From: Candidatus Omnitrophota bacterium | Lineage (GTDB): Bacteria; Omnitrophota; Gorgyraeia; Duberdicusellales; 4484-171 | Assembly: GCA_037146775.1 (NCBI GenBank) | Contig: JBAWWL010000001.1 | Coordinates: 69,464 to 133,463, forward strand | Length of the DNA: 64,000 nucleotides | Direction of reading: 5' to 3' | Part shown: positions 1 to 64,000 of the stretch, piece after piece | Layout of the letters: each line of letters begins with the position of its first letter | Position numbering within the stretch: position 1 is the first letter of the stretch | Notes under the pieces: model-generated | Told to the model about the DNA's origin: nothing | What the model saw: only the letters and a program-made list of their open reading frames with translations | Database searches by the model: none | Program-made: the position numbers and the translations under genes

Positions 1-1
1 C

Positions 2-3000
2 GGTTTGATGCTTACCCTGCAAGACTATTTTCTTAAAAGGGCGCATTATGATTTGATACCCGAAACCATATATTATCCCGGCTATAGCAATGCAACTTAT
101 CTAGATGAATACTGCTTTTCTCGTGAATTCAGGGCAAAGCATGGAGTGGTCGATGAGGCGGCGAAAGAGATTGTGGATAGAGTTGGCCAGGATAATTTTT
201 CTAAGAAAGATAGGCCTAACCATATACCTACGGAGGCGACAGAAAAGATTGTTGCTGCAATTAATGCCTGGATTGATATAAATACAGATATAAGGTTATT
301 CCTTGACGATCTTTTGGGAAAACAAATAAATGCTTTAAGGTTACACTCAGGGCAGCCATTAGTCCTTTTTGATACCTTAGCATCAGGAAAAACAGTAATG
401 ACCATTGCGGCATATATTAGGCGGATGAGGCCTGATATTTCCGTAGATGTTATGATTGCTGCCTCCAAAAGTTACTTGCCTGGCGTTATGCATAAATATG
501 GAGGTATTGGCGCAGCGATGTGGGAACCGGTATGGCCGTTTTTCTTTGATGGCTTTGATGAAAATGGGCTTGTGCAGTTTTCTCAAGATAGAATTGGGAG
601 CAATATATTTGATTTTCTTTTATTTGCCATGCTTAGCTATAACCGTTCATTGATTGGTCAAGACTCTGAGTTAGAAGGAAGAATACTTAATGAAGCCCGA
701 GTGACTTATGGTGATAAATGGCAATTCCTTTTTCCTGAAGCAGAAGGAAGCGTTAGCTCTCCCTTGCGCTCTGCCGGCGATGATAGATTTAAACTTTTAT
801 ATCAGGCAGCTAAAGGCGCGCAGAGCGATTTTGGCAGTCTTTATTGGGAAATTCTTGATGTGTTTAGAAGGAGAACTTCTTTTGATAGAATGACTGATTG
901 TAAATATGTAGATGGAGCTCTATCGTTTGTTGACCGGCAGATAATTTTCCCGCTTCTATATCGACTTGAAGAAAACCGTGAGTCCCCGGTTGCCTTAACG
1001 CCTGATGAGGTATTTGAGTATTTTTGTAGAATTAGCGAAGCAATCGATGTTATATCCGGCTTATACGCGCAGGTTCGCTGGGATAAAAATATTTCTCAAA
1101 CTGCGGCCTATGAATTAAATTTTGACGATGGGCCTTTACATAGAATCATTGAAAAGGTGCTACTACCGTTACAAAGAGCTTTGAATCGCCATTGCGCGTC
1201 TTCGCCGTTTTTATCATCAAGTGAAATCGACAATTTTTATTCTCCCAACAATGCTTTTGGGGAGGGTAATTTATTATCACGCCACCATCAGGCAGATTTA
1301 ATTATTGAGGTTTTCCCTAAGACCATAATAAAGAGAGGAAGTGTCTATAGAAAGAAGGGCTGGCAGGAGACTTTACCAATAGACTTAGCGTCACAAAACG
1401 CAGATAAAATCCGCTCGGCAATACAGACTTTGAATGATATTACGTCGGCCGATAGCGACATAATAGCAAGAGCCCGTAGGTTTGAAGAGGAAGTTACCGT
1501 GGTAGAGGTAGCTATGCCGGGCCACTTCTTGCTTTACGGAAGGGACGAGCAAAGCCAAGCTTATTACCAGGTAACTCACATTGGCAAGGAAAGTAAAATA
1601 CTTTATATTCCGCGAATGTTTTTGGAGGACATAGAGTACCCTCAATATATTGCTACAGTTTTGCATCATGACCAGATGGAAATAGAAGATTATTCCGCCA
1701 TGATTGCAGCGGGCAGAATCATTACTTATACGGTCGTGGAGGAAGCCCATCAGCGGGCTTTGGGGGTAGATCCTTTCGGAGTTTATACAAAAGTTATCAC
1801 ACGATGCGAGCGCATGATGGCAGTGAGTGATATGTTTACTACGAGCTTAGCAAGAGAACAAAGAAAAAGCGTGCGTAGGCAAATTGTAGAAAAGGTAAAT
1901 CAATTAAAAGCAGTTAGGCTAGCAGATCAAAAATCAAGAAAAACTCTTCCCGAAGAAAGATTCCTCTTGGCGGATATATCAAAATTGAACATTCAACTAG
2001 CCTGTCTTTACGAGATTGATGATAGCCACAATAAGGCAGCAAGGCATTATAAGTTAGCTATCGAGACTTTAAGCGTCATTAAAACAGATGCAGAGATTGA
2101 TGTTGGTTTCCTTCCTTTGCAGATTCACACGCGTTTAGTGTATATTTTAGCACGGCAAAAAATGTTGAGCGATCTAAGAAGAGAATTCAATAATTTTGCC
2201 AAGCTGAATATCGGAAGAGCGATGAATGATGCGGAAAGAGTTCTTTTTACTCTTTATATGGATCGCAATTTTGAAGCTGTAAAAATGACGGTCATTGAAA
2301 TTTTAACGCGGCACCTTAAGGCGGCGCAAGAAGATAGAAAACCCGCCTTAGAGCAGTGGCGGATATCTCAGGCTATAAAATTTATACAAAGATGTAACTA
2401 TGCTCCTCCGACAAATAATGGTACCCCCAGTGCTTCCTCGGCGGTTAATAATTATTTTTCGCAATTACACAGGCTGTTATCGCCAACCTTTTTATTAACC
2501 AGGAAAAGTTCAAGTTCACGACTTGCTACGAGCTACTCACGGCTAAACTTTGCCAGCTCGCCGCAGAGCCTTGGTGATAGCGGAAGATATAATGGAGAAA
2601 TTGTCTTGGATCTTGGAGAGCCGCAGGCAGTGGATAGATATTTCATGAGAGAACTCAGATGTCTTGAACAGGCTAAAGTATCTTTCCTTGGACAGCTAAA
2701 AAATGCCTTTCGCAGAGGCTTTTTCCACGAGACATCAGCTTTGATAATAATTGATTTAGATGATAATTATTTAAGATTTGACGTTGATTTAACAAGGAAA
2801 TTTTTGAGAATAGTTTCTCAACAAGGAGAGCATAAGGTAGGCCTCCTGCTAAAAGGCGAATTTATCCAGCAAGGCCCGATGCCCCAAATATTAGTGCCTT
2901 ATGCTGATGTCTGGGTGGCGAGTGGAGATGGAGAAGTTACCCCACTCCTTAAATATATTGGAAAATTTGTAGACGAAAGATCAATCGTTGATTTAACATC

Positions 3001-6000
3001 CGAAGAATTGGATGAAGAGTTCCTGGCTAAGGTTTTTGATGGTATTGAAACCGCAGGCATTATGGGAAGGACTTTATTGGAAAGATGCATAAGAAAGCCT
3101 GTTTACTCAAAATTAGTTAAGGCGAGAATTAGGCAAGTGCAGATAACCCTCTTAGAGGGGATATTGGGAGATTTTTATTGGGATGTTCGTCCAATGGTCG
3201 CTTACGAAAAAGAGAGGGCCGGTATTGAGTGGCATACGCATCGTTTTAACAAAGATAACCACCTTAGTTTAGTTGACATAATTCATTGGGATAGGCCTAA
3301 TAAAGCAAAAATAGTTGTTACTGAAACAGCAGATGGCCAATCTTACAGGTTAGGGTTATATCGCCCCAAAAGTCGTAACGCCGTTAAGTGTGCGCGTAAA
3401 GATTATGATGCCCTTATAGATAGACTGGGCATAGAAGCTGCAGTGATAAATGAAGAAATACCCGAAACATATTTTTATAAACGTTATCTTAACCTTTTGG
3501 AAAGAGACTCGACTCAAGGTAAGGTTTCCTCGGCGGTAAAAAAATCCCGCATCGGACAAATCGTGGATTCATCAGCTAATTTTTCTTCAAGTCCAATCAG
3601 GAAGAAGCGCAATCAAGGTAAGGTAAAAAGAGATAAATCAACAGAAGAGTTTGAGCGTAAGCTTTTAGAAGCTAGGAGATTTTTGTGGCGATTGTCTCTG
3701 GTAGTTACTATTATTTTTGTGCCGATTATGTTATCGGTTTCAGCTAAAACTGCTTCAATTCTGGGTATAGCCATTGCAACAGTAAGCATTATTCTTGTAC
3801 TTACCAAATATATTCCGGCCTTACGGGCAGAGCATAAATGGGTTCTGGCCAGCGGTGTCAATGCCGCAACGGTTCAAGCTAATTGGTTTATCCGATTAGT
3901 GCGCAGCACCCAGCGTTTATTTACGGCGCTTACCTTGAGGCTAGGCATGGCAGTTGCCCGTTGTACCGGTGCTCGCGCGAAAATAGAAAATGAAATTAGA
4001 TTAAAGATTGCACAAGAGATAGCCGAAACCAGAGCTTCTCTTGAAGCCACATGCCAGGAACTTGCCAGGATACGTCAAGATTTAGATAGAGAAAGGCTGG
4101 AACTAGAGCAGGCGCGTACACGTCTTGATCAGGATAGACGTGATTGGGATAAGGCGCGCGCGGTAAGAGAGAAGGAAGTTACTCAGGCTCGTCAGACGCA
4201 AAGTGCTGCTGACCGGGCTTCCCATGCCGCTTGTGAGGCGCAAGAATCATTAATCCAGGCGCAAACAGAATGGGATAGAAGAAGACAATTAGCAGAAGAT
4301 GGTATTGCTCGGAGAATGCAGCAGCTAGCCTTACAGGAAGAAGAGTTAGTAGAGAGAGAAAGGCGACTTAGCGATGGGCAAGTAGATTTAATAAGACAAG
4401 AAGCAGCATTACAGCAAAAGGAAGAGGATTTAGAAAGGCGTCAACGCGCCGCTCAACAAGATTTAGATAGTCGGCATAACCGCCTTCGTCAGTGGATGCG
4501 ATCTCTCTTACGTCAAGGCAGATTCTTGGATCAAAAAAGAGCCAACGTGGATAGAGAAGAGCGAGAATCATTAGCTAGGGCAGAGGCTCTCAGGGTGCGT
4601 CAGGAACAATTATACCGACAGGAAGAATCGATTCGAACACAAACCAGAGAGCTTCGAGCTATGCAAGATATACTCATGCAGGATTTAGCAAATCTTACCC
4701 GCGAGAGGATTGCTTTAAGCGAAGAGGAACTTTCGCTTTCAGCTCGTTATGCCGAAATTGACTCTAGGATAGCACAGCTTAATACAAGGATTGCTTTGCT
4801 TGAGAGTATGCTTGGCCAGTGGCGCGAGGCAAGAAATTGGTTATTAAGCGAACAGCGCAAGCTAGACGAACAAGAAGATTCTCAAGGTGCGCAAGCAAGC
4901 CGCCTGCAAGCTTTAGCTGATGAGTTAACTCAGCGAGAGCAAGATTTAACCCGAGGTTTTTCTGATCTCGCCGCTTGGTGTACGCAGATGGAAAGATTGC
5001 AACAAGATCTTTCTCAGCGAGAGTCATTGCTTGTTGAGCGGGAAGCCCGGGCGCGAGACATTGAGGAAGGACGTTTACCTAAGGCTACAGATGAACTTAT
5101 CAGATTATTTGTTGAATGGCAGCAAAGAATCGCTATCGACCATACTTGTCTTTTTGAAAGAGAAGGTTTATTAATCCAAGAAATATTATCAAGTCTGCGC
5201 GCTGCAATATCTCTTTCTGCACGTCTTTCTGTGCTGGATTTTGTTCTACGAAACAGAATGCATGAAGCGGTAAATACGCTCTTAATAATTATTGTCGATA
5301 AACTCGATGAATCGTTTACCAGCGCATTATCTTCTACTGAAGAAGAAAACGTTATTTCTTTGTCGCGATTGATTGCGCCGGCATTATTAATCGTGGAGGG
5401 TATATCAGAACTCAGGCCAGCAGTAGATGGGGTTGGTATAGTCATTCCGCAAACATATACCGGTTTCCCCGCACGGATTTTAAGAGCACAGCGTTTTATC
5501 GAGGAGCGTTCGTATAGATTTGCCCAAGAGAGCCGTGATATTACAACAGAGGTAGAAAGTAACGAGGCATCTCTTACTAAAGGCCAAGCCTTAGTAATTA
5601 CGCATCGATTTAGCCGCCGACGCATTGTTTTAGAATGGAATGGTGAAACTGAATTTGTGACTTTTAGTCCAAAGCCGCTGGTTAAATTCACTCTTCATAC
5701 TCCTCTTGGCCTATGTCTTGTAAAGGGCCAGGAGTCGTATTGGTCTCGAGCTCACCAGCACCGCCCGCCTTTATCGCTGCACCAGAGACTTGCTAATCAC
5801 AGAAGACTTACCACAAGTGCTTCGGATACCGCTTCTGGAGTTTATAAAGAAAATGGCGTTGAATGTCTTAATCAGGCGAAAAAAGAAGGATCGTCTATAT
5901 ATATTTTTATAGACGATATGATTGAAGAATCAATGAACCACGGAATTGCCTTTTTGATTGACGAAATGGTGTGGCTATTGCGTTTACACTTATTAAGGAT

Positions 6001-9000
6001 GAGCGATGACTCTCAAACAGTTTTTGTTAGCGTGCATGACCCATATAAAATGTTTGAACAGCCATTAGTTATTACTAATGCTCGTGAGAGTTCATCTCCT
6101 TTAAGACAAATTATCGCTTCCCGGTCAGATTTTAGCGTTGAAGAAATAGCGGCGGTATCAAAAGTTTCTGCTTACGCTTTAGCCGGCCGTGATTTTGACC
6201 CGGCAAGAGCAATGTATTATATACCATTTTTACGCTTCCGGGCCAAAGAAACAGGTTATGCTAATGTGGTTAGTTATGTGCAAGCAATGACAGGGGGAGG
6301 CTCTTTATTACCGAAAGAGAGAACTGTGCGAAGGGAGCGAGATTATCTTTATGGCTGTTTCAATGGCTCTTGGGATGCGCATCCAGGCACATCCGGACCG
6401 GGCTTTGAAGAAAGAACTAAGAGGTTTCTTCTACAGCACATTAGAGATCTTTTAGGGCAAGGCAAGCAAGGAACTGGGAAGGTTATCCTTAAAGATATTG
6501 GTCCAGGCCGCGGTAAAATTATACCTCCGGAATTAGTACCATTGCTAGAATATTTAGCCAAGTTTATCCGTAGCCCTACAGGATGGGAACTGGTTATATA
6601 TGCCTATGATGTGCAAACCAGCCATTTGTTGGATTTAGAAAACCTATTGCTACAGCAACGTTTTCCTTTCGGTACAGTCCGGCTTAATTTTAGATATGCT
6701 GATTTAAGAGATAATAAACAGTTCCGCTATATTTGCCAGGAGCAAAGTGACATAAGTATCTTCCGTAACATCCCTGCGCCGCAAAATGCCCGGCAGCGGC
6801 AATATTTGCGTGATTTATTAAGAAGCCGGATTTCTTCTGGTGGTTTTCTCGCCTATAAAGTTTGTCAAGGAGAAGAACAGATTCTGGGTCCGATTGGAAT
6901 CGATCTCTCAGTTCCGTTTCCGAGTCAAAATCGCTTCAGCTTATTGCCAAAATTTAGTATCGGCAGTTTATTATCGTGGTTGCATGCCAGTTCTAGCCCG
7001 TTACAACAGCAAGTAGAAATAGAGCCGGTTAGGAGCTATCTGGCTAAATTAGTACTTAGTCATCCCGTTATTGGTCGTAACGACAGATTACGTAGTTTCT
7101 TTATGACTGCTATCCACCGAGTGAAAGAATATCCACATTTTGAAAAACTAAATCCTCAAGAAATCATAAGACGACCTTTATTTATTATGTTTTATCCTTC
7201 ACCCAGAAGAGATATGGATAGGTTAATCATTCCATATAATGTTGTTTCTTTAGCAAGTGCATTAGCAGCAAAAGAAATTAATGTAGTCTTGGCGCCCATG
7301 CCGGAAGAGTTTGCTGCTCCGCCATATTATCGTGAAAATCAAGTTAATGTAGAGCGCAGTTATCCTTTCTTGCACGATTGGCTGGTTATGCTCGTTCAAC
7401 GCTATGTAGATATATTCCGGGCATTTGGCTTGAGTAGCGATGAAGCAATGGAAAAAATAAATATCGGTATTTCTATGTTTGATGCCACTTACTTGGAAGG
7501 ATTAGCCTTAATTGAAATTACACGAAGAATTTTACCTAAAATACGTGTATTTGCCGGTGGCCCGCTCGTTTCCGCCGAAGGAGAAGCAAAAACAGCCCTT
7601 AAAGAAATGATGCATAATATGCGTCCTCATGGGCCAAATGTTTTGATTAATGGAGAAGCCGAGGAATTATTACCCGAAGTAGTTTGGAAATTAGATGGTT
7701 TAGCCGCCGATAAAGCTATTAGCGAATTAACCGCTCATCAATTTGATGATAAACAAGGATTAGCTTTAGCTTTTGCTGGCAGATGCTATGAATTTGGCTT
7801 TGAGAGGAAAAATTTTATTCCGCAATTCCGTATGGATACTTTGAGTTTTTATCCGGAATTTGTCGCTGAAGACGTGAATATTCTTTATGTCCCGGAGCGA
7901 GGCTGTCGGCGTAATCCGCGCTGCAGTTTTTGTTCTTTCACTATGGTACCGGGTGTACGTATGCCTCAATCCGAAAAAATCGTGCGTGAATTACGAGATA
8001 TCGACAGAGTTGTGGGCGAGTTTAAACAGGATTGGAGGGCAGGTGTTTTAAGCGGCAACTTTAGAAGTTTATATGATTTTCCGCTTTCAAGAGTAGACAG
8101 AGAATTTGTTTATCAGTTTAGCTGTGCAGTTTTAACAGAAATTACCGGCGATATACAGGCGTTAGGTGTTTTACCTGCTAATATTGCTCACCATCTTAAT
8201 TTTTGCAGGCAATCTGGGTATTTGGCACAGCTTATTCAAATAGCTACCGCGCTACATTTGCACTATCGAGTTGATATGTTGGTTATCCTGACAAACCTGG
8301 TAGCAAGTAATATTCTTTGTGAGAATAAAACACGATTAATCATAGAAGATGATAGCTTTTTACAGAGAAAAAGAATAGCTATGGAAGTAATACAAGCGCT
8401 TAAGACAGAACCTTTAAAAAACATATGTTTAATAGCTTTTCAGGCTCACTTGGCTGATTTCAATAAAGCGGGATTTGAGGGCGATGTTGCGTTAGCTCAA
8501 TTAGTGAGTGAAGTATTAAAAGACCTAGATCAGAGTATAGTAACTGGCTTAGAAAGCGGCAGTAATAAAAATTTAGGCGATTGGGGAAAAGGCTTTGATT
8601 GGCCATGGGCTTACCAACGTATTCGGTGGCTTGACGAGAGAAGTGTCCATGTTGCATTGAATATAATTATTGCTGGAGAAGAAAATGTTCCTCAAGAAAT
8701 AATCGAGTCTTTAGGTAATTTAGCCTATTTACTTTTGAGTACTCAATATGTAACTATTGCCTATGTGGCTCCTTTTGTGATGCCTTTAAGAGGTTCAAGA
8801 CTAGGAAGGAATTTTGACGCACGCAATCATTCCTGTGCTTTAGCTTGCGGTTGGGCAGAGAGGTATTTAGAAAAACCCATAGTTCTTATGGCTTTCCCTC
8901 GCGATGAAGTAGCATTAAGAGTGCTTATAGCGTACGAAGCAGATTTGAGGTCTTGTGCCGGTGCCTCAAGGGCTGAAACAGTAACAATTTTTAGGCGAGT

Positions 9001-12000
9001 CATGCAGGAATTAAGAAACACAGCGCGTCATGTGCAGCACCCGGATTTAGCTTTAATCGAAAGGGTATATAATGAAAAAGAAGAAATAGTTGTTAGCGTT
9101 TCTAGCCCTCTTAAGGGAACGCTATCCCAGTTAGGGGGGGATACCTGGAATATTGTTTCTTCCTCAATAGCGGTGCAAATTAAAAAAATTATTAACGAAA
9201 TAGAAATTAGTAATGATGATTCGCAACAAAAACGAAATGCTGAACAGTTGCAGCAGATTCTTCCTCAGGATACTAACCTAAAGCTGACAACTATCCAGGT
9301 GAGTATATTGATAAATGCCATAAAAAGAGCTACGGAGCATTATGCGCGGTTTAGCCTTGCTGAAGCTTTAGGCCAGGCAATACGTAACAATCCTATTTTA
9401 GTAGAAGAAACAATTATGGTTATCGGCCAATGCCAAGATTCTTCTGAAGTTTACTATTTTTCTCATGCCCTGCAAAAAGCTATGGAAAATAATTTAAGTA
9501 TTAAATTCTCCTTGCCTCAGGCCGGTATCTTGGTTGATGTTATTGTCAAGTTTGCTTATGCGCCTGTGCGTTTATTGCTTGGCCGTTGTTTGTTCCAGGC
9601 GCTGCAAAATGATTTGTTTCTAAAGCTTACAATTACACAAATTAAGTCATTACTTGAGGTCAGCAAGTTACCGGATACGCCGGATGCGCTCGTTTCTGTC
9701 TTAGGTCAAGCTTTCAAAAACGATCCTTCGCTGAAACTTGAGGTACCGCAAGTGCAAATTCTAGTTGATGGGCTTAAAAATGCAAAGCGTGACGATTTAC
9801 GGTGTAGCTTCTCCTTTGCGTTAGGCGTGGCAGCCATCAATCACCATCCTTTAGTTGCAACTATCATTGATGCTATCGATGGCTGCGATGATAATATGGC
9901 ATGTTACCGTTTCGCCAATTCCTTGGACCAGGCTTTAAGCAGCGACCGTTCTGTAGTGCTTGGTGATGATCAGGCACGTGTATTGGTTAAAACGTTAAAA
10001 CGTATATATGCTGCAAGTCATGTGCAGAGAGAAGCTTTACCTGGGCATATCGGAACTTTAGTTCGCTCTACACCGAGGGTTCAGGATGATAATATTGAGT
10101 TTATGTTTGTCACTGTTTTAAGCCGAGCGGTTTTTAATCGGCATGATTTATTTGTATTTTTGAGCGAGGTCATAGAATATCTATTAAGCATAGATATGCA
10201 ATATTTATTAAGACTTGTCGATGCTATTCATGCCGAAATTCTGTCTTTGTGGCTTGTGCCCGATAAAGTTTATGTTTATGTACAACTATTCTTGGCAAAA
10301 ACCGATTTAGTAACTGCAAAAATCCTGCTTTCAAAATATTTCGAGAAGTGTCCGCAAAACAAATTTGCTTCAAACTTAGCCGAGCGCGGTGATTATGACT
10401 GGCCGCTTATTTTAAGCACCATCGAACAGAATCTACTCATGCAGCCATGCTATCGTGATGAATGTGTGGCAGTAGTTACCAGCGCCGAGTACGACCAGCA
10501 GAAGCTCTTGGCGGTGATGCTTAAGCAAAGAGTCTATTGCGCTGATGCCAAACAGCGAGGGGTAGTGCCTTTGCCTGTTCTTTATACCGGAATCACCCTT
10601 TCCAATCTCAGCCAATATCTTGGCTATTATACCTTAGTCTGGGAAGAATTCAGGCAATTCATGGATGTTAACCATGGCTGGTTTCACCAGAATCCCGGCG
10701 CTTTTCTCCAAGATCCGGCAAGAGAAAACCTCAGACCGGCTAAGGCGTCAAGCGCGATAGATGCCAGCACACAAGTTCAGGGATATATCACTACCATAGA
10801 GATCGCTGCTACTAATAGCCAAATAATGACCGCCGCTCATTTTCTGATAGTCTTACTCAAAGAGCGGGAAGCTCTTACGTTAAGCCTTGCGCAAGCTAGA
10901 ATAGTTTTAGCTGCTTTTAGCCGCGTAAGTTATGATACGGAAGCCGGTTACTATCTTGCCTATGTTTTACGTACTGCTCAAGAAAGAAATAGTACTATCG
11001 TCTTTTCGCGTGACGAAGCTAAAATATTTGCTAAAGCCATCGGAGAACATCCGGAAGCCAATACCCGCACTATGCTGTCTTTTGCTTATGGCCGGGCAAT
11101 ATCTCGCGGTCCGCCGGAATTATTAACAGATTTATCCACTGCCCTTGAAGAAATCCAAGATGCCACCGCTATTAGATATTTGGTTTCAGCCTTTGAGGCA
11201 GCGCTAGAAAATAACACTTCCATTATCGTTTCAGGGGAAACAATGGATATTCTAATCAGCGTCAATAAGAGGCTAAAAAGCTCCGATACAACTTTAGCTA
11301 AAGTATTAGGTCAAATAATCATCCGTAACCCCGCATTACGGGAAAAATTGATTAATGCGATTAGGGGAAAGCAGGAGTCAGAGGTACGCTTTAATTTAGC
11401 GTATGCTTTACATAATGCGCTTGACACCAGTATCAGCATTCAACTTCCTGACAATGAAATTAATATTTTGGTCGATATTTTAAGAGGAGATACAAAGACA
11501 GATGAACGTTTATGGTTAATATCTGCCTTAGGCGTGGCTATTGTTAATAATCCTAAGCAGGTTGCTTTATTGATTACCGCTATTACAGATACAAGAGAAA
11601 ACAAAAAACGCTATCATTTAGTTTCTTCCTTGCATGCCGTCCTTAGTAAGGGAAAAGCCATTTCGCTTATATATACGCAAGCCGCTGTTTTATTGGAAAT
11701 TATTAAAGGAATTAATGAAGTAGATATACGTTCACGTTTTGCTGCCACTCTGGCTTTAGCTGCGGCTGACAATCAAGAGCTTGTCGCGCTGCTTAATCAG
11801 GCGCGAGATTATCTTATAAATATAAATGATTCTGATAGCATTATCGAAATCGTTAAGGCGCTTACTTTCAAAGCGCTTACCCATCAAAAAGCTGCCTGGT
11901 TTACGGTTCAGGAATTTTATTTCTATTTAATATTTTTAATGAGAAAGGCGCGCATAAATGAAGTAAAAGATCTTGCTAAACAATATCTTACTGCTTACCC

Positions 12001-15000
12001 CCGTACAGATTTTCATACCCTTGAGGCTACGCAAGAACAATCCGATTGGGTGCTTATTTTAAGTACTATCGATCGCCCTTTGCTCATGCAGTCATGTTAC
12101 CGCGATGAATATGTAGCGGTAGTAGTGAGCACCGAGCACGAAGAGCAGAAATTTTTAGCGGTAATGCTAAAACAAAGAATTTACTGTGATGATGCGGCTA
12201 CCAGAGGGGTGTTACCCGCGCCTATTCTTTATACCGGCATAACTCTCTCAAACCTTAATCAATACCTGAGTCATTACACTTTAATCTGGGAAGAGTTTAA
12301 GAGGTTTATGGATGCTAACTATGTCCGGTTCCACCAGAATACCGGCGATTTTCTTCAAGATCCGGCAAAAGAAAATCTAAGGCCAGTTAAAGCGTCAAGC
12401 GCGATAGAGCTAACTTCAGGGGAATGGGTAAAGAGATTCTTGGAAGCTGAGACAGAAGAAAAAAAGCTTGGCGTAATTCGTGAGCTAGGAATCGCTGCTT
12501 CTCAAGGCAGCCAACCCGCTGCTGAGGCACTTAAGGAAATAATTACTTCTCAAGTCTCTGAAAGTATAAAAAAAGCAGCAATCGAAGCATTGGCAGAGGC
12601 TATTGAGCGTGGCAGTCCGTGCGCCGTCACCGTCATGGAAGAGCTCGCTGATACTTTTAAAATAATAATCACCTCCCAAGCTTCTATGAGCATAAGCGCA
12701 ACAATTAGAGCATTAGGGTTAGCTGCTTCCCGTCGCAGTAAACCTGCCCTTGCCGCCATAGAAGAACTTGCTGATACTTTGGAAGAAATCATCGCCTCTC
12801 ATTCTGAAGGCGCAAAAGAAGCAGCAATCAGGGCATTAGGAACTGCTGTTGAGTGTGGCAGCCAAACTGCTATAACCGCCATAGGAAAGTCTTTTGGTGC
12901 TTTAAAAGGCGTTATTGCATCTCAATCTCATGAGATTTTAAAAGAGATGGCAAAGTCATTGCTTAGAGACTTTTTGCACAGTGATCAAAAATTTTTGGTT
13001 AAGGAGGCTGCCAAGGGTGAGATGGACTGGCCTATTATTCTAAACAATATCTATCAAAGTTTGCTCATACAAGAACAATACCTTGGTGACTATGTAGAGG
13101 TGGTAGTCAGCGCCGACCATGAAGAACAAAACCTTCTGGCAGTGATGCTAAAGCAAAGAATCTATTGTGATGATGCAGTTACCAGGGGAGTGCTGCCTGT
13201 GCCTGTTCTTTATACTGGAATAATTCTCTTAAGCCTCAGTCAATACCTTAGCCATTATACTTTAGCCTGGGGAGAGTTTAGGAAGTTTATGGATGCCAAT
13301 CATGCTTTGTTTCATGCTCAACCCGCCATGTTTAGCCGGGATCCGACAAGAGAAGAGCTGAGGCCAAGAAAAGATAGATCATCGAGTATACTAGAAAATA
13401 TACATAATGGTCCAAGCCCCCTTTTTTATTCTAGTCATAATTTGTTGGGGGCGTCAGTACAAAGTGCCTCCAGTCCAACCATAGATTATTCAAAGCTTTT
13501 AGATCCATCCGGACGCATTACCCCGGGATTATTATTTCAAACTGATGATTCTTATGTAACACACGCGAGAGGATTATTAACTCAAGCTACCGTTGATCCG
13601 CTTGCCTTATGTTGGGCAATTCTTACTTTAACGGTTAAATTTTTCCCTGACGGCTTAAACTGTTTTAATGTTTTGCCGCTTAGGGCAAGTTTATTAGCGG
13701 AGGATTATCATGGGTTATCCCAAGACCATAACTTCTCTTTTATGCAAAGATTATTAAATCAGGGGGTTGAGATAATTAGGGACTATAAGGCTATAACAGG
13801 TTACCAGAGTGAATTCGTTTCCAGGTTTCCGGAAATTATAATAACAGCATCTCAAGAGCATTTAGGTTATGTGCAGGGTAACCTGAATAATTTGCGAGGG
13901 TTACTAAGAATTGCTCCTTTTGTTGAATTAATAGACGGTTTAACATGGAATGCCGGACGGAATAATTTCGGAACACTTTTCCGGGATCAACTGTGCGTCG
14001 CTATGAGTAATGCTTCTGACTACGCAGGTAATCTTGAATTATTCGCCAAACTGACAGCAGTTCTAAAACAATCTAGCTCACCACTCGAAGAATACACAAC
14101 CAAATCCCTGCCTTGCCGGCAGGCAGGCCACCTCCGGGGTGGGCTTTGGTTGAAAAGCAAAATTCACACCAGTTCGCCACTTGCTCAATATCCGGATTCG
14201 GAGACGATGTATCAAGATATAAAAACATTTATTGAGCGCATCGATCCATATTTACATTATCAATTAGAACAGTCTTTATATGAGCGTCCGGGAAGGCTTG
14301 ATGGTTGGCCAATAGTTTGTATTACCAGTTCTTATGTCCTTGGTAACATTTTAGCCAGGTATTTTGGGGATAAATATGGCTTAGTTTTTGGTGGTTACGC
14401 GCCAAACAGAATTGATTTTATAATGACCGAAGCGGAATTTGTGGAGGTCGATGGTTATGTAAGTTCCGGTGATCAGGGAGCGTTGATGTTGGTTTTGGGC
14501 GGCCGCGACTATGCCTTAATTAATGTGATGTACGGTTTAATCGATCCAGATTTTTGCTGGCGCACGCTGGTTGATAGAATTGATGATTACCCGAGTAAAG
14601 AAGAATTACTCAATAGGCGCAAATTCATCTGGATTGACGAAGAAACAAGGAGAGAGTCGGGCGGCGATTCTCACGGAGTTGCCAGATGGGCCTGGGAGGG
14701 CGCCTGGACGATTGCTGATAAAATTGACTGGGAGAATGTTCCCCAGACAGAACCCATAAAAACTATCAGTGGTTTATTTAGGCCATTTTGCGGCCCTTCC
14801 AGTTCGCATACTGCCGGAGCTAATAGAATTGCTACTTCCGCAAGAGAAGTTTTCTTTGCGCATCAGCAAGATTTAGGCGAATTAACCGAAATTAATGTTA
14901 CGGTTTACGATTCATATGCGACCACCGGTACAGGCCACCAGACGGCAGAAGCTTTAATTGCCGGTTTGCTGGGTATGCGTATGGATAATCCTATGATGTG

Positions 15001-18000
15001 GAACTCTTTTTCCGAGGCACACATGAACAGAATTATTGAAAAAACAGGATGTATTAGCCAGTGGCATGGCGCGATAAATATTGGTAACAGCCAGGATGTT
15101 TTGGTTGTACTGGATAGTGATGTTAAAACCGTAACGAAACATCCCAATACCGCCATTATTACGTTTAAGGGTGCAAAGGCAGTGCTTGTGTGTGTCGGGG
15201 AATCCCTGGGTGCTGCCGAAATCGCTATTACCGCCAAAATAACAGATGTTACTAACTCAAAAACAGATGAAATTGCTGTTCAACCCGATCAAGCCGCGTA
15301 CGTTATCCGTGGGCACCATGATTTCTTAACCGCAACTGGTTTACTCAAACTTGCAGCAAGAAAGAAATTAACCATGGTCGATTTTCTTATTGCTGGCGAA
15401 GGTAATGTTTTAGGTATATCTCGTGGTGAGCTTTATGATAATTTAAGGCATATTTGGACAATAATGTGCCAAAGTATTGAACGGGGAATACACTCATCAG
15501 AGGCTACGCTCGCGCATTATGCCGGCGATGTTGCCGTTAAGATGCATGCTTATGCCACACAGAAGAGCGCCTTGCCCTATGATTGGTACTTAAGAGCGGC
15601 TGTGTATGCTATGGCTATAGCTGAAGAAAATGCCCGCGGACATTTGATTGTGGGTGCACCTACTGGCGGTTCTTGCGGGATTATTCCGGCAGTTCTATAT
15701 AGTTATGTAGAAATTATGCAACAACATGGACCGATTGAAGAAGATAAAATTCTTAATGCACTTATCCTTGCCCAGGCTATTGGTAGAATTATCCAGCATA
15801 ATTATACTTTAGCTGGATCGGTTGGGGGATGCCAGGCTGAAATTGGCAGTGCTACTGCCATGGCTGCCGCAGCCCTTATGTACTTAGAGGGCGGAACAGA
15901 TGAACAAATACTTAATGCTGCAACTTATGGTCTTTTAACTTGGTTAGGTACAACTTGCGAGCCGGTGGAAGGTTTTGTAGAAGTTCCTTGTATTGATCGT
16001 AACGGCTTGGGTGCTGCATTGGCTATCGCTAGCGTATTAACAATATTTGCCAAAGAAGAGGTGCCTGTTTTTAATCTTGCAGTTAGCCACATGCAAACCG
16101 CGGGGGCCAGTATACCGGCAATTTTTAAGGAAAATATTGCCGGAGCCTTGGGAACATTTACCGACAAAACTCTCGCTAAAACAATTGAGCGTTTACGTAA
16201 AGGTTTATCTCTTGCTTATCGTACCTATGTTCAATTTAAGACACACTTAAGTCTTTCTGCCTGGCGGTTCTCGGGTGGCGTCAAAAAGAGCGCATTAGAA
16301 AGTGTTTTAGAATCAAGGCCATATTATAACGGATTTTTCCCAAGGGCTCTCTATAACTTAAAAGTTTTAGCAACCGGCAGGTTTGGAAGTTCTTTGAATG
16401 ATCCTATCGCCGACGCAGCATATCAAGCAGTTGCAGAAATTATGGATATGCCGGAGATTGATTTTGCGGTCATCACGCCTTTTAGGAAAGCGCTATTTGA
16501 GCATATTGGTTATCCTCAGCTGAATATCCGCGGTCAATTAGCGGTATCAGCTGGTTTTAGTGCGGGAGTGCTTACTCATCTTTTGGGAGCTTCAAATATC
16601 GACTTGGTCCAGAATGCATGCGCTATCTCCACTGCTAATATGCTTGGAGCATTTTATCCGACGGAAGTTCCGCAAGCACCGTTACGCGCCGCAGCGCTAA
16701 TGAGTAGCTATCTTTCGGCAATAGGGATTTTGAGCGGAGTAAAACAACGGATAACCTTCCCTAAAGTGCTTGGGTCTCTTGAGCGAGTTAACAATTATCC
16801 AGCTTGTCAGGCTTGCCAACTTGCTTGTGGCCGTCATGGTAATGAGAAGGCCAGTTCAGCTTTAGATGATAGGAGTGGTCAGAAAGTAGCGGCTCAAAAA
16901 ATCCCAGCATACGATTACCAAGAAGTTTTGCGTATAATTGATTATCTTGATAGCACGAGATTAGAAAGTAATCTAAGGCAAAAGCTTGAGAGTACTGATA
17001 CCGAACCAGTATGGATAGCAGAGGATATTTTGAGGGACGCTGCAAGATTTGGGCGCATAGCTTCACGGGTTAAAGCTCTTTATAAACGAACGTATGGTAA
17101 GCTGCCTGATTTTAGAATAGCGGTCGATCCTTCGGGTGAAGGCATGTATGGCGCATACGAAGAGGATGTTATCGCCAGCTTTTTTGACCATGTTGGCGTA
17201 GCCATCGAAGATGATATGCTTGAGGTGGGAAGCGGCGATGGTAGTATTTCAGATTTTATGGCGCACAAATTTGGTATTAGGGCTACCGGTATTGAGGTGT
17301 GGCCCCCATACTGTGAATATGCTAATTTTCTTAGAGATGAACTTGTAAGAAGAAAATTTAATAAAGCAGGTACGGTCAGGTTTCTAAATAATAATTTTGC
17401 GGACGAAAGCGTTGATTTTTCACAATACTCATTAATATATTATGCGGCACTTGGCGCGAGAAGGAAAAGTGAGCTTGCTGCTAAATTAATTGGTGTGAAA
17501 GTAAAAAGTAAGACACTAATCCGCGGTTCCTGCGATGAGTTAGTGGAAGGTATTTTAGCATCCCATCCCGATTTTGCATTAAGAAAACTTGAGATAGAGC
17601 ATAACGGAGAACTTACCGGCATCAAGGCTAGGCTTTATACCAGAGTGGCAGTGACAAGTTACGAGCCTACTCTAAATGCCAAAGTTTCTTCTTCTTTATC
17701 AGTTCTTACTTCAGGGGTTGAGGCTTTTGTCCGTTGGCATAACTATGGTTTGCGTGATCCGCGTTTAGCCATGGAGCCGCTTGAGATTATCTTTGAGGAA
17801 CTAGAGTACGAAGGGCTTTATTTTCTCCGTGACGACCATGCTTCGAAGGTGACCATTCCCGTCAATAGTTATACACGCTTCATTATGGCTGAACCACAAA
17901 GGTTTCAGTCTTTACTTGATGATATCCTTTTTGACTGGCATATGCGTCAGACCCGCAAAATTTTAATTAACCAGCTTGGTTTTGAGAGGGACGAAATTTT

Positions 18001-21000
18001 ACGCGATTATATAATGTATAGCGAAAGTGAGCTAGCGCATATTCATTGTGCATTAGAATTAACAAGATTTTTAATGAGCGGAGTAAAAGCGATTGATCTT
18101 GGTTCGGGCTTAGGAGGGAGCGTGGGGTGGATGTTTAATTGTGGCGCTGACGTCCAGGGTGTGGATATTTTAGAGGAAAATAACCGCTTAGCAGTGCAGA
18201 ATGATCAGAGATTGGAAGGGAGGTTATATACTGGACACATTGTCCGGCTTCCGCAATTTGCCGAAGGAGTTTTTGATATCGCCCTATGTCTTGATATTAT
18301 TTATCTTATGCCTTTACGTTTGATATTCCTTGCTGTGAAAGAGGCTGGGCGAATTCTTAAACCAGGCGGAAAGCTCGCTATTCATTCTCGTTATTCATGT
18401 GGCATGACTGAACAAACACATTTAGTTTCTTTTAAACAATGGGAAGACATTTCTCAAAGAGCCGGCCTTGAGCCCGAAGGAAATGATCTAAAATATATTG
18501 GTAATGACGGATTTATTATCTTTGGCCGTAAGAGACTTGATGTGTCTTTATCGCCAAGTGATTGCCGTCCATTTTCTCAATGTTCAAGCCCCACAGTTTC
18601 TGTTTCCGAAACACTGAGCGTCATTATTTTGCAAGATATGTTTAATACAACAGCAACAACGGATTTTCGCCAAGCTCATCATCCGGATTTAGCAGAAATC
18701 GAAGCCATGTATGATGCGAAAGCAGGCGTGTTAGGCGCTTATGCCAGTTCCTCGGTTGATTTCATAGAGCCCAAACCTCTTGGGCGGTTATTGTTTCATT
18801 CGGTCATGAATAGCTCTATTTCATTTTCTGCTTCAAGCGCTATATCTGCGTTACAGCGTTCATTTAGAGGGCAGACGCCGGTTTTATGGCTTGAGCTAGG
18901 CATGTCTCAAGGAAAGTATTTTGCCAAGCTTGGTGAGATTAGCGAATTAGCAATGGTTTTTAGCAAGGTAGCTAATAAAAAAGGAAAATACTCCGAAGAA
19001 GGGAAATATCTTGTCGAAGTTTTAGACGATGCCCTGAAACATACAAAAGTAAAAGGCAATCCTGTTTGGTTAAAGGCAACTAAGAGCTTTTCTGATATGT
19101 TAAAGGGTGCCTTTGCCGCGCCTGTTGAGGGGAAATATCCCCTTTATCCTTGTACCAATCTTGCCCATCAGGCTTTGATCGAAATGGTGCGGCAGTGGCC
19201 GAAACGCGAACGGCACACGCACGTGACCATGTCTATTTCACCATTAATGGTAATAGGTGAACTTAAAGAATTGCAATCGTTACCAGGTTATCGAACAGCT
19301 CTTTTAAATAAGTTTAAGCAATCAATTTCTAATCAGCCAAAGAAGGAAGACGCGCATAGAACATTTTATGAATTGCTGCAGAAGTCTAGTGATTGGCGTG
19401 ATTTGCCGGAAGATGAAGTATGGGAATTCATGAAAGACACGGGTATTCGTGATGATTATTGGATGGATTTACTTAAGCAAGATGATTACATAAAGGTATT
19501 AATAAGGCTTATCGTTGGGGTTGTCAGACAGAATTTTACTGACGGTATTACTGATCTGGAGTTACGTTTTAATCCCTTCAAGCCTTTTGGCGATAAAACC
19601 GTTGGCTGGAAAGAAGTAAAGACTTACCTAGAAAAATTAACCGAAGCAATTAAAACTGTCGAAGGAGAGGCTGACGCGGCTTTTGGACGCAGTCACCGGG
19701 TTTCCTACATGTTTTCTTTTAATAGAAGAGGCATGAGAAGAATTGATATCGCAAAAAAAGGTAAACACTTCAAAGAGGTTAGAAAAGAATGGAAAAGAAA
19801 ATTCTTTGCCCTACGTGTTTTAAGAAGAAAATGTGATCCTGAATTAAAAAATCGTTTAAACGGTATTGATATTTCTGGGGGTGAGCCTTTTGATGGTTTA
19901 GCTAAAGTTACGGTTGAGGATATTACGCGGGATTACGCTTTAATTTGGTTAGCCAACCAATTAAAAAAATTAAAAGAACAGGGTTATGAGATAAGCATGC
20001 ATTTGGGCGATTTTACTGCTCGAAGGCCTCCGGATGATCTTGATGGCCATATTGTATTTATCAGGGCTCATCTTGAAGCTTTAGAAGGTATTGTTGACAG
20101 AATAGGCCATGGTAGGATGCTTACTCCCGGAATGGTCCCTGTATGGGGTAAAGATAGTAAATGTTCATGGAAGAAGGTGTCTGAAACCTTAAGCCTTTTA
20201 GACGATTTCAGACAGAAGTATCCCCAGGTTATTATTGAAACAACACAAGAAACAGATACACAGGATTTAGTAATTTTACGGGAAAATTATCCCAACTACT
20301 GGTGGTATGAAAATGATTATAAAATGGAGATAGTATATGGTTCGGATGGTCTTTATACTAATCCGCCTACTACTTTGTCGCAGTGGCTTGTGCGATTGAT
20401 GTTGGCATCGCCTACACCCATGTATCCTTCGCAAGGAAGAATTAATGGCATTACCGTTAAGCAAATGCACACTGCGGTATCCAGTCCTGTATTGCCAAGA
20501 GAAAGATTGGGCCATGCCTTGCCGGGTATAGTCAACAAAGTTTCGATAATTAATGGAATTACCTCTCGCGGACCGCCGGAGCAATTTGAAAGTGTAACCA
20601 GCTCGCCCGCTACCGCTAAAGTAGATGTCAATGAAGTTGTGCGTGATGCGCTTTCTGTCGGCCAAAAAATCCAATTAGCATTTACGGAAAACCAATTGCG
20701 GGTTGACGTGCAATATTATAGAGGCCGCTTGCCGAAACTTTCTATAGACCGCAACAAATTACAATCTGCCATTTCAGAGGTATTCTGGAACGCAATAGAT
20801 CATTCCCCTCGAGGAGGAACAATAACCGTAAGAGTATCTTTGGAAGGTCGTAATCCCGCCAAAAGGAACGTAATAGTTTTTATTTTTAATCAAGGCGTGG
20901 GTGTAGACATAGCGACAATAGTGCGGTCAGCTCTTGGTTTAGGAGTGATCTCAGTCGATATGGTCAGCCAGCTTTCTATGCAAGATAAGCTAAATTTGGT

Positions 21001-24000
21001 TTTTGAAGAACATGTTACCACGAAGGAAAAAGAGATTGGTGGCTTAGGTTTATTTCTTGCCCGCCAAGACATTGAAGGCTGCGGCGGTACCATTGAAATA
21101 TATTCTACACGAGGTGTTGGGGTGTTAGTTGCGATAGTTTTGCCTGTTAAGACAGGAGCAAATTTAGTGATTTCGTCGGATAAAAAAATAAGTTCGCCTA
21201 TCGCAACGTATCAGAACCATTCTTTCAGGCAGCATTGGCCGGTAATAGATGAAGAAAAGGAGCGCAAACAAACATTCGAGCTGGTTTTTAAAGTATTTAA
21301 CCGCGCTGGCTGGTTTATTCCGGATTTAAGAGAGGCGCAGGCCTTATGCGAAGAAGCGCTTGAACTTTATCCCGCAGAAATTGACTTCTTAGAGATTTTA
21401 GCAGAGATTTATTATCGTTTAAGAGAATACAGACGCATAGTTACCTTGCTTGAACCGGTCGTTGCAATTGATACTGCATATTTACGCTGGTTTGAATGGC
21501 TTGCTAGGGCGGAGGAGAAATTAGATAACGATCACGGCGCGATTATGTATCGTGAAGCGATTGCACAAAGAAATCCTTCTGATAGTGGCAATAACCATCG
21601 TTTGAGTTCGTTATATTCCCGCACGCAAAATCGTAAAACCCGTAGCTCCTCACCAAGCGTAGTTTTAGATAATTTTTTTGCCGTTTCTAGTCCCCTGCAA
21701 CAAACTAAACCCTGGAAGGGTCAGGAGTCAATTACGCAAGTGGCCGAGCGAGCGCTTGAATTATTTCGTAGCCAACCTTACCGTAGTATTTGGCCTGCGG
21801 ATGCTCATTTGATAATAGATACAGGATTCTCCGAGCCGCAAATACTTAAATATCGCAGCCAAATAAGGCAGGAAGTTTTACGTTTAGCTAGCCTCCAAGA
21901 GGATTATTACCGGCGCGTTTCGCTGGAATTAAGAATCATTTTTGCTAACCAGTGTCAACTCAAACAAAAAGGAAAAGGTTGTGTTGACCCGCTGCTTTTG
22001 GCCGTATCTATATTAACTGCGGCAAGAGACCGGCTGCAGCCTACAGAATTAATCCGAGAAAATTTAATTTTACGCTCATCCCGAGTGGCCGCGATGCTTA
22101 AACGGGCTTATGATGATGGTAATAAAGATATTGTCATGGCCAAAGAACAATTACTGCATACAAACACCGTACTTTTTGAGTATATTAATTATTGGTTGGC
22201 TAGGCTATTCTTAGAGGCACGTATTTTTGATATTGAGCAAATTATTGTTTCTTTTAACCAAAAGGGAATTAAAAGCGTGCAGCTGGCAAAGGGAAAAGCA
22301 ATTGAAGAGCAAATGATGCAGGAAACCACCAGAAAACATGTCATTACTTTATTTGAGGCTATTGCCAGGCTAAAAAGTAGCGATCCCGATTTGTGTGGTA
22401 TTGTTTTGTTGAATGCCAGGGATGCGCAAAGATTGACCGGCGTTTGCACTGTAGCGCAGCGCGAAACCTGGGAACCGATGAATGACTTGCTCACGCAGGT
22501 ATTTTCAGCCGGCCCGGAAAAATGTGGTCCGGATAACGATCCTTTACGTAAAGCCGCAGAGCATTTACGCGCAGCCGCTGATATCAAAGGAAAAACCTGG
22601 CGGGTGGCCATTGCCGGACAGAAAAAAGGTTACACGCATACCCACACCGCAGTTGCGCAAGGGATAATTCTAGCCGTAGAAAAGATAGTTGTTGCTGAGC
22701 ATAGGGTTGAGCCGCGCACCTTTACTTTTACCCGCGCCAATATAGAAGAACTCTTGGAAAAATCATGTTTTCATCATCTCGAAGACGGCGGTTTGAGCGT
22801 TTTGGCGTCAGTGAAGCAGTGCGTGGATTACGCGCTTTCTGATGTTATACCGGAAGACCAAAACAGCGACCAGTATTATTGGTATTTATTAGGCCAAAGC
22901 TTAAGAAGGCTTCGGGCGAATATAGTTATTGTTGAACAAGGCTGGTCAGATGCGCGTTTACAAGGAGAAGAAGGTATAGAGCATTTAATACAATGCTCTG
23001 CTAGGTTTGCCTGCGATTTATTCTTACGCGAACCGCAGCGTAGTATCTGGCCAGGTGCTGAGAGGTTGATTCAAGAAACCGGACTTAACCCTGCGCATAC
23101 GTACAAATATTCAGAAAGAATAGAAGAAGAAACATTGATGTTAGCAAAAGCTGCGCCAGCGCAAAGCCGGCGTAGCCTCATCCAACGTATTTCTTTCGCC
23201 ATTCATTATTATCGCATGAATAAACTTAAACTTGCCGGAGTGAAGGGTTGTACTGATCCTTTGGTGGTAGCAAGAAAGATAATAGCTGTTACTGCCAGAG
23301 AAGTACGCGCTGGAAGAATAATTGCCGAAAAAGAAATAGATTTAAGGCGTAATCATATTGAAGTCGCTGCGCAATTAGGCAGAAACCTGCTTTCTAAAAA
23401 ACATGCCCATGAATTGATATGCGCTATACATTTCTGGATGGTATTATTTTTCCAGGAACCTTCCGTATATGGGGTAGAAGAGGAAGTTAGTGCACTTACC
23501 TCAAGAGGCGTTGAGAGATTGCGCATTCAATTTATCCGTAAAAACGAAGAGCCTGTCCAAACAGCAAAAACTTTACATCACCTTGAGACAATACTGGCTT
23601 TAGCAATATTGGCCCCCGAAACAGATGTCGTTCAGGCAGTAGCTGGGGTTACGACACAGGTTGTATTAGCTGTTGATGCGCCTGAAGTTATAATACCTGT
23701 TGATCTAGGGACAGTTTTAGAAGATAGTGTTTTACCACCGTCCCCTGCAATCGCTCCGGCTTTAGGCGCTGCTGTTCTTGTAACTGAATCTTTTAGTGGT
23801 CAGATTCCCGCAGAAGTCATCGCGGCTAAACCAACCCTGGAAACTCAAGTCTTAACAGAACCAGCCACCGTATTAGCTGCAGTTACCAAGGATGAAGTTC
23901 GTGTTCCAGGGCAAGCCGGCATAGTTCCTTTAACTAGCCAACCGCGTTTAGTGGCAATAAATAAGCCGGAAAACGTTATGGTTGGCAAAAAATTTACGAT

Positions 24001-27000
24001 TATAGTTGAAATTTTAGATGTACAGGGAAATCCTGATGTAAAAGTGAGAGAGAAAATTACTTTTGAATCAAGCGATAGTGAAGCAAGCTATCCCACTAAA
24101 CCATATTATTTTACAAAACAAGACCAAGGCCAGCATGTTTTTAGTATAACTTTTGGAACTGTGGGGAGACAATGTTTGATTATCGCAGATTCCCACGATC
24201 ATTCATTAACTTTAAGTTTTGCGGTGGAGCCTACCTTAGAGCAAAGAACCGCATCTGAAGTTGAGCCCGTAGCGCATGTCCATGAATTTGTGAGCATTTC
24301 TCCCGAAACTCAGGCACAAGAGAGGTTATCGGGAGAAAATTTAAAAATTATGCAGGCAGGTATTGAGCATTTGCGTAGAGGCTGCACGAATATTATTATT
24401 ATGGGGAAAATTAAACTGATTGAAGAAGCCTTAGTTATGATTCATATCATGCAAGCCTTTACTCGAGGCCTCTGGAGTAGAACGGAAATTCGTTATGGTG
24501 GAGGAATGACAGAGGCGAATGTAAGAGAAGCATATCTGGCAATGCGTCATGATATTGAGGCCGGCGAAACCGATAACGTAATGGAAGGCACTCGTATCTC
24601 AGGTATTTTTTCAAGAATTGAGGTAATAGAAGATGGATTAAACCGCTCTATTGGGGTATTGCCGAGATCCATGGATTCGCTTGAACAGGTGTATTCAGTA
24701 ACCTTAGAATTACTCCGCGCAAGGGTCCCGCATCGAGAAGGCGAAGAAGACCCGATTTTAAATTTTATGTGCACTCTGTTGCTTCTTGAGGACCGCCGCT
24801 TACGTGATGAAGAATTAACCGTTCAACTCCAGAGAGCTAAAGAGCGCGTTATTGAAATAGCGCTTGAGGCCTATGGTCATGCTAGGTTAGCTATTGCAAG
24901 CGGTAATTTTTTGAAATTAGATAATTTACACGTGGCACTTACAAAAAAATGTGAAGAACTGAAAGCTTCTTATCAGATAGAGATGCGCGGATCATGGGCC
25001 AGTATTGAAAATATCTTTGAGCAGGAAAGAATAGAGATTTCTGAAGCTAATCTTGCTGGAGCTTTGGGAGAATTTATCGGAGATTCCATAGAGGTAGATC
25101 TAAAAATGACCTATTGGTTTTTAGCTATCCGACGTAGTTGGCGCCAAGAATTATTTCTTTTTGTCAGAAGCAGGGGTGATTTTATCCCAGGGTGTGTAAA
25201 TATAATGGAAGCGCAACCAAATCGTTCCGCAAAAAAGAAGAAATTACATCAGCCGGTTACTACTAATCAACTTATTGTTGTATCCGGAACAGAAGGCTTT
25301 AGCTATTTTCAGGTTTATAAACGCACTCTTTTAGTCAGTGATGGCAGTAAGGTGAGGTTGTTTAGGTTGGATGATCAAACTGCGGTTTTTGAACAAGTAT
25401 TGATTAATCCTTCGCAGTCCCAAAAAGGAGCGCCTTGCGGGCAAAAATTGGGGATTTCTGCGAAGGAGGCAGCCACCGGCCTGCCGCTTGTTACGACGAG
25501 TCCGCGGGGTTCCGCTGGTAAAAATGATATTCCGGAGTTAGTAATATCTCAAGATATTCCGCCGCAAAGGCGTAAAGACTTATTTGAAATCACCCTTGTC
25601 GGTGGAGGGATCTTGAAACTTGATGAAAACGGAATTATCCCTGCACTTAAAAAAGCGGAAACTCGGCACCATTTAATGCAGGACGAAGCTTCTTCCCCCA
25701 TATCTTACGAAAAGGAAAATTTTTCGCGCGCGCTTAAATTACCAAAGCCAATGCGGGTTATACGTATTGTTTCGGCAATAGCTATACCTATAATCGCAGT
25801 TATACTTTCCGTATATTTTGGCGGCTATTATATTTTATTAGTGGAATCAGGATTTTTTAGTTCCTTAGTTACCCAGACGATTGTTGGAGGTTTATCTCTT
25901 GGCTTTGGGATGTATATTGAACAGTCTTTGCGGGGAGCACTCCTGAGTCGCACTAATCTTGGAAAAATAATGCGTTTGACATTATTCGGCGGGCTCTATT
26001 TGGCAATTTTTGTCTTCGGAGCGTGGTATTGGTTTTTAAATAATTATGTTCCCAGTGTATTCTGGAAAGTTTTCCTTGACCTTACCTTATTTGCTTTTTT
26101 TGTCGTCATTCCCTGCAACTTTTTTATCTATAAATATTTAGTTTGCCTGAACCGGGAAAAAATGGATTTGTGCGAGACTTTAAAACGCGCATTACAGTAT
26201 TTTGTTTTTAACGCTCTTTGGTGGGGTTTATGGCTTGGAATAGGATGGGCCTATTATCCTCAGTATATTGTTCTTATCGCGGTTAATTCCCAGATTCTTT
26301 GGTCAGGATTTATGATGTATTGGCTTGAATCTTGGATTGAGGCAGCACATAAAGAAAGTAAAGCAGGGAGTGCTGCTAAAGATTTACGCCAAGGAAATAG
26401 ACAAAATCCAACCGCTAGTTCCCCGCATACATCTTCCTCTCCGCTTTCTTTAGGTATACCAGAGTTTTCATTGCCTTTATTTAATGGGCCGGTGTTTATC
26501 AATAAACAGCATGTATATACGGAGACTCCTCCAGACATAGATATGGATGATTTTTTAAGCCGAGCTCCTAATTTACCAAGCTTACAGGCTTTACGTTTAT
26601 CCCGAATGCTAGAGAAGGCAGGATTTGCTGGTGATGATGTAGTGGTTAATGGGCAAAGGCGTATTGTGCTTATGGGTGGGATAGTTGAGCTCTGCCTGGT
26701 AAAAGAATTTGCGCGTATAGCCATGAGAGCTGCCCAACAAGAGGAAAAAGTAGAAGTGCTAATGTCTTTGGACACGCTTGTGTCCGATGAGTTGATATTT
26801 GTTGGAAACGAGAGGAAATTTCTAAAGCGTTATTTTTCTATCACCGATTCCGAAAGCCCCTACATTACAATCTTAAATATCTTGTGGCTTAATTACGCTA
26901 TTGTAATTTTGCAAAGCGATATGGTAATTGTCGGAGAAAATCAAAAAATAGTCATCCGTATTTTTTCTAAAAAAGAAGATTTATTTGAATATATAAGAGA

Positions 27001-30000
27001 TACTTATGGGCAACTTGCTAGCTCTTCAGTTCTTCAACATTATCCGGTTGAATTTTATTGGAATAGAAAAGAAGTTTATCCGGTTGCTTGGGGTGATTTT
27101 AATGAACCTGGGCATAAATGGCTTGAGGTTCCGGTATCAAATAGGATTAATTTTATGCCAAACGTGGCACAATATATCCGTTTTATCGAGCTTCTAGAAG
27201 GTTTGGGTATTCATACTGGTTTCAACGATCCAAACAGCTTAAGAACTTTACAAGGAAATCCTTGTATTCTGGGTGTTGTTGGTAGCCCAGGCACCGGAGC
27301 AAAACATCCCGCCATATCATTCTTGAAGCCCGATCAGCCAACCAATATTGTTATTGTTCAGCTTGGCGATGTTGCGAGCTTGAGCGATGAAGATTATATT
27401 AACGGATACGTTGTGGCTAAACGCAGGCAAGGAGCAGTAATTTTGTCAGCGCACTTAGTTACAATTGACGCGGTGCTTTGTTATGGCAGAGACAGTCAAG
27501 GGCTAGATATATTTGAGGTTGTTTTGCCTTCTTCTGGCGCAAAACTTATCTCCAGTAAAACATTTCCAGTAAATGGAATAACTAGCTCGCCGCTCAATTC
27601 TCACCCAGTACTCAGTACTCAAGACTCACGACTAAATAAAATCAGTTCACCGCTATCAAGTAGGCGTTCCGGCATTTCCCGCTTTAAAGACGAATTAGCT
27701 GAATGTGAAAAGTTTAGCGGGCTTTCTACTTTGTATTCTCAAGGGGTGCTTGGGCTTCAGCCCGAAGACGAGAGTATTTTTTCTCAAGTACCGCGTGCGG
27801 GATATTTTTATGAATTCTGGTGGCCAAGTACGTTTAAAGGGCCAGAATATTTAAAACTATGGAATATGGAACTTTGTTGGAATGGTTATCAAATTGCTTT
27901 TGGAAATATTAAATTTGTACCCATAGAGAAAGACGGCCGCCAGGGTTATGCGGTTTCGCTGTATACGTGTGACAGTTATGTATTCTTTACCGGTTTCGGT
28001 TTCGTTTATGATTTATTTGCCCGCATGCTTTTACGTTCTTTTGATATTGCCAGAATCCAGGGCATTGGTCCTATTATGAGGTTGGACAGGTATTATCATT
28101 CCGGAATTGATTTATCGCGCGACAGGGATGAGAAAAAATATGTGCATATTTTGCATACTTTGGGTTTTGATAAACATTCCACGCGTTTTGGCTATCTTAG
28201 AATAGATGACCGCGGATGGATGAGTGCTCGGCCGCAAGATTTCTATGCGGCACTTCGCACAAAAAGGCGTGAACTTTTTTATGCAAAGCGAGCCCAAAAA
28301 ATGCTTGGTAGCGGTCAAACGCCCAGCTTTTTAGATTGGATGTCAGGAGAATGGAGAAACGAGAGAGCTATCGAAAGTGTGCATAACGAAGTAGCTCTTA
28401 ATATGATATGTGAACAGCTGCGTGCTCACGCAACAGAAGTTAATCCAGATATCTTTTCAAGAGTAATAAGTAGGCAAGTTTATTTAAGCAGCCGGCCGGT
28501 TTCTTCGGCGATTTCGATTATTCCGGATAGCGCAGAGATTAACCGTATTCATAATCAATTCAGCGGCGAATTCGTCCGTAAACTCATTGTGTGGCGGCTT
28601 GATGCCGCAGGACAAACACGCGCACATACCTTAGATGTTTTGGTATACAATCAACTCGATACTCAGGGCAAAGAAATAATGAAAGAATTACTTAGTCACT
28701 GGCCTCGGGAAGCAGAAATACTTAGCAGACTTAATGATTTGTTGAGTTGCTCTATAGATCATCGTTATCGCAGTAGCCATCTTGATTTTCAGGCGGCATT
28801 TGAATTATTGGATACTATCGGTAGAAGTTCAGCGCTCATGGTTACACATGCCGATGTTTTAACTACTATTCTTTCTAATGAGGAACTCGGTAAAGAATTA
28901 GAAGCGTTATTGTTGTCAGCATTGTCTATCGCTCGTCCCGTTCCTCAAGCAATTACCGATCAGCTTCCTTTGGTTGATGATGCTTATCTTGCTGTTTCAA
29001 AGAATGAAGCGGGCAGCATTGAGGCGGTAGAGTCTATAGTTTTTGTTTCGTATGGAGGAAGTACAAACACGGTTTTTCTATGGAAGAATGCTCCGCATAA
29101 TTCGCTTATACCTTTATGGTTTGAGAAAGGATATATACAAGTTTCTGGTTTGTATCGGGATTTTGACGTAGGCAGACAATTAGTTGCTTTTGCTGGAGAG
29201 TCTGCGGTAGGCGCTGACAAAAATATGGAGTTTTTGCTTTCAGGATTTGCTGCTGATGAAGCATTAAAATCAATGGGTTTTCGGCGTGGAATCAGCACCT
29301 ATAATACAGCCGAAATTAGGCAAGTTATCACAGCATTTTCTCGCGCTACTGCTGGGAAACTACACCAAAGCGTGTTGGCAGGAGATACAGAAGGCCTGCA
29401 ATTACTTAATACTTTGCTTCGCAACGCTTCAAGCTCGCCGCTCCAGAAAAAGCCTCAGGAAAAATTTAGTGCAGATTCTGGTTTCTCTCCGCTTGATGGC
29501 TCTTCGAAAGCCCCTGTTGTAATAAATAATCCGCGGCTTATCCGGGTTCATTTTGACGGTATTGCTAGATATGTTCCACAGGGACTGGCGGTTATTGAAG
29601 AACGAATTGCATCTTGGTTAAGACGTAATCCTATTTCTAGTCAGACAAGTCTTTTATACTATCCAAAGGACAACTTTTCGGCTCATGAAATTTTCACTAC
29701 AACCGGGTATATTCCGAATGAAGCTTTTTTAGGATTTGCCGAGAGTGAATTTATTTTAACCGGTGGGTCAATCGTCTGCTTAATTAACGCACTTTATTCT
29801 TTATGGACGTACTATGCTCGCAACGGGCAGGGTGTGCGTTTTATTGTCGCCCACGATTGTTGCTATGCCGTAGGTAAACCAGGCTACTTTTTATCTATCG
29901 TAAATGGTGATTCCCACGATTTATGGAAAAAGCCACATGAGGGGATTTTAAGAGATTTAGGTATTTTGTATTACCAAAACCGTATTGGCGGTTTTCCTGG

Positions 30001-33000
30001 CGAAAACCCTTGCGGCGCGTCTATTTTAATAGAGAGCGTAGATAGTATTGATGATATTCAGGTTTCAGAAATAAATCAAACCCATTTCTGCCCTAGTATT
30101 ACTATCTCTGCTAGTTCGTCCAGCTCGTCGCTCGAAGAGGGTATAACCAAATCCCACCCCGGAGGTGGGCTTTGGTTGGATATGCCGCAACGTTTCAGTT
30201 CGTATCAGGATATCAACTCACGACTCACGACTTATGACTCACGACTAAATAAAACTAGCTCGCCGTTGTCAGCAAAAGAGCTTACGGTTGCAGAACAGGC
30301 TAAGCTTGTTGAAGCAGAACAAATTCTTGCCGCAAGAAGAGAGTCTGCGGATTTTCTCTCAAGAACATCTGCGTTATATCCGGGAATAGGCAAAACCACC
30401 GCTATCTTTAGGCTGATGCAGCAACTTTTTGGCGGTCAACCAAAAGAAGATGCTTATCTGCAGTTAACCTATCGCTGTAGTTTCGGTTGTGATGATTGTA
30501 TTGCTATTAAGGTGTTGCAAGGCTCCGGTAGAATAGAAGCCGATGAATCAACATTATATAGATTGCTCGATAGCCTTAAAGGATTCAAGCGGATATGGTT
30601 TGTTGGCGCAGGAGAAACTACTGCCTGGGGAAAAGAAAACTTATTCACGCCGAGAGTAAGCGATAAATTTATCCGGCTAATTCAGTATGCCTGTGACTGT
30701 GTTGGTCCTGGTGGCAGGGTGATGATTGTTACCAATACCTACCTTATTCCCGAAGAAGAAGCTTTGCAGCAGGAGTTTTTCGGCCGATTCCAGCGCGAGA
30801 ATATTACCTGGGTTGTGTCTGTCGATTATTTCCATGAAGAGAAACTACGCCAACATCACAATAAAGAATTAGCAGCGATCACTAAATCTATGGAAAAGCT
30901 TGCTTACCGCAGGTTTATTAAAACTGCTTACGAAATGAGATTTGTAAATTCTCATGATGAAACTTTACGTCAAGAGATACTTGAGCATTTTGGGCTATAT
31001 AACAAATACTTAACAAGCAGAAATGATTTTGCTATTCATGACCCGGTTGCCATGGGAAATGCCCAAAGTCTTTCCGGTGCGCGGCCACTAGATCTTGCAG
31101 CGCTCATCAAAGATAACCGCCAGCCTTCCAAGTTGGTTCTTTATGTTGATCCCCGGGGCAATGTCGTTACTTTACAGTTTGTCGCATATATGGAACAGAC
31201 AACTAAAGATATGTTGCACCAGGTGTCAGATAGCAAAGAGAAATTTGTTATTGGTAATATTTATGCTAAACCGCTTGCGGATATTATCGCGGAGGAGTTA
31301 TTACTAGGAAATTACCGTAGAGCCTATCGCAGAGATATGTATTATTTCGTGCAAGATAGAATCAGGCGGTCTATAAACGAAGAGAAGAAGGCAGAGACTT
31401 TTAATCGTTCCTTATCGTTTGTGGAGCGCAGTGTTGTCTGGTATGTACTGGGAGAAGTTGAGGTAGCCCGCGCTTATCTTAACGTACCATGTGTTACCCC
31501 TGATTTGCGCTTGAATGTTTTGGATACGGTTTATCGTATACTTCTTGAGGCTAATAGCATTGACGCGGTAAGTTTTACCCGTGATTGTTTCCCGCAAGAA
31601 TTTAATGCGGAATTCCTTAAAGAGAACGGAGTTGAGCTTGGCGATGCCATGGCCGTTCTTTTTTCTGACCGGTCGCTACGCTTGGCTATGGAATATAGTA
31701 ATCATTTTAATGTATTAAGTGATTGGTGCGGTTTTCCTCGGATCTGGGCGAACTCTATTGATGGACATAAATTATGTTGTCCTGTCTATAGGTTCGAGTC
31801 AGTAATGCACCATATGAGTTTTCATCCAGGCAGAAATCTGGGGGTATGGCAAATAACTCCAGTTGCGCCTGGAGGAGAACATATTGAGATTAAATTAACG
31901 CATGGTTGCAATAACAGTTTACGCATTTACCGTGAACACTACGCACTCGACCATGCTGGTGTCGGCTCGCACTGTATCGGTTTAGCTACCGATCAATATG
32001 CTACTTCTTACTATTGCATGGTAGAGGATTACTCCGCTATGCAAGATTTATTCTTTGTTATTCAACAGGCAGTTAATGCTAACAGGCAGTATCAACGGTT
32101 AGCGAGCGTTTGTCGTTCGCTCGGTGAATTTTCTGCGCGTATAGATCGTGCCGAAATTTCTTTTAATAAAGATTTTCCGCAAGCGCCTGCTGTCATGGTT
32201 ATTGGGCAAAGAGGAATAAGAGAGGATAATCAAATCGCAATGCGCCAAGACGGTACTTTTGTGATTGCTGATAGATATATACTTGCGCAAGAACCCCAAG
32301 GGCAAAAGGCAAGTGTACAGTTAAAAACCATAGTGGTTAATTTTGCGGCAGCTTGTGCCGCACAATTACCTGCAGAGAGTGTGGAGTTGGTAAGGCAAGT
32401 GTCCGAGAGCGCTTTTGGTGATGGGTTCGCCCGTGGTTATGCTTCAAGCGCTATAATCTCTGATAACGATGTTGGCTCAGCCAACTCACCGTTAGTAGCT
32501 ATGCAATTTTCCGTAACTTTTGATAAAAGAGCCATTTTTCCGGATTCAAATGGCCGCGATAATAAAAAAACAGGAAACAGAAACAATACAAATTGGTTGC
32601 GGCGGGATCGGGGCTGGCCTACCTTTCCGTGGCTGGCGGAGGCCAACTTCCCTGCCGTACCTTCCCGTTTACGTTTTACATTGCCTATATATATAGGTAA
32701 GGGTTTTAGGCAGCCAGATAGCCGCGGCCCGCCAACAGGAGTCTCTAATTTATCTGCTTACTCGCTCGCCAAAAATTTCCCCGATAATCAATTAAGTTCA
32801 CCCCTCAGCTGTTCCTCGGAGGCCTTAGGAAGAGTTCGTAATGCTTTGTCCGGACGAGAGTGGTATTCTGGTCATGAAGAATTAGCTAAAGGAATGGTAG
32901 ACGTCTTGGTGGCAGCTTTTCAGAGTAAAAATATTGATCCTTCCAACCGTTTACGTTACGGAGTTATTCCTGTGATTGGTGCTGCTAAAAACTTGGACAT

Positions 33001-36000
33001 ATTTATTCAGTGCATGCAGGCTGCTATTGATATCGCCCAGCATATTGTTACGCCGGGAGAACACGGTATTGATAAATGGTTTGGCCCGGATGCGGCTTTT
33101 GCCGTAGATTTTGAAATACCGGATTGTGCTTATGGTACAAGTGGGTCGAATGACTTAAGAAGTAGACTAGCCGCAATACAAACAAAAGCTGAATCTAGGC
33201 TATTAGTAAAAGCAGCGAAATTATCCTGGAAGCAACATTTTAGAATTGGGCGTAATTTAGGCTATACCAACTGTATACATTCCGGCCCCCTTGGCCCATC
33301 TTGGTCTCCTGGATCGGTTGCTTACGGTATAGCGGCTATTGGTGCCTACCATAAATTTATTCATAACTATAGTACGGTATTAGAAGATATGCTTGTAGGA
33401 AATGGCGAAGCTGTGCAATTGATGGCAAAATTAAGCAGACATATTCGTTCGCAAAGAGAACTTATCTATCAAGGAAACCTTCGTCGTTCAGAGGATTTTG
33501 TCGCCGGAGTTACTGTGCGGGAATGGCAGTGGGATGAAGAATGGTGTCTATACCCGGAATTAAATCTTCAGTATAACGCAGTAGTTAGCACTATCCAGAG
33601 AATAAAACATTTTGATCAGGTGGTTATGCGTATTATAGGTGATATTACCAGTGTTTATCGAATGAAGAGAGGAAAATTTTCCTCTTTACCGCAATGTGAA
33701 GAAGAGGCAATACTAGCGCGGGAATATCTTGATTACATAAAGCGCCAACATTGGGATAGCAGATATCCTTATCTTTGGCCGCCTGTGTATCGTGCGGTAT
33801 TTTTACTGGATTATTTAGGCAAATATATTGATTGTAACGGAGAATCCACACAGGAGATTATAAGAACCGGGCAGGCGCTTGATGTCGGTATTGAATGGCT
33901 TGCTACTAGTGGAATGGAGGTACCAAGTTGGTTTGTTCGCCAAAGAAAGATTATTGAGTTAGCAGAGCAATATGGTGTACCGCAAACTCCCAAAAAATAT
34001 TTGACCATACTACAGAAAGCTTTGCAAGAACCTACTCCTTTAGGCTGTGACCAAGTCTGGCACGCACCAATAGATTTTACAGATTGTGTAGAAACTAAAT
34101 CAGCGTCAGTAATCTCTTCGACAACAGAAAACATTGAAGAGCTGGTTGTTATCGGGGACGTACACGATAATGTATCTGGCTTAGCAATATTGCTTTCGGA
34201 TATACGCCAGTATTATCCCAGAGCTCGTATGATTTATTTGGGGGATTACGCGGATAGTTCTGATGACAAAGCTGATCCCCGGGAAACTGTACGGGTAATT
34301 AACTCTGAGAAGGAACAAGGATCGATACCTATTTTGGGTAATCATGATTTTGCCATATTGCGGGCAGTAAAAGGTGACAGAGAGAAATTCGTTTGGTGGC
34401 TGGATAATAGAGGAGTGCATACTTTTCACAAAATACTTCGTGTAACGCCTGTTTTTGACGTATCCGTTGCCGGAGCAGGGCTCACGGTTGACGAAAGCCA
34501 GGTAGCACAGGCGCTTAAAAAAATGCAAGAAAACGAATTTTTCCAACTTCTGGCGCAAAATTACAGTGAATTGCCTTTATTTTACCGTAATGATGCTTTG
34601 GGTATACTTTGCCTCCATACTGGGCCAAGCCTTGAAGTCAGACAGCTTAATATTGTACAAGACACCAAGAGCCTAGAGGTATTGAATCGATCTTATACGA
34701 TTAGAAATTATAATCAGCGGGATGTTTGGGAATTTCTCATGTATAAAGGATGGCATAATGTGAAAGAAGAAAAAGTTGAAAGAGCGTGTAAACTTTTCCA
34801 CGCGCCCTACCTCGTTCTGGGGCATATTATCCAACGTAAAGAACCGTTTTACCGGCGTATCGGCAATGCTTTTATGATCGATAATAATCTTCAAGGCTAC
34901 CTGTTTGTTTCTAGAGAAAGAGGAATAAGGTTTATACGTCTTTTGTCTGATTCAGCCCGCGATGAAATAGCACTGGTAAGTGCTTCCGAATACACCCAAC
35001 GTTTAGCTGAATTTAGGAATTTAGGAGATACCCACGCGTCTTCCGCAATAGAGAATTCACAACGCCCCGTAATGAAGAAAACGATAAGAGTAATGCGGCT
35101 GTTGTCTGTGGTAACAATACCAATAGCTGCGATTATGCTTTCATTTTATTTTGGTGGTTGGTATATTATCACGGTTAAATCAGGGTTTTTTACCGCTCTG
35201 CTTACGATGTCTATCGTCGGCGGTATTTCGCGTGGTTTGGGAATGTACGTTAACCAAACGCTTAAAGGAGAACATTTTAACCGTAAAAACGTAAAGAAGA
35301 TATTGCGTTGGGCATTGTTTGGAGGGTTGTATTTAGCGATATTTGTCTATGGTGCATGGTTCTATATTTTAAATACCTATATAACCGGCATTTTTGCGAA
35401 TATATATTTAGAGGCAGCTTTAAAAACCTTCCTTGATGTAACGCTGTTTGCCGCATTTGTCGGCCTGCCGGCAAATTTCTTTATCCACAAATTTTTGGTG
35501 TGTTTGAACAAAGAAGAAATAAATTGGAAAAATACCAAAGAAAAATTTAAAAAATTATTTATTTATAATGCCATTTTCTGGATTTTGGGATTAACTCCCG
35601 GATGGATTTGGTTTCCGCAATACATTGTCCTTATTGCAGCAAACTTGGGAATACTATATTCCGGCATATTGATCTATTATCTTGAGGAATGGCTAAGAAC
35701 TAGCGACAAGAAGGTTGCTAATAAAGTTTTTGTTCAGCCAAAAGATAATCAAGCCCCACATTCCAGCTCGCCGGTTTCAGGCAAAGAAAATATTAAAGCC
35801 AAAAAGCAGGGATTAAGAACTTGGTTAAGAAAGAATTGTATGTTAGAGGATTGTGATGAAGCGCTTAGGGAATATCAAACTCAGTGGTGCCCGGCTGAAG
35901 TTGCTTTAAGAAAAATTAATCGCGATATTGGTGTAGATTCTGATAGCCCACGATATCTTTATCGTTACAGAGGACAGGCTCTGATGTTTGACGAATTGTG

Positions 36001-39000
36001 CGTAGTAGCTACAAAAATAATGGAAGTAAAACATACAATCAGAAAAGAAATTGATTACTCTGTAAATGTTTGGGAGACCATTGAATTTGCTTTTGATATT
36101 GCGCGTTCAAGAAGCAAGCATAATTACCTTGCGGTTATTTTTGAATTGGTGCCTGGTAAGCATGGCGTAACGGGTTGTTCGACGCATCGTGATATTGATC
36201 CAAGAGCTATCCGCCGTGTGTTTGTCTATAACAAGATTACAGAGCATTTCGAAAGGGTTTACAAAAAATATTTAACACAAAAATTACGCCATGCCAGTTC
36301 ACCAAACGTTAATGATCCATTGGACAATCTTTTATTGGCAAGAATTGCTCTTGATGATGCTTTGGCCGATGAAATCAGCCTTTATGTGAGTAATTGTTTT
36401 GTTAACATAGGAATACGCAAAAAATTCAGAGGTAATCTTGAGTGGGTGAGAGATTGTTTGCAATCAATCGCAAAAAAGATAAAAGGTGGGCAGTATTCTT
36501 TACTAAAGGCAAAAAGTCGTATCAAGGAATTACAATTAGTTGACACGCTTAAAAATTTATTTCACCTTGTTTTAACAAGAGATAAAGATATCTTTTTGCA
36601 TTTAAGCGATGAGCAAGTCCGTAAGATGGCTGGTGATGATGGGCATCTGCGGGTTGCGATCGACTTTATGTTTTTATTTTCCGAAAGCTTAGCTTCAAGC
36701 TCTAGTGTTTTTGCACATGATTCTCACTCCATACTCCATACTCAATACTCAATACTAGATAAAGCCAGTTCATCCTTACCAGAAAATGCTTCGCCGCGCG
36801 CTCCTCCTGAGCTTGAGGATTTACTCAAAATAGAAACGGGTTTACCGCATTTACTTTCACAATTCTTCTTAAAGAACCGAGTAATACTTGCCTTATTAAC
36901 CGCGCTCACTCATGCCCTTGGATTTTTATTTCTAGGAATGGCAAAACATTCACTTTATCCTATGCAGCTTGCTTTTTGGCTCTTTTTCTTCAATTTATTT
37001 ACCGCCTGCATAGTATTTTATCTTTTAGCAACTAATAATAGCTCGCAAAGTACTTTTAAATTCTTTTTTAGTCTTTTTAAGGTGCTACGTAAAAAAGACT
37101 TTGTGCACCTATTTTTACCTTCATTTATTAATGTTATAAGTTCCATTATTTTATATTTCATTTTTCCTTATGTCCCTGGAGCAATCATACTGACATTTTT
37201 ACAATTAACTATGTTTACCGCACTTCCTTTAGCTTTGCTTTATAATGGCGAAAGAGAAGGCTGGGGGAGAAAGATTGTCGGTGTTTCTATAATTGCTATC
37301 TTAGGATTATTGCCTATGCTTGCCAGCGCCAGTCTTTTTAATTTATATGCTTTATATGGAATTGTCATCGGACTTATGTATGGATTGATTACTCCTTTTG
37401 GCCGCAGGCTTTATCAGGATGTATACCGCCGCGCAGTAGTACAAGATAAAGACGCGCAAACTTTATTTGTTAATCTTCCTTATTTTACCATGGTAATCAG
37501 CTACGCAGTGGGTTTGCTGGTTATGGCACTTACAGTATTTTTTATTTTTCCGACGCCGCTGCTTACTTTTCAAGGAACTTCAATAATTACCGGCCGTATC
37601 CTATTGCCATTTTTTATAGGGATTACATTTTTTATCGGTACCTGGATTTGTGCCTTAAAGTTGCAGCAAATGTTTACATACAATATTTCGAAATATTCTC
37701 CCCTGACTGCATCTGGGCCAATGTTCAGTAAGCTTATTGAGGACGGCATTATGCATGGTGGGCTACTGCATCTTGAAATGTACCCTTCGTTACTTCCACC
37801 GCTTGCGGTAATTCTGGGTGCCTTTATTGCCGCAACCGGAAAGAACAAGAAAGATCATCTTTCGCAAAATAGTATGTCAAATATCGCCAAACAACAACTA
37901 ACTTCAGCTAATTCAGCTTCTCGAAGCTCTTCGAGTGTAGGAGAATCTTTTGTGGCCACACCTACTTTAGATAAAAATACTTATTTCGTTGGCTCGCCGA
38001 GAGGCAATTTGGTAAGAATCTCTGTGTCTGTTTCAAAAATAAGAGCAGTAAATGCTTTATATCGTTCACAAACAGATCCTACGCCGTGTCAGGGAGAGAA
38101 AGCTTTAGCGCAATTGGCAGCTTTTCCCGAATTTCCACACAATTATAATTCGCGACTCACGACTTATGAATCACGACTAATCTTATTTAAGGCAGACCAG
38201 TTTCGTCGCATTGCGAGCGGGACGAGTTCCCCGCTTAGTTTAGAGGATTTGGATTTAACTACGCAGAGCTTACTCGGCGAAGGCAGTTACGGAAAGGTTT
38301 TTAAGGTATTTCAGCGCTGTGCCGACACAGTGTATGCTCTCAAGGTTTATTGTGGTAGCTACCCTCATCAGCCGGATGAGCGGATGCCTTTAATCGATTA
38401 TTTGTTAGATTTTTCTCTTCGATACCCACAACTAACCAGTCGCGGTGCTATGCCACGTTGTTATACTAAGGGAGAGTGTTGGTTGAAAGAAGATAGGATC
38501 GTTGAGGTACCTAACGGGTCTTGTGTTTATCCTTGTGTTATTATGGACTATATTCCCGGCGAGAGCTTAGAGGCGCGCTTAGGGCAGGAATGGCGCACAA
38601 GAGGGAGTTGGCAGCATTGGATTAGTATTCAAGACGCCGTCGAACGCGAGTATGCCGGACTTGCGCTTTTAGAAATATTCGATGTAGTCAAGGCGAAACA
38701 GCTTTCCATTATCAAGGAAAAATTGGAACTGGCATCACGTATCGCGCAAGCAGTCAGTGCTTTCCATGCGGCTGAGATAGTTATTAAAGAATTAAAACCC
38801 GACCATATCATCTTAGGACCAGAGGAAGCGATAGCTTTGGTTGATCTTGAAGGTGCAGTTCCGGTTCATTATGATTGGCAGGAAAACTCGCGTAATATTC
38901 CGCGGGCAGTACGTCGTACACACACAAGAGGGTTTTCGGAAAACCCTGTTTTGCTACGTAGCGATGACCCTACTGTACTGGGAGAGCTAAAAACCATGCT

Positions 39001-42000
39001 TACCGAGCAGTGGGATATTTATAGTTTCGGAATTGTATTGTTTGAAATGGTAGATGTTGTTACCGCGTTGACCTGTAAAAAAACCAGCGACGGGGGATAT
39101 AGAGAGGTTATGCCATTGACGCGGATAAGAGATGAAATAGACAGTTTAAGAAGAAGCCATCCTTGGGGCGACATTAATGGTGTGCTTTTAGAGATTTATT
39201 CTGTGATTGAACGCTGCACTACACTTGAACGCTCACTCCGCTATAAAACGCTTATTGAGGTTAGCGATGACTTGCGGCTATTGGCTGCACGATTGGCTCT
39301 ACAGATAGAACCAATCGTATCAAGATATTCAGCGCAGCGCATTGTGGCTAAGAATGAAGATGGCTGCGCCAGTTCACCGCTGCAAGACTTTATCTATCAA
39401 GAACTAGGAATTTTTGGTCCAGGAGTTGTTTATCCGAATAAAGTAATTTTTGTGGTTGGGCCTAGCGGTTCTGGAAAATCAACCCTAGAAGATGAATTGC
39501 TTAAACGGTATCTAGATAAATTTATTAAGCCGGATCGGGTCAGGAATAGGCTGCCCAAGCCGGGAGAAGAAAAAAGGAATTCCAGGGTATTTGTTTCTGC
39601 CCAAGAATTTATGGCTCGAGAAACGAGCGGAAGAATTCGTTTTGCCACTCAATTACGCGGTAATTGGTATGGATATGATGTTTTTCATCTGCTAGAGGCA
39701 ATGAGATCAGGTAAAACTATGCTTGTCTCAGCTCATGGAATTTTAGATCGCATACGGCCTTATTTTCCTAATAATATGGTAGTGGTGATTTCATCCGTAG
39801 ATTTAAATATCACCACGCAAGGGCAATTACAAGATGCAGTAGAAAGGAGGATCCACGCTCGTAGTCGCACCATTTCCCAGGAAGAGGTCTCATCGCGACG
39901 TAAGGAAGCTTTAATATATCTTCCAAAACCATCCGAGTGGGAACAGGTTATTAATCCAGACGGCCGGCTTACGGAGGCGACCAATAGATTTATAAAATTA
40001 GCAGAGCAATTTATTCAACAAAGACGAAAGCAAAAAGCACTAATTCTTGATTTAAATCATACCTTGTATAATCCGGATGCCTTAGGCGTGACCAAAGCAT
40101 ATCGCGAGGCAAGAAGTGAATTTTTATCCCAAGAATTGCAATGTACTCAAGAACAAGCTAAGGAACGATATCGGCAAGAAAAAGCGCAACTTAAAGCAGA
40201 AGGAAGAGGCGCTATCAGTGTGGAAGTTTTACAAAGATTAGGTATCAATCCGGCCAGGTGGGGTGAGGCTGTTATCACAAAACTGGATTTTGGCGGCCGC
40301 TTCGCAGGACAACTTAAGGAAGATGTGCGATTGCAAGCAGTGCTTACCAGTCTTTCTCAAAAGTATTATCTAACCTTAGTGACTACCAGTGTAGCGGAAT
40401 TTACAGAATTGATACTTAGCTCTTTGGGGGCAAGGCATTTCTTTGATTATATAACTACAGGTTCAGATATTCCTATGCTAGCTAAACCTGATCCAGAACT
40501 GTATAGAATGGTTTCTCGTGCGTTAGATGTACCGATGGAAAATTGTTTAGTAGTCGGAGACAGTGTAGACAAAGATATAGAACCGGCGCAAAGAGCAGGG
40601 GCAAAGACATATTGTATAAGCGGTCAGCAGGATATATACCGCATAGACGAATTAGCCGGAAAGTTATTAGGAAAAAGTGGGTGCGCGGTCAGTTCATCTA
40701 TAAAACAGTGTATTAATTGGAACTTGAAAGATTATATCGATTTACCACAGACACGGCAGGCAATGGGGATTCTTCTAGCTGATAAATATGTTTTTTTCAG
40801 TCGTAACCACAAAGCCAAACCGCAGCAATTGTTATTTCAATATCGATGTAGCTCTCCCGGCTCCTTAAGGTCTGATTTGCCGGCTCAAGCGGTAAGGCAA
40901 AGTTTACAAGCCGCTATTTTGATTCGACTAGAGCAACATGATAAAAAACGTGTTTTTGTTATAAGGTTATTCGGGCCTCCGGGTTCAGGCAAGACCGAAG
41001 TGTACACACCTTTTTTAATGCATTGGTTAGGACAAGAAAACCTTAAGATAGCACATGTTACTAGTTTAGGTAGTCTCGAGGCAGAGCTTTTAGAGGTGAT
41101 GGTGCACGATATAGATGTTTTAATAGTTGAAACTAGCGATTATGAATTTAGGATTAAAGATTTAAAAAATGTTGATTTTTCTATAAGACTTTCTAGTAGT
41201 CGGCAAAGCAGAGAAGAACATCTTAGGCTAGATGGAATCGGCGGTGAAAACTTAATAAGACTTTTAGATAAAGGCGACAGAGTCCAGGCGAAAGGCCTCA
41301 ATTGGCAAGATCCAGATATTATTATTGATATCGATAGCGGTGAAATAAGAGGAAGAAGGCGCGTAACTTTATCGTTGGAATATTTAATAGAGGAAATCCT
41401 TAGGGATTTTCCTCTTGCTACTAACGCCGAACTTGCTAGAGAAATCAAACAACAATATGGCTTGGAAGTTGAAAGGGAATGTCCCGATTTTTATGGCCGC
41501 GTAACGGTGCTAAGAAAGGCGGTAGATTTGGATATGGGTATAGTAACCAGGACGTTTGTAGTCCATGCACAGACTGGTCAGCATCACGAGGCGGTGATCG
41601 CGATTGGAACAGACGTAGTTAATCCTCTAACCGGAGAGCTACTGCCAGAATCTGAGTGTAATGGTCGTTTATTAAGACCAGATTTGTATGGCCCATCATA
41701 TGTTTCGGCCAGATTATCGATAGGAAGAGTAAATAACCTATGTGAGGGTAGATTTGTGTATCGTCTACAAGACTGGAATGGTCATCCGAGTATTGAAGTG
41801 CATAGTGTGTTTGTAACATTGCACAACCAGCATGTTTTTGGAGATAAAAGGTTATATAAATTCGTGGGGGCCAGATTGATGCAGACAGCAGCCATCATAA
41901 GCAAAAATAATTCTCAAACCCAAGGAGCCTTTCATCTAAGGTCTTTAAAGCTAAAAGCAGAGGCTCAAGATTTTTATACTGCATTTGCCGATTACGGACT

Positions 42001-45000
42001 GAAGAAAACAGATCGTGATTGTGATGTATACTGGTATCTTGATGCTCAGTATACAGATAGATTTATTAAAGGGATTGAAGAATCGATTTTGTCTGGAAAG
42101 TTTGCTAAGCTATGTAGGCCGTCCAGCCAGAATGCCGTCAGTTCGCCGGTTTCTGACGGGATGCAGAACGGAAATCCAAAGCCCGATGATGTTACCAATC
42201 GTGACTGTAGGTATGCTTTCAGTGCGCAGGAGATGTTTGACGCGCCGAATATAAGCAATGAAGCCAAGCCATTTGCTCGGGAGTTTTCTTATCTAAGTAG
42301 AGACATTGAGTCGATTTGTCAATGGTTGTGCGATTGCGGAAGAATCACCGGTCCACCCGAAGGATTTAACGCTCGTACTTTTACCCTCGCTAGCCACGAA
42401 ATAGGTAAGCCTTTGCGTTGGAACAAAAATATTGTTGGCCGCAACAACACAGCTCGGGAATCATCGATACGTTCATCCATTCAAGCCTTGGCCTGTAGTG
42501 GTCGTCTTCATTTTGATGAGTTAACTCTTCTTACACATATAAGAACTAATCAAGTTCAGCCTAATAAAGAAGCTGCTTTTTTTGCCCATATAGAACTTTT
42601 TACGGAAGCAAGGATTTTGGCTGCTATTCCTTCTTATCGCACAAAAGTTTATAACCCGCAAACGCTTGTTATTGGACCGGGGGTATGCAGTCTTGGCTGT
42701 GAGCACTGCTTACAAGCAGATGTTTTGGGCAGGTATTTACTTGATCATAAGGATGATTTCAAACAAATGCTGGTTGAGGCGGATCGCGCCGGAATCATAC
42801 AATATGTATGGTGTATCGGCGAGCCTTTTGAGAATTTAGACTTTCTCTATGAGATGCTTAAGGTGATAAGTAGTTTAGATAACGCCCAGGAGATAACTTT
42901 TGTCTCAAACTTAAGTTTTGCTAAAACTCCCTCGAGTGCAAATAAGGTTTTAAACAAAGTAAAAGAGATCGTCGGCAGTAAGTGTCATATACGTATAGAT
43001 TTTAGCTGGGATTTAAAACATAAAGAGCGCGGCATCACGACAGAGCATATCTTAAACTTTATTTCGGCGTGCGAACAAACGGAAATGTTTAATGCATCCA
43101 TCTTGCAAAGAATTCGTTTTCCCGATGAGCGCATACTCGAAGAACTTTTTAAAGCCCTTGGCCAGAGGGGGTGGATGCCTCAAGAAGCAATAAGTTTAGG
43201 AAATACCCGAAACTGCTTGGTGAGATTAAATAATGGAATAAGCTTGTTTATCATGAATACCGATGGGTTCTTGCCCGAAGGTAGAGGAAAGCAACTGCGG
43301 AACCATGTTCCTCAGGAGTATGTTGTATCAAATGCCTTCCATCTTGAAATTTTAGCACCTACAGAAAAAGACTCACTCGGTGTAACTTATACACTTATGC
43401 CTAACGGAAAATTAGTTCCGACAAGACAGGAATTATTTGCCGGACCGGACGGTTTCCTTTATCTTAACGACAAGTTTATGAATCGCAGAAGTATGCCTTT
43501 AGGGTATATGACTGATATTAGTGGGGCAATTAGGAAAGTTAACCAACATCCTGTTTTGCGGGCGCTTGTGTCGAAAGGTCTTAGCTATTGCTTTGATGTT
43601 TACGACAGCCTTTTGCCTGATGAACGCAAAATAGATACGGCTAAACTGATAAGTCTTGAGCCGGCAGAGCGTCACATTCTCGCCTCTGGATGTTTCTTTG
43701 AAAATTTTGCGATCCGAGTACCGCTGCTTAAAGGTATTATTCTTGATAATATGTTAATCGGCGGCTTAGATGGCGTATTGGCCGACGAAGAAGTCCAATC
43801 GCTTATTTCTTGTGATAAAGAATTAAATTTTGATATTGAAGGTGCGCCAGTTTTTCTTAGTTTAACGCCGCAGACGTTGCAATGGCGTTTGCGCAGGCTA
43901 CAGGCTGCGCGCAGGATATTTATGCACGATTTAGCGCAGTTGCAGGGCACCCCGGCTGTGCTCGTAGACACTTTGCCTCAGGCTGGCGATTCTTATTTTG
44001 GTTTACTTTGCAGGCATATTAATGACCCGCAAATACAGGAAGAGGCTTGGCGCCAAGTCAAATATATTTCAGACTTAGAAAGCGGTCTGTATGACGCAAA
44101 AAGAAATTTAGAAGCAGATATATTAGATAGCTTAGTGGCCCGTCTTTTAGAGAATCCCGATTCTTTTTTACCTGATAATCAAATAAGCAAGGATAATATT
44201 GTGTCTTCTTCTATCTCGTTGAGTGAATTTTCTCCCGGAAAAATTATCAACCAATTCGCACCTCCGTTCTCGCGCGCTCTGAGTGTCCAGCAAACGAGTG
44301 AATTAGAAAAGCAAACCCGGTTATTAATGGCTGCGCGTATGAGTGAACTCTCAAGCGCACAGAAAGAAAGAGTTATAAACTTGTTTCATGGCTGGCGTGT
44401 TCAATATGAACCGCTTCTAGAAATTGCGAAAGGTCCCGCGCGGGGAAAAATTGCTACCATAGGTGCGCTCCTTGGACAAACGTGCGAGCATGCGCAAGCA
44501 ATTAAAAAAGGAAATGATAGAGAAGAGTTATTTCTAGCTCTTGGGTTAGCGGGGAAGCAGGAGGTAATCGATCTTAGGGATGTTTATGAGGCAGAGATCG
44601 AAAGCGTTGAGGCGGCGATTTATGCTGATTATCATCAGGATGAATTTACTGAGATACACCTGCGTTATTGGATCAATGCTTTAGCAAATGTTTTTAATGA
44701 TGATTTTGCTCGAGAATGCCCTAGGCTTTGGGAAGAAATTCCGTACTATTTAACTGGCGCAGGGCAGACATTGATGGCTTGGACGATTGATACGCTTTAT
44801 CGTAAGAACATTAAAGTTATTTTTCATCTGTGTGCGGCATTAGATATTCTCGAGCGAATGGGTTTTCGGCACGATTTTGCTCCGGAATGTATGGGTTTTC
44901 GTGGAGAGAGAACGCCTTGGAGCTATTCGTCGAAGAATCTCGATGCCGGATTAGTCGTTGCATCTGTCAGAACCGGTACTGTCTTGGAGGAAGCGTCGGC

Positions 45001-48000
45001 TGGCCAAGATAAAGCACAACAGTGTTTGACCATGCTTCAGGCGGCGCAGTCGTTAGAAGCTACCCCACAGTTTCGTCCCGCCGATAACGATCGCACCAGC
45101 TCGCCGGCAGACAGAGGTCAGAGGCCAGATGTCAGAAGTCAGAATGATGCTAGTTTATTTCCCGATTTCTATGCGCCACACGCAATGTGCATTGCGCTAG
45201 TGGCTAGCTCGCCGGCATTTTGGGATAAGCATAAGATTTATAAAATATTAAGAGAGAACCAAATGTCTTCTTATGATATGCAAGAAACTTCGCTGCCAGA
45301 AGCTTTTGGATCACTACGAAGAGGTTTTAAGAGGCGTTTCGAACGGGTTAAAGTGCGCAACGCCGTAGTCGAAATGGTAAGAGATTTAGCCGGATATCGT
45401 AGCTCAGATTGCACGGAAGGTATTAAACCTTGCTCGACAGTATGTTTAGGGGTGCCTTGTGCGGTAATTGCTTCTGGTGGTGAGGTAACTTTATTTCAAA
45501 GAATGATTGCTGTTTTGAAACAGTTGGCGATTTCCTTAGATTCTCAAAGAAAAATTAATCCTTATCAGACGCTTTTACGGTTAAAAGATTTTGTGGATAC
45601 TACTCTTACTTTAGATGAGTTTAGCCAGGCGGTAGCTGTGGCTAATGATGCCGCAGCCTGGTTCCATGACCAGCGTGTAAGCTTTGAGTGTACGCTACCT
45701 GAACAGCGTTGGTATCATACGGGAGTATTAGCAATAGGAGAAAGAAGCGGCCTCAAGCATGCTCAATTACAGGCGATTATAGGAGATTTAAAATATTTTT
45801 GGGCGCTCTATCAGCTTCTCTGTATTGTAGAAGAGAAGTGTTGGGCATCAACGTATTATCATATATCGGAAGAAAAAAGTGATTGTTTAGGATTTACATA
45901 TTCAAAGGCATATAGGAATGATTATAATTATGCAGGAGAAAATTCCGGCAGTGGTTTTCTTAACTTTAAACCATCGCAGGCATGGATTTGTGCGCAGATA
46001 AAAGCAAAAGGTCTATTCTTGCGCAATCTTATTAACACTGTAGCTCCTTTTGTCGATGCGATGCGTACCTGCGAAGTAGGCAAGCGTTTCTTTGCCGCTA
46101 TTGATGAAATGATGGCAAGCGCCGTTTCTACGCGGCCAGAACACTCTGTTGATATCGATGAAACATATTCAGTTCCTAGAGGGGGAGACGCTAGCGATGT
46201 ATATCAAGGGCAAATTGAGGATACTTTCCATTATGTACATGTTTTATTAGTTCCTTTTCTTGACGTTGACCGCGCTCGGCATATCTTAGAGGCGGTTGAC
46301 TATAGCGCCTCTAGCCCAACTGAGGTCGGTATTCTTTTAGAATGTAATTATAATTGGCTAGAGGCCGAAAAGCATATTCTTCTTGAATCTTTTTCTTCAC
46401 CAGAAAAGATTTCTGCCGCAGCCCGCAGTCTTTCTCAGGCTCCTCAGGAGGCAGCCTGGGGCAAAAATTTTACCCCGCGAATTTATTATGAGCTGGCATA
46501 TTGGGCTGGCCATCCGAATGAACACAGGCCAGAGTATTTTAATTTACTCAAAATTATCGAAGCTTCAGTACGTAACCGTTTACACATTATGTCCGGATCT
46601 AAAGAAGAAAGGTTTTTCCAGGAAATTTATTACCTGCCAACAGCGGAAACACTAACGGGAGAGGTTTTGTTTAGTCTTCCTGAGCAAGAAGCTCCATATC
46701 AAGAAGATTGGGAAAGAGATCTTCTCAGAAAAACATGGCTATTTTGCAATATCTGTATGGGCCAAGCCCAGGGTTTTTCTGGGCGGATATTCGCTGATAG
46801 CCGCAACCGAGGAGGAATGGATGACTGCTCCAATTTTCTTGTGCCTTTTGGTTTATGGGTGAGTCGCATTAACTTGGAACTTAGCTGTCAAGGCTACAAC
46901 CGGCGTGCGTTTTTTACCCATCTTGGCGGCGCCTATGGTATGGTTGCCCAAGGAGGATCATCTAGACAAGTTTTTTCTGCCGAAGAGATAATTCAGGATG
47001 TGGTCAATGAGTATAAAATTGCCTTAGCATTTAAACTCGAAGAAGATTTAAGCGTGGGAAGCGCTTGGCAGAGAGCCATAAATAGTTTTAATCTGACCGA
47101 CACCGAAGCTTGGCGTAGAAGATTGGTAAAATTAGAATTAGAAGTTTTATCCCGGCAAGGATTTATCTTAGCCACAGAAGTCAGCAAGCGTTTAGGTTTT
47201 TCACCTACAAGCGCAGTCAGGGATTCTGTCAGTTCGCCGGTTACTCATAGAAAAACCAAAGAAGCAGAAAAACAAGAAAGAAAACCTTGGTTGCGGCAGG
47301 TTGTTTTTGGCCAGCTTACCTTTCCGTGGCTGGTGGGGGCTGGCCAGCCTGCCGTAGCCGTCACACATAGCAACAAAATGTTTTCAGCGACGATAAAATC
47401 GTATCTTTTTAGCAGTCTGGCTAATAAATCCCCTCCGGTTGCAGACTCTCCGTTAGTTAGTTCTTCGCAAACATCTAACTCAACACCCAATACTTATGAC
47501 TCGCGATTAAGTAAAAGTAGCTCACCGCAAGCCGATATCCTTTCAGACCCAAGCCCATCTTTATTACGCACACTTGGTATTTTAGAAGATGAATATATTT
47601 TTGGATACTACAGGGAAATTGCAGCTCAAAAAGTTTTAGAAAAGCTTATTCCTTACATTAGTCGCATGGGTCAACCAGGATCAAAGTGTTCGGAAGTTAA
47701 TGCTTGTGATGCAATGTGGGTTAATTATCTTGTCTATGCATATCTTTACTGTATTGGAATGCTCAACGGTATTGTAATCGTTCCAGCTTCGGGGTGCGGC
47801 ATTTTTCCGGCTCTATTCTCTGATACCATAGCCATTGATTTCGCATCAAAAAAATTACGTCAGAGCGATGATATAACTACGGTAGTACGATTTATGCATG
47901 ATAATTGCAATCAAAATCGTCGTGTGTTCATGAGGCGGTTATCTTGGGCAGCCAATGCATGGGATTCAAGGCTTGAACCTGACGCTAGGAATATTAAGCA

Positions 48001-51000
48001 TATAGATTTAGGCTTAGATACTACCAGCCAGTTACACAATAAAATTTTAATTATAAAAGGCGCATGGCGTTGGGCAGTAAGTAAGCTTGATCGGGGCCTG
48101 CAAAAAAAATGGACAGAAGACGTTCTTACCTGCTGGCATATTCAAGGAGGTAGAGTTATTTTTCTTTCTTCCAAGGACGGTGATGATGGTATACGTTTCT
48201 TCGAAGAACTTGGCTATGTGAATGTAAACCCGGTAGCGCACGATCTTTCCCTTGTCCTTTCTAGAATTAAACAACCGTATTTTTGTTGGAGTGGTTGCAC
48301 TATGCTTCTTGTCCCTGACAGAGTCGTTATCCTCGAAAAGCCTTTTATAGTTCCAACTTTAAATACTCCAGATGCAAGATTAAGGCTGGCTTCTTCGCCT
48401 TTGCACGATAGCCAATTTGATGAGCAAAACGGCGGAGAGCGCGAGCTTTCGCTTGACGGTCAGCCTGTGTGGGCGCAGTTTAAGAAAATTCGAGACCAGG
48501 TTTGGGCGATATTTAGAGAGAAGAAAGACGAGATTGTCAGAAGCTCTCATCCGGACTGGGCAAGTGTCATGGGTTTTGTCGGCGGCAAACTTGGGCTTAT
48601 GGCAAATGTTTTGTGGGCTGATCATCGTACTCAATTAGTAATGGCAAAGCATCTTACTCAGTACATGTGTCAATTGTCGCGTACTAGACACAGTCAAATG
48701 ACTGCCGAAGAAAGAGCGGAACTCGAAGAAGTAGGAATTACAGAACCTGGAGTATATGTGGTACATCCTTCTCCTTTAGTAGACTTAAAAGAAAAGCCCA
48801 ATGGTAGAAAGGCGCTAATTTGTTTTATTTTACATGAGTATTTACAGCTTTTATGTGAAGAGCAAGGTTTAATTGATGCGGAATTCGCTTATTGGTTTGG
48901 TCATAGCGGTATTGAAATTATTGAGGAAGAACTGCGTTTTGCTCATGAGTTAGGTTGCCTTGAGCTGGTCATCGCTGAGCGCAGGCGTTCTTTAGAGTGG
49001 TTTAAGAAAATACGTAAAGGAATACCTGAAAGATTAGTAAAAAGATTTGAAGCGCTTTTACAAAGAGCTGGAAGCGGAGAACTATTTAAAGCCGCTCCCG
49101 GCCAAGGGCTTTATCTTGATATTGCAGGCCAGGGCTTAGAAGATTTTTATAGGGATTTTTCGCTTGATAATCTAAATTTCGTTACCAGCAACAGTTCGGA
49201 GGTTTCTTTGCATCCCCAAAGGCCTTACGCCTTTGGATTAAGAAAATGCACTGCCTGCGCTTTTACGGCTAGTGATGGTGGCATAGCGGTCGCGCACTAT
49301 AAACCGGATGCATTAATGCACCAGGCAAGAAATACAGAAACAAGGTTTGCCCCTTCTTTAGCAAAAGTGCGTTTCTTGGAAGAAGTATTTAGCGGGATAT
49401 TAGATTATCAGCTGCAAGGACCAGCATTGTCATGGATGAGAGGGCTGGTTATATCTCCTAAGACACCGCAAGTCTTAGAGACACATTTACGTTCATTTTA
49501 CGGAAACGAGTTTGTAAATCAGCTTGGTGATTATTGTATTACACCGGAAGATACAACCAATTTTGTTGCCTCTCACTTAAAAGGCGTAGCGAGTTTGACG
49601 CGTCAAAAAAACTATTGCGTTGCTCCGAGAGCGCATCTTAATGTTTTTGTTATGCCGGATAGACATGTTGTCGTAGATACCGCACACGAGCATGCCTTAA
49701 TTGCAAGAGACAGTTATGATTTTAATATAGACGAGTTTGATCAACCAACAACAATTAGTTCTTCACCGTTGGCTCAGCCGCTATACCAGTTTACCCCAAG
49801 GCACCTTGCTTTAATACTTGATATAGCCAAAGATCTAAGGGAGAGAACAGGGGAGCAAATAAGAAAGGCCGAAGCCATTCTTAGAAGTAACTTTTTAACC
49901 GACGACGTAGGTGGCCAGTTAGGTCAACTTCAAGGGCTGATCTCGGATATTAACGCTGTGATTGATAGGGTCTGCGAAGAAATAAAAAAATATTTAGTAG
50001 CTATTTGTCGAGAAAGAGATTCTACCGGAAAATACCTTATTTTCTCCGCTGGTTTGCATGTCAGAGGAGATGAAGACGAGGTCGTGAGAGATGTTCTTTA
50101 TTTAAGTTTGAGGCATTATTTACAAGGGCGTTTTTTTATATCTACGATCATTTCGTTGGCGCTAGAGCAGAATGCATTAAGCGAAGAAAGAATTATAAGG
50201 TTACAAGAACACTTTTATTCTATACGGGATGCGATAGAAGGTTTAGCTTCCTTAAGTGATATTGTTATAGAGGATGGTAACTCTTCTCGGCTTTTGGTGC
50301 TTTCTCAGAAAACTAGTTCGTCTAGTGTGGATAATTTTTCCACGCAGCTAAGACTGTTGCAATCTTTCGACGATAAAGAGCTGCGGCGATGGACTATCCA
50401 GCAAATACGCGATGCGTCAGTACAAACAATAGAATTTTCTATGGAAATTCACGAAAAGTTTAGACGGTTTTGCACCGCTGAACTGGCTGAAGAAGCGATG
50501 AGTATTTGGCGTCAAAGAGGCCGCGCATTATTGGAGCTACCGTTTCCAAACAGCAACCCTATGGGTGAAGGGCCTTATTGGAAGTCACCCATAAACCAAA
50601 TTGCGAGCTTTCTTGGTGGTTTGGGGGTAAATGAACAAGATTGTCTATTAGAGGTTGGCGGAGCAGATTCCCTGCTTTCACTTTTTATGGCACACGCATT
50701 TAATCTGCATGCTACTAGCGTAGAGGTAGTGCGCGCCTGGTGTGAATATGCCGAAATATACCGTAGTATTCTTATTGCTAAAGGTTCGGTAAGAGATGGT
50801 CAGGTAGAGTTAATAAATGATAACTTTATCAATGTAGATTTTTCTAAATATTCCATGGTTTATTATATTGGTTTAGGTGCATGGAGAAAGTATGAGTTAT
50901 TAATAAAAATGTTAACAGTAAGGCCTGGCTGTCGAGTGTTAATGTATGGTGATATTGAAGAAAAAATAGAAAGTCGGCTGCTCATCTATCCTTACTTTTC

Positions 51001-54000
51001 TATGCAAAAATTTGTTTTAAGTCGAAACGGTGAGCCTACCGGCTTAGGCGTTCCTCTGCGGGTGTATACCATGCAAGATGCTTCCTCGCCGCTTAGCGAC
51101 GCAGAAGATAGCGGTAGCGCTGATTTAATGCGCGATCTGCCTTTAACCTTAGCGCAGTGGTGGGAGATTATTGACAAAGAACGCCAGACAGGCAGACTTT
51201 TTGCCGGAATGGATTTAGATAATTTAGTCAGTGCTTTTGAGGAAAGTCTCAAAACACGTCCCAACCGTGGTGTCTACGCTATGGTTACAGCTATACATAC
51301 GCGTTTTGCCCGTATTGATAAGGCTTCAGAAATATTAAAGCAAGGGCTAGCCTTTGAACCAGAAAGCCAAATGCTCGTTGCTCTTGACCGGGAAGTATAT
51401 GGAATTGCAAGAATGATGCGCGATAGATTAAGTCCAAGGACTGATGAGGATAAATTTTTACACCGGGTGGTTGTCCCTGATGGAGAGGGCGACTGTTTTG
51501 CGGATACTTTGGGTTTTGACGGCCGCTGGCAGGTTTATGATTTTTCAAAAAGCCATGCATACATTGATACTCCCGCAGTGCTACAAGTGCTAAAAGCTTT
51601 GCAATGGAATATTCAAAATTACAAATATGTGGATGTAGTTATGCCGGATTTTTCACCCGAAAGAGTAGAATTAGCATATCTTGATTTTGGGCAAGTTTAT
51701 ATTGCCGAGGAGAGTATGTTACCCGGCGCTATTATAGATGAAAAAGATATTTTCTTTTTTGTTCAACCCGAGGAAAAGGCTTCGCGCAGCAAGGTAGTTG
51801 TTTGTATGACCCCTGCGTTCTTAGTCATTGAAAGAAGAGAGCAGATGCGTAGAATCAATAATGTTTTCGCCGGCGGCACCTCTTGTTTTGTGGCATTAGA
51901 AGAAAAGTATGAAATGAGATTTTCTGATGACGCAGAAGTCTCCAGAGAAACTCCCAGAGTGCTTTGCGTTTCTTTAAGTGAAGCTACTGCTCACGGCATA
52001 GATGTTTTAGAGGACTCGTTACTACGTGCTGGGATAAAAGCAGCAGCCAGAGAGATGCGCTGTCTTGATTTGCTCGATAACTATATGGATGAATTCGCAC
52101 ATTTAGAAGAATTAGACGGAATAAGCCCTAATGTATTTTGTATTTCCGTAGTTAATATGCGTACAGAATGGGCGGCACTAACCATTAGAAAAATTAGAGA
52201 ATTTTTTCCCGAAGCACTAGTTATTATAGGCGGTCCGTCTGCCCAGTATCCGGAACAACTTGCGGCATTAGTGGTTGATTTTGATTTCTTGGTGCGAGGA
52301 GATGGAAATGAAATACTTCCGGAGTTATTACGGCTTGTGGGGGGATACTCAAGACAAAGAATATTACCTCAGGCCGTACGGGAAAGGATTATGCAGCTTG
52401 CCGGAGGAATTATCTATCGCTCGCCTTTTATGCTGGTAAACCAGCTTTCACATACTAACCGTGCAACAGTCGTGCATTTACCAAAGCCTCGGCGCCGTAA
52501 TAAATACCATTATTTATATTTACGTTATGGTTGTCCGCATAATTGTTCTTTTTGTAATGACCCCATGGGCCATAAGATGCGTTTTGCCAGTATAAGAGAA
52601 ACAGTGGAGTGGTTTTTATACCGCTTATGTCTTGAGCCCGGAGTTGGCCAGGATATATTTGCTTTGGAGGAACGTCTCGAGGCTTCTGCTTGCGCGAATC
52701 AACCGCTTCAGTTTACTCAATTAGGCGGAAAAATAAGAATTGATTTTTATGATGATGATTTTGCCGCTGACGCCGCCTACGTAGAGGCATTTTGCGATGA
52801 AGCCATTAGGTTGGGTTTAGGGAATTATTTTGAATTCGCTATTGTCGGCACCAATGTGATTGATTTTTTTGAGCGCGGAAATCTACGTACCCGTCTTATC
52901 GATAAAATGTGGGATGCTGGTTTTCGCATGGTGCAATTAGGGACTGATGGCCTTTCTAATGCTGCCATCCGGCATAATCGCAAAGGTTACACCCTTGATC
53001 ATCACGTTATCCCCCTTAACGCATATCTACGCGAAAAGGGTTTTGTGGTTTGGCATAATCTGATTATCTTTCCTAATTACCTTACTTATGAAGAGGCAGT
53101 GGAATGTCTGATGCTTTATGTTTTATTGCCATTGGTTTTCCCACCAGAATTTAATATCGGTATCCAGGCAGCGCTCGGAACTCATTCCAATAATTTAGAC
53201 CTGATGCTTAACCGCCATAAGTATGATTGGGGAGAATTGGGTGCTCGAGTGGATTGTGCGATTAAAGTGTGCGGCGATTACAAGGTTCCCGTAGGTTTTC
53301 CCCATTACGCTTTGCCGGTTTCGCAAGAGTTGGCTTATACCGAAAGCGAAGTGGCAAGATTGGCAAAATTGCTTGATAAAAAAAGCATGCCGCAGATATT
53401 AGCAGAAGATGTTTCTGAAGCAACAGTAACGCGAGTTATAGGAAAATGGCACGATCTTGATCGAGCGCAATATCCCCAGATGTATGCTTTATCTGAGGCG
53501 ATTATTGATCTTGGCTGTAGCGGTATATCGTTTGAAGAAACGTTAATGCGGATTAAAAGTGAAATGATTTGTTCTGGGATCCATACTTTTACCGATTATC
53601 TTAGGCATTTACGCGGTGAAACTGAGGAATTTGCCCGAGTTGGCAGGAGTTTTGTATTGCGTTTTGAAAATGTTCGGCAATCTTTACTACAAGGTTGCAC
53701 TGAAGGTATGGAGCAGGAATTGGCAGAGATTATAGCCCAGCGGCCGGATGTTACTGATAGCTATTATTTTATGCTTGAATTATTAATCAAAGAGGGCAGG
53801 TTTCTTGAGGCTATGATGTATTTACATCGCCTGCGTCTGCAGAAATATTTTGCTCCTATGTACATGAAACATATGAATAACGCACTTAGCTATGTAAGAC
53901 TTAATCCGGCAAGATTTGATCACCCCTTATTATTCGAAGATTTACGTTTTCAGAGCCATGCCTTATTTCAGTGGATGATGTTGTTTGCCGGTATTGTTGA

Positions 54001-57000
54001 AGGGCTCGGTAATAAGAACGTGTGGCATCTGAAATTTCACTATGAAAAAACAGCCAGCCTTAATAAATTATACGATATTCTTCCTACTTTTAGCGTAGAA
54101 GACAGTAAAAAACTTTTTGATGATTTTGGCGGCGGTATCACACAGTCTTTACGCGATGGCAAAACCGTTTGGATGTTCGGCATACCTTTTAGTTTTGACG
54201 GGGGAACTCTAGGTGTGAACATCAATGATGCCAGGATTGATTTTGACAGAGCCCAGCCTTTTGAAATTGCATCTAGTTCAATCGCCGATTCATACCCGCC
54301 AATGCAAGGTTTTAGAGAAATCCACAGAAGACGCACACCTATCTCAGGCAAGGAATATGATAGTCAGCTGTATTTTGATAGTGAAAAAAGAGCAGTCTTG
54401 TGGAAGGTGGATAATGCAGTGTTTGTGAGGAAATCTTACCAATCTCATCCAAAAGTAAATTTTTATCTTGCCGAGCTAAATACCCCGGTATCTGTGGTTA
54501 TGGAACGTATATTTATACGTGATCAGGTCAACGGCGATGAAACGCTTATTAATATGTGGGAGCCGCTATTTGGACACTATCTTTTTACTCCGCCCGAAAC
54601 CACCGAAGGCGCTATTTTTGCCATACAGGATTTAAGAGAAATAATTAAGGATAGAGTTTTTATCGATTTTGGAGCTGAGGCAGGAATCTTAAGTTTTTTA
54701 GCTATAGCATGTGGTGCCAGTAAAGTTCTTTCTTTGGAAAGGGAGTGGAAGCTTAGAGATGAAATCAGGCATAACAGGAGGATTAATAATTTATATGATT
54801 GGCAAGTCCAGGATTGTCGCGGCTTTGAGAGTGTGTGGCGGGACGAAGTCATGGGGGCGGTTGTGGTTATTAACATGGACGGTTATTTCTCTCCGGAAGC
54901 GTTACTTGAAGTATTAGATAAAGGAATTCCTGCGGCCATAATATTATCAGGCGGGCATTATGCCAGAGAAAGATTAGATCCGGTATTAGAAATATTAAAT
55001 CAATACGGATTTTCGAACCGGATTATAACAATAGAACCATTAATTGGGATAAATCCATTAGAGAGCAAGCCTTTTGCTACAATCATTGCAACCCGCAACA
55101 TGCGGTCTGTTTCGGTCATTAGCTCGTCTGTTAGTTCCCCGCAAACACCTAGCTCGATACCCATGGCTAATTACTCACGACTAGGCAAGGCTAGCTCGTC
55201 CATAGATAATTATGATGAACCGTATTTAGAGCTTCACGTTTTAGAGGAATTGAGTCTTTTTAGGGAAAAGCTTGAATATGGGATGAGCTTTTTTAAGGCA
55301 ATTCTTTATCATGGCACAGGATCGGAATTTTCAGAATGGGACATTAACTTAACGAGTTCGCTCTCTAGCCGTTTAGAGCCAGCAGGTATTCGTTTGAGTT
55401 TTGCAAGAGATTATGCAGCTGGGTTTGCTATAGGAGAAGAGGCGAGAATTATTAAGTGCCGCGTCAGTTTAAAAAATCCGTGGTATGTTTCACGAACGCG
55501 TTTTTTTGCATACTTTCTATTTATTGGACAAGCGCTAGAGGAGCTTGCTTTGAGGCGGGGAGTTACTTCAGAAGATAAATTGTCGATTCCCGAATGCCGT
55601 AGCTACGTTAGGCAACGCATGCTAGAGCAAGGATATGACGGGGTTGTGCGTTGTGATGTCTCGTGTATAGAGGTAATCGCCTTTCATCCGCAAGCACAAA
55701 TTGAAGTTATAGAAGTATTTTGCGCTAGCTCAGCGATAAGTTTATTACAAGACACAAAAGAAAAAATTATAAAGGCGCTTGAAACTAAAAAAATGCCGGT
55801 TGATATAGCTAAAGAGCGAGCAATACCCGCGGCATTCTCTGCTGTGGATAGTGTTTTTGATATTCATACTCGGCCACAAGCATATGAGTTAGTTCTGGGG
55901 ATGGCTCTTGGTTTGATAGCTAAAGAGATTCCTGTCTGTAGTACTTTAGAGTATGGGGTGCCTTTGGCGATTCGTGATTCTTGTGCTTGTTTGTATGTAT
56001 TTAGAGAAAATATTTTTTGGCTTACCCGGCTTGCTGAAGATTTGTATCTTTCGTCGCAAGGCCCCATAGATCCTTACCAAACCCTTATTTTGGCGGGAGC
56101 ACTTTATGGCGAAGTTAGAAGAATCAAGACGTTTGAGGGTCTTCTTGAACGGGCCAGGCAAGATGTTAATAGAGCCAGGGTTGGTAAATATCCTAATGAA
56201 GAAGGGGTTATTGAAGTTAATATCGGCACGCAGGAAATTAGTGTTAACGAAGTTGATACAAAAGGAGAAAAATTTGATTTCAAAAATCCCGTAGAAGTGA
56301 GCCAATTTAAAAGAGAACATGGACAAGCTATTGATACAGCTTTAGGCGAAAATTGGAGAGACGTTCTTTTGGCTCAAATAAATCGTGATATTGGTGGAAT
56401 TATCTTGGGCCATGAAAGTGTTTATGTAACTTTTGCTCATTGCTGTGGTGGTACTGTGCAGGGAAGAATTATTGCCAAAGTCAAGATTCCGGCTTATAGC
56501 TTAAGAAAAGCTTTAGATTCAGTTAGCGATGGCCATTCTGCAAGCTCTCCGTTATTAATAATAGAAAATTTTACCTACTGGAGTAATGATTTTGACGGTC
56601 GTTACAGCGAGGATAGGGCGTATCATTTTGCTATTGGTGGAAAACAGGTATGTATTTCTGATCTTGAGTATGTAAAGATAACTATTCTTATTAAGCCTAC
56701 TAAGGTGATATACCTTGCAGTAGACCACAATACAAGTTGGTTCCATACTGTTTTGGCGTATAAAGAGGGCATGATCGGGGGTAATGAATTATTTGCACAC
56801 ATAGATCATAAGCAACATCCCGATGACCGCGCAATAGAGGCTAATCCTCCAGGTCGGTATGAGGATATTGGTTGGCACATTCAGCATTTAGCGCAAGGAG
56901 GTGCCAGTATTACCGGATATGTTACAGCTTTGCATAAAACATTTCCTGATATGATATTTTTGTTTCTTAAGCAATCAGATGGTGGTTCGGATGGCTGGGG

Positions 57001-60000
57001 AGGTGTTAGCTTTGATTGGGGTGGCTCAATTTTTAATTTGCCATTAGAGTATTTAAATAAAATTAAGATTGCTAGTATTGACTTGGATATGTTTACTAGT
57101 GATGTTTCTTCTAAAGAATTACAAAAGAAACTCATAGAAGTGCTCAGCTATGTCAGGGTAGGAATGGTTATTATTTCTCCAGCCGGTCCACAGGAAGCCG
57201 GTCAGCAACAGGCAATATTAATGAAAGAAATAATTGAAGATTTACTTGATAAGTTGATTCCTGGATGGAGATTACAAGAATTGGGGAGTAATGCTTTCGA
57301 TCCAACGAAGAGTTCTAGTGCTGTTCTTAACGGTCATCATGAGTCCAGGCTTTATTACCCATCTATAACTATTTGGGCTGTTCATCCAACTTTACGACAG
57401 TGCAGAGAGGTGATTAAGTGGGTCGCAAAAATGCCATGGCGCAAAACCGCTATAGTAGTGATTATTCCTTCAGATTGGGAAATGGCCTTAAAGTTTCTCA
57501 GAGATCGTGTTATCGCCAATCAACACTATTTTTATATGTTTATGTGTGAGCATTATATAGACGACGAAGGATGGTTTAATGAACAAGATATGTATAAAAT
57601 CAATGAATTGCGGCTAAAACTATCCGGGCGAGGATTAATAGCTGACGATCATTATCTATACGGTCAAAATACGCCTAACTGTATGAATATTATAGCTACA
57701 TGTCTGGCTAGAGGACTTATTTATAAGGGGCAATGTTGCAGTCCGCGTTTTAGCCGCAAATATACTCCATGCAAAAATTATTGTAGCTCAAATAAACTTT
57801 TTGTTATTGAAGATTTTACAATTACTGGAAGAAAGGGAATTGGCGTTCTTAATGACGAACAGCGTCGCGATTATACTCTTTTGAGTTTACATATTTCTGA
57901 GATTGAGAGGAGATATTTTGATACCGGCAATGGCGCTACCAGTTCTCCAGCTATGCACAGAAAAATGAAAGAAAAAGAACAACAAGAAAGAAAATCTTGG
58001 TTGTGGCAGGTTATTACAGGTCAGTTTACCTTTCCGTGGCTGGTGGGAGCTGACCAGCCTGCCGCAGCCGTCTCGTATGGTTACAGAGTAATGTCTTTTG
58101 TGATGACAAAATCATATCTTTTTAGTAGCCTTGCTAATAAAGCCCCTCCGTCTGTGAGCGTTTCGTTGGTCAGTTCTCCGCAAAAACCTAACTCAATACT
58201 CGCGACTCACTACTCACGACTAGATAAAGCCAGCTCACCCAATGCAAAGATCTCAGCTACGGCAGCCAGAATGGCAGAAATTTTTAACAATACTATTACC
58301 CATCGCAGCGATGTATGCCATGAAGATCTATTATTGCGCAACCGGCGAGTCCGGGAACTAAAAATATTTGGAGATGCTCTTGTTGGGCAATCGGGAAAGT
58401 TTGATGATCTTGATATCCTGGGAATAAAACTTGAAGAATTAAAGGCTGGTAAGTTTCTAGAAATAGGCTCGGGTAAAAAATGTCTAATCGGTCGCTTTTT
58501 AATCGACCAATTAGAATTTGATTCCGCTAATGTTTATGCGATAGATCCTATGATGGAAGAACCCGGCAAAGATTTTGATAATAATAGCGGGCGCTTTGTA
58601 AAAGGTATCATAGAAGAAATTCCGGAATTATTCCGGGAAATCAGCTTTAATATGATATATGCAGCATATGTGTTTTCCATCAGAAGAGGTTCTATAAAGT
58701 CCGGTTTACGCAAGATTGACCCTGGAAAAGCAGCCCGAAATGTTGATGTATTTTTGGCGCCCGGCGGAACACTGATGGTGGCAGGTAAAGCTATGCCGTC
58801 TGACATGGCTTGTGAATTGGCAAGTAGATTAGCCCAGCCTTATATCTGTCAGCGACCGGGAAATCAACATAGCCTATATTATTACACAAAGCTTCAGACT
58901 TTTTCTAGCTCGCCGGGTTCCCCCAGCACCAGCAATAGCTCCAATTATCGTAAGACATTAGGCCTGTTTCGGAGAAAAGATGACATCGAAGCATGGAAAG
59001 CGCTTAATCCTGTTTCTCCTATTGATGAGAATAAGTTGCCACGCCTATTCCCTAAAGGGGTTACGTATGGGTCGCAATGGAATTATTTAAGAGGTGAAAA
59101 GTATGAAATGAAAGGATATGTGCATACTGGTTTAGATTTATTAGTTCCAGCTTCTACCCAAGTAAGAGCAATTGCCGAGGGTACGGTATTTATAGGAAGA
59201 TATAAACACGAAAAAGGTGAATATGTTGTTGTTGATCATGGAAAGGGAATGCTGTCCTTGTATATGCATGTCATTCCTCGAGTAAATACCGGACAGAAAT
59301 TGGCGAAAGGAGATGTTATAGGTGAGGTAATGCATTCATCAATACATCCATCCCATCTTCACCTCGAATTATTAGCAAATATGGAAATATCCACAGAGGC
59401 ATTTCCGCGTGAAGGAGAAGATACGTTGGAAGATAAGGAAATAAACAGGCGGTGGACTTTTATTAAATACAGTCGAGAAACGAACAGCTTGGATCCGTTA
59501 TTGGTTCTTCCACAGATAGCCGAAGGAGCGGTAATAGAAGATGATGATAGCATTTTGATGGGTGCCGATAAAGGTGCAGGCTACGCCAGCTCGCCGTCTC
59601 AATCAGTCTGTAGTCAACGGTCTACAGTCAACGGTCGAGAAAAAATGCAAAATTTTGGTGATAGGCTATTGATTATACCTGCCTGCCGGCCAGACACGGG
59701 CTATGGGCGAAATCACGCCAGTTCATCTATGTTGGACAGCAGCGTCGGCCTTTCTGTGAAATATGTGAAATTTTCTTCGCCAGGTATTCCTTTGGAGTGT
59801 GACTATAATTGGCTCCAGCTGCAAAAAGGTATTCTTCTTGAATCTTATGCAGGTAATTTGTCGCCGGAAGCCAGCCGTCTCTTGCAAGAGCCGCAGATAG
59901 CAATTTGGAATGATACGTTTACTCCGCGCATCTACCTTGAATTCGCATGGAAAACCTACCCCCCTCAGAATAATCCATGGGTTAGTATCTTATACAAAGT

Positions 60001-63000
60001 CATCGAAATCTCGGTACGCAAGCACTTAGAGATTAAGGCGGGAACTAAAGAGGATGAATTTTTCAGGCAATTTTGTTATATTTCTGAAAAAGAAACAGAC
60101 AGTTTGGTTAAACCTACACAGTTACAGATTATAGGATTACGAACCGATACATTCAGGGTGCCGGATTTCTGGAAAGCTCAGCTCATTTGGCAAACCTGGT
60201 TATTTTGTAATATGTGTATGGGCCATGTCCAGGGTTTTATTCCAAGGGTTTTCCCTGACACATCTATCGGGCCGGCAGGCATTGATGATGCTTTACATTT
60301 AATTTATCTCATTGGTTTGGGGGGGATGGGTATTCCTGCCAGCCTAAATATCAAAGCTGCTGATATTAAACGTTATTTTTCCTCGCTTGGCTTTGGGTAT
60401 AGCCTGATTACGCAGTGTGGATGCTCCGAGCAATCATTACTCGCAGAAGAAAGAATTCAAGAACTGGTAGAGCATTATAAGGTCACGTTAGCGTTAAAAA
60501 CGCGTACAGATTACAATATCTATAAAGCCCGGTGCGATGCCGTAGATAAATTTAATTTAGCTGATGTTGAGTCGTGGCGTCGAGAGCGAGTAGAGCTGGA
60601 ATTAAGCGCTTTAGAGCAGCAAGGATTTAAAGCCGCAGCCGAGGTGCGCAGGCGCTTAGGGTTTGCCTCTGCAAGTTCTCCATCTCTGCCCGCCAGCTCG
60701 CCGGTGACTTCTAAAGAGTGCACCATATTAGTGCAAACTGATTTCTGGAAAGAGATTTCTGATATGTATGCATGGCCAAGAAAACCTAACGTTAAAAAGA
60801 AAGATAAATTGCTTGCGATAGTAGAGGGCCAATTTATTGATTGTTTACTACTGGAGAGAGTTCAGACAATATTGAAACAATTGGAACTCTTTAAATATTT
60901 TAATTATAGATATGAGGGGTTACAAATGAACTATTTCAGTAGTTTACTTGACCACATTATTGTTAACAGTGTTGATGCAATTTTTGAGAGAATTGACCGG
61001 GGTAAATCCGGGCATCCGCGTTATAATCCCCAAGAGTCTATAGCCCAGGCCCAGGCTCAGATACTTTTCTCTTTGTGTAAATACGATGGGGATGGCCCTC
61101 TGTATGAAGCGGTTTTAACTGATAATGGGGTAGGCATATCACTAGATCTTATGCGAACTTGGTCCACATGGACAAGAGATATTTTATTTCAATATACTGA
61201 AAATACCGTTGGAAGAGCATACCTGCCAATCCCCTCATCTTTTTCAACAAAGAATAGGGAAATCTCGGGTTTATATATTGGTCAACGCGGAGGTGGAATG
61301 GTGGAGTTTTTTCTTGATGCTGAAATAGGAAAGTTTCAAGTGACTATTGATTCCTGCCAGCCAGAGCAACGGGGTTACAGGTTTATACAGAGCACACAAG
61401 GTAGAAGAAACGTTCTTAACGCCTCCTGTGCGGCAATAGGCACCAAGGTTACTTTACGCGTTAAGTGTGCCAGTCGAAAAAGGTTTCAAGAAGTTAGTTC
61501 ATGTACTACTAGCCCTCCGGATGAGAATAAAAGGGGCGAAGCGATTAGTATGCCAAAAAATGTAGAAGCAGAAATTTTTATGGTTGATGTTTTGTTCGCG
61601 ACCAGCGAAGTCATTAGTTCATCAATTTGCGGTTTGCATGATTCTGGCCCGAATGATCCGAACGCGAGCAGTGCCGTAGGTCAGGGGCTTGAGTATGAGG
61701 TTAATACGCGGTTAAGTGAACCCGCTGATTTTAAAAAAATAAACGGTACTATTGCCGTAATTGGCGCATCAGGCTTTCTTGGTAGCTATATATATCTAAA
61801 ACTTTTATGGCTCGGCGCTCGCGTTATTGGGACTTTTTGTCACACCAAGATCGCGCCGCTTTTGGCGAATAATATGTGTTATCTTGATGTAACCGATGCA
61901 CGCCAGGTAGAAAAATTCATGCAAGATCACCGTCCGGCAGTAGTTATATATGCAGCAGGAGCTGTTGCATCAAAAGAAGAAGGACGAAATACGGAAAATA
62001 TAGAAGCGTTAAATATTGCCGCCATTGATAATATTGCCAGTTACTTTGGAAGCCATTTTATCTATTTTTCCAACAGCCAGGTTTATAGTGGAAAGAATCC
62101 ACCTTATACCGTTAATGATCCTGTTGATCCGATCAACCAGCGCGGAAAAATAAAGGCTGCCGGAGAGGCAATGTTGTTTGGTCGTCACAGAGATAGCTTT
62201 GTACGTTCAAGCGTAGTACGCGCCGGATTATTTTACGGCTATAGTATGTTTTGGCGAAGAATGGATGTTGTAGGCGATATCGTGCACAGGCTTAAACGCG
62301 GCGAGGCAACGATTGAAGCCGATAACTATCAGATCAGATATCCTGTTTTGATTGATGATGTTGTGGCGCATACGCTTGATATAGTAAAACACAGCGCTTA
62401 TGGCATTAGCCATATTAACGGTTTAGAGCCAGTCACAAGGTATGAATTGGCAAAAATGGTTGCTGGTATGTATGGAGACCTTACCGCTACTACTAGTGAA
62501 ACACTTATTATTCCTAAGCAAAATATTTTCCGCAATGAACCATTGGATAGTCGGCTAGTTAATACGTGTGGTATCGAGCTTACCCCACTGGAGGTCGGTT
62601 TACGCAAGGTGGTTTCTTACTATATTTGGTCGCAATCGGACCATCCGACTAGCTTGCTCCAAAAACCTTTAGGTGCCGGTCAAGCCAGCTCGCCGCAGGC
62701 CAGCGGCTTCGCCACTAGGCGAGCGAAGTCTCGCCTGTCGCAAAGTAATGAGGCGGACTCGCCAGGTGACCCGCGCAAACTTTCTTTTTATTCTAAGCTG
62801 CCAGATGGTTTTCAAAGAAATCGCAACAAGTATGGAAGGGCTTTATCCGGCGAGTGCGAACCGTGGGCGCGGTGGGCATTTAGAAGATTGAAAAATTATC
62901 TTAAAGAAGAGAAGGGGTTGATTAAGGAAGTGTATTTGATGTTTTTATGCGATGCGAAATGTCACACATCAATTGGGCATGCTTGGGTTGAATTTGTTAC

Positions 63001-64000
63001 TGTTGATGGCGTACGCTGGCTTAGTGATGGGACAATCAGTCAGTATGACCGCTTTAAAAGCTTGCGCGATGGTTTAGCCATTCCTTTAGTAGAATTATCG
63101 CCGGAGCAAAAGTGGTATTATTGTAGCGATAATGATGAGGTGTGGATAATTCTTGAAGAAGATTCTTCCGGCACCAAGCGCACAATTAACAATTGCGAAC
63201 GTAACAGGCATTTTACCCAAAACTCGGTAATAAGCGCGTCTGTCTCCAGCCCTTCGATTCGCTCCGCTCACTCAGGACATCGGTCCGCTTCGCCAAAGCT
63301 TCAGCGAGGAGAACATGGCAGTGCCTCTAGCTCATCGGTGATAGGTCCCCCATGTTTGACCGTAGCGCCGGAAAAAATTTTAAATGTAACGCTAGTTAAT
63401 TTGATTTCCTTACAATTCATAACACGTAGTCAATCAGGTCTTGCGATTAAGACTTTAACAGGTTATCTTGAGGCGAAGAAAAGACAAACAAAAAGAAAAG
63501 AAATAATAGTGCGTATGCTTGATATGCAAGAAATGTACGATAAGGTGAGCGATGCTCATCAGGAGGCAGGAGAAGATGTCATAGAGAGAGATTTTTATGA
63601 TGTTGTTGAGCAAGTGATTCAAGAGATTTGTGTTATCTGTCAAAGCGGCTATGCCGTGGTGGGCCTATCTATGAAATGGCAGACAATGCTTCCAGCAACG
63701 CTTATTATCCAAGGTGTACGCGAAAGATTAGCAAAGGTAAACGTAGCGGCGCCATTGTTTGTCATCGGTAATATCATCGCAACCTTTGGTTACGAAGAGC
63801 TTCTTAATCGGCAACCTTTTACAGACACAATAGCCGTGGTGGGAGAGGGTGAACAGGCGCTTGAGGCAATTGCAGAAATGGCCTTAGGGTCACAAAGCCC
63901 CCAAGGACTTACTGACTCTTCCCGTTACAAAGATATAGCTAATGTGGCAGTAAACATAGGAGGCAATATCTGCCAGTTGCATAGTGGAGTGCTGGATTTA
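2..64000 (+). CDS. Internal fragment of a giant multidomain ORF, partial at both ends, at least 21,333 codons in window. Mosaic of radical-SAM, methyltransferase, kinase, phosphatase, peptidase, dehydratase and membrane modules.
   Basis: Codon phase starting at nt 2. Manual codon-by-codon reading shows no in-frame stop across the window under the standard code. The ORF track has no + strand ORF in this phase. It has only short ORFs in + frames 1 and 3 and short minus-strand ORFs. Recognisable enzyme motifs occur in this phase along the entire length. Confidence 0.88.
3680..3820 (+). other. Two predicted transmembrane helices (FLWRLSLVVTIIFVPIMLSV ... ASILGIAIATVSIILVLT)
   Basis: Two ~20-aa uninterrupted hydrophobic stretches, flanked by basic residues. 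Confidence 0.6.
3970..5090 (+). other. Long coiled-coil region (~370 aa), rich in Gln/Glu/Arg/Leu with heptad character
   Basis: Translation reads ...IRQDLDRERLELEQARTRLDQDRRDWDKARAVREKEV...LQQKEEDLERRQRAAQQDLD...; low-complexity charged heptads. The antisense strand here yields the longest spurious ORFs in the track. Confidence 0.7.
6380..6900 (+). other. Possible class-I SAM-dependent methyltransferase-like fold (weak)
   Basis: Motif-I-like GKVILKDIGPGRGKII followed by acidic loop spacing. No further motifs checked. Confidence 0.3.
7400..8650 (+). other. Cobalamin-binding-like domain plus radical-SAM-like core (variant Cys spacing CX6CX2C)
   Basis: IRVFAGGPLVSAEGEAKTALKEMM...VLINGEAEELLPEV resembles the B12-binding domain of class B radical SAM enzymes. 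It is followed by ILYVPERGCRRNPRCSFCSF. Confidence 0.45.
10381..10775 (+). repeat. Intragenic ~125-aa module, copy 1 of 3 (DWPLILSTIEQNLLMQPCYRDE...LYTGITLSNLSQYLGYYTLVWEEF...ENLRPAKASSAI)
   Basis: ~75% nt identity to copy 2, with near-identical ends (aaggcgtcaagcgcgatagatgcc vs aaagcgtcaagcgcgatagagcta). Confidence 0.8.
12040..12415 (+). repeat. Intragenic ~125-aa module, copy 2 of 3
   Basis: DWVLILSTIDRPLLMQSCYRDEYVAVVVSTEHEEQKFLAVMLKQRIYCDDAATRGVLPAPILYTGITLSNLNQYLSHYTLIWEEFKRF...ENLRPVKASSAI. Confidence 0.8.
13020..13390 (+). repeat. Intragenic ~125-aa module, copy 3 of 3 (more diverged)
   Basis: DWPIILNNIYQSLLIQEQYLGDYVEVVVSADHEEQNLLAVMLKQRIYCDDAVTRGVLPVPVLYTGIILLSLSQYLSHYTLAWGEFRKF...EELRPRKDRSSS. 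Confidence 0.75.
14760..16210 (+). other. sdaA-like: Complete single-chain L-serine dehydratase ([4Fe-4S]-dependent; SDH beta + SDH alpha) embedded in the giant ORF
   Basis: The hallmark motifs are in the correct order and spacing relative to E. coli SdaA. They are FCGPSSSHTAGA (N-terminal beta-domain motif), VGAPTGGSCGIIPAVL, GSVGGCQAEIGSATAMAAAAL and GTTCEPVEGFVEVPCIDRNGLGAA (alpha-domain Cys motifs). Confidence 0.88.
17130..17660 (+). other. Class-I SAM-dependent methyltransferase fold
   Basis: Motif I DMLEVGSGDGSISDF, then acidic residue after beta2 (GIEVWPPY) and post-I spacing. Paralogous to the 50560-51070 domain. Confidence 0.5.
18040..18540 (+). other. Class-I SAM-dependent methyltransferase fold
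   Basis: AIDLGSGLGGSVGW (motif I), GADVQGVDILEEN (motif II), FDIALCLDIIYLMP, LKPGGKLAIHS (motif IV-like). Confidence 0.6.
19150..20260 (+). other. Amidohydrolase-superfamily, adenosine/AMP-deaminase-like domain
   Basis: KRERHTHVTMS (HxH metal motif), ISMHLGDF (HAGE-like), EGIVDRIGHG (RIGHG motif), downstream VYGSDG (TDD-like). Confidence 0.45.
20680..21160 (+). other. GHKL-type ATPase domain (HATPase_c; histidine-kinase/anti-sigma-kinase-like)
   Basis: N box EVFWNAIDHSPRGG, G1 box FNQGVGVD, G2 box EIGGLGLFLARQ, then GGTIEIYSTRGVGVLVAIVLP. Confidence 0.75.
21720..23300 (+). other. Helical region containing an internally duplicated ~90-aa unit (ALELFRSQPYRSIWPADAHLI... / ACDLFLREPQRSIWPGAERLI...)
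   Basis: Two copies ~1.27 kb apart with conserved RSIWP-x-A and downstream CxDPL motifs. Function unknown. A TPR-like stretch precedes it (21290-21700). Confidence 0.4.
23850..24250 (+). other. Possible bacterial Ig-like (Big) beta-sandwich domain
   Basis: Alternating beta-strand pattern VGKKFTIIVEILDVQGNPDVKVREKITFESSDSEA...HVFSITFGTVG. Weak. Confidence 0.25.
25745..26350 (+). repeat. Polytopic membrane module (about 6 TM helices), copy 1 of 2 (paralog at 35085-35705)
   Basis: PMRVIRIVSAIAIPIIAVILSVYFGGYYILLVESGFF...LFGGLYLAIFVFGAWYWFLNNY...PQYIVLIAVNSQILWSGFMMYWLESW. ~50% aa identity to copy 2 with conserved FGGLYLAIFV, FFI(Y/H)K(Y/F)LVCLN and PQYIVLIA. Confidence 0.7.
27608..27652 (+). 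repeat. Linker micro-repeat variant (ACTCAGTACTCAAGACTCACGACTAAATAAAATCAGTTCACCG)
   Basis: Same family as 30215-30266. Confidence 0.7.
30215..30266 (+). repeat. Linker micro-repeat: 3x ACTCACGACT-type decamers followed by AAATAAAACTAGCTCGCCG (encodes NSRLTTYDSRLNKTSSP)
   Basis: Direct tandem repeats visible in the sequence. The same motif occurs in seven other places, including a one-unit variant at 2531-2563. Confidence 0.8.
30400..31300 (+). other. Radical SAM domain (canonical CX3CX2C)
   Basis: LQLTYRCSFGCDDC, then GAGETT (GGE-like), VMIVTNTYL. Radical-SAM core order. Confidence 0.7.
32560..32830 (+). repeat. In-frame element B, copy 3 of 3 (diverged; hairpin 32596-32658)
   Basis: Conserved core ttggttgcggcgggatcggggctggcctacctttccgtggctggcggaggccaacttccctgccgta. 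Ends with SSPLS linker. Confidence 0.6.
34130..34900 (+). other. Calcineurin-like metallophosphoesterase (PPP/ApaH-type phosphatase fold)
   Basis: VVIGDVHDN (GDxHG), IYLGDYADSSDD (GDxxDRG), ILGNHDFA (GNHE), later LVLGHI (GH motif). Confidence 0.75.
35085..35705 (+). repeat. Polytopic membrane module, copy 2 of 2 (paralog of 25745-26350)
   Basis: TIRVMRLLSVVTIPIAAIMLSFYFGGWYIITVKSGFF...LFGGLYLAIFVYGAWFYILNTY...PQYIVLIAANLGILYSGILIYYLEEW. Confidence 0.7.
36721..36776 (+). repeat. Linker micro-repeat variant (TTCTCACTCCATACTCCATACTCAATACTCAATACTAGATAAAGCCAGTTCATCC)
   Basis: Degenerate ACTCMWTACTC tandem units ending in ...AGATAAAGCCAGTTC. Same family. Confidence 0.65.
36840..37860 (+). other. 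Third polytopic membrane domain (about 9-11 TM helices), unrelated to the 25.7k/35.1k modules
   Basis: Consecutive hydrophobic helices: VILALLTALTHALGFLFLGM, LAFWLFFFNLFTACIVFYLLA, IISSIILYFIFPYVPGAIILTFL, IVGVSIIAILGLLPMLA, LYGIVIGLMYGLI, VISYAVGLLVMALTVFFIF, ILLPFFIGITFFIGTWICAL, LPPLAVILGAFIAA. Confidence 0.7.
38150..38182 (+). repeat. Linker micro-repeat variant (CGCGACTCACGACTTATGAATCACGACTAATC)
   Basis: Same family; followed ~40 nt later by a TSSPLS linker. Confidence 0.65.
38240..39320 (+). other. Hanks-type Ser/Thr protein-kinase-like domain with substituted catalytic residues (predicted pseudokinase or atypical kinase)
   Basis: Gly-loop LGEGSYGKVFKV, VAIK-like YALKV, subdomain IX DIYSFGIVLFEM. 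The catalytic loop reads IVIKELKPDHIIL instead of HRDLKPEN (Asp to Glu). DFG is replaced by DLE. Confidence 0.6.
39440..39960 (+). other. gmk-like: Guanylate kinase-like domain
   Basis: P-loop FVVGPSGSGKSTL, then RNRLPKPGEEKRNSRVFVSAQEF...RGNWYGY, matching the Gmk pattern TRxPRPGExxGxxYxFVSxxxF...GNxYGT. Confidence 0.72.
40030..40640 (+). other. HAD-superfamily hydrolase domain (beta-phosphoglucomutase/phosphatase-like; motif I variant DLNHT)
   Basis: ALILDLNHTLY (motif I, second Asp replaced by Asn), KPDPELY (motif III Lys), VVGDSVDKDIEPAQRAGA (motif IV). Confidence 0.55.
40930..41420 (+). other. P-loop NTPase/kinase-like domain
   Basis: Walker A RLFGPPGSGKTEV. Downstream HDIDVLIVETSD is Walker-B-like. 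Confidence 0.45.
41620..42000 (+). other. Possible GNAT-type N-acetyltransferase fold (weak)
   Basis: HSVFVTLHNQHVFGDKRLYKFVGARLMQTAAII resembles GNAT motif A (R/QxxGxG/A). Low support. Confidence 0.25.
42600..43500 (+). other. Radical SAM domain (canonical CX3CX2C)
   Basis: LVIGPGVCSLGCEHCLQ, then WCIGEPFEN (GGE-like), ITFVSNLS. Confidence 0.65.
46325..47220 (+). repeat. ~300-aa module R, copy 1 of 2 (paralog at 59783-60680); function unknown
   Basis: LECNYNWLEAEKHILLESFSSPE...FTPRIYYELAYW...KTWLFCNICMGQAQGF...AWRRRLVKLELEVLSRQGFILATEVSKRLGF vs LECDYNWLQLQKGILLESYAGNL...FTPRIYLEFAWK...QTWLFCNMCMGHVQGF...SWRRERVELELSALEQQGFKAAAEVRRRLGF. Confidence 0.75.
47221..47535 (+). repeat. In-frame element B, copy 1 of 3 (~320 nt; contains conserved hairpin 47283-47348 and terminal ACTTATGACTCGCGATTAAGTAAAAGTAGCTCACCG linker)
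   Basis: ~80% nt identity with 57930-58250 over ~320 nt. Encodes SSPVTHRKTKEAEKQERKPWLRQVVFGQLTFPWLVGAGQPAVAV...KSYLFSSLANKSPP...YDSRLSKSSSP. Confidence 0.8.
50560..51070 (+). other. Class-I SAM methyltransferase fold, paralog of 17130-17660
   Basis: LLEVGGADSLLSLFMAHAFNLHATSVEVVRAWCEYAEIYRS... aligns residue by residue with DMLEVGSGDGSISDFMAHKFGIRATGIEVWPPYCEYANFLRD... Confidence 0.45.
52100..53250 (+). other. Cobalamin-binding domain plus radical SAM core (class-B-like radical SAM)
   Basis: ALVIIGGPSAQYPEQLAALVVDFDFLVRGDGNEILPELL (B12-binding-like), then LYLRYGCPHNCSFCNDP (CX3CX2C) and MVQLGTDG. Confidence 0.75.
54560..55100 (+). other. Class-I SAM methyltransferase fold
   Basis: VFIDFGAEAGILSFLAIACGASKVLSLE (motif I + acidic end of beta2), VVINMDGYF. 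Confidence 0.55.
55170..55200 (+). repeat. Linker micro-repeat variant (TTACTCACGACTAGGCAAGGCTAGCTCGTCC)
   Basis: Same family; single unit. Confidence 0.6.
57930..58250 (+). repeat. In-frame element B, copy 2 of 3 (hairpin 58010-58068)
   Basis: Encodes SSPAMHRKMKEKEQQERKSWLWQVITGQFTFPWLVGADQPAAAV...KSYLFSSLANKAPP...YSRLDKASSP. Stem shows ggtcag/ctgacc where copy 1 has ggccag/ctggcc. Confidence 0.8.
58380..58860 (+). other. Class-I SAM methyltransferase fold
   Basis: FLEIGSGKKCLIGRFL, VYAIDP, FLAPGGTLMVAG. Confidence 0.55.
59050..59400 (+). other. Peptidase M23 (LytM/lysostaphin-type zinc metallo-endopeptidase) domain
   Basis: HTGLDLLVPASTQVRAIAEGTVFIG (HxxxD), YVVVDHGKGMLSLYMHV, GDVIGEV, HPSHLHLEL (HxH). 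Canonical M23 motif order. Confidence 0.8.
59783..60680 (+). repeat. Module R, copy 2 of 2
   Basis: See copy 1. Both copies end in an SSP linker. Confidence 0.75.
60900..61420 (+). other. Second GHKL/HATPase_c-like ATPase domain
   Basis: IVNSVDAIFERIDRGKSGHP (N-box-like), AVLTDNGVGISLD (G1), GQRGGGMVEFF (G2). Confidence 0.5.
61740..62620 (+). other. NAD(P)-dependent epimerase/reductase, RmlD (dTDP-4-dehydrorhamnose reductase)-like Rossmann domain
   Basis: IAVIGASGFLGSYI (GxxGxxG), RPAVVIYAAGAV, PINQRGKIKAAGE (YxxxK region variant). Overall RmlD-like length and order. Confidence 0.65.
63620..64000 (+). other. Start of another cobalamin-binding-like domain (probably N-terminal part of a further class-B radical SAM module; truncated by window end)
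   Basis: VVGLSMKWQTMLPATLIIQGVRE...PLFVIGNIIATFGYEELL...DTIAVVGEGEQALEAIAEMA. Confidence 0.45.

Follow-up and report, generated by a model that had tools for sequence, protein, structure and literature searches.

The DNA analysed here (the window) is a 64-kb stretch that is spanned from end to end by a single stop-free frame on the forward strand. The frame comprises 21,333 codons and is open at both ends, whereas each of the other five frames contains 827–1901 stops. A coding-type codon-position bias with a G-rich first position is present in 21 of 21 3-kb intervals, and more than 15 Pfam domains lie along the full length of the window, all in the one frame. Searches of the 64 kb for Rfam families, tRNAs and tandem repeats were negative. 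Only the extreme length of the frame would favour the view that it is open by chance and non-coding, mis-assembled, or made of several genes wrongly merged. The missing stops, the uniform codon-position bias and the shared frame of the domains all argue against such an artefact, as do comparable stop-free ORFs with homologous modules in independent Omnitrophota MAGs and metagenome contigs, and we regard it as extremely improbable. The 22 kb under study (nt 19150–41420) is an internal stretch of one gene of at least 64 kb.

Long unannotated spacers separate the modules of this segment, and about 80% of it has no recognisable domain. The modules are, in order, an adenosine-deaminase-like (ADA-like) module, a CheA-type ATP-binding domain, a six-helix transmembrane (TM) module, a radical-SAM core, a PPP/ApaH-like metallophosphoesterase, a second copy of the TM module, an eight-helix TM cluster, an ePK-like kinase, a guanylate-kinase-like (GK-like) kinase, an HAD-IA hydrolase and a P-loop NTPase (Table 1). 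The motifs quoted in the earlier note were all confirmed in position, in the forward frame that starts at nt 2. Its HATPase_c, metallophosphoesterase, guanylate kinase and HAD calls are borne out by Pfam matches above the curated cut-offs, the Guanylate_kin match being marginal. The note had described every domain as individually recognisable; this holds for the four Pfam families, but the ADA-like module has no HMM or PDB sequence match and the proposed P-loop kinase is a generic NTPase. The same coordinates also hold the ePK-like kinase, the radical-SAM core and three TM blocks, all of which the note had missed. No module of the segment reached an NCBIfam equivalog cut-off.

Table 1. Features of the window, with residue numbers in the giant ORF and nucleotide positions in the window.
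Feature	Residues	Nucleotides	Strand	Basis or remark
Giant ORF		1..64000	+	codons start at nt 2; contains nt 19150-41420
Adenosine-deaminase-like amidohydrolase module	6385-6800	19154..20401	+	fold search and motif conservation
Orphan GHKL ATP-binding domain, CheA/histidine-kinase type	6916-7050	20747..21151	+	HATPase_c 44.5 bits (Pfam)
TM module copy 1	8552-8808	25655..26425	+	six hydrophobic helices as three hairpins (hydropathy)
Radical-SAM-like core	10154-10300	30461..30901	+	CSFGCDDC (CxxxCxxC) at aa 10159, nt 30476
Calcineurin-like metallophosphoesterase, PPP/ApaH-like	11382-11609	34145..34828	+	Metallophos 30.4 bits vs 21.5 cut-off
TM module copy 2	11669-11924	35006..35773	+	repeat of copy 1
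Polytopic TM cluster	12294-12550	36881..37651	+	read as eight helices, four hairpins
ePK-like Ser/Thr-kinase module	12747-13100	38240..39301	+	Pkinase 38.5 bits vs 31.7 cut-off (Pfam)
Guanylate-kinase-like P-loop kinase	13147-13335	39440..40006	+	Guanylate_kin 28-29 bits vs 25.2 cut-off, marginal
HAD-IA hydrolase	13345-13540	40034..40621	+	Hydrolase 59.7, HAD_2 55.9 bits (Pfam)
P-loop NTPase module	13621-13800	40862..41401	+	Walker A GPPGSGKT at aa 13658; Walker-B-like DVLIVE at aa 13705

The ADA-like module, whose homology to its relatives covers about aa 6269–6826 (nt 18806–20479), carries the motifs RHTHV (within ERHTHV at aa 6403, nt 19208), ELRFNP, GIDISGGEPF, HLGD, RIGHG (aa 6700) and YGSDG. 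It gave no match in Pfam, NCBIfam or PDB sequences, including PF00962 and any PDB deaminase. Its AF2 model (pLDDT 63.5, pTM 0.66; last strand poorly modelled) nevertheless has a predicted (beta/alpha)8-like fold, and almost all of its top 29 Foldseek matches in the PDB (E as low as 8e-6, TM 0.3–0.4) are adenosine deaminases, members of the amidohydrolase superfamily, such as Cad1, RdrB and the Plasmodium, human and mouse ADA. The first-strand HxH, the His of HLGD, the His of RIGHG and the Asp of GSDG follow in the order expected for zinc and catalytic residues and are conserved in all full-length homologues, which are 40–45% identical and keep all the motifs. The module differs from ADA, Cad1 and RdrB in the missing sequence-profile match, in having Asp for the Glu of HxGE (HLGD) and Gly for the second Asp of TDD, in lacking a CARF or other sensor domain, and in its setting, a giant ORF here and a stand-alone gene in two of its relatives. 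It recurs in one partial Omnitrophota ORF and in two giant ORFs of unclassified metagenome contigs, which stay open over at least 3,769 and at least 4,415 aa.

The ATP-binding domain that follows aligns with the PDB CheA P4 domain at 38 bits. Its N box (NAIDHS) and G2 box (GGLGL) are readily seen; the G1 box reads NQGVG, with Asn in place of Asp, whereas its homologue at the Omnitrophota locus L004 retains DNGKG in the alignment. No DHp/HisKA domain or His box was found upstream of it. The radical-SAM core scored 17.6–18.3 bits with Pfam Radical_SAM, under the 29.5 cut-off, and 27 bits with NCBIfam TIGR04317. All six PPP-type metal ligands are intact in the metallophosphoesterase, which contains GDVHD (aa 11385), GDYAD (aa 11414), GNHD (aa 11446), LHTGP and LGHI. 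In the PDB it aligns weakly with RLPH2, PP1 and an ApaH-like enzyme, the three N-terminal motifs being in register, and there is a weak NCBIfam match to ApaH (22 bits).

The two copies of the six-helix TM module are 49% identical, and the same module stands beside a GK-like domain in another protein (P0084). Over the three TM blocks, 52 Lys and Arg residues lie in the flanks and inter-hairpin loops versus 2 in the short hairpin turns (15 and 0 in copy 1, 20 and 1 in copy 2, 17 and 1 in the eight-helix cluster). Judged solely by their hydropathy and by the positive-inside rule, the blocks would be helical hairpins with both flanks cytoplasmic. Published topology predictors disagree on such giant proteins.

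Like the kinase domains of PknB/Stk1 and LanL, the ePK-like module has a Gly-rich loop (GEGSYG, aa 12759), a VAIK-type Lys (Lys 12781 in ALKVY), LKP, a Mg-binding Asp and the subdomain IX motif DIYSFG (in EQWDIYSFG). The catalytic loop reads IKELKPDH, with Glu 12930 for the HRD Asp and His 12935 for the usual Asn, and the DFG position reads DLE (Asp 12948). Throughout its family [IV]K[DE] stands at the HRD position, Glu and Asp alternating at the catalytic residue. Further differences from PknB/Stk1 and LanL are a long insert between the hinge and the catalytic loop and a distribution that is so far almost confined to giant or partial Omnitrophota ORFs. In a search of 1.84 billion representatives its best matches were partial ORFs from Omnitrophota MAGs; alignments with Omnitrophota proteins show 26–37% identity, and the nearest relatives 30–39%. 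All four strong GTDB loci for the module are from Candidatus Omnitrophota MAGs, three of them stop-free over 6–21 kb. L004 is a comparable mosaic, with Pkinase, a methyltransferase and a HATPase_c domain 38% identical to that of the window.

The GK-like module resembles guanylate kinase and PhnN in its P-loop, its NMP-kinase-like alignment to solved guanylate kinases (41–44 bits) and its lid arginines. The Walker A motif GPSGSGKS (aa 13153) is intact, and PKPGE and GNWYGY are present. The residues that bind guanine and GMP are not kept: S34, Y50, E69 and S80 of yeast Guk1 align with R, R, F and Y. The NCBIfam scores for PhnN (44.8 bits) and guanylate kinase (44.2 bits) compare with equivalog cut-offs of 156–160, and the module belongs to a divergent subgroup whose members occur as tandem copies and as parts of large multidomain proteins.

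In the HAD module, motif I (DLNHT) keeps the nucleophile Asp 13350 and has Asn 13352 for the general acid/base Asp at +2, whereas 10 of its 11 closest homologues have DxDxT and the remaining one (P0013) has DLGNT. Motifs II (TTS), III (K13495, in KPDP at aa 13495) and IV (GDSVDKD, aa 13519) are present. Its best NCBIfam match is TIGR02253 (86.6 bits, under cut-off), followed by pyrimidine 5'-nucleotidase (50 bits). The last module has two homologues (P0028 and P0096). PDB profiles match it at Walker A only (APS kinase, 24 bits), and its AF2 model (pLDDT 55) leads Foldseek to generic P-loop NTPases (SRP54/FtsY, MeaB, Fap7, PRK). A P-loop kinase identity for aa 13621–13800 was not confirmed, given the resemblance of the model to generic P-loop NTPases and the limitation of the match to the Walker A surroundings.

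The earlier note took the fusion into a membrane-embedded giant protein to be unprecedented. The protein is giant and membrane-anchored, but such proteins have been described from Omnitrophota. This gene matches a known kind, the membrane-anchored multi-enzyme giants of Candidatus Omnitrophota, where giant proteins contain HATPase_c, HAD_2, Radical_SAM, methyltransferase, HEAT and kinase/phosphotransferase domains together with many TM helices (bioRxiv 10.1101/2023.11.21.568195; bioRxiv 10.64898/2026.06.07.730766; PMC10066038). They include the 39,678-aa type example from Velamenicoccus archaeovorus (PMC10066038), the Omnitrophota giants called Archaeovorins (West-Roberts et al. 2023, bioRxiv 10.1101/2023.11.21.568195) and a "multi-enzyme metabolic cluster" class (Nielsen & Lui 2026, bioRxiv 10.64898/2026.06.07.730766). 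The window shares with them an ORF of tens of kb, a TM-helix share of about 2% of residues, a wide variety of enzyme domains with none dominant, the common repertoire (here with HEAT/TPR), and divergent domains set in long "dark" spacers. The nearest homologues of its modules lie in giant ORFs, those of the kinase-like module being from Omnitrophota MAGs; the link to Omnitrophota is drawn from identities of 30–45% at the level of single modules. In contrast to these giants, no SecA_DEAD, C39, NUDIX, glycosyl-transferase or glycosyl-hydrolase domain was seen in the 21,333-aa window, and its module set and order (ADA-like, PPP-like, then kinase, GK, HAD and P-loop) were found in no other protein. 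SecA_DEAD and C39, reportedly common in Omnitrophota giants, may sit outside the window. None of the collections searched contains a close relative of the window (best module identity 35–45%), and no database protein covers two of the segment's modules in the same order. The modules recur elsewhere in other combinations, their order shuffled between proteins.

We conclude that the segment is probably a series of cytoplasmic enzyme modules on one chain tied to the membrane, and that it is not well read as a single coherent nucleotide pathway or as a toxin or defence system. The TM hairpins would tether the chain to the cytoplasmic membrane and place all large modules of the segment on its cytoplasmic face, where ATP, SAM and reductant would be on hand. 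The modules would be independent, co-localised phosphotransfer and hydrolase enzymes rather than successive steps in one nucleotide pathway. The catalytic residues, which the note had proposed to check, gave a divided picture: many motifs are intact, but the HATPase, kinase, HAD, GK-like and ADA-like modules are altered. Because catalytic residues are changed, several modules probably have altered or reduced activity.

These substitutions at canonical catalytic positions in five modules, the scarcity of recognisable domains in the segment and the high divergence reported for domains of such giants would also suit decaying, largely inactive enzyme folds that serve as a structural or binding scaffold of a fast-evolving surface or contact protein. 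We consider this quite improbable. The kinase keeps its Gly loop and Lys, the HAD module its nucleophile and motifs II–IV, the radical-SAM core its Cys triad and the metallophosphoesterase its PPP-type metal ligands; both Walker A motifs are intact, and the His/Asp ligands of the ADA-like module are kept across homologues. The family-wide alternation of Glu and Asp in the kinase suggests a tolerated variant rather than decay. A signalling relay, in which the HATPase, the Ser/Thr kinase and the two phosphatase-type domains sense membrane contact and regulate the giant protein or the cell, is unlikely. The HATPase_c, Pkinase, PPP-like Metallophos and HAD domains are all there, the polytopic TM cluster precedes the kinase, the order Metallophos, then kinase-like module, is shared by an Omnitrophota relative (P0001), and a published co-occurrence module groups HATPase_c with HAD as "signal-transduction/regulatory" content. 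The defining parts of the relay that the note had envisaged are nevertheless absent: the HATPase domain has no upstream phosphoacceptor region of the DHp or His-box kind and has Asn for its G1-box Asp, the whole window yielded no receiver domain, and the kinase has Glu for the HRD Asp and His for the usual Asn.

The note's leading theme was the interconversion or depletion of nucleotides, as in toxin, defence and effector systems. Such an effector would turn the ADA-like, GK-like, HAD and ApaH-like modules against the nucleotides of prey, host or a phage-infected cell, and it draws on the proximity of the ADA-like model to ATP and adenosine deaminases (the defence enzymes Cad1 and RdrB among them), on the pyrimidine 5'-nucleotidase match of the HAD module, on the weak ApaH likeness of the metallophosphoesterase and on the predation role proposed for Omnitrophota giants. 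However, the four modules occupy a span of 7,400 residues in which the radical-SAM core, the protein kinase and the TM blocks also lie, their NCBIfam matches all fall far under the equivalog cut-offs, the GK-like guanine site is lost and the HAD general acid/base Asp is missing. PADLOC returned no defence-family match for the ADA-like, HATPase, HAD and P-loop modules, only generic Ser/Thr-kinase similarity and marginal 12–20-bit matches; no toxin-delivery or immunity feature was seen, nothing specific to a toxin or defence role was found, and relatives do not keep the module order. The nucleotide theme picks selectively from a mosaic. Elsewhere the ORF also encodes HEAT repeats and methyltransferases, as well as an M23 peptidase, B12/radical-SAM domains, an RmlD-like reductase domain and an L-serine dehydratase (180 bits). 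We therefore hold a nucleotide effector to be very unlikely.

The two stand-alone relatives of the ADA-like module are genes of ~600 aa (P0153 and P0154). The N-terminus of P0154 is signal-peptide-like, and in the P0153 ORF a comparable hydrophobic stretch precedes the called start. Against the cytoplasmic reading, this hints that members of this family may function outside the cytoplasm.

The + strand frame opening at nt 2 runs for 21,333 codons across the 64,000-nt window with zero stops and is open at both ends; the other five frames contain 827–1901 stops each. We used G-richness of the first codon position as a coding signature and found it in all 21 consecutive 3-kb windows, domain-free stretches included, and scans of the window for Rfam families, tRNAs and tandem repeats returned nothing that interrupts the giant frame. 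Thus, the segment at nt 19150–41420 (aa ~6384–13807 in the giant ORF frame) is an internal third of one gene longer than 64 kb. Because this frame runs off both window ends, an ORF listing of the window yields just two short antisense ORFs. They lie inside the giant gene at 5014–5691 (−) and 26260–26775 (−), exceed 150 codons (225 and 171 aa), and probably result from its codon composition. GC skew is positive along the entire window.

The earlier note had read the segment as a cluster of nucleotide-metabolism or signalling enzymes, and every motif string it quoted is present at its stated place. When overlapping 1,000-aa tiles were scanned with Pfam at curated cut-offs, the HATPase_c, Metallophos, HAD and, marginally, Guanylate_kin assignments held, whereas the adenosine deaminase (ADA)-like region has no HMM match and the proposed P-loop kinase is a generic P-loop NTPase; a protein kinase-like module was missing from that list. 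NCBIfam matches of the segment modules all fall far below equivalog cut-offs. About 80% of the segment is without a recognisable domain, and a phmmer search of the PDB with the 4,330-aa unannotated stretch (aa 7051–11380) gave no match. Since the same ORF also encodes a serine dehydratase, methyltransferases, an M23 peptidase and an RmlD-like reductase, among others, the proposed nucleotide cluster is a slice of a far broader enzyme mosaic. Self-comparison of the giant protein further revealed internal duplications. The L-serine dehydratase is by far the best-conserved module of the window. The radical-SAM motif at 52532 is preceded by a weak B12-binding-domain match, and a further weak B12-binding match lies at the window 3′ end (~nt 63548–63871), both scoring below the gathering threshold.

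Modules and internal duplications of the giant ORF, with window coordinates, residues in the giant ORF frame and supporting scores
Feature	Window nt	Strand	Residues (aa)	Support
HATPase_c		+	6916–7050	Pfam 44.5 bits, above cut-off; N box NAIDHS, G2 box GGLGL
Radical-SAM core		+	10154–10300	Pfam 18 bits, below cut-off; canonical CxxxCxxC
Metallophos, PPP/ApaH-like		+	11382–11609	Pfam 30.4 bits; cut-off 21.5
Pkinase		+	~12892–13081	Pfam 38.5 bits, above cut-off
Guanylate_kin		+	13147–13291	Pfam 28–29 bits, barely above 25.2 cut-off
HAD/Hydrolase		+	13345–13539	Pfam 59.7 bits, above cut-off
Six-helix membrane module, duplicated (257 aa)	25655–26425; 35006–35773		8552–8808; 11669–11924	Self-comparison, 49% identical
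L-serine dehydratase, complete (SDH_beta + SDH_alpha)	14774–16132			180 bits
HEAT repeats	elsewhere in giant ORF, outside segment
DOT1-like and class-I methyltransferases	rest of giant ORF
B12-binding/radical-SAM units, at least two further	rest of giant ORF
Radical-SAM CxxxCxxC motifs, canonical	30476; 42686; 52532			All Pfam scores below gathering thresholds
ART-PolyVal ADP-ribosyltransferase, weak match	55301–55699	+		25 bits, below cut-off
Peptidase_M23	59120–59380	+		62.9 bits
RmlD/epimerase-like reductase	61751–62476	+		69 bits
Internal paralogues	9752–13384		3251–3590; 3820–4139; 4313–4461	41–71% identity
Internal paralogues, DOT1-like methyltransferase region	17255–17737 vs 50684–51160		5752–5912; 16895–17053	35% identity
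Internal paralogues	46310–47539 vs 57935–60664		15437–15846; 19312–20221	38–59% identity

A check of catalytic residues divides the modules: the phosphoesterase ligands, both Walker A motifs and the HAD nucleophile with motifs II–IV are in place, whereas the HATPase G1 box, HAD motif I, and the guanylate kinase (GK)-like and ADA-like sites depart from their families. In the HATPase_c domain the G1 box reads NQGVG, where CheA and a homologue at an Omnitrophota locus (L004) have Asp (DxGxG). The domain is preceded by a Ser-rich linker, and neither HisKA/DHp nor Response_reg matches anywhere within the window. A histidine kinase assignment was rejected, given the missing DHp domain and the lost G1 Asp. 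In the phosphoesterase, GDVHD, GDYAD, GNHD and the later His ligands LHTGP and LGHI leave all six PPP-type metal ligands intact, and the N-terminal motifs align weakly, in register, with RLPH2, PP1 and an ApaH-like enzyme. This ApaH-like N-terminus scores 22 bits in NCBIfam against an equivalog cut-off of 176, and we rejected the label ApaH (symmetrical Ap4A hydrolase) on that score. The Cys triad of the radical-SAM core is intact.

The kinase-like module resembles the LanL and PknB kinase domains in NCBIfam and has the Gly loop GEGSYG, the VAIK-type Lys in ALKVY and the DFG/Mg-binding Asp in VDLEG. Its catalytic loop, IKELKPDH, departs from HRDxKxxN, the HRD Asp being replaced by Glu and the Asn by His; Asp and Glu alternate at the HRD-Asp position across relatives in this family. 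The neighbouring GK-like module aligns with PDB guanylate kinases at 41–44 bits with Walker A intact, and NCBIfam scores it equally as PhnN (44.8) and guanylate kinase (44.2; cut-off 160). At the positions of the yeast Guk1 GMP/guanine binders S34, Y50, E69 and S80, numbered on a yeast reference sequence that agrees with the PDB 1GKY alignment, it has R, R, F and Y. A strict guanylate kinase was rejected on this loss of substrate residues. The divergent GK-like subgroup to which the module belongs also occurs in tandem arrays of two to three copies in four database proteins (P0068, P0143, P0095 and P0080).

In the HAD module the nucleophile and motifs II–IV (TTS, K13495, GDSVDKD) are intact, and motif I, DLNHT, is missing the second Asp (general acid/base). 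Ten of the 11 closest homologues have DxDxT there, and the remaining one, P0013, has DLGNT. The nearest NCBIfam model is TIGR02253 (86.6 against 169.75), followed by pyrimidine 5′-nucleotidase. The GPPGSGKT module has Walker A and Walker B (DVLIVE) motifs and two homologues, and it matches known structures around the P-loop only (APS kinase, at the Walker A level). Its model, of low confidence (pLDDT 55), brings back both P-loop GTPases and small kinases, Fap7 and PRK among the matches. We therefore call this module a P-loop NTPase and do not carry over the kinase label.

Neither a single-sequence nor a profile query with the ADA-like region finds a match in Pfam, NCBIfam or the PDB; in the PDB, phmmer and the profile returned chance matches alone, such as plexins. 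It has homologues at 40–45% identity, and the full-length ones keep RHTHV, ELRFNP, GIDISG-EPF, HLGD, RIGHG and YGSDG. An AlphaFold2 model of moderate quality, built on a four-sequence alignment (pLDDT 63.5, pTM 0.66), is a TIM barrel nearest to adenosine deaminases: Foldseek against the PDB retrieves these almost exclusively (Cad1, Plasmodium, human and mouse ADA, and RdrB), with E values of 8e-6 to 1e-3 and TM scores of only 0.3–0.4. The motifs for the putative zinc ligands (HxH, His, Asp) and a putative catalytic His occur in the expected order and are kept in homologues, their equivalence being set by motif order and predicted strands. The catalytic Glu of HxGE is absent: the window and both full-length homologues have HLGD instead. 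On this model we accept a predicted ADA-like amidohydrolase fold, but not membership of PF00962.

The same module occurs inside two other giant ORFs on metagenome contigs (open for at least 3,769 and at least 4,415 codons) and in a partial ORF of an Omnitrophota MAG (P0155). Two stop-bounded, stand-alone genes of ~600 codons (L001, 51–1796; L002, 98–1900) are homologues of window 18806–20479, on contigs of lower GC (35–38%). The modules neighbouring it here are conserved in none of these relatives. Of the two stand-alone homologues, P0154 has an N-terminus (MKIVKLIILIIFLFNSSAYS/LD) that resembles a Sec signal peptide, which hints at a possible extracytoplasmic role for the family; in the ORF of the other, P0153, a comparable hydrophobic stretch precedes the called start.

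Hydropathy identifies ~24 strong helices across the window, the three TM blocks of the segment among them. The duplicated six-helix module has no Pfam family and recurs in an unrelated protein, P0084, where a GK-like domain directly follows it. Across the three TM blocks we counted 52 Lys and Arg residues in the flanks and inter-hairpin loops versus 2 in the short hairpin turns. By the positive-inside rule, we infer from this sequence pattern that each block consists of helical hairpins with both ends cytoplasmic. The soluble modules of the segment would then all be anchored at the cytoplasmic face. This placement fits modules that require ATP, SAM and reductant, and it matches the "TM-only" class described by Nielsen & Lui. 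The signal-peptide-like start of P0154 does not fit the cytoplasmic placement inferred for the ADA-like module in the giant protein, where no TM helix lies between the module and the ATP-binding domain 120 residues further on.

No close relative of the window was found in GTDB genomes, JGI metagenomes, IMG/VR (searched with window-derived peptides) or a word-indexed protein collection, and word-indexed searches with the kinase–GK–HAD–P-loop block and with the P-loop module alone gave no match. An exhaustive HMMER search of aa 12801–13900 against 1.84 billion representatives gave 1,700 matches, each covering one module; the best, to the kinase-like module at 32–39% identity, are partial ORFs from Candidatus Omnitrophota MAGs. 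A pattern scan of GTDB species genomes with the kinase-family alignment found four strong loci, all of them in Candidatus Omnitrophota and three of them stop-free across the whole 6–21 kb fetched. The L004 locus, with 42% GC like the window, encodes a similar mosaic of GH77, MutS_V, SEC-C, Pkinase, methyltransferase, Exo_endo_phos, GDSL lipase and HATPase_c, the last 38% identical to that of the window. Conserved module synteny was rejected, as no database protein shares two modules in the same order; the exception is P0001, where Metallophos loosely precedes a kinase and the phosphoesterase shows no detectable orthology. The giant protein is a beads-on-a-string chain of autonomous enzyme-type and membrane modules that are shuffled between proteins.

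Proteins of this kind are known from Omnitrophota, with lengths of up to 85,804 aa (West-Roberts et al., bioRxiv 10.1101/2023.11.21.568195) and 147,155 aa (Nielsen & Lui, bioRxiv 10.64898/2026.06.07.730766), and most Velamenicoccia genomes have ORFs longer than 20 kb (Seymour et al., PMC10066038). These giants combine many different enzyme domains, HEAT_2, HATPase_c, Radical_SAM, TPR and HAD_2 being among the commonest, with numerous TM helices; a "signal-transduction/regulatory" co-occurrence module of methyltransferase, HATPase_c and HAD, and "kinase/phosphotransferase clusters", have been reported (bioRxiv 10.1101/2023.11.21.568195; 10.64898/2026.06.07.730766). Like them, the window ORF is of giant length (criterion, >10,000–30,000 codons), has TM helices and is an enzyme mosaic, sharing HATPase_c, HAD, Radical_SAM, methyltransferase, HEAT and other families. 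Unlike many of them, it has neither SecA_DEAD nor an N-terminal C39/S8 peptidase (common, not universal features) within the window, both gene ends lying beyond it. The fusion, which had been called unprecedented, therefore belongs to a kind already published (bioRxiv 10.1101/2023.11.21.568195; 10.64898/2026.06.07.730766).

We favour reading the segment as a membrane-tethered rack of independent phosphotransfer and hydrolase modules; its identity is likely, whereas our confidence in its topology and activity is considerably lower. Two other readings concern parts of it. A regulatory role for kinase/phosphatase pairs is a partial alternative that we regard as unlikely. Structural decay of some modules is another alternative, also rather improbable. 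Several modules of the segment carry non-canonical catalytic residues.

That the segment is a nucleotide-depleting effector, in line with the toxin or defence theme raised in the earlier note, is very unlikely, because nothing defence- or toxin-specific was detected and the substrate-defining residues are not conserved. PADLOC gave generic Ser/Thr-kinase similarity and marginal 12–20-bit matches alone, with nothing among its defence families for the ADA-like module, and a defence or toxin system was rejected on this lack of a specific match within the window, beyond which lie the C-terminus of the gene, where a toxin tip would sit, and any adjacent immunity gene. A long shot is that the ADA-like module (~560 aa, aa 6269–6826) might be a profile-undetected branch of the adenosine/ATP-deaminase superfamily with an HLGD Asp-for-Glu variant. 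Omnitrophota-like bacteria might then use it in two forms, secreted on its own and built into giant proteins, and together with the neighbouring phosphotransfer modules it might alter or deplete host or prey nucleotides in episymbiosis or predation.

Giant bacterial genes of this kind are functionally unexplained, so each well-dissected example is useful. The segment leaves the current picture of Omnitrophota giants unchanged, corrects the view that a fusion of nucleotide-metabolism enzymes here has no precedent and offers defined constructs for biochemistry. The enzyme modules of giants are reshuffled from protein to protein and also occur as stand-alone genes, and hairpin membrane anchors are reusable, being duplicated within one protein and common to different proteins. 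The interest of the segment lies not in a nucleotide-metabolism cluster but in an ADA-like family invisible to Pfam and other current profile libraries, an Omnitrophota-restricted kinase variant and a reusable hairpin anchor. Outside the segment, an unannotated stretch of ~210 aa (window 13463–14098; aa 4488–4699) is 32% identical to positions 10961–11620 of another homologous locus, L006, and is a conserved "dark" module; its L006 counterpart directly follows a kinase-like module in an Omnitrophota giant ORF.

Follow-up and report, generated by a model that had tools for sequence, protein, structure and literature searches.

How does one short piece of coding DNA come to be conserved, as DNA, at eight separate linkers of the same protein? 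The question is raised by a contig of a Candidatus Omnitrophota bacterium (GCA_037146775.1, JBAWWL010000001.1:69464-133463), of which we analysed one stretch of 64,000 nucleotides, hereafter the window. A preliminary description had listed eight sites where in-frame tandem micro-repeats lead into a conserved tail; all eight exist, and the translations given for them are correct. They are carried by one stop-free reading frame of the + strand (2..64000), which fills the entire 64-kb window and is open past both its ends, so that its 21,333 codons are a lower bound for the host ORF. This is a giant multi-domain (“polyvalent”) ORF: Pfam and NCBIfam recognise about 12 different families in the frame, which put catalytic domains of unrelated kinds into a single polypeptide (serine dehydratase, methyltransferases, HATPase_c, protein kinase, guanylate kinase, HAD, radical SAM/B12, M23, RmlD, and a DOT1 match scoring just over its Pfam cut-off). 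The recognisable domains are mostly small-molecule or protein-modifying enzymes.

Junction motifs of the type a-S-S-P-L occur about 77 times in the ORF, for 3.8 expected, and their spacing is domain-sized. None of 51 SSP motifs falls within a Pfam match, these matches spanning about 10.7% of the protein; we estimate ourselves the chance of this at about 0.003. Order-promoting residues drop near the junctions, and the eight sites, which sit in polar regions of the protein, contain 9–35% of them versus 37% overall. In an AlphaFold2 model, a helical domain (aa 15448–15736) reaches a pLDDT of 80–93 while the region with the repeat site at 47459 stays below 35; this site, the one modelled, thus lies in a low-confidence region and is predicted to be disordered.

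The repeat unit had been described as decamer-like and present in one to three copies. Both points have to be revised. Tandem Repeats Finder gives a period of 7 at 27606, 30216, 36726 and 58198, with units such as ACTCACG, ACTCAAT and ACTCCAT, and three exact period-7 runs are observed versus 0.04 in codon shuffles. ACTCRCGACT is found eight times in the window, always on the + strand, versus 0.06 expected; ACTCNNNACTCNNNACT is found nine times versus 0.03 expected, and the canonical unit ACTCACG eight times on the + strand, all within the eight sites and none elsewhere. Profiles built from these sites (nhmmer and hmmsearch) bring back exactly the same eight, plus one weak decayed candidate. 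Anchored on their downstream SSP codons, the sites align without any gap and share one codon register. Two SSP-type motifs, always 60 nt apart, enclose five unit-lengths (35 nt) at each of them, and the number of still recognisable units is the sole difference in unit count among them. The layout is SSP, three to five polar codons, five heptamer lengths, AAA-NNN, and a second SSP (AGC TCR CCG). The eight sites are best explained as paralogous copies of a single inter-domain linker cassette of 60 nt (20 codons).

A 7-nt unit cannot be divided into whole codons, and the array therefore passes through all three phases; its peptide, x-T-x-D/Y-S-R-L, is the source of the SRL, TTY and DSRL peptides reported earlier. 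The frame is kept, as had been noticed, but the 35 nt of an array do not make whole codons either, so that the cassette as a whole, and not the number of units, holds it. Six sites have the reported tail A(A/G)ATAAA..AGCTCRCC; at 2555 it is degenerate, and 38150 lacks it, the following SSP there standing 12 codons further on.

The copies, all on the + strand, have decayed to different degrees. The best preserved is cassette 3 (30197..30265; peptide NSRLTTYDSRLNKTSSP; Tandem Repeats Finder period 7, 4.4 copies), with the array ACTCACG ACTCACG ACTTATG ACTCACG ACTAAAT at 30216–30250, then K-T-SSP. Cassette 8 (58172..58240), the top nhmmer match (E 8e-14), has an SSP ahead of its array ACTCAAT ACTCGCG ACTCACT ACTCACG ACTAGAT (58191–58225), which is followed by K-A-SSP. 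An SSP also precedes the array in cassette 2 (27584..27652), which encodes TQDSRL and reads ACCCAGT ACTCAGT ACTCAAG ACTCACG ACTAAAT at 27603–27637, then K-I-SSP, and in cassette 7 (55133..55201), recovered by nhmmer, with GCTCGAT ACCCATG GCTAATT ACTCACG ACTAGGC at 55152–55186, then K-A-SSS. In cassette 4 (36707..36775; period 7, 4.4 copies, 95% matches) the adjacent units are homogenised: ACTCCAT ACTCCAT ACTCAAT ACTCAAT ACTAGAT (36726–36760), then K-A-SSS. Cassette 6 (47459..47527; array 47478–47512, ACTCAAC ACCCAAT ACTTATG ACTCGCG ATTAAGT, then K-S-SSP) is co-duplicated with cassette 8 plus about 77 upstream codons. Cassette 1 (2495..2563; nhmmer E 2.9e-10) is the most decayed among the full-length copies, its array at 2514–2548 being GTTCACG ACTTGCT ACGAGCT ACTCACG GCTAAAC, then F-A-SSP. 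Cassette 5 (38129..38197; nhmmer E 1.1e-6) is truncated: after ATTCGCG ACTCACG ACTTATG AATCACG ACTAATC (38148–38182) it has lost its K-x-SSP tail, the next SSP standing at 38225. A candidate ninth copy at 48332..48400, strongly decayed (peptide NTPDARLRLASSPL; hmmsearch domain E 0.48), was left out of the member count of eight.

Three copies have ACTTATG as unit 3 and five have ACTCACG as unit 4, and in all eight the fifth unit is of the ACTA type. Units 3 to 5 are thus positionally homologous without being identical, which indicates that the ancestor array was imperfect already. Neighbouring units carry common derived variants at 36726 (CAT CAT AAT AAT) and 27603 (AGT AGT), and this needs a turnover of units. 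A microsatellite origin of the array is supported by these common variants, by the period of 7 and by the passage through all three frames; in this respect the slipped-strand expansion put forward earlier holds. There is no evidence that it modulates linker length, since the eight copies are equal in length.

Is the similarity of the copies that of a DNA sequence or that of a peptide? In six of the eight cassettes SRL is written TCA CGA CTA, with the rare codons CGA and CTA (each 8% of its codon family); codon usage would give this triplet a probability of about 0.001 (0.15 x 0.08 x 0.08), and SRL tripeptides beyond the cassettes mostly use other codons. For the array codons pS is 0.35 and pN 0.30 (pN/pS 0.85), for the K-x-SSP tail 0.71 and 0.37 (ratio 0.52); random blocks, as a control, gave 0.74 and 0.73. 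Of the codon pairs in the array, 71% agree at four-fold third positions, versus 50% in the tail; codon usage predicts 26–38%. The synonymous contrast between array and tail is suggestive, because it involves few codon columns and non-independent copies. Synonymous sites of the array conserved like the non-synonymous ones, together with rare codons kept, argue for DNA descent and not for peptide selection: the similarity of the cassettes is carried by the DNA itself. Some peptide-level constraint may act as well, L being invariant (8/8) and S (7/8), R (6/8) and K (7/8) nearly so.

The flanks lead in the same direction. They are unrelated in 27 of the 28 cassette pairs, which suggests that the cassette spread independently of the domains and was copied at the DNA level; it is the sole DNA family widely common to the 77 junctions. 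The one homologous flank is that upstream of cassette 6, compared with cassette 8 (z = 36). In this pair pS is 0.36 in the cassette and 0.32 in the neighbouring sequence; such similar divergence indicates co-duplication.

These data are best read as the remains of a microsatellite, a fossil within a disordered spacer that was duplicated, and we hold this reading to be reasonably likely: a repeat length equal at all eight sites looks like a leftover and not like a working switch. An array of roughly ACTCAAT ACTCAAT ACTTATG ACTCACG ACTAAAT would have arisen once by replication slippage, as in the poly-psi array of neuO, would have been fixed in-frame, then stabilised through interrupting point mutations. 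Copies would have reached other junctions by segmental duplication, as seen for 47459/58172, and perhaps also by exchange between junctions similar to each other (ectopic recombination or gene conversion); this is the route we infer for the 60-nt cassette to unrelated junctions. At present the cassette might serve as a flexible spacer. K-x-SSP, possibly a processing site, would be its sole peptide-constrained part, as an element of the junction grammar that runs through the whole protein. A rare slip would produce a clean protein end at a domain boundary, by means of the stops right after the array.

One may ask instead whether the peptide is what matters, (Y/D)-S-R-L-x-K-x-S-S-P being an extended recognition or cleavage site, e.g. 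for a protease cutting after Leu or at SSP; the DNA similarity would then reflect recent common descent only. The residues maintained across the copies would fit, as would the purifying selection on the tail, whose synonymous sites are near saturation, the iteration of the SSP-type motif along the protein, and the existence in distant relatives of their own iterated junction motifs, where the peptide is kept with synonymous variation. The array, however, behaves otherwise: its pN/pS and its rare codons were given above, and in one copy R is changed to I, two substitutions tracking the repeat unit and not the amino acid. Moreover the SRL-x-K extension is missing at about 69 other junctions, which work without it. 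By Pfam and NCBIfam the M23 domain is the only protease of the window, where no embedded processing peptidase was identified, and a fold search with the single conserved unknown domain gave no significant match. A peptide site of this extent seems unlikely, though worth keeping in mind.

The neuO gene of the E. coli K1 prophage CUS-3 leads to another possibility. Its poly-psi unit is AAGACTC; three of them give the heptad RLKTQDS, a disordered segment in the crystal structure, and 2–93 units have been reported (PMC3046976); alleles in the IMG/VR phage contigs that we inspected have 3–32 perfect units. In neuO as in the cassettes, a 7-nt tandem repeat is coding, read in three phases, with three units per heptad. 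The neuO unit matches ACGACTC, in the same register here, at 6 of 7 bases, and occurs exactly in cassette 2 (27621–27627, + strand); the heptad RLKTQDS compares with x-T-x-D-S-R-L, TQDSRL being identical at 27617. The disorder of the neuO peptide recalls the low confidence of the modelled cassette, and in both cases a frameshift leads to early termination. The 6/7 match, whose chance probability of 0.01–0.02 is a rough post-hoc estimate, may be due to convergence.

At seven of the eight sites both other frames are closed within 2–5 codons. In all eight copies frame+1 meets a stop 2 codons past the S of the final SRL, and in seven frame+2 meets one within 3–5 codons, for a background probability of 0.12 that both frames stop within 5 codons. 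The frame+1 stop keeps its position whichever frame-0 codon overlaps it (N, D, S, G or I), and the base that completes this stop is always a purine. The arrays might then be active contingency (phase-variation) sites, where gain or loss of a 7-nt unit by slippage shifts the frame towards an early stop; besides the resemblance to neuO and these stops, the homogenised units at 36726 and 27603 are evidence of past slippage. A population would then have a nested set of forms of the giant protein, each truncated exactly at a domain junction; the poly-psi switch of neuO would be multiplexed here and internal. But the long uninterrupted array of a contingency locus is not found, in contrast to the coding 7-nt repeat and the early out-of-frame termination: no array is free of interruptions, and perfect runs reach 2.4 units (17 nt) at most. 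Furthermore, neuO has a single long perfect array, two nt past the start codon, with a copy number varying between isolates, whereas the eight arrays here are internal, not at the 5' end, and exactly equal in length. Finally, with one ancestor common to all copies, the shared stops do not amount to eight independent observations. Selection for a switch or an “ambush” function could account for them; we rather see a by-product of unit 5 (ACTA-RAT) than a selected switch. Altogether, contingency sites that are still active appear quite doubtful.

A small mobile, frame-preserving insertion element targeting the junction sequence AGCTCGCCG was also considered. Rickettsia palindromic elements, reportedly recognised by Ogata et al. 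in 2000 as in-frame selfish insertions in genes, would be its model. Like them, the cassette is short repeated in-frame coding DNA, found at several places and giving a tolerated surface or linker peptide; it is common to junctions with unrelated flanks, as no other DNA family of the 77 junctions widely is, and SSP codon triplets 60 nt apart bracket it. Such copying at the DNA level is the part of the insertion-element proposal that stands. The rest of it is not borne out: neither a hairpin nor terminal inverted repeats are seen at the cassettes (fold z-scores of -0.46 to +1.06 versus shuffles), contrary to palindromic insertion elements of the RPE, REP or MITE type, and the upstream SSP codons (AGT TCN CCG CAA) are closer to one another than to their own downstream partner (AGC TCR CCG), so that the bracketing triplets are not matched pairs, hence not target-site duplications. 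Besides, Rickettsia palindromic elements are palindromic, 100–150 bp long and dispersed over many genes, whereas the 60-nt cassette is known only inside one gene, its composite motif being absent from three public collections (viral, genome, metagenome). We know of no transposition machinery for a 60-nt unit, and such an element is improbable.

A signal borne by the very long transcript at the RNA or DNA level (processing site, internal promoter or terminator, protein-binding site), RNA-level signals being the last of the earlier proposals, hardly deserves credit: in the last 1.4 units (AC TCA CGA CTA) synonymous positions are unusually conserved and all copies lie on a single strand, but both the fixed codon register and the single orientation are expected of copies with a common origin inside an ORF, RNAalifold finds 0 conserved base pairs in the cassettes, single-sequence folds are no stabler than shuffles, Rfam gives the cassettes no match that would denote a structured RNA element, and promoter and terminator scans stay at or under the shuffled expectation, with none at any cassette on the + strand.

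How does the host ORF compare with known giant proteins? In Omnitrophota and other bacteria, giant genes have ORFs that are tens of kilobases long and code for many domains of different kinds, the proteins having many transmembrane regions and SecA-like, dockerin and cell-wall-degrading domains; if and where they are cleaved is an open question there (bioRxiv 10.1101/2023.11.21.568195; 10.64898/2026.06.07.730766). The terms linker, junction and heptamer are absent from both texts (10.1101/2023.11.21.568195 and 10.64898/2026.06.07.730766). Our ORF shares their giant multi-domain structure, with mostly small-molecule or protein-modifying enzymes instead.

Unrelated enzymatic domains strung in one polypeptide are also a feature of the polyvalent proteins of phages and conjugative elements, said to have been defined by Iyer, Burroughs, Anand, de Souza and Aravind in 2017, and of processed multi-effector toxins such as MARTX. 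Their linkers, with a proposed processing, resemble the domain-linker alternation of the host ORF, where the ART-PolyVal match is weak (score 23.8, under the Pfam cut-off of 31.2). The host ORF (>21,333 aa) is far larger, and none of its domains was identified as an embedded processing peptidase. To our knowledge, neither an iterated a-S-S-P-L junction motif nor a microsatellite-derived linker cassette has been described for polyvalent proteins or MARTX.

Tandem heptanucleotide arrays are also known as the STRR of cyanobacteria, which are mainly intergenic, genome-wide and made of other units (e.g. CCCCAGT), whereas the arrays of the cassettes are coding. The window does not contain the palindrome GCGATCGC of cyanobacteria, and no cyanobacterial affinity was found. 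Elsewhere in the ORF, at 45112, an independent heptamer array (CAGAGGT x4.6) stands immediately after another junction.

On the + strand, one frame, beginning at base 2, contains no stop in its 21,333 codons and extends past both ends of the window (2-64000), so that the gene exceeds 64 kb; the longest stop-free stretch in any other frame of the window does not exceed 226 codons. Pfam and NCBIfam matches, on which the domain annotation is based, reveal unrelated enzyme domains strung in this single frame: serine dehydratase beta and alpha, several SAM methyltransferases, a histidine-kinase ATPase, a protein kinase, a guanylate kinase, a HAD phosphatase, B12/radical-SAM modules, a peptidase M23 and an RmlD-like reductase, together with a DOT1-like match just over the Pfam cut-off and a weak ART-PolyVal match under it. 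The best database matches of the serine dehydratase domain are just 33-37% identical and taxonomically mixed. Paralogous modules inside the ORF (aa 3241-3590/3808-4139, 8552-8808/11669-11924, 15437-15700/19925-20188 and 5627-5912/16769-17053) share 30-48% of their amino acids, with synonymous sites near saturation in the three pairs measured (pS 0.68-0.83), and the A and B modules are ordered differently in their two copies. From its translation, the region ~3690-5100 encodes a hydrophobic, transmembrane-like segment followed by several hundred charged, coiled-coil-like residues rich in E, R, Q and L. A conserved domain of unassigned function carries invariant H, D, H and C and is modelled with a pLDDT of 93.6; it was considered as a processing peptidase, and rejected since a fold search with this model gave no significant match.

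The ORF is punctuated by a short junction motif. The tripeptide SSP occurs 51 times (4.5 expected) and the wider pattern [AVSTCI]SS[PSA][LIVQAST] 77 times versus 3.8 in shuffles, at a median spacing of 245 residues (e.g. at 755, 6092, 14075, 29432, 39371 and 56543, + strand). None of the 51 SSP falls within a Pfam match, for which we estimate a chance of ~0.003, the matches covering ~10.7% of the protein, and order-promoting residues drop near the motif. Thus the heptamer cassettes described below, which carry this motif, sit in linkers of a giant multi-domain (“polyvalent”) ORF with an iterated junction motif. An AlphaFold2 model of residues 15420-15860, built on an alignment of five rows (a distant homologue and three internal paralogues beside the query), predicts a helical domain with confidence at 15448-15736 (pLDDT 80-93), after which all residues, including the cassette at 47459-47527, have a pLDDT below 35. 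One SSP (aa 15465) lies within the folded part of this model, so that not every SSP is a linker.

SSP is encoded by 35 different codon triplets, which points to a constraint on the peptide; AGC TCG CCG nevertheless accounts for 11 of the 51 (0.35 expected), an excess pointing to common ancestry. The junction motifs are candidates for the sites at which a polyprotein would be processed. The tetrapeptide NGIT is found three times, each slightly upstream of a junction motif (20444-20455, 20552-20563 and 27572-27583, the last directly preceding a cassette), and may be another small linker module.

The cassettes lie on the + strand at 2495-2563, 27584-27652, 30197-30265, 36707-36775, 38129-38197, 47459-47527, 55133-55201 and 58172-58240. 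All eight sites noticed in the preliminary description are present and were correctly translated there. Two sequence patterns are strongly enriched in the window, ACTCRCGACT with 8 occurrences (0.06 expected) and ACTCNNNACTCNNNACT with 9 (0.03 expected), every match being on the + strand, while ACTCACG has no occurrence on the + strand of the window outside the eight sites. The heptamer micro-repeats are thus a real, non-random feature. The unit had been read as a decamer repeated one to three times, and both parts of this reading have to be revised. Tandem Repeats Finder returns a period of 7 at 27606, 30216, 36726 and 58198, and exact period-7 runs number 3 versus 0.04 in codon shuffles. When anchored at the downstream SSP codons (38189 for the site at 38150), the eight sites align without any gap: each array spans five unit-lengths (35 nt), its first base being the second base of codon -14, so that the copies differ in decay and not in length. 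The array is followed by AAA-NNN-AGC-TCR-CCG on the 3' side, and a second SSP-type triplet (AGT TCN CCG CAA) stands 60 nt upstream of the downstream one. Nor do the units come in frame-preserving multiples, as had been proposed to be checked: 35 nt is no multiple of three, and it is the whole 60-nt cassette that preserves the reading frame. Profile searches of the window yield no other copy beyond one decayed candidate, at 48332-48400.

In six of the eight cassettes SRL is written TCA CGA CTA, although CGA and CTA each represent 8% of their own codon family; codon usage would predict this spelling at about 0.001 (0.15 x 0.08 x 0.08), and SRL outside the cassettes mostly uses other codons. Nei-Gojobori-type counts over all pairs, which rest on few and non-independent columns, give for the array codons a pS of 0.35 and a pN of 0.30 (pN/pS 0.85), for the K-x-SSP tail 0.71 and 0.37 (0.52), and for random blocks of the ORF 0.74 and 0.73 (about 1). 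With the same restriction, 71% of the array codon pairs agree at their four-fold third positions, versus 50% in the tail, for a codon-usage expectation of 26-38%. These figures are suggestive of arrays resembling each other through DNA descent or homogenisation, with near-neutral evolution, and of a junction tail preserved as a peptide.

Variants are common to the same unit positions: ACTTATG occupies unit 3 in three copies, ACTCACG occupies unit 4 in five, and all eight have an ACTA-type unit 5. The array of their common ancestor was thus already imperfect, which rules out eight independently expanded microsatellites. Two arrays display local unit turnover, at 36726 (CAT CAT AAT AAT) and 27603 (AGT AGT), a pattern hard to obtain by point mutation alone. 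The flanks (150 residues on each side) are unrelated in 27 of the 28 cassette pairs; an upstream block is common only to the pair anchored at 47519 and 58232 (z = 36), where the cassette (pS 0.36) is as diverged as the block next to it (0.32), so that both were duplicated as one. Moreover the cassette is the sole widely distributed DNA family among all 77 junctions. Together with the unrelated flanks, this indicates that it was copied from junction to junction independently of the domains, presumably by ectopic recombination or gene conversion between junctions that resemble each other. Pairs of cassettes were also considered as insertion scars around a module (27644/30257, 36767/38189 and 55193/58232), and rejected because the partners are not consistently mutual closest relatives.

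The nearest known counterpart is neuO poly-psi, in the E. coli K1 prophage CUS-3, a repeat whose unit 5'-AAGACTC-3' is present in 2-93 copies, begins two nucleotides after the start codon and leaves the gene in frame solely at copy numbers divisible by three; the heptad RLKTQDS takes three units, and the domain shows disorder in the crystal (PMC3046976; PMC9659370). In IMG/VR we found neuO-type arrays of 3-32 units in 25 contigs. The window unit in the same register, ACGACTC, matches AAGACTC at 6 of 7 bases; one exact neuO unit stands at 27621-27627, where the peptide is TQDSRL as in poly-psi. The mode of decoding is alike, and the cassettes probably arose like the poly-psi array. Unlike a contingency locus, however, they have no long perfect array and no length variation among copies. 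On balance we favor, with some reserve, the reading that a neuO-like heptanucleotide array has been left as a fossil within a linker cassette, duplicated and probably disordered, of a giant polyprotein-like ORF.

Could the arrays still be active? As live, multiplexed truncation switches, they would end the protein at the linker upon the slip of one unit in either direction. The off-frame stops go in this direction: the +1 frame meets a stop at the identical place in all eight copies (C TAR), and the +2 frame within 3-5 codons in seven of them, for a background of 0.12 for both frames stopping within 5 codons. However, the longest perfect run is 2.4 units, and the eight copies descend from one ancestor. 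We regard such switches, serving also as a homology patch to recombine new domain modules into the gene, as improbable. If true, a one-unit slip at any array would end translation within five codons, at a domain junction, and a clonal population would make a graded series of enzyme strings shortened C-terminally; the poly-psi principle would be extended from a single 5' on/off switch to internal sites that govern how long a protein of more than 21,000 residues becomes and what it is composed of. The small insertion element suggested in the preliminary description is not favored either: the cassette has no hairpin and no copies in public collections, and the bracketing SSP triplets, tried as a target-site duplication, fail to pair. 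An RNA-level signal, also suggested there, or a DNA-level one finds no echo at the cassettes in RNAalifold (no conserved base pairs), single-sequence folds (no better than shuffles, z -0.46 to +1.06), Rfam (no match) or promoter and terminator scans.

The putative fossil array offers a worked example of linker origin in giant multi-domain bacterial genes, i.e. a non-triplet microsatellite fixed in frame then copied between junctions, and ties it to neuO poly-psi, the sole well-studied coding heptanucleotide repeat. Were the cassettes polymorphic, they would represent a new way to tune the length of a giant protein. By themselves the micro-repeats are of moderate interest; their context outweighs them, the giant ORF with its dense and regular a-S-S-P-L junction grammar being more striking. 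The location of possible cleavage points in giant bacterial genes has been called unknown (bioRxiv 10.1101/2023.11.21.568195; 10.64898/2026.06.07.730766), and the junction motifs are concrete, testable candidates for them. In our search, the literature on giant genes yielded neither iterated junction motifs nor heptamers in linkers.

The only relatives found are remote multi-domain proteins from metagenome assemblies. Megablast of 20 kb of the window against plasmids and phages, the composite linker pattern against viral, genome and metagenome collections, word-indexed protein searches with two regions lacking database homologues, and profile scans of GTDB genomes and viral contigs all gave no match; an exhaustive HMMER search returned just 8 weak multi-domain matches, and a profile scan of metagenomes a single locus (L014). 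Each remote relative repeats a junction motif of its own: RTSP six times in P0001 (contig L013, 1497-6047), KPAEQDMAA ten times in P0003 (contig L012, 1785-11411) and P[LF]AMAK.PE five times in the protein P0007. In L012 and L013, the two whose DNA was examined, the motif persists at the peptide level with synonymously varied codons, and the linkers contain no heptamer array. The heptamer cassette is thus specific to this gene, and the junction grammar appears to belong to the wider class. Several among the relatives L012, L013, P0007 and P0008 have a signal-peptide-like hydrophobic N-terminus. Further systems taken for comparison are the giant genes of Omnitrophota, MARTX toxins, polyvalent proteins, Rickettsia palindromic elements and cyanobacterial heptamer repeats; the cyanobacterial palindrome GCGATCGC is absent from the window.

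A second, unrelated heptanucleotide array lies at 45112-45143 (CAGAGGT x4.6, peptide DRGQRPDVRSQN), downstream of and adjoining an SSP junction at 45098, with no immediate +1 stop. Outside the window, (ACTCACG)2.4 in phage contigs was discarded as a sign of relationship, the contigs being unrelated, nine of ten high-GC, and the count close to chance by our estimate. In the high-GC phage contigs L008 (4031-4054 and 8273-8296) and L010 (175-198), likewise unrelated to the window, (ACTCACG)3.4 runs straight into (ACTTTCG)n. Finally (AAGACTC)3-6 is found in seven viral contigs (L017, L025, L026, L027, L028, L037 and L038) with a GC content from 26% to 57%; the flanks inspected, those in L017, L025 and L037, are unlike those of the neuO-type prophage contigs. 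The AAGACTC heptamer family may recur widely in phage DNA, and some of these viral arrays adjoin the related heptamers AAGACCC and AAGCCTC.

Follow-up and report, generated by a model that had tools for sequence, protein, structure and literature searches.

Phage T7 RNase III sites are irregular hairpins that extend over roughly two turns of helix and contain an asymmetric internal loop. Among stem–loop repeats, the Rickettsia palindromic elements (RPE), ERIC, and the 107-bp Correia MITEs are fused in frame with genes and translated, with little constraint on the resulting protein, and an RNase III role has been described for Correia transcripts (PMC2229807). Heptanucleotide repeats of the TAACTGA type are mainly intergenic (PMC4679880). 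The locus analyzed here, a window of 64,000 nt from a Candidatus Omnitrophota bacterium, lies within a single gene that extends over more than 64 kb without a stop codon. A six-frame stop count over the whole window revealed 0 stops in plus-strand frame 2 and 827–1901 stops in the other frames. The product is a multi-enzyme giant protein with Pfam domains scattered along the ORF, and this Pfam repertoire agrees with published Omnitrophota giant-protein modules; no sequence relative was found. The term "hairpin" does not occur in two accounts of Omnitrophota giant proteins, nor does "linker" in the 2026 preprint, the one account checked for that term.

Three copies of a linker cassette of ~95–104 codons (~300 nt) reside in this gene, all reading in one frame on the plus strand, as the original prediction had placed them (Table 1). 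Each is read through stop-free in frame 2 and is thereby fused to the host ORF. Copy 1 comprises, in this order, a Ser-Ser-Pro motif, an A-rich, Lys-rich tract, a hairpin, a spacer, a heptamer-repeat linker, and a further Ser-Ser-Pro motif. Over their 5' 146 nt (47230–47375 vs. 57940–58085), copies 1 and 2 align without gaps at 81% identity; across 103 aligned codons, the identity amounts to 74% for DNA and 61% for protein. The diverged third copy was recovered by a protein HMM, over the residues given in Table 1, and also by a covariance model trained exclusively on copies 1 and 2 (32591–32667, 45.3 bits, E = 3e-10). On both strands of the window, this model retrieved no copy beyond the three.

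Table 1. Positions of the cassettes and associated features in the window.
Feature	Position	Strand	Remarks
Single uninterrupted ORF	2..64000	+	21,333 codons; open at both ends; hosts all three elements
Element copy 1	47231..47539	+	aa 15744-15846
Element copy 2	57941..58252	+	aa 19314-19417
Element copy 3	32555..32839	+	aa 10851-10945; deeply diverged; Ser-Ser-Pro motif at 3' end only
Hairpin, copy 1	47289..47359	+	sense RNA −46.2 kcal/mol
Hairpin, copy 2	57999..58069	+	−40.9 kcal/mol
Hairpin, copy 3	32595..32661	+	−35.2 kcal/mol
17-mer TACCTTTCCGTGGCTGG	47317..47333	+	encodes (L)TFPWL; exact also at 58027-58043 and 32620-32636
A-rich tract, copy 1	47246..47287	+	encodes HRKTKEAEKQERKP; immediately 5' of copy 1 hairpin
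A-rich tract equivalents, copies 2 and 3	~57956-57997, 32561-32593	+	
Heptamer linker, copy 1	47477..47533	+	3' third of element; generic linker of degenerate heptanucleotide repeats, TYDSRLSK; ends with Ser-Ser-Pro codons AGCTCACCG
Heptamer linker, copy 2 equivalent	58190-58246	+	
Heptamer linkers without hairpin	27603-27658, 30216-30271, 36726-36781, 55151-55202		

The hairpin of each copy spans ~71 nt (core 71–75 nt) and comprises 27 pairs. In copy 1, 14 basal pairs are followed by a 6-nt bulge on the 5' side, 8–9 middle pairs, and 5 apical pairs closed by a GUGGCU hexaloop. Folding reproduced the stems of the original prediction, i.e., the outer stem GGUUGCGGCAGG / CCUGCCGUAGCC and the inner stems GGCCAGC/GCUGGCC (copy 1), GGUCAG/CUGACC (copy 2), and UGGCCU/AGGCCA (copy 3). 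The 20-nt conserved loop proposed at the same time has to be redrawn: 22 nt are common to copies 1 and 2, 17 nt are exact in all three copies, and the region is no open loop but folds into the 5 additional apical pairs. For the 17-mer, only 0.11 matches would be expected even with 3 mismatches permitted. Relative to copy 1, copy 2 carries a C:G to U:A double change (at the equivalent of 47311/47343) and four wobble-type changes, and copy 3 retains the basal stem and the apical part, with a middle stem that differs in sequence and keeps its complementarity. Structure is confined to the hairpin, with the 3' 180 nt of the element folding at z-values of +0.4 and −0.4.

In a scan of 6,393 sliding 80-nt folds along the plus strand of the 64 kb, copies 1 and 2 were the two most extreme (z = −6.4 and −5.7), followed by a next-best value of −4.0; copy 3 reached −2.9. 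Compared to dinucleotide shuffles, the sense RNAs of copies 1, 2, and 3 gave z-values of −4.4, −4.6, and −1.2, so that copy 3 by itself is ordinary in this comparison; in the codon test described below it ranks roughly within the top 2%. The stems of copies 1 and 2 consist of 22 Watson–Crick and 5 G·U pairs without any mismatch on the sense strand, compared to 4–5 A·C mismatches on the antisense strand (5 in copies 1 and 2), and substitutions between copies keep pairing on the plus but not on the minus strand. The z-values of sense DNA (−3.1/−2.3 for copies 1/2) and of the antisense strand (−0.6 to −1.7) were weaker than those of sense RNA. The stability exceeds the expectation from composition and coding content, and does so on one strand. 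This strand preference bears on a possible intrinsic terminator for antisense transcription, in which the minus-strand hairpin and a subsequent T-rich run, the complement of the A-rich tract, would halt spurious antisense RNA polymerases before they collide with transcription of the giant gene. The A-rich tract is located directly 5' of the hairpin in all three copies, and minus-strand RNA hairpins still reach −25 to −32 kcal/mol. However, we consider this role extremely unlikely, given the mismatched minus-strand stems, the substitutions that preserve plus-strand pairing, a minus-strand z-value of only −1.7, a U-run that begins 4–9 nt past the stem instead of adjoining it, and the lack of a call by the terminator scan.

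Synonymous resampling, in which the peptide and the codon usage of the gene were held fixed, reached the observed folding energy in 0/3000, 0/3000, and 6/3000 cases for copies 1–3, and copies 1 and 2 were the two extremes when compared to 400 random in-frame windows (codon-resampling z: mean −0.14, sd 1.13). Copies 1 and 3 use the identical codon at 10 of 11 degenerate sites encoding the same amino acid (expected 3.1, P = 6e-6), including rare codons like CTG (7% of Leu) and CGG (11% of Arg). Values of dN/dS were 0.91 for the hairpin and 0.60 for the whole element, compared to 0.13–0.28 for other paralog pairs in the gene. Copies 1 and 2 differ at 10 positions in 75 nt, six of which are located in the stems; the 22-nt apical part is unchanged. 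All six stem changes preserve pairing (one double change, the others of the wobble type), and four of them are nonsynonymous (R>W, L>F, G>D, and V>A); a further change, bordering the 5' bulge, disrupts a terminal U–A pair. The hairpin is encoded in the choice of codons, persists despite nonsynonymous changes, and is perfect on the sense strand alone; in copies 1 and 2, it provides the two most stable local folds of the 64 kb. Codon resampling, codon identity, dN/dS, and G·U asymmetry agree with the earlier proposal of a structure conserved as nucleotides inside a protein-coding frame.

A repeat conserved purely as protein, be it a linker, a membrane or signal segment, or a short linear motif (...WLR...TFPWL...PAV...), in which the hairpin would be incidental, is very improbable in light of these data. 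It would account for the in-frame position of all copies, for the retention of TFPWL, WL, and PA as amino acids, and for a basic stretch ahead of a moderately hydrophobic segment, an arrangement loosely resembling a signal or anchor. However, synonymous resampling essentially never regenerated the fold, synonymous sites are frozen across diverged copies, and dN/dS of the stems is about 0.9. Furthermore, the best 19-aa Kyte–Doolittle windows (1.08, 0.72, and 0.46) fall below the transmembrane range, no Pfam match was obtained even at E = 10, and no protein homologs were found in 5.8 billion or 1.84 billion sequences. As the hairpin is conserved at the nucleotide rather than the protein level, it probably represents either a signal in the RNA or a selfish repeat inserted in frame.

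In the stem alignment of the three copies, 76 of 78 cells pair (97.4%) and four pairs have changed on both sides, compared to 30–58% pairing in slid controls (3 sequences). The four double changes across the three copies were matched by 22/500 shuffles, and a random-substitution null for copies 1 and 2 left at most one pair broken in 5.4% of trials. The copies number three, all from one gene and two of them recent relatives, and the covariation they indicate appears real but modest, with marginal statistics. The originally proposed "classic" covariation signature is based on these three sequences and is weaker than stated; between copies 1 and 2, there is one true double change, with the remaining four changes being of the wobble type. 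Mobile palindromes or template switching could produce a similar pattern.

The linkers of this gene are made of nucleotide-level motifs, i.e., the Ser-Ser-Pro motif as a 9-mer (AGCTCGCCG), heptamer repeats, and a second hairpin family. Hairpins of the type described here are found in only 3 of about 51 linkers, and a general enrichment of hairpins at linkers was not detected (p = 0.24). The cassettes sit between modules, and no Ser-Ser-Pro motif was observed inside Pfam envelopes (4.5 expected). Such motifs also flank the paralogous module adjoining copy 1. Module C' ends with ...ASSPVT and lacks the cassette, whereas its paralog, module C, runs with ...VSSPVT directly into it. Presence or absence of the cassette beside paralogous modules would fit a DNA-level cruciform or single-strand hairpin that is recognized by a recombinase or nuclease shuffling domain cassettes, as would the better folding of sense-strand DNA compared to shuffles. 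We nevertheless regard such a role, the last one listed in the original prediction, as quite improbable. Copies 1 and 2 span the distance from one Ser-Ser-Pro motif to the next (AGTTCGCCG ... AGCTCACCG), and because the cassette borders match these codon motifs, the hairpin would not be the junction if cassettes were shuffled. In addition, the signal is stronger with RNA parameters, with five G·U pairs that are weak as G·T and mismatched on the other strand; core sites of the integron attC type (RYYYAAC ... GTTRRRY) were not seen by inspection, and the Chi octamer GCTGGTGG at the apex is not enriched (2 found vs. 1.2 expected).

Several established element types were compared to the hairpin and did not fit. 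An integron attC site does not apply, as the ends GGTTGCGG... and ...CCGTAGCC are devoid of core sites on either strand and the frame is continuous. For an intrinsic terminator on the sense strand, there is no U-tract after the hairpin (downstream sequences GUCACACAUAG, GUCUCGUAUGG, and UUCCCGUUUAC), and the terminator scan was silent at the elements; with U-tract, promoter consensus, and terminator consensus all absent, a role in attenuation or termination is unsupported. A programmed −1 frameshift site does not apply either, since no slippery heptamer X XXY YYZ is present within 60 nt upstream in any copy.

The main rival is a palindromic DNA of the RPE, REP, or MITE kind, selfish or repetitive and inserted in frame. 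Such DNA would spread by transposition or recombination, only in-frame and stop-free copies would survive in a 64-kb ORF, and stem complementarity would reflect the needs of a mobile element or recent copying instead of an RNA function for the host. The homology stops sharply at both ends of the element, and its dS of 0.46 compares to values from >1.2 to saturation in the flanks, with 2.3 for the module adjoining copy 1. By these values, the element is much younger than the neighboring modules, a pattern that fits a spreading repeat as well. The pair of modules with and without the cassette, the weak protein constraint (dN/dS 0.6–0.9), the nucleotide-level repeats in neighboring linkers (heptamers, the 9-mer, and the second hairpin family), and the precedent of translated in-frame palindromes in RPE, ERIC, and Correia (PMC2229807) also speak for this explanation. 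However, target-site duplications are found neither around the hairpin (CTT|...|GTC, CTT|...|GTC, and ATT|...|TTC) nor around the ~310-nt unit, which also lacks terminal inverted repeats. The 71-nt core folds end to end like a MITE, whereas the conserved unit measures ~300 nt, with non-inverted termini and an unstructured 3' 180 nt. Homology exceeds the palindrome on both sides in all three copies, which means that the 75-nt hairpin was not inserted independently. Conservation is mosaic, with the basal stem and apex frozen and the middle changed yet complementary, which resembles constraint rather than recent copying, and the strict G·U asymmetry in favor of the sense strand is unexpected of a double-stranded DNA palindrome. 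Lastly, a search for the hairpin pattern in genome, metagenome, and viral collections revealed no true match. We consider a selfish origin possible but rather doubtful.

We tentatively favor, at somewhat less than an even chance, an inter-domain linker cassette built around a 27-pair hairpin that is under selection as nucleic acid, on the sense strand, and acts in cis in the giant mRNA. Such a hairpin would be a physical roadblock to whatever travels along the very long message. As the mechanism, we prefer a programmed pause where two domains meet, during which the leading ribosome would melt a helix of −41 to −46 kcal/mol just after synthesis of the Lys/Arg-rich stretch and about 30 codons ahead of Pro-Pro. 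This pause may give the preceding module time for folding or processing, or may allow a lagging ribosome to re-couple with RNA polymerase. As a second choice, the hairpin could partition the decay of a message taking tens of minutes to translate, either as a barrier to nucleases or as a processing site of the RNase III type. With 27 pairs and a 6-nt 5' bulge, it fits the helix length of ~20 or more bp and may be regarded as a candidate RNase III substrate; the nuclease-barrier version is weakened by the fact that every ribosome melts a hairpin lying in the translated frame. No homologs of the element were identified in any collection searched (protein, genome, metagenome, and viral), and independent phylogenetic support is absent for this reason. 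Rfam returned 0 matches at gathering thresholds for the whole window, and permissive scans of copies 1 and 2 yielded 11.6–15 bits (gathering 39–55) with hits that differed between the copies. It is a further, unlikely step that giant bacterial genes in general are equipped with in-frame RNA "punctuation" as a class of its own, i.e., sense-strand hairpins in repeated linker cassettes. If so, these hairpins would pause the ribosome and RNA polymerase or re-couple them, or else partition the decay of the mRNA; they would be needed for the expression of messages tens to hundreds of kilobases long. Ser-Ser-Pro and heptamer motifs would then belong to the same system and mark module borders for processing or recombination.

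Compared to known systems, the element resembles RPE, ERIC, and Correia repeats in being a short, translated in-frame repeat with a long stem–loop and little constraint at the protein level. Unlike RPE and MITEs, its palindrome covers only 71–75 nt of the ~300-nt unit without target-site duplication, the copies seen share one gene, frame, and orientation, and the stems are perfect on the sense strand only. The tandem heptamers (CGACTCA / TGACTCA ...) in its 3' third and in several linkers are similar to the heptanucleotide repeats of Beggiatoaceae, cyanobacteria, and Bacteroidetes (TAACTGA, STRR), but differ from TAACTGA repeats in sequence, in their position inside an ORF, and in being translated (TYDSRL). 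A strong hairpin directly 3' of an A-rich stretch inside an ORF is reminiscent of the dnaX-type stimulatory hairpins of programmed frameshifting, which have a slippery heptamer 5–9 nt upstream; in the copies described here, the 60 nt upstream contain none. Stable, irregular, about two helical turns long with an asymmetric internal loop, and recurring along a very long transcript, the hairpin would act as RNA like REP/BIME stabilizers and the RNase III hairpins of T7 early mRNA and Correia; however, those sites lie in untranslated spacers, whereas cleavage inside the frame would leave a stopless message. The host gene resembles those of the Omnitrophota "multi-enzyme" giant proteins, with which it shares sequence uniqueness and a lack of close homologs, clusters of transmembrane segments, and more than 21,000 codons tiling unrelated enzyme domains (PF08241, PF02518, PF13419, PF04055 ...).

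The entire window is occupied by a single open reading frame (ORF) of 21,333 codons that contains no stop and is open at both ends according to a six-frame stop count. The remaining five frames carry 827-1901 stops each, and no complete ORF of at least 300 aa was found within the window. Pfam domains of unrelated enzymes are scattered along this giant ORF, including serine dehydratase beta and alpha, SAM methyltransferases, HATPase_c, a protein kinase, P-loop/guanylate-kinase-like, HAD hydrolase, B12-binding radical SAM, peptidase M23, and RmlD/epimerase domains, and hydrophobic segments form transmembrane clusters. Two sets of internal paralogous modules, i.e., a threefold repeat and a pair with membrane segments, show saturated synonymous divergence and dN/dS values of 0.13-0.28, as expected for ordinary protein-constrained duplicates. 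Coordinates of all features are listed in the table.

Features of the giant ORF, its linkers, and the hairpin cassettes (nucleotide positions in the window)
Feature	Position (strand)	Remarks
Giant ORF	2-64000 (+)	frame 2
Cassette copy 1	47231-47539 (+)	hairpin core 47289-47359
Cassette copy 2	57941-58252 (+)	hairpin core 57999-58069
Cassette copy 3	32555-32839 (+)	hairpin core 32595-32661
True double change, copies 1 vs. 2	47311/47343	C:G to U:A
Chi octamer, apex of copies 1 and 2	47329-47336, 58039-58046	
Module upstream of copy 1	46310-47257	aa ~15436-15752
Paralog of this module	59774-60721	aa ~19924-20240
Threefold repeat module	10080-10770, 11710-12420, 12940-13385	aa 3360-3590, 3904-4139, 4313-4461; 55-65% aa identity
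Membrane-segment module pair	25770-26450, 35100-35800	47% aa identity
Next-strongest local folds	31811-31890 (+), 28221-28310 (-), 62671-62780 (-)	z ~-4
Ser-Ser-Pro sites (examples of 51)	2555, 27584, 30257, 45098, 59588, 62687	
Heptamer linkers	2513-2546, 27602-27658, 30215-30271, 36726-36781, 38147-38180, 47477-47533, 55151-55202, 58190-58246	upstream of Ser-Ser-Pro
Second hairpin family	14097-14151, 30144-30178	peptide TKS.P..GGLWL

Three copies of an in-frame linker cassette are present in the giant ORF, in agreement with the original prediction: copy 3 was recovered both by a protein HMM (aa 10851-10945) and by a covariance model trained on copies 1 and 2 only (45.3 bits, E 3e-10). With its filters off, the covariance model found no further copy on either strand of the window. 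The DNA identity of ~80% predicted for copies 1 and 2 also holds (81% across the 5' 146 nt); across 103 codons, their DNA identity is 74% and their protein identity 61%. All three copies contain the 17-mer TACCTTTCCGTGGCTGG without a change, for which 0.11 hits are expected even if three mismatches are tolerated. No composition shift relative to the surroundings was detected at the cassettes.

The core of each cassette forms a 27-pair hairpin with 14 basal pairs, a 6-nt bulge on the 5' side, 8-9 middle pairs, and 5 apical pairs. Folded as sense RNA, the cores of copies 1, 2, and 3 reach -46.2, -40.9, and -35.2 kcal/mol, respectively, and as an observation this three-copy hairpin is solid. The loop proposed originally is conserved in sequence; it is, however, not open but largely paired, since the 5 apical pairs form around a GUGGCU hexaloop. 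When stability is related to G+C content, copies 1 and 2 occupy the top two ranks among 6,393 sliding 80-nt windows (z = -6.4 and -5.7; next window -4.0, copy 3 -2.9). Three further local folds follow these two hairpins in strength (table). The 3' 180 nt of the cassette fold no better than shuffles (z ~0), so the structured part is the hairpin only and a larger structured RNA across the whole 310 nt was rejected; extra small helices suggested by a two-sequence alifold are not credible.

On the sense strand, copies 1 and 2 form 22 Watson-Crick and five G·U pairs without mismatch; on the antisense strand, the five G·U positions become five A·C mismatches. Against shuffles, sense RNA scores z = -4.4/-4.6, sense DNA -3.1/-2.3, and the antisense strand -0.6 to -1.7; substitutions between the copies proceed via G·U states. 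Together, these observations point to the mRNA as the working molecule.

Of 75 positions, 10 differ between copies 1 and 2, all of them outside the 22-nt apical part. All six stem differences keep the pair, one by a true double change (table) and four by wobble-type changes; one more difference disrupts a terminal U-A pair at the 5' bulge edge. Random substitution broke at most one pair in 5.4% of trials and retained the energy in 10%. In the three-copy model alignment, 76 of 78 cells are paired and four pairs are changed on both sides, which 22 of 500 column shuffles equal; slid-register controls are 30-58% paired. As this alignment was fitted to the structure, the three-copy counts lean towards it. 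The covariation is hence real but modest: the C:G to U:A exchange and the four double-sided pairs stand, whereas the classic strength originally ascribed to them does not, given three sequences and these null frequencies.

The alternative raised in the original prediction, i.e., a translated repeat under amino-acid constraint that forms the hairpin as a by-product, is opposed by several results. When the peptide was held fixed and synonymous codons were redrawn from the gene's own usage (3000 trials per copy), the observed fold energy was reached 0, 0, and 6 times for copies 1, 2, and 3, respectively. Calibration on 400 random in-frame windows (mean z -0.14, sd 1.13) placed copies 1 and 2 at the two extremes; z < -3, where copy 3 falls, occurs in about 2% of random windows. 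Copies 1 and 3, which are deeply diverged, share the identical codon at 10 of 11 degenerate same-amino-acid sites (3.1 expected, P = 6e-6), including rare codons. By the Nei-Gojobori method, dN/dS amounts to 0.91 for the hairpin (dS 0.16) and 0.60 for the whole cassette, compared to the low values of the paralogous module pairs within the same gene. Among the six stem substitutions that distinguish copies 1 and 2, four alter the amino acid yet preserve the pair. These results argue against a peptide-repeat by-product. That the RNA is functional is plausible, and the data favor this over a protein-only reading, although the claim is based on three copies in one gene.

The cassettes are embedded in a characteristic linker architecture. 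The tripeptide Ser-Ser-Pro occurs 51 times in the window (4.5 expected, 11-fold over-represented), never within Pfam envelopes (4.5 expected, P = 0.009), and flanks recognizable domains and paralogous modules on both sides. It therefore looks like a module-boundary mark, and the sites may mark cleavage, recombination, or pausing. The commonest 9-mer of the window, AGCTCGCCG, often encodes this motif; all 11 copies are on the + strand and in frame, compared to 0.35 copies estimated from the peptide and codon frequencies, and the two serines of the motif never use an AGY-AGY codon pair. TYDSRL(N)K stands ahead of many Ser-Ser-Pro sites and at the DNA level consists of short tandem degenerate heptamers (CGACTCA, TGACTCA, ATACTCA, etc.), in frame and translated as ...TYDSRLNK.... 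Copies 1 and 2 run exactly from one Ser-Ser-Pro motif to the next, and the generic heptamer linker, found elsewhere without the hairpin as well, makes up their 3' third. Two other linkers contain a second small hairpin family with the outer stem AACCAAATCCC/GGGCTTTGGTT, whose member at 14.1 kb has an additional inner palindrome (CCTGCC..GGCAGG); codon resampling equaled the two members in 2 and 3 of 2000 trials, and both strands are equally stable. Hairpins as a general linker trait were rejected, as no enrichment was seen upstream of Ser-Ser-Pro (p = 0.24).

The neighborhood of copy 1 bears on the age of the cassette. The upstream module and its paralog (~300 aa, 40% identity) both have Ser-Ser-Pro at either end; the former continues directly into the cassette, whereas the latter ends with ...ASSPVTSKE and lacks it. 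Synonymous divergence is saturated between these modules and 0.46 between cassettes, so the cassette is younger than its neighbors or was homogenized independently of them. A young cassette with sharp borders that is present beside one paralogous module and absent beside another, together with linkers built of repeats, would suit the main rival explanation, an in-frame selfish palindrome of the Rickettsia palindromic element or MITE kind (PMC2229807); a target-site duplication is, however, absent, homology reaches past the palindrome, conservation is mosaic, and the strands are asymmetric.

Other readings of the hairpin were also considered. Promoter and terminator consensus sequences at the three sites remain at background level, and a frameshift signal was rejected for want of a slippery heptamer. 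The apices of copies 1 and 2 contain the E. coli Chi octamer GCTGGTGG, probably by coincidence, as two matches in the window compare to 1.2 expected (not significant). Hydropathy is too low for a transmembrane segment or signal peptide. In-frame ATG, ATG, and TTG codons lie 19-22 nt past the hairpin, but an internal translation start was rejected because a Shine-Dalgarno sequence is absent and chance accounts for such an arrangement at an estimated ~10%. Resemblances to RfaH ops, boxA, 16S helix 45, and the SecM arrest peptide are not kept across the three copies. Overall, a DNA-level recombination hairpin, a protein-only motif, a sense or antisense terminator, a frameshift signal, attC, and Chi have less support.

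Relatives of the cassette were found in none of the protein, genome, metagenome, viral, plasmid, and phage collections searched, and no protein collection searched contained a close homolog of the giant ORF. No homolog emerged from word-indexed protein searches, for which the element itself and larger stretches around copy 2 (1 kb-aa) and copy 1 (3 kb-aa) served as queries. An exhaustive protein profile search returned just spurious matches, namely a repetitive adhesin (35 weak stretches) and a junk repeat ORF. DNA pattern scans of genome, metagenome, and viral collections, protein-guided locus searches, and plasmid and phage megablast gave no match; a looser loop pattern yielded 17 chance matches, several in an unrelated TFPWLGP protein motif and none with the hairpin. 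Neither Rfam for the hairpin (gathering or permissive thresholds) nor Pfam for the cassette (E = 10) identified a family.

According to the best-supported interpretation, selection at the nucleotide level maintains an RNA hairpin of the sense strand, which is located in a repeated inter-domain linker cassette and affects the giant message in cis. We favor a programmed pause at the module boundary: the very stable helix, situated after a Lys/Arg-rich stretch, rich in rare codons, and followed ~30 codons downstream by Pro-Pro in all three copies, could slow ribosomes and so allow the preceding module to fold or be processed, or ribosome and polymerase to re-couple. A nuclease barrier or RNase III-type site would be a second option, weakened by the fact that translating ribosomes melt the hairpin and that cleavage leaves a stop-less message.

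The recently described giant genes raise the question of how bacteria can transcribe and translate messages of 60 to >400 kb and preserve their integrity. A hairpin that is located at domain boundaries, is conserved against the protein code, and forms the strongest fold in 64 kb offers a concrete experimental handle on such messages. If it were instead a selfish palindrome, the Rickettsia phenomenon of selfish DNA in coding genes would extend to giant genes and would suggest a way in which repeated linkers bring about the shuffling of their modules. Omnitrophota 'multi-enzyme' giant proteins are reported to be mostly sequence-unique, share the repertoire PF08241, PF02518, PF13419, and PF04055, and have been described in two preprints without mention of cis-acting RNA signals (10.1101/2023.11.21.568195; 10.64898/2026.06.07.730766). 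The Pfam repertoire of the giant ORF matches theirs, a likeness that is only a lead; the searches gave no sequence relative. Direct heptamer repeats are known from cyanobacteria and Beggiatoaceae; the linker heptamers resemble them but differ in their location inside an ORF. Precedents exist for both kinds, structured elements within coding regions as well as palindromic repeats in frame.

Follow-up and report, generated by a model that had tools for sequence, protein, structure and literature searches.

A Hanks-type kinase-fold domain with glutamate at the catalytic-base position in a giant protein of Candidatus Omnitrophota

A segment in the middle of a giant protein of Candidatus Omnitrophota bacterium is a complete Hanks-type (ePK) Ser/Thr-kinase-fold domain, whose homology to kinases is not due to chance. 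It carries Glu where canonical kinases have the catalytic Asp, and it belongs to a small, previously undescribed kinase family with named members almost all from Omnitrophota, in which, judging by the alignment, Asp and Glu alternate at this position. The reading we put first, with slightly less than an even chance, is that of a nucleotide- and metal-binding kinase module that performs slow or specialised Ser/Thr phosphotransfer in the giant protein. The domain is of moderate interest, for kinase specialists, and does not represent a new kind of system.

The window, meaning the whole 64-kb stretch of DNA that was analysed, is a single open frame of 21,333 codons without a stop that runs off both ends, so the protein exceeds 21,333 aa. 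At least 14 Pfam domain types were found in this ORF, which has many transmembrane segments and combines enzyme domains of several kinds: methyltransferase, HATPase_c, radical-SAM, HAD, peptidase and sugar-nucleotide enzymes. A hydropathy scan gave 45 hydropathy windows above threshold, many of which overlap or sit within soluble domains, and four main transmembrane clusters. Neither SecA_DEAD nor an N-terminal C39/S8 peptidase, both sought as marks of the Archaeovorin/multi-enzyme class, was detected in the window, where the ORF is incomplete at both ends. The host belongs with the giant multi-enzyme membrane proteins known from Omnitrophota.

The kinase-fold domain occupies residues ~12746-13099 of the window ORF, with a family HMM envelope of 12731-13118. 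The query consisted of 400 aa (nt 38180-39379), in which the domain spans residues ~20-373; residue numbers below are those of the query. Pfam PF00069 aligned to the C-lobe alone, at 34.0 bits against a gathering cut-off of 31.7 (E-value of 2.7e-8), and every NCBIfam kinase model scored far below its own cut-off on the domain. Matches by phmmer in the PDB included RIPK1, PKC, PERK and GCN2, and the family profile matched 598 PDB kinases, the best of which was PKR at 7e-12. An AF2 model based on the family MSA reached a pLDDT of 84.3 and a pTM of 0.86. In a Foldseek search, the model matched no fewer than 1987 kinase chains in the PDB, each with probability 1.00; PknB (5u94) was the best match (E-value of 5.6e-11, TM-score on target 0.71), and the model also matches RET and IRAK4. 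The Pkinase alignment above cut-off and the confident kinase fold uphold the kinase-like domain that had been proposed in the first-pass annotation of this DNA. The ePK substrate-binding elements, i.e. the activation segment, αF, αG-I and the subdomain-XI Arg, are seen in the model, which favours a protein over a small molecule as the substrate.

Features of the kinase-fold domain and its surroundings in the window (nucleotide positions)
Feature	Position	Strand	Basis
Upstream membrane block, 8-9 hydrophobic helices (aa ~12293-12612)	36878..37837	+	Kyte-Doolittle scan, sequence
'SSP' tripeptide, 4 residues ahead of the kinase domain (…IASGTSSPLSLEDLDL…)	38225..38233	+	
Kinase-fold domain	38237..39298	+	Pfam Pkinase, family HMM, AF2 bilobal model, Foldseek
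Gly-rich loop GEGSYG, perfect GxGxxG	38276..38293	+	
β3 Lys K55 ('YALKV')	38342..38344	+	Aligned with canonical VAIK Lys
αC helix PDERMPLIDYLLDFSLR	38372..38422	+	AF2 helix 65-81
Catalytic loop I-K-E-L-K-P-D-H, HRDLKPxN equivalent	38783..38806	+	RIPK1, PKR and canonical alignments
D-L-E, DFG equivalent	38843..38851	+	Alignments
Activation-loop motif V-P-[ILV]-x-Y-[DN]-W, here VPVHYDW	38858..38878	+	Family conservation
P+1/APE-like HTRGFSE, T249 as P+1 Thr	38921..38941	+	Canonical Thr alignment
Subdomain IX/αF WDIYSFG, αF Asp D279	39011..39031	+	
Subdomain XI Arg R354 ('ERSLRY')	39239..39241	+	
'SSP' tripeptide, 25 residues past the kinase domain (…DGCASSPLQDF…)	39371..39379	+	
Guanylate-kinase/PhnN-like P-loop, downstream of the kinase domain	39440..39870	+	Pfam Guanylate_kin and AAA_33; sequence
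HAD-IA hydrolase domain, downstream of the kinase domain	40034..40610	+	Pfam Hydrolase and HAD_2; sequence

We checked the register of the active site against RIPK1, PKR and seven canonical HRD/DFG kinases. I-K-E aligned with H-R-D, which places Glu (E204, nt 38789-38791, codon GAA) at the catalytic Asp, and a His (H209, nt 38804-38806) stands at the metal-binding catalytic-loop Asn. D-L-E aligned with D-F-G, where the Asp (D222, nt 38843-38845) is kept and the Gly has become Glu (E224). In helix αC, D73 (nt 38396-38398) lies at K+18, the place of Glu in canonical kinases. From its spacing, E254 is likely the APE Glu. No HRD or DFG string is present in the kinase domain, and the pattern [HY][RK]D[LIVM][KR]xxN does not occur in all 21,333 residues.

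The strings quoted in the first-pass annotation are all present in frame +2: LGEGSYGKV at nt 38273-38299, ALKV at 38336-38347, IVIKELKPDHIIL at 38777-38815, VDLEGAV at 38840-38860 and DIYSFGIVLFEM at 39014-39049. The substitution of HRD by IKE, with Glu for the catalytic Asp, was read correctly from them, while the supposed replacement of the DFG Asp was a misreading of the change at the Gly, and the change of Asn to His went beyond what had been listed. A canonical HRD/DFG elsewhere in the segment, which would have spoken against substituted residues, was not found, and homology to Pkinase was confirmed.

To describe the family, we ran a HMMER search of 1.84 billion representatives, which returned ~12 true relatives at 30-45% identity; the ~13 close relatives are all parts of large or giant proteins. 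Candidatus Omnitrophota MAGs account for all three relatives from GTDB species genomes, and Omnitrophota for five of the six cluster members with a source name; the sixth is a 158-aa fragment binned as Bathyarchaeota. At least 90% conservation was found in 24 of 334 columns, including the universal ePK landmarks K55, G127, H196, K203, D222, T249, D279, G284 and R354. At the catalytic position, eight members have Glu and four have Asp, i.e. a carboxylate in 12/12 despite ~30% overall identity. Outside the family, 83 of 91 other kinase matches have Asp here and at most one has Glu. The catalytic-loop Asn column contains Asn (n = 8), His (n = 3) and Gln (n = 1), and the third DFG position contains Asp (n = 8), Glu (n = 2) and Lys (n = 2).

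The β3 Lys is present in all 11 members that cover the position and the DFG Asp in 12/12. Further along the domain, the P+1 Thr is found in 11/12 members, Glu in the E254 column in 10/12, the W, D and G of WDIYSFG in 12/12 each, and the subdomain-XI Arg in 10/11 members as well as in 7/7 canonical kinases. The activation-loop motif, with P228 and W233 invariant and V227 and Y231 at least 90% conserved, is absent from canonical kinases. Three features mark the family: the non-RD catalytic loop [ILV]-K-[DE]-L-K-P-x-[NH], D-x-[DE]-G in the place of DFG, and VPxYDW in the activation loop. Since the family tree of these 12-13 sequences is unresolved, independent switches between Asp and Glu are not countable.

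That the domain is a functionless decaying relic, or that its Glu stems from a sequencing or assembly error, is in our estimate very improbable. The GAA codon is one base from GAT or GAC (Asp), and the contig of one relative (L004) is frameshifted. However, Glu recurs in eight of 12 independent family members, the 64-kb frame is open, the fold is confident and landmark residues are conserved. By the evidence of the alignment, Glu at the catalytic base is a maintained family variant and no product of decay. Nor is the change private to this protein: the position is Asp or Glu across the ~13-member family, and the landmarks are kept.

Operationally, a pseudokinase is without any one of the β3 Lys, the HRD Asp and the DFG Asp (PMC12599244). 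As its HRD Asp is Glu, the domain is formally a pseudokinase. To that extent the earlier choice of a pseudokinase or atypical kinase was apt, and altered metal use is possible given E204, H209, D222 and E224; the loss of two Asp behind that choice was wrong, since one catalytic Asp has changed, and conservatively. A strong rival explanation, credible to us if somewhat doubtful, is a non-catalytic pseudokinase resembling titin kinase, which would act as a scaffold, conformational switch or mechanosensor and perhaps still bind nucleotide. Besides the absent HRD Asp, the change of Asn to His and the αC Asp for Glu, in a poorly conserved column, are further deviations that count against catalysis. 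Domain searches found no FHA or PP2C phospho-signalling partner domains within the window. Relatives P0003, P0004 and P0007 have a degenerate Gly-rich loop, and P0005, P0006 and P0017 lack the catalytic-loop Lys, which hints that catalytic constraint has loosened in part of the family. Titin kinase provides a close analogy, being part of a giant protein and having a conservative Asp-to-Glu change at a catalytic carboxylate, D/E alternation among orthologues and no validated substrate (PMC12862963).

Conversely, the family shows little or no variation in the β3 Lys, DFG Asp and P+1 Thr, the GxGxxG of the query is perfect, and the Lys lost in some or all members of the seven described bacterial pseudokinase families has been kept here. 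The invariant landmarks and the restriction to Asp or Glu are more in keeping with a nucleotide/metal site that is maintained than with a dead scaffold. The strict carboxylate at the catalytic position suggests that chemistry is needed, as other residues would otherwise be expected, and the same argument has been made for the EFG motif of titin kinase (PMC12862963). On the reading we put first, the module probably keeps a weak or atypical phosphotransfer. Speaking against activity, Cole et al. reportedly found in 1995, by D314E mutagenesis of Csk, that changing the HRD Asp to Glu lowers activity by orders of magnitude. At the DFG Asp, a change to Glu usually cuts kinase activity by orders of magnitude (PMC12862963).

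If the module is a slow or specialised kinase, ATP and metal would be bound through GxGxxG, the β3 Lys and the DFG Asp, at a metal site that His209 and Glu224 may modify. The acid at DFG+2 may pair with the β3 Lys where the αC acid is weak or missing, a pairing suggested earlier for DYD kinases and POMK; D-x-D/E pairing with a β3 base has precedent (PMC12599244, section 12). The αC K+18 column is acidic in 7/13 family members, and every member in which this acid is missing has Asp or Glu at DFG+2. The phosphate acceptor would be a protein Ser/Thr, with the giant protein itself (in cis) or a partner as the most plausible target. Two features specific to Ser/Thr kinases, the Lys of the catalytic loop (ELKP; Hanks and Hunter subdomain VIb) and the P+1 Thr (subdomain VIII), are conserved in the family overall.

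The surroundings of the domain are as first annotated, with a membrane block upstream and a guanylate-kinase-like P-loop, a HAD domain and a second P-loop downstream. The membrane block has no match in Pfam and precedes a Ser-rich linker of ~130 aa. Its eight strong helices show a positive-inside pattern that places the kinase side in the cytoplasm, with a ninth hydrophobic segment leaving the topology ambiguous. The Kyte-Doolittle scan showed no hydrophobic segment between the kinase domain and the P-loop/HAD domains. The kinase module is probably membrane-tethered on the cytoplasmic side, and phosphotransfer would occur in a compartment shared with the adjacent P-loop kinase and HAD domains, probably the cytoplasm. 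The guanylate-kinase/PhnN-like domain has the P-loop GPSGSGKST at nt 39458-39484 and matches NCBIfam guanyl_kin and PhnN, both below cut-off; the HAD-IA domain has motif I DLNHT and matches TIGR02253 and pyrimidine 5'-nucleotidase, again both below cut-off. The tripeptide 'SSP' (51 observed versus 4.5 expected) recurs at module boundaries, including both ends of the kinase domain.

These neighbours bear on an explanation that we consider unlikely, in which the kinase fold is repurposed, amid the nucleotide and sugar enzymes around it, for AMPylation (SelO), glutamylation (SidJ) or phosphorylation of small molecules, sugars or lipids (POMK, APH, Kdo kinase). The E/H/D/E active-site cluster is unusual, the D-x-[DE] motif is as in POMK (PMC12599244), the P-loop is nucleotide-kinase-like and the HAD nucleotidase-like, and relative P0001 has APH and sugar transferase domains downstream. 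However, neighbouring domains differ among relatives, so the kinase domain behaves as a portable module, and in both sequence and structure it matches canonical protein kinases best, not SelO, SidJ or APH. It also keeps the activation segment, P+1 Thr, αF-αI and subdomain-XI Arg, all of them usually absent from small-molecule kinases with this fold.

Compared with known systems, the domain resembles PknB and other bacterial Hanks-type kinases in its bilobal fold, GxGxxG, β3 Lys, 'LKP' Lys, DFG Asp, P+1 Thr, αF DxxxxG, subdomain-XI Arg and nearby membrane-spanning region. It differs from them in having I-K-E for HRD (a hydrophobic residue for His, Lys for Arg, Glu for Asp), His for Asn, DLE for DFG, an added VPxYDW, and inserts in β4-β5 and αD-αE. 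It also lies mid-chain in over 21,000 aa and is not the N-terminal domain of a receptor kinase. RIPK1 (H-K-D, DLG), the best PDB match of the single sequence, and PKR (N-R-D), that of the family profile, likewise have non-canonical first residues in the catalytic-loop motif, but both retain the catalytic Asp and Asn, and the similarity to them is weak (E-values of 6e-4 and 7e-12) and superfamily-generic.

The described bacterial pseudokinase families, ActPs1-3, GLW, CP1, DYD and DLHK, come from Actinobacteria, Firmicutes, Proteobacteria and Cyanobacteria, and Omnitrophota are not mentioned in either source (PMC12599244; 10.1101/2025.01.12.632604). All seven have the VAIK Lys substituted in some or all members (10.1101/2025.01.12.632604), whereas the Omnitrophota family does not share this loss, its β3 Lys being invariant (11/11). 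Its change of the HRD Asp to Glu is conservative, in contrast to Asn, Gly or another residue in those families. As in the DYD family and eukaryotic POMK (DLD), DFG+2 is acidic and the αC Glu is weak or absent. DYD kinases have D-Y-D for DFG, a β3 Arg and no αC Glu; we rejected membership in this family because, although the DFG+2 acid is present (D/E in 10/12), the β3 Lys and the lineage differ.

Titin kinase is also a kinase fold in a giant protein with Asp-to-Glu at a catalytic carboxylate, conserved yet alternating, and its catalytic status is debated, with a scaffold or mechanosensor role proposed (PMC12862963). Its change is at the DFG Asp (EFG), whereas that of the Omnitrophota domain is at the HRD Asp. 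Titin kinase is eukaryotic and CaMK-like, with autoinhibitory tails and a bulky MAK motif, and common descent is no closer than the ePK superfamily.

Omnitrophota giant proteins have been described as 'Archaeovorins' and as multi-enzyme metabolic clusters (West-Roberts 2023, 10.1101/2023.11.21.568195; 2026, 10.64898/2026.06.07.730766), and the main texts of both studies make no mention of a PF00069-type Ser/Thr kinase domain. Like these proteins, the host ORF exceeds 10 kAA and combines many transmembrane helices with a mosaic of enzyme domains, and the relatives of its kinase module are Omnitrophota in 3/3 GTDB genomes and 5/6 named members.

One forward-strand frame of the window (frame +2, starting at nt 2) is open for 21,333 codons and runs off both ends, and the remaining frames hold 827-1901 stops each. 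Hence the window lies inside one giant gene. Pfam searches along its product identified serine dehydratase beta and alpha domains, DOT1-like and class-I methyltransferases, HATPase_c, a weak radical-SAM match, Pkinase, a guanylate-kinase-like P-loop, HAD, B12-binding plus radical-SAM, ART-PolyVal, peptidase M23, an RmlD-type epimerase and another B12-binding domain, while a hydropathy scan revealed several transmembrane clusters. The ORF has the described architecture of Omnitrophota giant proteins, with a similar domain mosaic; these have been termed 'Archaeovorins' (West-Roberts et al. 2023, bioRxiv 10.1101/2023.11.21.568195) and 'multi-enzyme metabolic clusters' (bioRxiv 10.64898/2026.06.07.730766). 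The window encodes a full serine dehydratase, an M23 domain and an ART-PolyVal-like ADP-ribosyltransferase (E-value of 9e-5, below the cut-off), and toxin-like, cell-wall-lytic and metabolic domains on one polypeptide are an unusual combination. A multi-transmembrane module of ~267 aa is duplicated inside the window (48% identity, E-value of 1e-74). No Pfam family matches this module, and a Ser-Ser-Pro (SSP) tripeptide follows each copy.

The kinase module in this ORF is homologous to protein kinases. All kinase peptides quoted in the first-pass annotation were found in the window sequence where it had placed them. The Pkinase profile (PF00069) aligned to the C-lobe only, at 34.0 bits against a cut-off of 31.7. 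Searching the PDB with the module by phmmer matched RIPK1, PKC-iota, PERK and GCN2, and the family profile matched 598 kinases, the best being PKR at 7e-12. Structure prediction agreed: AF2 reached a pLDDT of 34 from the single sequence and needed the 11-sequence family alignment for a confident model (pLDDT 84.3, pTM 0.86), in which blocks of pLDDT 92-94 span the catalytic and DFG region. At least 1987 kinase chains in the PDB matched this model, with PknB, RET and IRAK4 foremost.

The register of the catalytic residues was taken from three independent alignments, with RIPK1 ('VIHKDLKPENILV…ADLG'), with PKR ('LINRDLKPSNI…GDFG') and with seven canonical HRD/DFG kinases. I-K-E corresponds to H-R-D, the following His to the Asn of HRDxxxxN, and D-L-E to D-F-G. 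Both the catalytic Asp and the DFG Asp had been proposed to be replaced by Glu. The first replacement is borne out by the alignments; the second is not, as the DFG Asp is kept and it is the DFG Gly that became Glu. The catalytic-loop Asn has changed to His. Neither the rest of the domain nor the full ORF contains a canonical HRD/DFG, and a family profile search found no second copy of the module in the window. By fold and profile, the module is a member of the ePK superfamily that lacks two canonical catalytic-residue features. Of the two earlier proposals, a pseudokinase and an atypical kinase, the former applies formally and the latter may also hold, but the premise of a lost DFG Asp was wrong.

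An exhaustive HMMER search of 1.84 billion representatives returned 134 matches, of which only about 12 were close (30-45% identity). Roughly 40 of the 134 were rejected as relatives: they are tandem Ig-domain proteins that match residues ~205-250 weakly 5-19 times each, and these matches add up to spurious E-values down to 1e-12. These false positives, which include P0011-P0016, P0018-P0021 and P0029, inflate the count of the exhaustive search. The other matches were ordinary kinases. A word-indexed protein search found no matches with the single kinase sequence and, with the profile, only the relative P0004 and one generic kinase. An exact 38-mer search of the genome_contigs and viral_contigs sets had no match, which places the source contig outside both. 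Searching with a three-sequence alignment identified only three relatives among GTDB species genomes, all of them Candidatus Omnitrophota MAGs, and one further true relative among metagenome loci, L004, a copy of the relative P0008 with a broken frame. A second metagenome locus, L005, was rejected as a family member, being an ordinary HRD/DFG kinase. The contig of L004 (Ga0124853_1226660, nt 110-982, carrying P0008) has many in-frame stops, and its frame breaks straight after 'WDITVLG', after which homology resumes; either the copy is frameshifted or a pseudogene, or the contig was misassembled.

Five of the six cluster members with a named source are from Omnitrophota, mostly annotated as 'hypothetical protein, partial', and one is a 158-aa fragment binned as Bathyarchaeota. 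This fragment (P0009, MCX6654297.1), from a 4.5-kb contig in a Candidatus Bathyarchaeota archaeon bin, is probably mis-binned Omnitrophota DNA, although Velamenicoccus archaeovorus, the sole cultured member of the Omnitrophota, is a reported predator of archaea. A neighbour-joining tree was star-like, with bootstrap supports of 1-48% within the family, so that independent switches between Asp and Glu cannot be counted.

Like the module in the window, its relatives are located in very long open frames. The Omnitrophota locus L002 is open across 21 kb of a 448-kb contig, the kinase domain of the related locus L003 lies at the end of a frame exceeding 3186 aa, and P0007 is a complete protein of 1660 aa with a C-terminal kinase domain, flanked by genes of 2253 and 4943 aa. 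No neighbouring domain was conserved among the relatives. Metallophos lies upstream and APH and a sugar transferase downstream in P0001, MutS_V and SEC-C upstream and a methyltransferase downstream in L002, HATPase_c_3 downstream in P0005, and CheR and HTH_8 upstream in P0006. Because the flanks differ in every case, the kinase domain is a portable module with no obligate tie to the guanylate-kinase-like or HAD domains adjoining it here.

Downstream of the kinase fold, two P-loop modules and the HAD domain make up a local group of domains that handle phosphate. The HAD domain was most similar to the TIGR02253 HAD-type hydrolase family (CTE7) and pyrimidine 5'-nucleotidase among NCBIfam models, both below the cut-off. 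Its motif I has Asn where HAD phosphatases usually carry the second Asp of DxD, their general acid/base, and this suggests a changed or weakened phosphatase chemistry.

Across the family alignment, 24 of 334 alignable columns (7%) are conserved at 90% or more. Among them are the landmarks common to all ePKs: the beta3 Lys (11/11), the hinge Gly, the alphaE His, a Lys at the HRD-Arg position (11/12), the DFG Asp (12/12), the P+1-loop Thr (11/12), the alphaF Asp (12/12) and Gly, and the subdomain-XI Arg (10/11). Specific to the family are VP-x-x-Y-x-W just after the DFG equivalent and a Trp before the alphaF Asp. That the module is a relic or an error is very improbable. The HRD-His position is hydrophobic (I/L/V) in every member, which fits a role in the regulatory spine; PKA has Tyr there. 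The catalytic position is Glu in eight members and Asp in four, with no other residue, and among 91 non-family matches it is Asp in 83 and Glu in one. At the catalytic-loop Asn position we found Asn (n = 8), His (n = 3) and Gln (n = 1), with His occurring only alongside a catalytic Glu. The DFG+2 position is Asp in eight members, Glu in two and Lys in two. An alphaC acid at K+18, where the query has Asp, occurs in only 7 of 13 members, and every member that lacks it has an acidic DFG+2 residue. A parallel exists in the DYD family and in POMK, for which pairing of the D-x-D/E acid with the beta3 base has been proposed (PMC12599244, section 12).

Our tentative preference is for a module tethered to the membrane that binds ATP and metal and performs slow or specialised phosphotransfer. 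Its site would still bind nucleotide and metal and require a carboxylate at the base position, since the conservation pattern is the one expected of such a site. The same reasoning has been applied to the Glu conserved in the EFG motif of titin kinase (PMC12862963). The catalytic-loop Lys and P+1 Thr are signatures of Ser/Thr kinases. The activation segment, alphaF-alphaI and subdomain-XI elements, as seen in ePK versus ELK folds, indicate a protein substrate or partner and not a small molecule; a kinase fold repurposed for other chemistry is quite improbable. In the hydropathy scan, no hydrophobic segment lies between the module and the P-loop kinase and HAD domains that follow it. The positive-inside pattern of eight strong upstream helices would place the module in the cytoplasm, a placement made uncertain by a weak ninth segment and by the unreliability of topology prediction for such giant proteins (West-Roberts et al. 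2023, bioRxiv 10.1101/2023.11.21.568195).

Several observations count against catalysis. The catalytic-loop Asn has changed too, and constraint seems to be relaxed in parts of the family. Three relatives have degenerate Gly loops, and the catalytic-loop Lys is absent from three relatives; the GxGxxG loop of the query is perfect. An Asp-to-Glu change in HRD is reportedly strongly deleterious in Csk (D314E). We also count against catalysis that the same change in DFG is strongly deleterious in canonical kinases (PMC12862963). A non-catalytic switch or scaffold resembling titin kinase is a strong alternative, only somewhat less probable.

A bolder and rather unlikely reading is a natural and catalytically competent 'Glu-base' kinase clade. 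Here, a Hanks-type kinase of Omnitrophota giant proteins would have exchanged its catalytic Asp for Glu, and the co-varying Asn-to-His change and the D-x-E motif would build an E/H/D/E metal site, possibly preferring Mn2+. The giant protein itself would be phosphorylated, conceivably at the Ser-Ser-Pro motifs bracketing modules, to control its processing or assembly.

SSP is the most enriched tripeptide of the window ORF (11.3-fold), with 51 sites observed against 4.5 expected and a maximum of 13 in 200 shuffles, usually in the context [A/S/V/G]-SSP-[L/V/A]. A DNA-level signal was rejected: across the 51 sites there are 35 distinct coding 9-mers, with Ser codons of both the AGY and the TCN type, so the constraint acts on the protein. 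None of the sites falls inside a Pfam envelope (P ~0.002). They lie near both ends of HATPase_c, M23 and the kinase module (−4 and +25 residues), and near one end of several other domains. L002 contains 25 SSP against 1.4 expected, bracketing its kinase module at aa 3334 and 3694; the motif is absent from the other relatives. Several sites follow a longer linker motif, T-x-Y-[DEH]-S-R-L-x-K-x-SSP (for example 'TTYDSRLNKTSSP', 'NTYDSRLSKSSSP' and 'THYSRLDKASSP'), with a degenerate copy, 'TTYESRL…GTSSP', directly upstream of the kinase module. SSP is a candidate module delimiter, which may be a linker or a site of processing or modification. Analysis of these giant proteins is hampered by their having no known cleavage points (West-Roberts et al. 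2023, 10.1101/2023.11.21.568195), and neither Omnitrophota giant-protein paper (10.1101/2023.11.21.568195; 10.64898/2026.06.07.730766) mentions the motif.

Positions of features in the window
Feature	Position (nt)	Strand
Kinase module	38237-39298	+
Guanylate-kinase/PhnN-like P-loop, GPSGSGKST	39458-39484	+
HAD motif I, L-I-L-D-L-N-H-T	40040-40069	+
Second P-loop NTPase/kinase-like module, GPPGSGKT, no family assigned	40973-40996	+
SSP, example sites	38225-38233, 39371-39379, 40850-40858, 20600-20608, 21191-21199, 58907-58915, 59588-59596	+
Longer SSP linker motif and copies	~29420-30265, 47490-47527, 27615-27652, 58200-58240, 2525-2563, 38150-38233	
Duplicated multi-transmembrane module	~25655-26425, ~35006-35775	
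Serine dehydratase (beta plus alpha)	~14774-16130	
ART-PolyVal-like ADP-ribosyltransferase	~55300-55690	
Peptidase M23	~59120-59380	

Every NCBIfam kinase model scored far under its cut-off against the module. PF00069 is not mentioned in the main text of either Omnitrophota giant-protein paper (10.1101/2023.11.21.568195; 10.64898/2026.06.07.730766), and a literature search on Omnitrophota and threonine kinase found nothing relevant. So far as the searchable literature shows, no Ser/Thr-kinase-fold module had previously been reported from Omnitrophota giant proteins. The module represents an undescribed family within the known ePK superfamily, with nearly all known members in one lineage and a catalytic base alternating between Glu and Asp. 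Pseudokinase calls rest on three residues, and a lineage-specific family that keeps every other landmark with Asp or Glu at the base is a clean natural test of whether Glu can work there. A catalytically competent clade, if real, would be a naturally occurring exception to the three-residue rule and give a first regulatory handle on bacterial giant proteins. Whether phospho-regulatory or titin-kinase-like, a module delimited by SSP would offer concrete constructs and sites for their study. The module falls outside all seven described bacterial pseudokinase families: these occur in other phyla, and in each of them some members, or all, have lost the VAIK Lys.

Follow-up and report, generated by a model that had tools for sequence, protein, structure and literature searches.

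A peptidoglycan endopeptidase-like M23 domain among unrelated domains of a giant mosaic protein in a Candidatus Omnitrophota bacterium

The reading frame and the order of its domains

The window, that is the whole 64-kb stretch of DNA analysed here, is read in one frame on the plus strand from nt 2 to its last letter (2..64000). This frame does not contain a single stop in 21,333 codons, whereas each of the other five frames contains between 827 and 1,901. A Pfam scan of the window found more than 15 families in frame, spread throughout the ORF, which is open at both ends. Because of the contrast in stops between the frames, the stretch with the M23 and RmlD-like domains must lie inside a single giant ORF cut at both ends of the window. 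The window is a fragment of a giant gene whose protein has at least 21,333 aa. That the frame is an artefact, either an assembly chimera or non-coding sequence, is extremely improbable: besides the stops and the in-frame families, GC skew and composition are uniform over the whole window, and a motif that recurs at the peptide level (see below) is written with varied codons.

The domains around the M23 peptidase are arranged as follows, all on the plus strand. A methyltransferase-like module is followed by the motif SSSP (58904..58915) at the N-terminal border of the M23 module, by ASSP (59585..59596) at its C-terminal border and by an orphan domain X (59774..60718). Then come the double motif ASSPSLPASSP (60671..60706), a GHKL-like segment (60959..61456), an RmlD/MAT2B-like extended SDR (61751..62476) and another ASSP (62684..62695), which closes the block formed by the last two. 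Further modules lie downstream, including the start of a B12-binding radical-SAM module. Taking the descriptive results jointly, we consider it very likely that independent beads are strung together in this region of a giant mosaic protein. The protein carries dozens of unrelated enzyme domains, of which M23 is one.

The M23 domain and its neighbours

The core of the M23 domain (59120..59380; module 58,907-59,584) matches the Pfam family Peptidase_M23 with E=3.6e-18 and 66 bits, compared to a cut-off of 28.7. Its motifs are HTGLD at 59,123-59,137, LYMHV with the catalytic His at 59,258-59,272 and HLHLE at 59,354-59,368, and all five metal and catalytic residues are intact. An earlier note on this DNA had placed a canonical M23 domain at 59050-59400, and the HMM scan bears this out, with the Pfam cut-off passed and the zinc-binding and catalytic residues complete. 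The domain is real and, judged by its residues, apparently active. It aligns across the whole catalytic domain with solved structures such as 2hsi, 6jmx and ShyA (6ue4), and its top NCBIfam matches are the DD-endopeptidases MepM, Pgp3 and ShyC/A, with all equivalog cut-offs missed widely (48 vs 341 bits for MepM). The closest relatives in the library are ordinary M23 proteins with 36-41% identity.

The M23/LytM endopeptidases (MepM, ShyA/ShyC, Pgp3, LytM, lysostaphin) have HxxxD, the catalytic His and HxH in common with the domain studied here. EnvC and NlpD are degenerate activators; unlike them, our domain retains the metal ligands. It differs from the endopeptidases in two respects: a signal peptide, LysM, coiled-coil and any other domain for targeting or regulation are missing, and it is buried deep in the chain, with thousands of residues between it and each end. 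Near the module we found no signal peptide, lipobox or transmembrane (TM) segment, and across the 21,333 residues Pfam found no wall-directed family other than M23. The module contains no cysteine where about 3 would be expected (p about 0.04, a weak argument), and it is the sole module of more than 100 aa of which this is true.

Between the M23 module and the GHKL-like segment lies domain X, which the earlier note had overlooked. It comprises about 315 aa and has a paralogue at 46,310-47,254 with 41-43% identity. Both copies carry SSP at the start and SSPVT at the end, and the motif WLFCN.CMG (60,197-60,223) is conserved. Our searches found no homologues of domain X, and its predicted helices come from a low-confidence model alone (pLDDT 37).

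The GHKL-like segment displays a Bergerat-fold-like set of motifs: the N-box IVNSVDAI, G1 TDNGVGIS, G2 IGQRGGGM and IGTKVTL. The composite NSVDA, DNGVGI, GQRGGG and then GT, a pattern defined post hoc, is unique in the protein and did not occur in 300 shuffles. Order and spacing are those of Hsp90/TRAP1, with IGQRGGGM for TRAP1 IGQFGVGF and GTKVTLRVK for GTKIIIHLK. In contrast to Hsp90/TRAP1, the segment was not detected by any GHKL family model (Pfam at E<=10, NCBIfam and PADLOC at E<=1). TRAP1/Hsp90 structures were its only matches in the PDB and remained sub-threshold (E=0.1-0.7). A search with the N-terminal half alone returned nothing relevant, no homologues of the segment were found and structure prediction yielded no usable model. 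The segment is very divergent. The GHKL ATPase proposed in the earlier note is therefore plausible but unproven: the correctly spaced motifs speak for it, whereas the family models and the insignificant PDB matches do not.

For the SDR the fold family is clear. RmlD_sub_bind matches above the Pfam cut-off (E=1.8e-24, 87 bits), homology extends up to about nt 62,614 and the Rossmann motif GASGFLG (61,763-61,783) is retained. The extended-SDR fold, the GxxGxxG motif and the NPPY segment are shared with RmlD and MAT2B. The catalytic triad, in contrast, is degenerate: Thr is replaced by Asn in SNSQ (62,066-62,092) and Tyr by Arg in RGKIK (62,135-62,167), with only the Lys kept. Among the best 147 homologues 145 have T/S, 144 have Y and 146 have K, so more than 97% of them retain the residues that are replaced here. 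The domain also misses the NCBIfam rmlD equivalog by far (83 bits, cut-off 224). Among solved structures MAT2B (2ydx; E=2e-16 over 290 residues) comes closest to it, while the RmlD structures 3sc6 and 1kbz align at E=1e-9 to 1e-5. MAT2B is a paralogue of RmlD and the regulatory beta subunit of methionine adenosyltransferase II. Neither a MAT catalytic subunit nor a rhamnose-pathway partner was found within the window. Going by its triad, the SDR would be catalytically dead and is most likely a nucleotide-binding or regulatory domain. Thus the RmlD-like domain previously reported at 61740-62620 holds as a member of the fold family but not as a sugar-nucleotide reductase.

In the closest relatives of the SDR, which are long proteins, it adjoins kinases of sugars or small molecules (APH, ROK or PfkB) and never M23 or GHKL. 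Of the three relatives with a source name two are from Omnitrophota and the third is labelled Atribacteria. Each of the best 150 library matches covers one query domain and none covers more. These results bear on the central proposal of the earlier note, a cell-wall-directed module of M23, GHKL ATPase and reductase for peptidoglycan and wall-sugar chemistry. On this reading M23 would cut peptidoglycan and the reductase would make or alter a wall sugar nucleotide such as dTDP-rhamnose. The proposal could draw on two domains that both pass their Pfam cut-offs less than 2.5 kb apart, and on the literature, which ties giant Omnitrophota genes to the degradation of cell surfaces. It is weakened by the substituted triad and the missed rmlD cut-off, by the motif-only status of the GHKL-like segment, by the lack of any shared architecture, by the recurring motifs and the unrelated domain X that stand between the three domains, and by the fact that 21,333 residues contain no further rhamnose-pathway or wall-directed family. 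We regard it as improbable. As the relatives of the SDR adjoin kinases and never M23, the apparent module is a chance adjacency in a mosaic, and the three domains are not a functional unit.

Recurring motifs and membrane topology

The motif [A/S]SSP occurs 28 times in the giant protein compared to 0.63 expected copies, recurring between domains in varied codons, and is rarer inside recognised domains (3 vs 9 expected). This punctuation is a new side observation. Three other long proteins have recurring motifs of their own, KDGG, GARLA and RSELR, the first two of which flank Pfam domains. All these motifs may be processing sites; [A/S]SSP could also be a site of modification or simply a linker, and its cleavage is something that we purely infer. 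A recognised processing protease was not found within the window. The absence of both Gly-Gly and D-Ala-type bonds from the motif speaks against processing by M23 itself.

The last cluster of hydrophobic helices before the M23 domain lies at 36878..37840 (plus strand, about 9-10 helices), directly followed by a basic stretch (GKNKKDH...). Downstream of nt 37,840 a simple hydropathy scan to the end of the window found no convincing TM segment. The 19-residue Kyte-Doolittle mean peaks there at 1.83; single helices of the last cluster reach peaks of 1.7-2.5, and other clusters as much as 2.6. The earlier note was thus right that there is no TM segment between 37860 and 64000, and the puzzle it raised is real: M23 would share its side of the membrane with cofactor-dependent domains. 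Three radical-SAM motifs CxxxCxxC are intact in the same TM-free stretch, which also holds kinase, HAD and B12 domains. As the helix count is 9 or 10, we base the assignment to the cytoplasm on the cofactors required and on the positive-inside rule, and since both ends of the protein lie beyond the window the topology is read from the window alone. Among the solutions that had been listed, export or injection and proteolytic release are reasonable: the bracketing of M23 by [A/S]SSP and its freedom from cysteine lend them some indirect support.

Comparison with known proteins and explanations for the M23 domain

The protein is of the multi-enzyme giant type described for Omnitrophota, as 'Archaeovorin'-type proteins (West-Roberts et al. 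2023, 10.1101/2023.11.21.568195) and as 'class 1 multi-enzyme metabolic clusters' (Nielsen & Lui 2026, 10.64898/2026.06.07.730766). Like these it exceeds 10,000 aa, carries clusters of TM helices and joins numerous unrelated families of enzymes in a single chain, among them methyltransferases, HATPase_c, HAD, radical SAM, kinases and peptidases. Further common traits are highly divergent, mostly singleton sequences with internal domain duplications, a predicted location at odds with the cofactors required, and, for the SDR, source-named closest relatives that are mostly Omnitrophota MAG proteins. Doubtful topologies of such proteins are treated in these papers, so the topology puzzle is not new. 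In contrast to the described proteins, SecA_DEAD, C39, dockerin and glycoside-hydrolase domains are absent inside the window. The main text of either paper does not mention M23, and neither describes the [A/S]SSP punctuation.

A second comparison concerns the polyvalent proteins (Iyer, Burroughs, Anand, de Souza, Aravind 2017, PMC5512222). According to the available text of that paper, they unite a peptidoglycan-attacking domain with intracellular enzymes on one polypeptide (ARTs, methylases, nucleotide enzymes), as does the protein studied here; delivery into a target cell has been proposed for them, sometimes with autoprocessing. Their wall-attacking domains are given there as lysozyme, SpoIID-like and DD-peptidase; M23 does not appear in this text. 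They differ in having 2-15 domains and a phage or conjugative context with MuF, T4SS or virion domains, whereas our protein has dozens of domains and TM clusters, with no mobile-element marker seen in the window. An ART-PolyVal match 3.5 kb upstream is sub-threshold (26.8 bits vs the Pfam cut-off of 31.2). The resemblance is one of logic only and not of membership.

How, then, could the M23 domain act? It might belong to a permanently cytoplasmic, membrane-anchored enzyme array, never meet the wall and cut soluble peptides (for example imported or recycled muropeptide stems or Gly-rich peptides) or the giant protein itself. The roughly 8,700 residues around M23 without TM segment or export signal, the basic stretch after the last helix and the Fe-S, ATP and SAM enzymes on both sides of M23 would fit such an array. 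To our knowledge, however, all M23 enzymes characterised so far work outside the cytoplasm. The relatives nearest to our domain are wall endopeptidases that are secreted, the bonds in [A/S]SSP argue against self-trimming and the cysteine-free module hints at an oxidising compartment. A further point for the array is that, of 916 long Omnitrophota proteins, more belong to the TM-only, cytoplasm-facing class than to any other (10.64898/2026.06.07.730766). On balance we think the cytoplasmic array rather unlikely. We give still less credence to M23 being, like the dead SDR, a decaying passenger without present function, on the view that mosaic giant genes gather domains more quickly than selection can remove them. 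The SDR next to it has indeed lost its catalytic residues, many segments have no detectable relatives and singletons make up 80% of the clusters into which long proteins fall by sequence (10.64898/2026.06.07.730766), but M23 itself keeps all five residues and scores well above its cut-off, and a stop-free 64-kb frame implies continuing selection on the whole ORF.

We tentatively favour release or delivery of the M23 domain, at less than even confidence for the mechanism itself. The stretch after the last membrane cluster would be synthesised on the cytoplasmic face and stay there, along with the ATP-, SAM-, Fe-S- and NAD(P)-dependent modules, and M23 would reach peptidoglycan only on leaving this compartment, either through cleavage at the flanking [A/S]SSP motifs or because the polypeptide is delivered towards the cell of a prey or host. 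Once freed, it would cut peptide cross-links as MepM, ShyA and Pgp3 do. The combination of mosaic beads with release or delivery of M23 is, with slightly better than even confidence, our best overall explanation. The logic may be the one seen in the polyvalent proteins that phages and conjugative elements encode, in which a single chain bears domains that breach the wall and effector domains that act inside the cell.

A giant reading frame with many unrelated domains

The stretch studied here (nt 59,050-62,620, from the M23 peptidase to the RmlD-like short-chain dehydrogenase/reductase, SDR) is located close to the window's 3' end, within a giant gene. The forward-strand frame starting at nt 2 was free of stops over 21,333 codons, compared to 827-1,901 stops in each of the other five frames, and an ORF listing with a lower limit of 150 aa showed just two short shadow ORFs besides the giant frame. 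The GC content (0.38-0.45) and the positive GC skew were both uniform across the window. An open frame of this length together with such an even composition means that the whole 64 kb is a piece of one giant gene, open at both ends.

We scanned the whole translation of 21,333 residues with Pfam and found more than 15 families and four clusters of transmembrane (TM) helices on one chain of at least 21,333 aa. The families were encountered in the following order: serine dehydratase beta and alpha, DOT1-like and class-I methyltransferases, HATPase_c, radical-SAM, protein kinase, a P-loop domain (guanylate-kinase-like), HAD hydrolase, a second radical-SAM with its N-terminal domain, a sub-threshold ART-PolyVal, Peptidase_M23, RmlD_sub_bind and, at the very end, a B12-binding domain. 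All features located in this section and below are on the + strand. The beta and alpha chains of serine dehydratase form an in-frame fusion (14,775-16,130, SDH_alpha 177 bits); this is an Fe-S enzyme of core metabolism, for which a giant protein is an unusual setting. A genuine HATPase_c domain was found at about 20,750-21,150, separate from the GHKL-like segment discussed below. Intact CxxxCxxC radical-SAM cluster motifs occurred at three sites (nt 30,476, 42,686 and 52,532), two of which are covered by Pfam Radical_SAM calls. The ART-PolyVal match (ADP-ribosyltransferase of polyvalent proteins, 55,300-55,700) stayed below the cut-off with 26.8 bits vs 31.2 (E=1e-5), and the B12-binding domain (63,549-63,871) opens another module at the end of the window. 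PADLOC returned no match for any module.

Two further regions were noticed by eye. Directly upstream of the M23 peptidase, at 58,232-58,906, we observed class-I methyltransferase-like motifs (LEIGSGKK at 58,457, VYAIDP and LAPGGTLMV), for which there was no Pfam match at E<=0.1. Just downstream of the SDR, at 62,849-63,034, a Cys...His...Asp arrangement (GECEPWARW, GHAWVEF, WLSDGT) resembles the cores of transglutaminase-like or papain-like cysteine peptidases. It found no support from Pfam or the PDB and, if real, would be a candidate processing protease.

Self-comparison of the translation revealed several internal repeats. The top one was a basic, Cys-free segment of 106 aa, here called Y, with copies at 47,225-47,539 and 57,935-58,252 (59% identity). 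An orphan domain of 315 residues, here called X, lies between the M23 peptidase and the GHKL-like part (59,774-60,718) and has a paralogue at 46,310-47,254 with 41-43% identity and the conserved motif WLFCN.CMG..QGF. For domain X there was no homologue at E<=1 in an index of 5.8 billion proteins and no meaningful PDB match. Its AlphaFold2 model from a two-sequence alignment was unusable (pLDDT 37.4), so the helices in the model weigh little. The order is X-Y at 46.3-47.5 kb and Y, methyltransferase-like region, M23, X at 57.9-60.7 kb. This difference between internal paralogues indicates that modules were shuffled or inserted. A block that includes a TM cluster is likewise duplicated (25,655-26,425 and 35,006-35,773, 48% identity, RV.R..S...IPI.A..LS.YFGG...), and additional pairs were detected at 9,266-10,501/10,985-12,148, 16,880-17,737/50,306-51,160, 21,716-22,354/22,970-23,596 and 45,227-45,577/55,757-56,089.

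The M23 peptidase and its neighbours

The earlier note had read the M23 peptidase, a GHKL ATPase and an RmlD-like reductase as one cell-wall-directed module. The peptidase itself was borne out: Peptidase_M23 (PF01551) reached 66 bits compared to a cut-off of 28.7 (E=3.6e-18) at nt 59,120-59,380, where positions 2-90 of the 96 in the profile are covered. Alignment to solved enzymes (2hsi, 6jmx, ShyA 6ue4 and others) puts HTGLD on the HxxxD, the His of LYMHV on the catalytic His and HLHLE on the HxH. The zinc ligands, namely HxxxD and the second His of HxH, are present, as are both catalytic His. With all motifs aligned in this way, the active site looks complete at the sequence level. The top NCBIfam matches were the DD-endopeptidases MepM, Pgp3 and ShyC/A, all far under their equivalog cut-offs, and the closest library relatives were ordinary or multi-M23 proteins with 36-41% identity. 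According to Pfam, M23 is the sole wall-directed family in the entire translation of 21,333 residues. The module also contains no cysteines where about 3 would be expected (p about 0.04). Of all modules exceeding 100 aa in the 8,700 residues that follow the last TM cluster, it is the only Cys-free one.

For the reductase, the fold family was correct and the RmlD identity was not. RmlD_sub_bind (PF04321) scored 86.7 bits against a gathering score of 27 at nt 61,751-62,476, and Epimerase scored 59.8 bits. The rmlD equivalog TIGR01214 was not reached (83 bits vs a cut-off of 224). Among solved structures MAT2B was the best relative (E=2e-16), a protein that serves methionine adenosyltransferase as its regulatory beta subunit, and RmlD structures ranked behind it at E=1e-9 or worse. 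In addition, the catalytic triad (STDY...YxxxK) reads Asn, Arg, Lys in the window. Among the best 147 library homologues, compared pairwise, the first position is T/S in 145, the second is Y in 144 and the third is K in 146, and the substitutions were also seen in the MAT2B alignment and in the multiple alignment. The missed equivalog, the closer match to MAT2B and the replaced catalytic Thr and Tyr together argue that the SDR is not an RmlD. The Rossmann motif GxxGxxG is kept (GASGFLG, nt 61,763-61,783), and the most economical reading is a putative dinucleotide-binding pseudo-reductase. A second genome scan, run with an SDR alignment, led only to generic RmlD genes with 23-31% identity and was uninformative.

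The assignment of the GHKL-like segment was not verified: the motifs are present in the right order and spacing, and no family model matches. Neither Pfam at E<=10 nor NCBIfam and PADLOC at E<=1 gave any family (PF02518 and PF13589 included), and there was no homologue in the 5.8-billion-protein index even at E<=10. The PDB matches were restricted to TRAP1/Hsp90 N-domains at E=0.1-0.7. The TRAP1 alignment pairs IGQRGGGM with IGQFGVGF and GTKVTLRVK with GTKIIIHLK, and NSVDA (N-box-like) and DNGVGI (G1) are found upstream of those motifs with Hsp90-like spacing. The N-terminal half alone gave no relevant PDB match. The four-motif pattern (N-box, G1, G2, GT) occurs once in 21,333 aa, at nt 60,965-61,444. 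Its strict form was seen in 0 of 300 shuffles and its loose form in 2 of 300, figures for a pattern that was written after inspection of the sequence. A single-sequence AlphaFold2 model was unusable (pLDDT 38.9). Based on the motifs, this segment is probably a Bergerat fold.

In an exhaustive HMMER search of 1.84 billion representatives with thousands of single-domain hits, none of the 150 best hits spans more than one query domain. The M23-to-SDR stretch matched seven ordinary M23 proteins and nothing else in the 5.8-billion-protein index. GTDB genomes and JGI metagenomes yielded no close relatives. Those sequences that come nearest to the SDR (34-38% identity) are located inside long proteins of 645-4,965 aa. 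Among the ones looked up, three have a named source, namely two from Candidatus Omnitrophota (HSA31335.1, MCX5707435.1) and one labelled Atribacteria; the window itself carries no marker gene. In these closest relatives the SDR adjoins APH-type, ROK or PfkB kinases or phosphoglycerate mutase and never M23 or GHKL domains, and in the window the M23 is kept apart from the GHKL-like and SDR block by a recurring peptide described below. We conclude that the three domains do not form a module, and consider a coherent cell-wall module of M23, GHKL ATPase and RmlD-like reductase highly improbable; the central interpretation of the earlier note is largely unsupported. As beads on one chain, the M23 is intact, the SDR is degenerate, the GHKL-like segment is unverified and domain X is an orphan. 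Reading adjacent domains in giant genes as a pathway is unsafe, since in this case one of the three appears catalytically dead and another is unverifiable.

Membrane segments and compartment

We scanned the translation for TM segments using the mean Kyte-Doolittle hydropathy of 19 residues (KD19). Four clusters resembling TM helices were detected at about 3.7 kb, 25.7-26.1 kb, 35.1-35.7 kb and 36.9-37.8 kb. The last of these comprises 9 or 10 helices, the single helices peaking at 1.7-2.5, and in the other clusters the peaks reached up to 2.6. Between nt 37,840 and 64,000 there was no segment with a mean of 1.9 or above (maximum 1.83), confirming the earlier observation that TM segments are missing downstream of 37,860. 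Within the M23-to-SDR region the maximum was only 1.62.

A basic segment (GKNKKDH...) with 5 K/R vs 1 D/E in 30 residues adjoins the last helix, as expected for the cytoplasmic side. By every cofactor argument the M23-bearing stretch would also be cytoplasmic, as it shares its chain with enzymes that use Fe-S clusters, ATP, SAM and B12. The stretch after the last TM cluster would thus be made in the cytoplasm and stay on that side of the membrane. Within the window, the termini of the protein lying outside it, we found no signal peptide, lipobox or TM anchor that would give the M23 peptidase access to peptidoglycan. On the cytoplasmic side it could not touch peptidoglycan unless it were cut out and exported, or the chain were delivered to another cell.

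A punctuation peptide between the domains

Between the domains of the translation a short peptide recurs, with the consensus [A/S/V/T]-S-S-P-[L], here called the punctuation motif. SSP occurs 51 times in the whole translation where 4.5 copies would be expected, and [AS]SSP 28 times; 200 shuffles gave 0.63 copies on average and never more than 3. As codon usage differs freely from copy to copy, it is the peptide that is conserved, and the idea of a DNA-level repeat or scar was rejected. Inside recognised domains and paralogous blocks we counted 3 copies vs 9 expected (P=0.02), two of the three at block edges. The motif flanks the M23 module at 58,904 and 59,585 and the GHKL-like and SDR block at 60,671/60,692 and 62,684, and it brackets both copies of domain X.

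We then compared four other long proteins (P0017, P0019, P0082 and P0016), the named sources of which are mostly Omnitrophota. Each had an over-represented short motif of its own, the four being KDGG, GARL(A), RSELR and SSS. In the long proteins recovered via the SDR we counted 8 copies of KDGG vs 0.12 expected and 7 of GARL(A) vs 0.24, and in another RSELR occurs 8 times vs 0.34, the expectation being that for 4-mers. In P0017 and P0019 the motif sits just outside the Pfam domain borders and brackets the domains. This suggests a general rule of one giant protein, one punctuation peptide. Such motifs are absent from both papers on giant genes (10.1101/2023.11.21.568195; 10.64898/2026.06.07.730766) and may be new.

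The motif may be a site of processing or of modification, or just a linker. Tentatively, we favour release or delivery of the M23 peptidase, for which the flanking SSP motifs would be the candidate excision sites. As the chief alternative, the protein could be an array that stays in the cytoplasm permanently, with the M23 acting on soluble peptides; we consider this unlikely. Going beyond release of a single domain, the giant ORF might be a bacterial polyprotein that is cut at the punctuation motif into dozens of enzymes, for example a Cys-free M23 for export, with other giants using signals of their own (KDGG, GARLA, RSELR). The signal of each giant protein would then presumably be matched to a cognate protease, by analogy with viral polyproteins. 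We regard this extension as quite unlikely. A role for the M23 itself as the protease cutting the SSP motif was rejected, as the motif offers no Gly-Gly or D-Ala-like bond.

Conceptually, the nearest precedent is found in phages and conjugative elements, namely their polyvalent proteins. These unite wall-breaching and intracellular effector domains and are sometimes autoprocessed (PMC5512222). The window protein likewise combines disparate effector enzymes, including a wall-attacking domain, on a single chain. In contrast to polyvalent proteins, the window contains no MuF, no ArdC, no ART-PolyVal above the cut-off and no other signature domain, and there are no flanking genes in it. At the level of the family, the giant multi-enzyme proteins of Omnitrophota come closest, and the same conflict over localisation has been recorded for them (10.1101/2023.11.21.568195; 10.64898/2026.06.07.730766). 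The window protein resembles them in its ORF of more than 10,000 aa, its many unrelated enzymes and its clusters of TM helices. SecA_DEAD and C39, which are common in the described Omnitrophota giants, were not found within the window and could lie beyond it.

Comparable giant mosaic genes have been published before, and both M23 and SDR are common domains. As one more enzyme-mosaic giant gene the window protein adds little by itself. The orphan domains, the compartment paradox and the punctuation motif lift the finding above routine. The paradox is made concrete here as a wall-type peptidase in a cytoplasm-type stretch, in the form of one assayable module of 227 residues. The motif matters if it marks processing sites: cleavage or recognition sites would give a rational basis for dividing giant proteins in structure prediction, proteomics and biochemistry. 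West-Roberts et al. (10.1101/2023.11.21.568195) state that the cleavage points of giant proteins are unknown, and the polyprotein reading, if true, would supply them.
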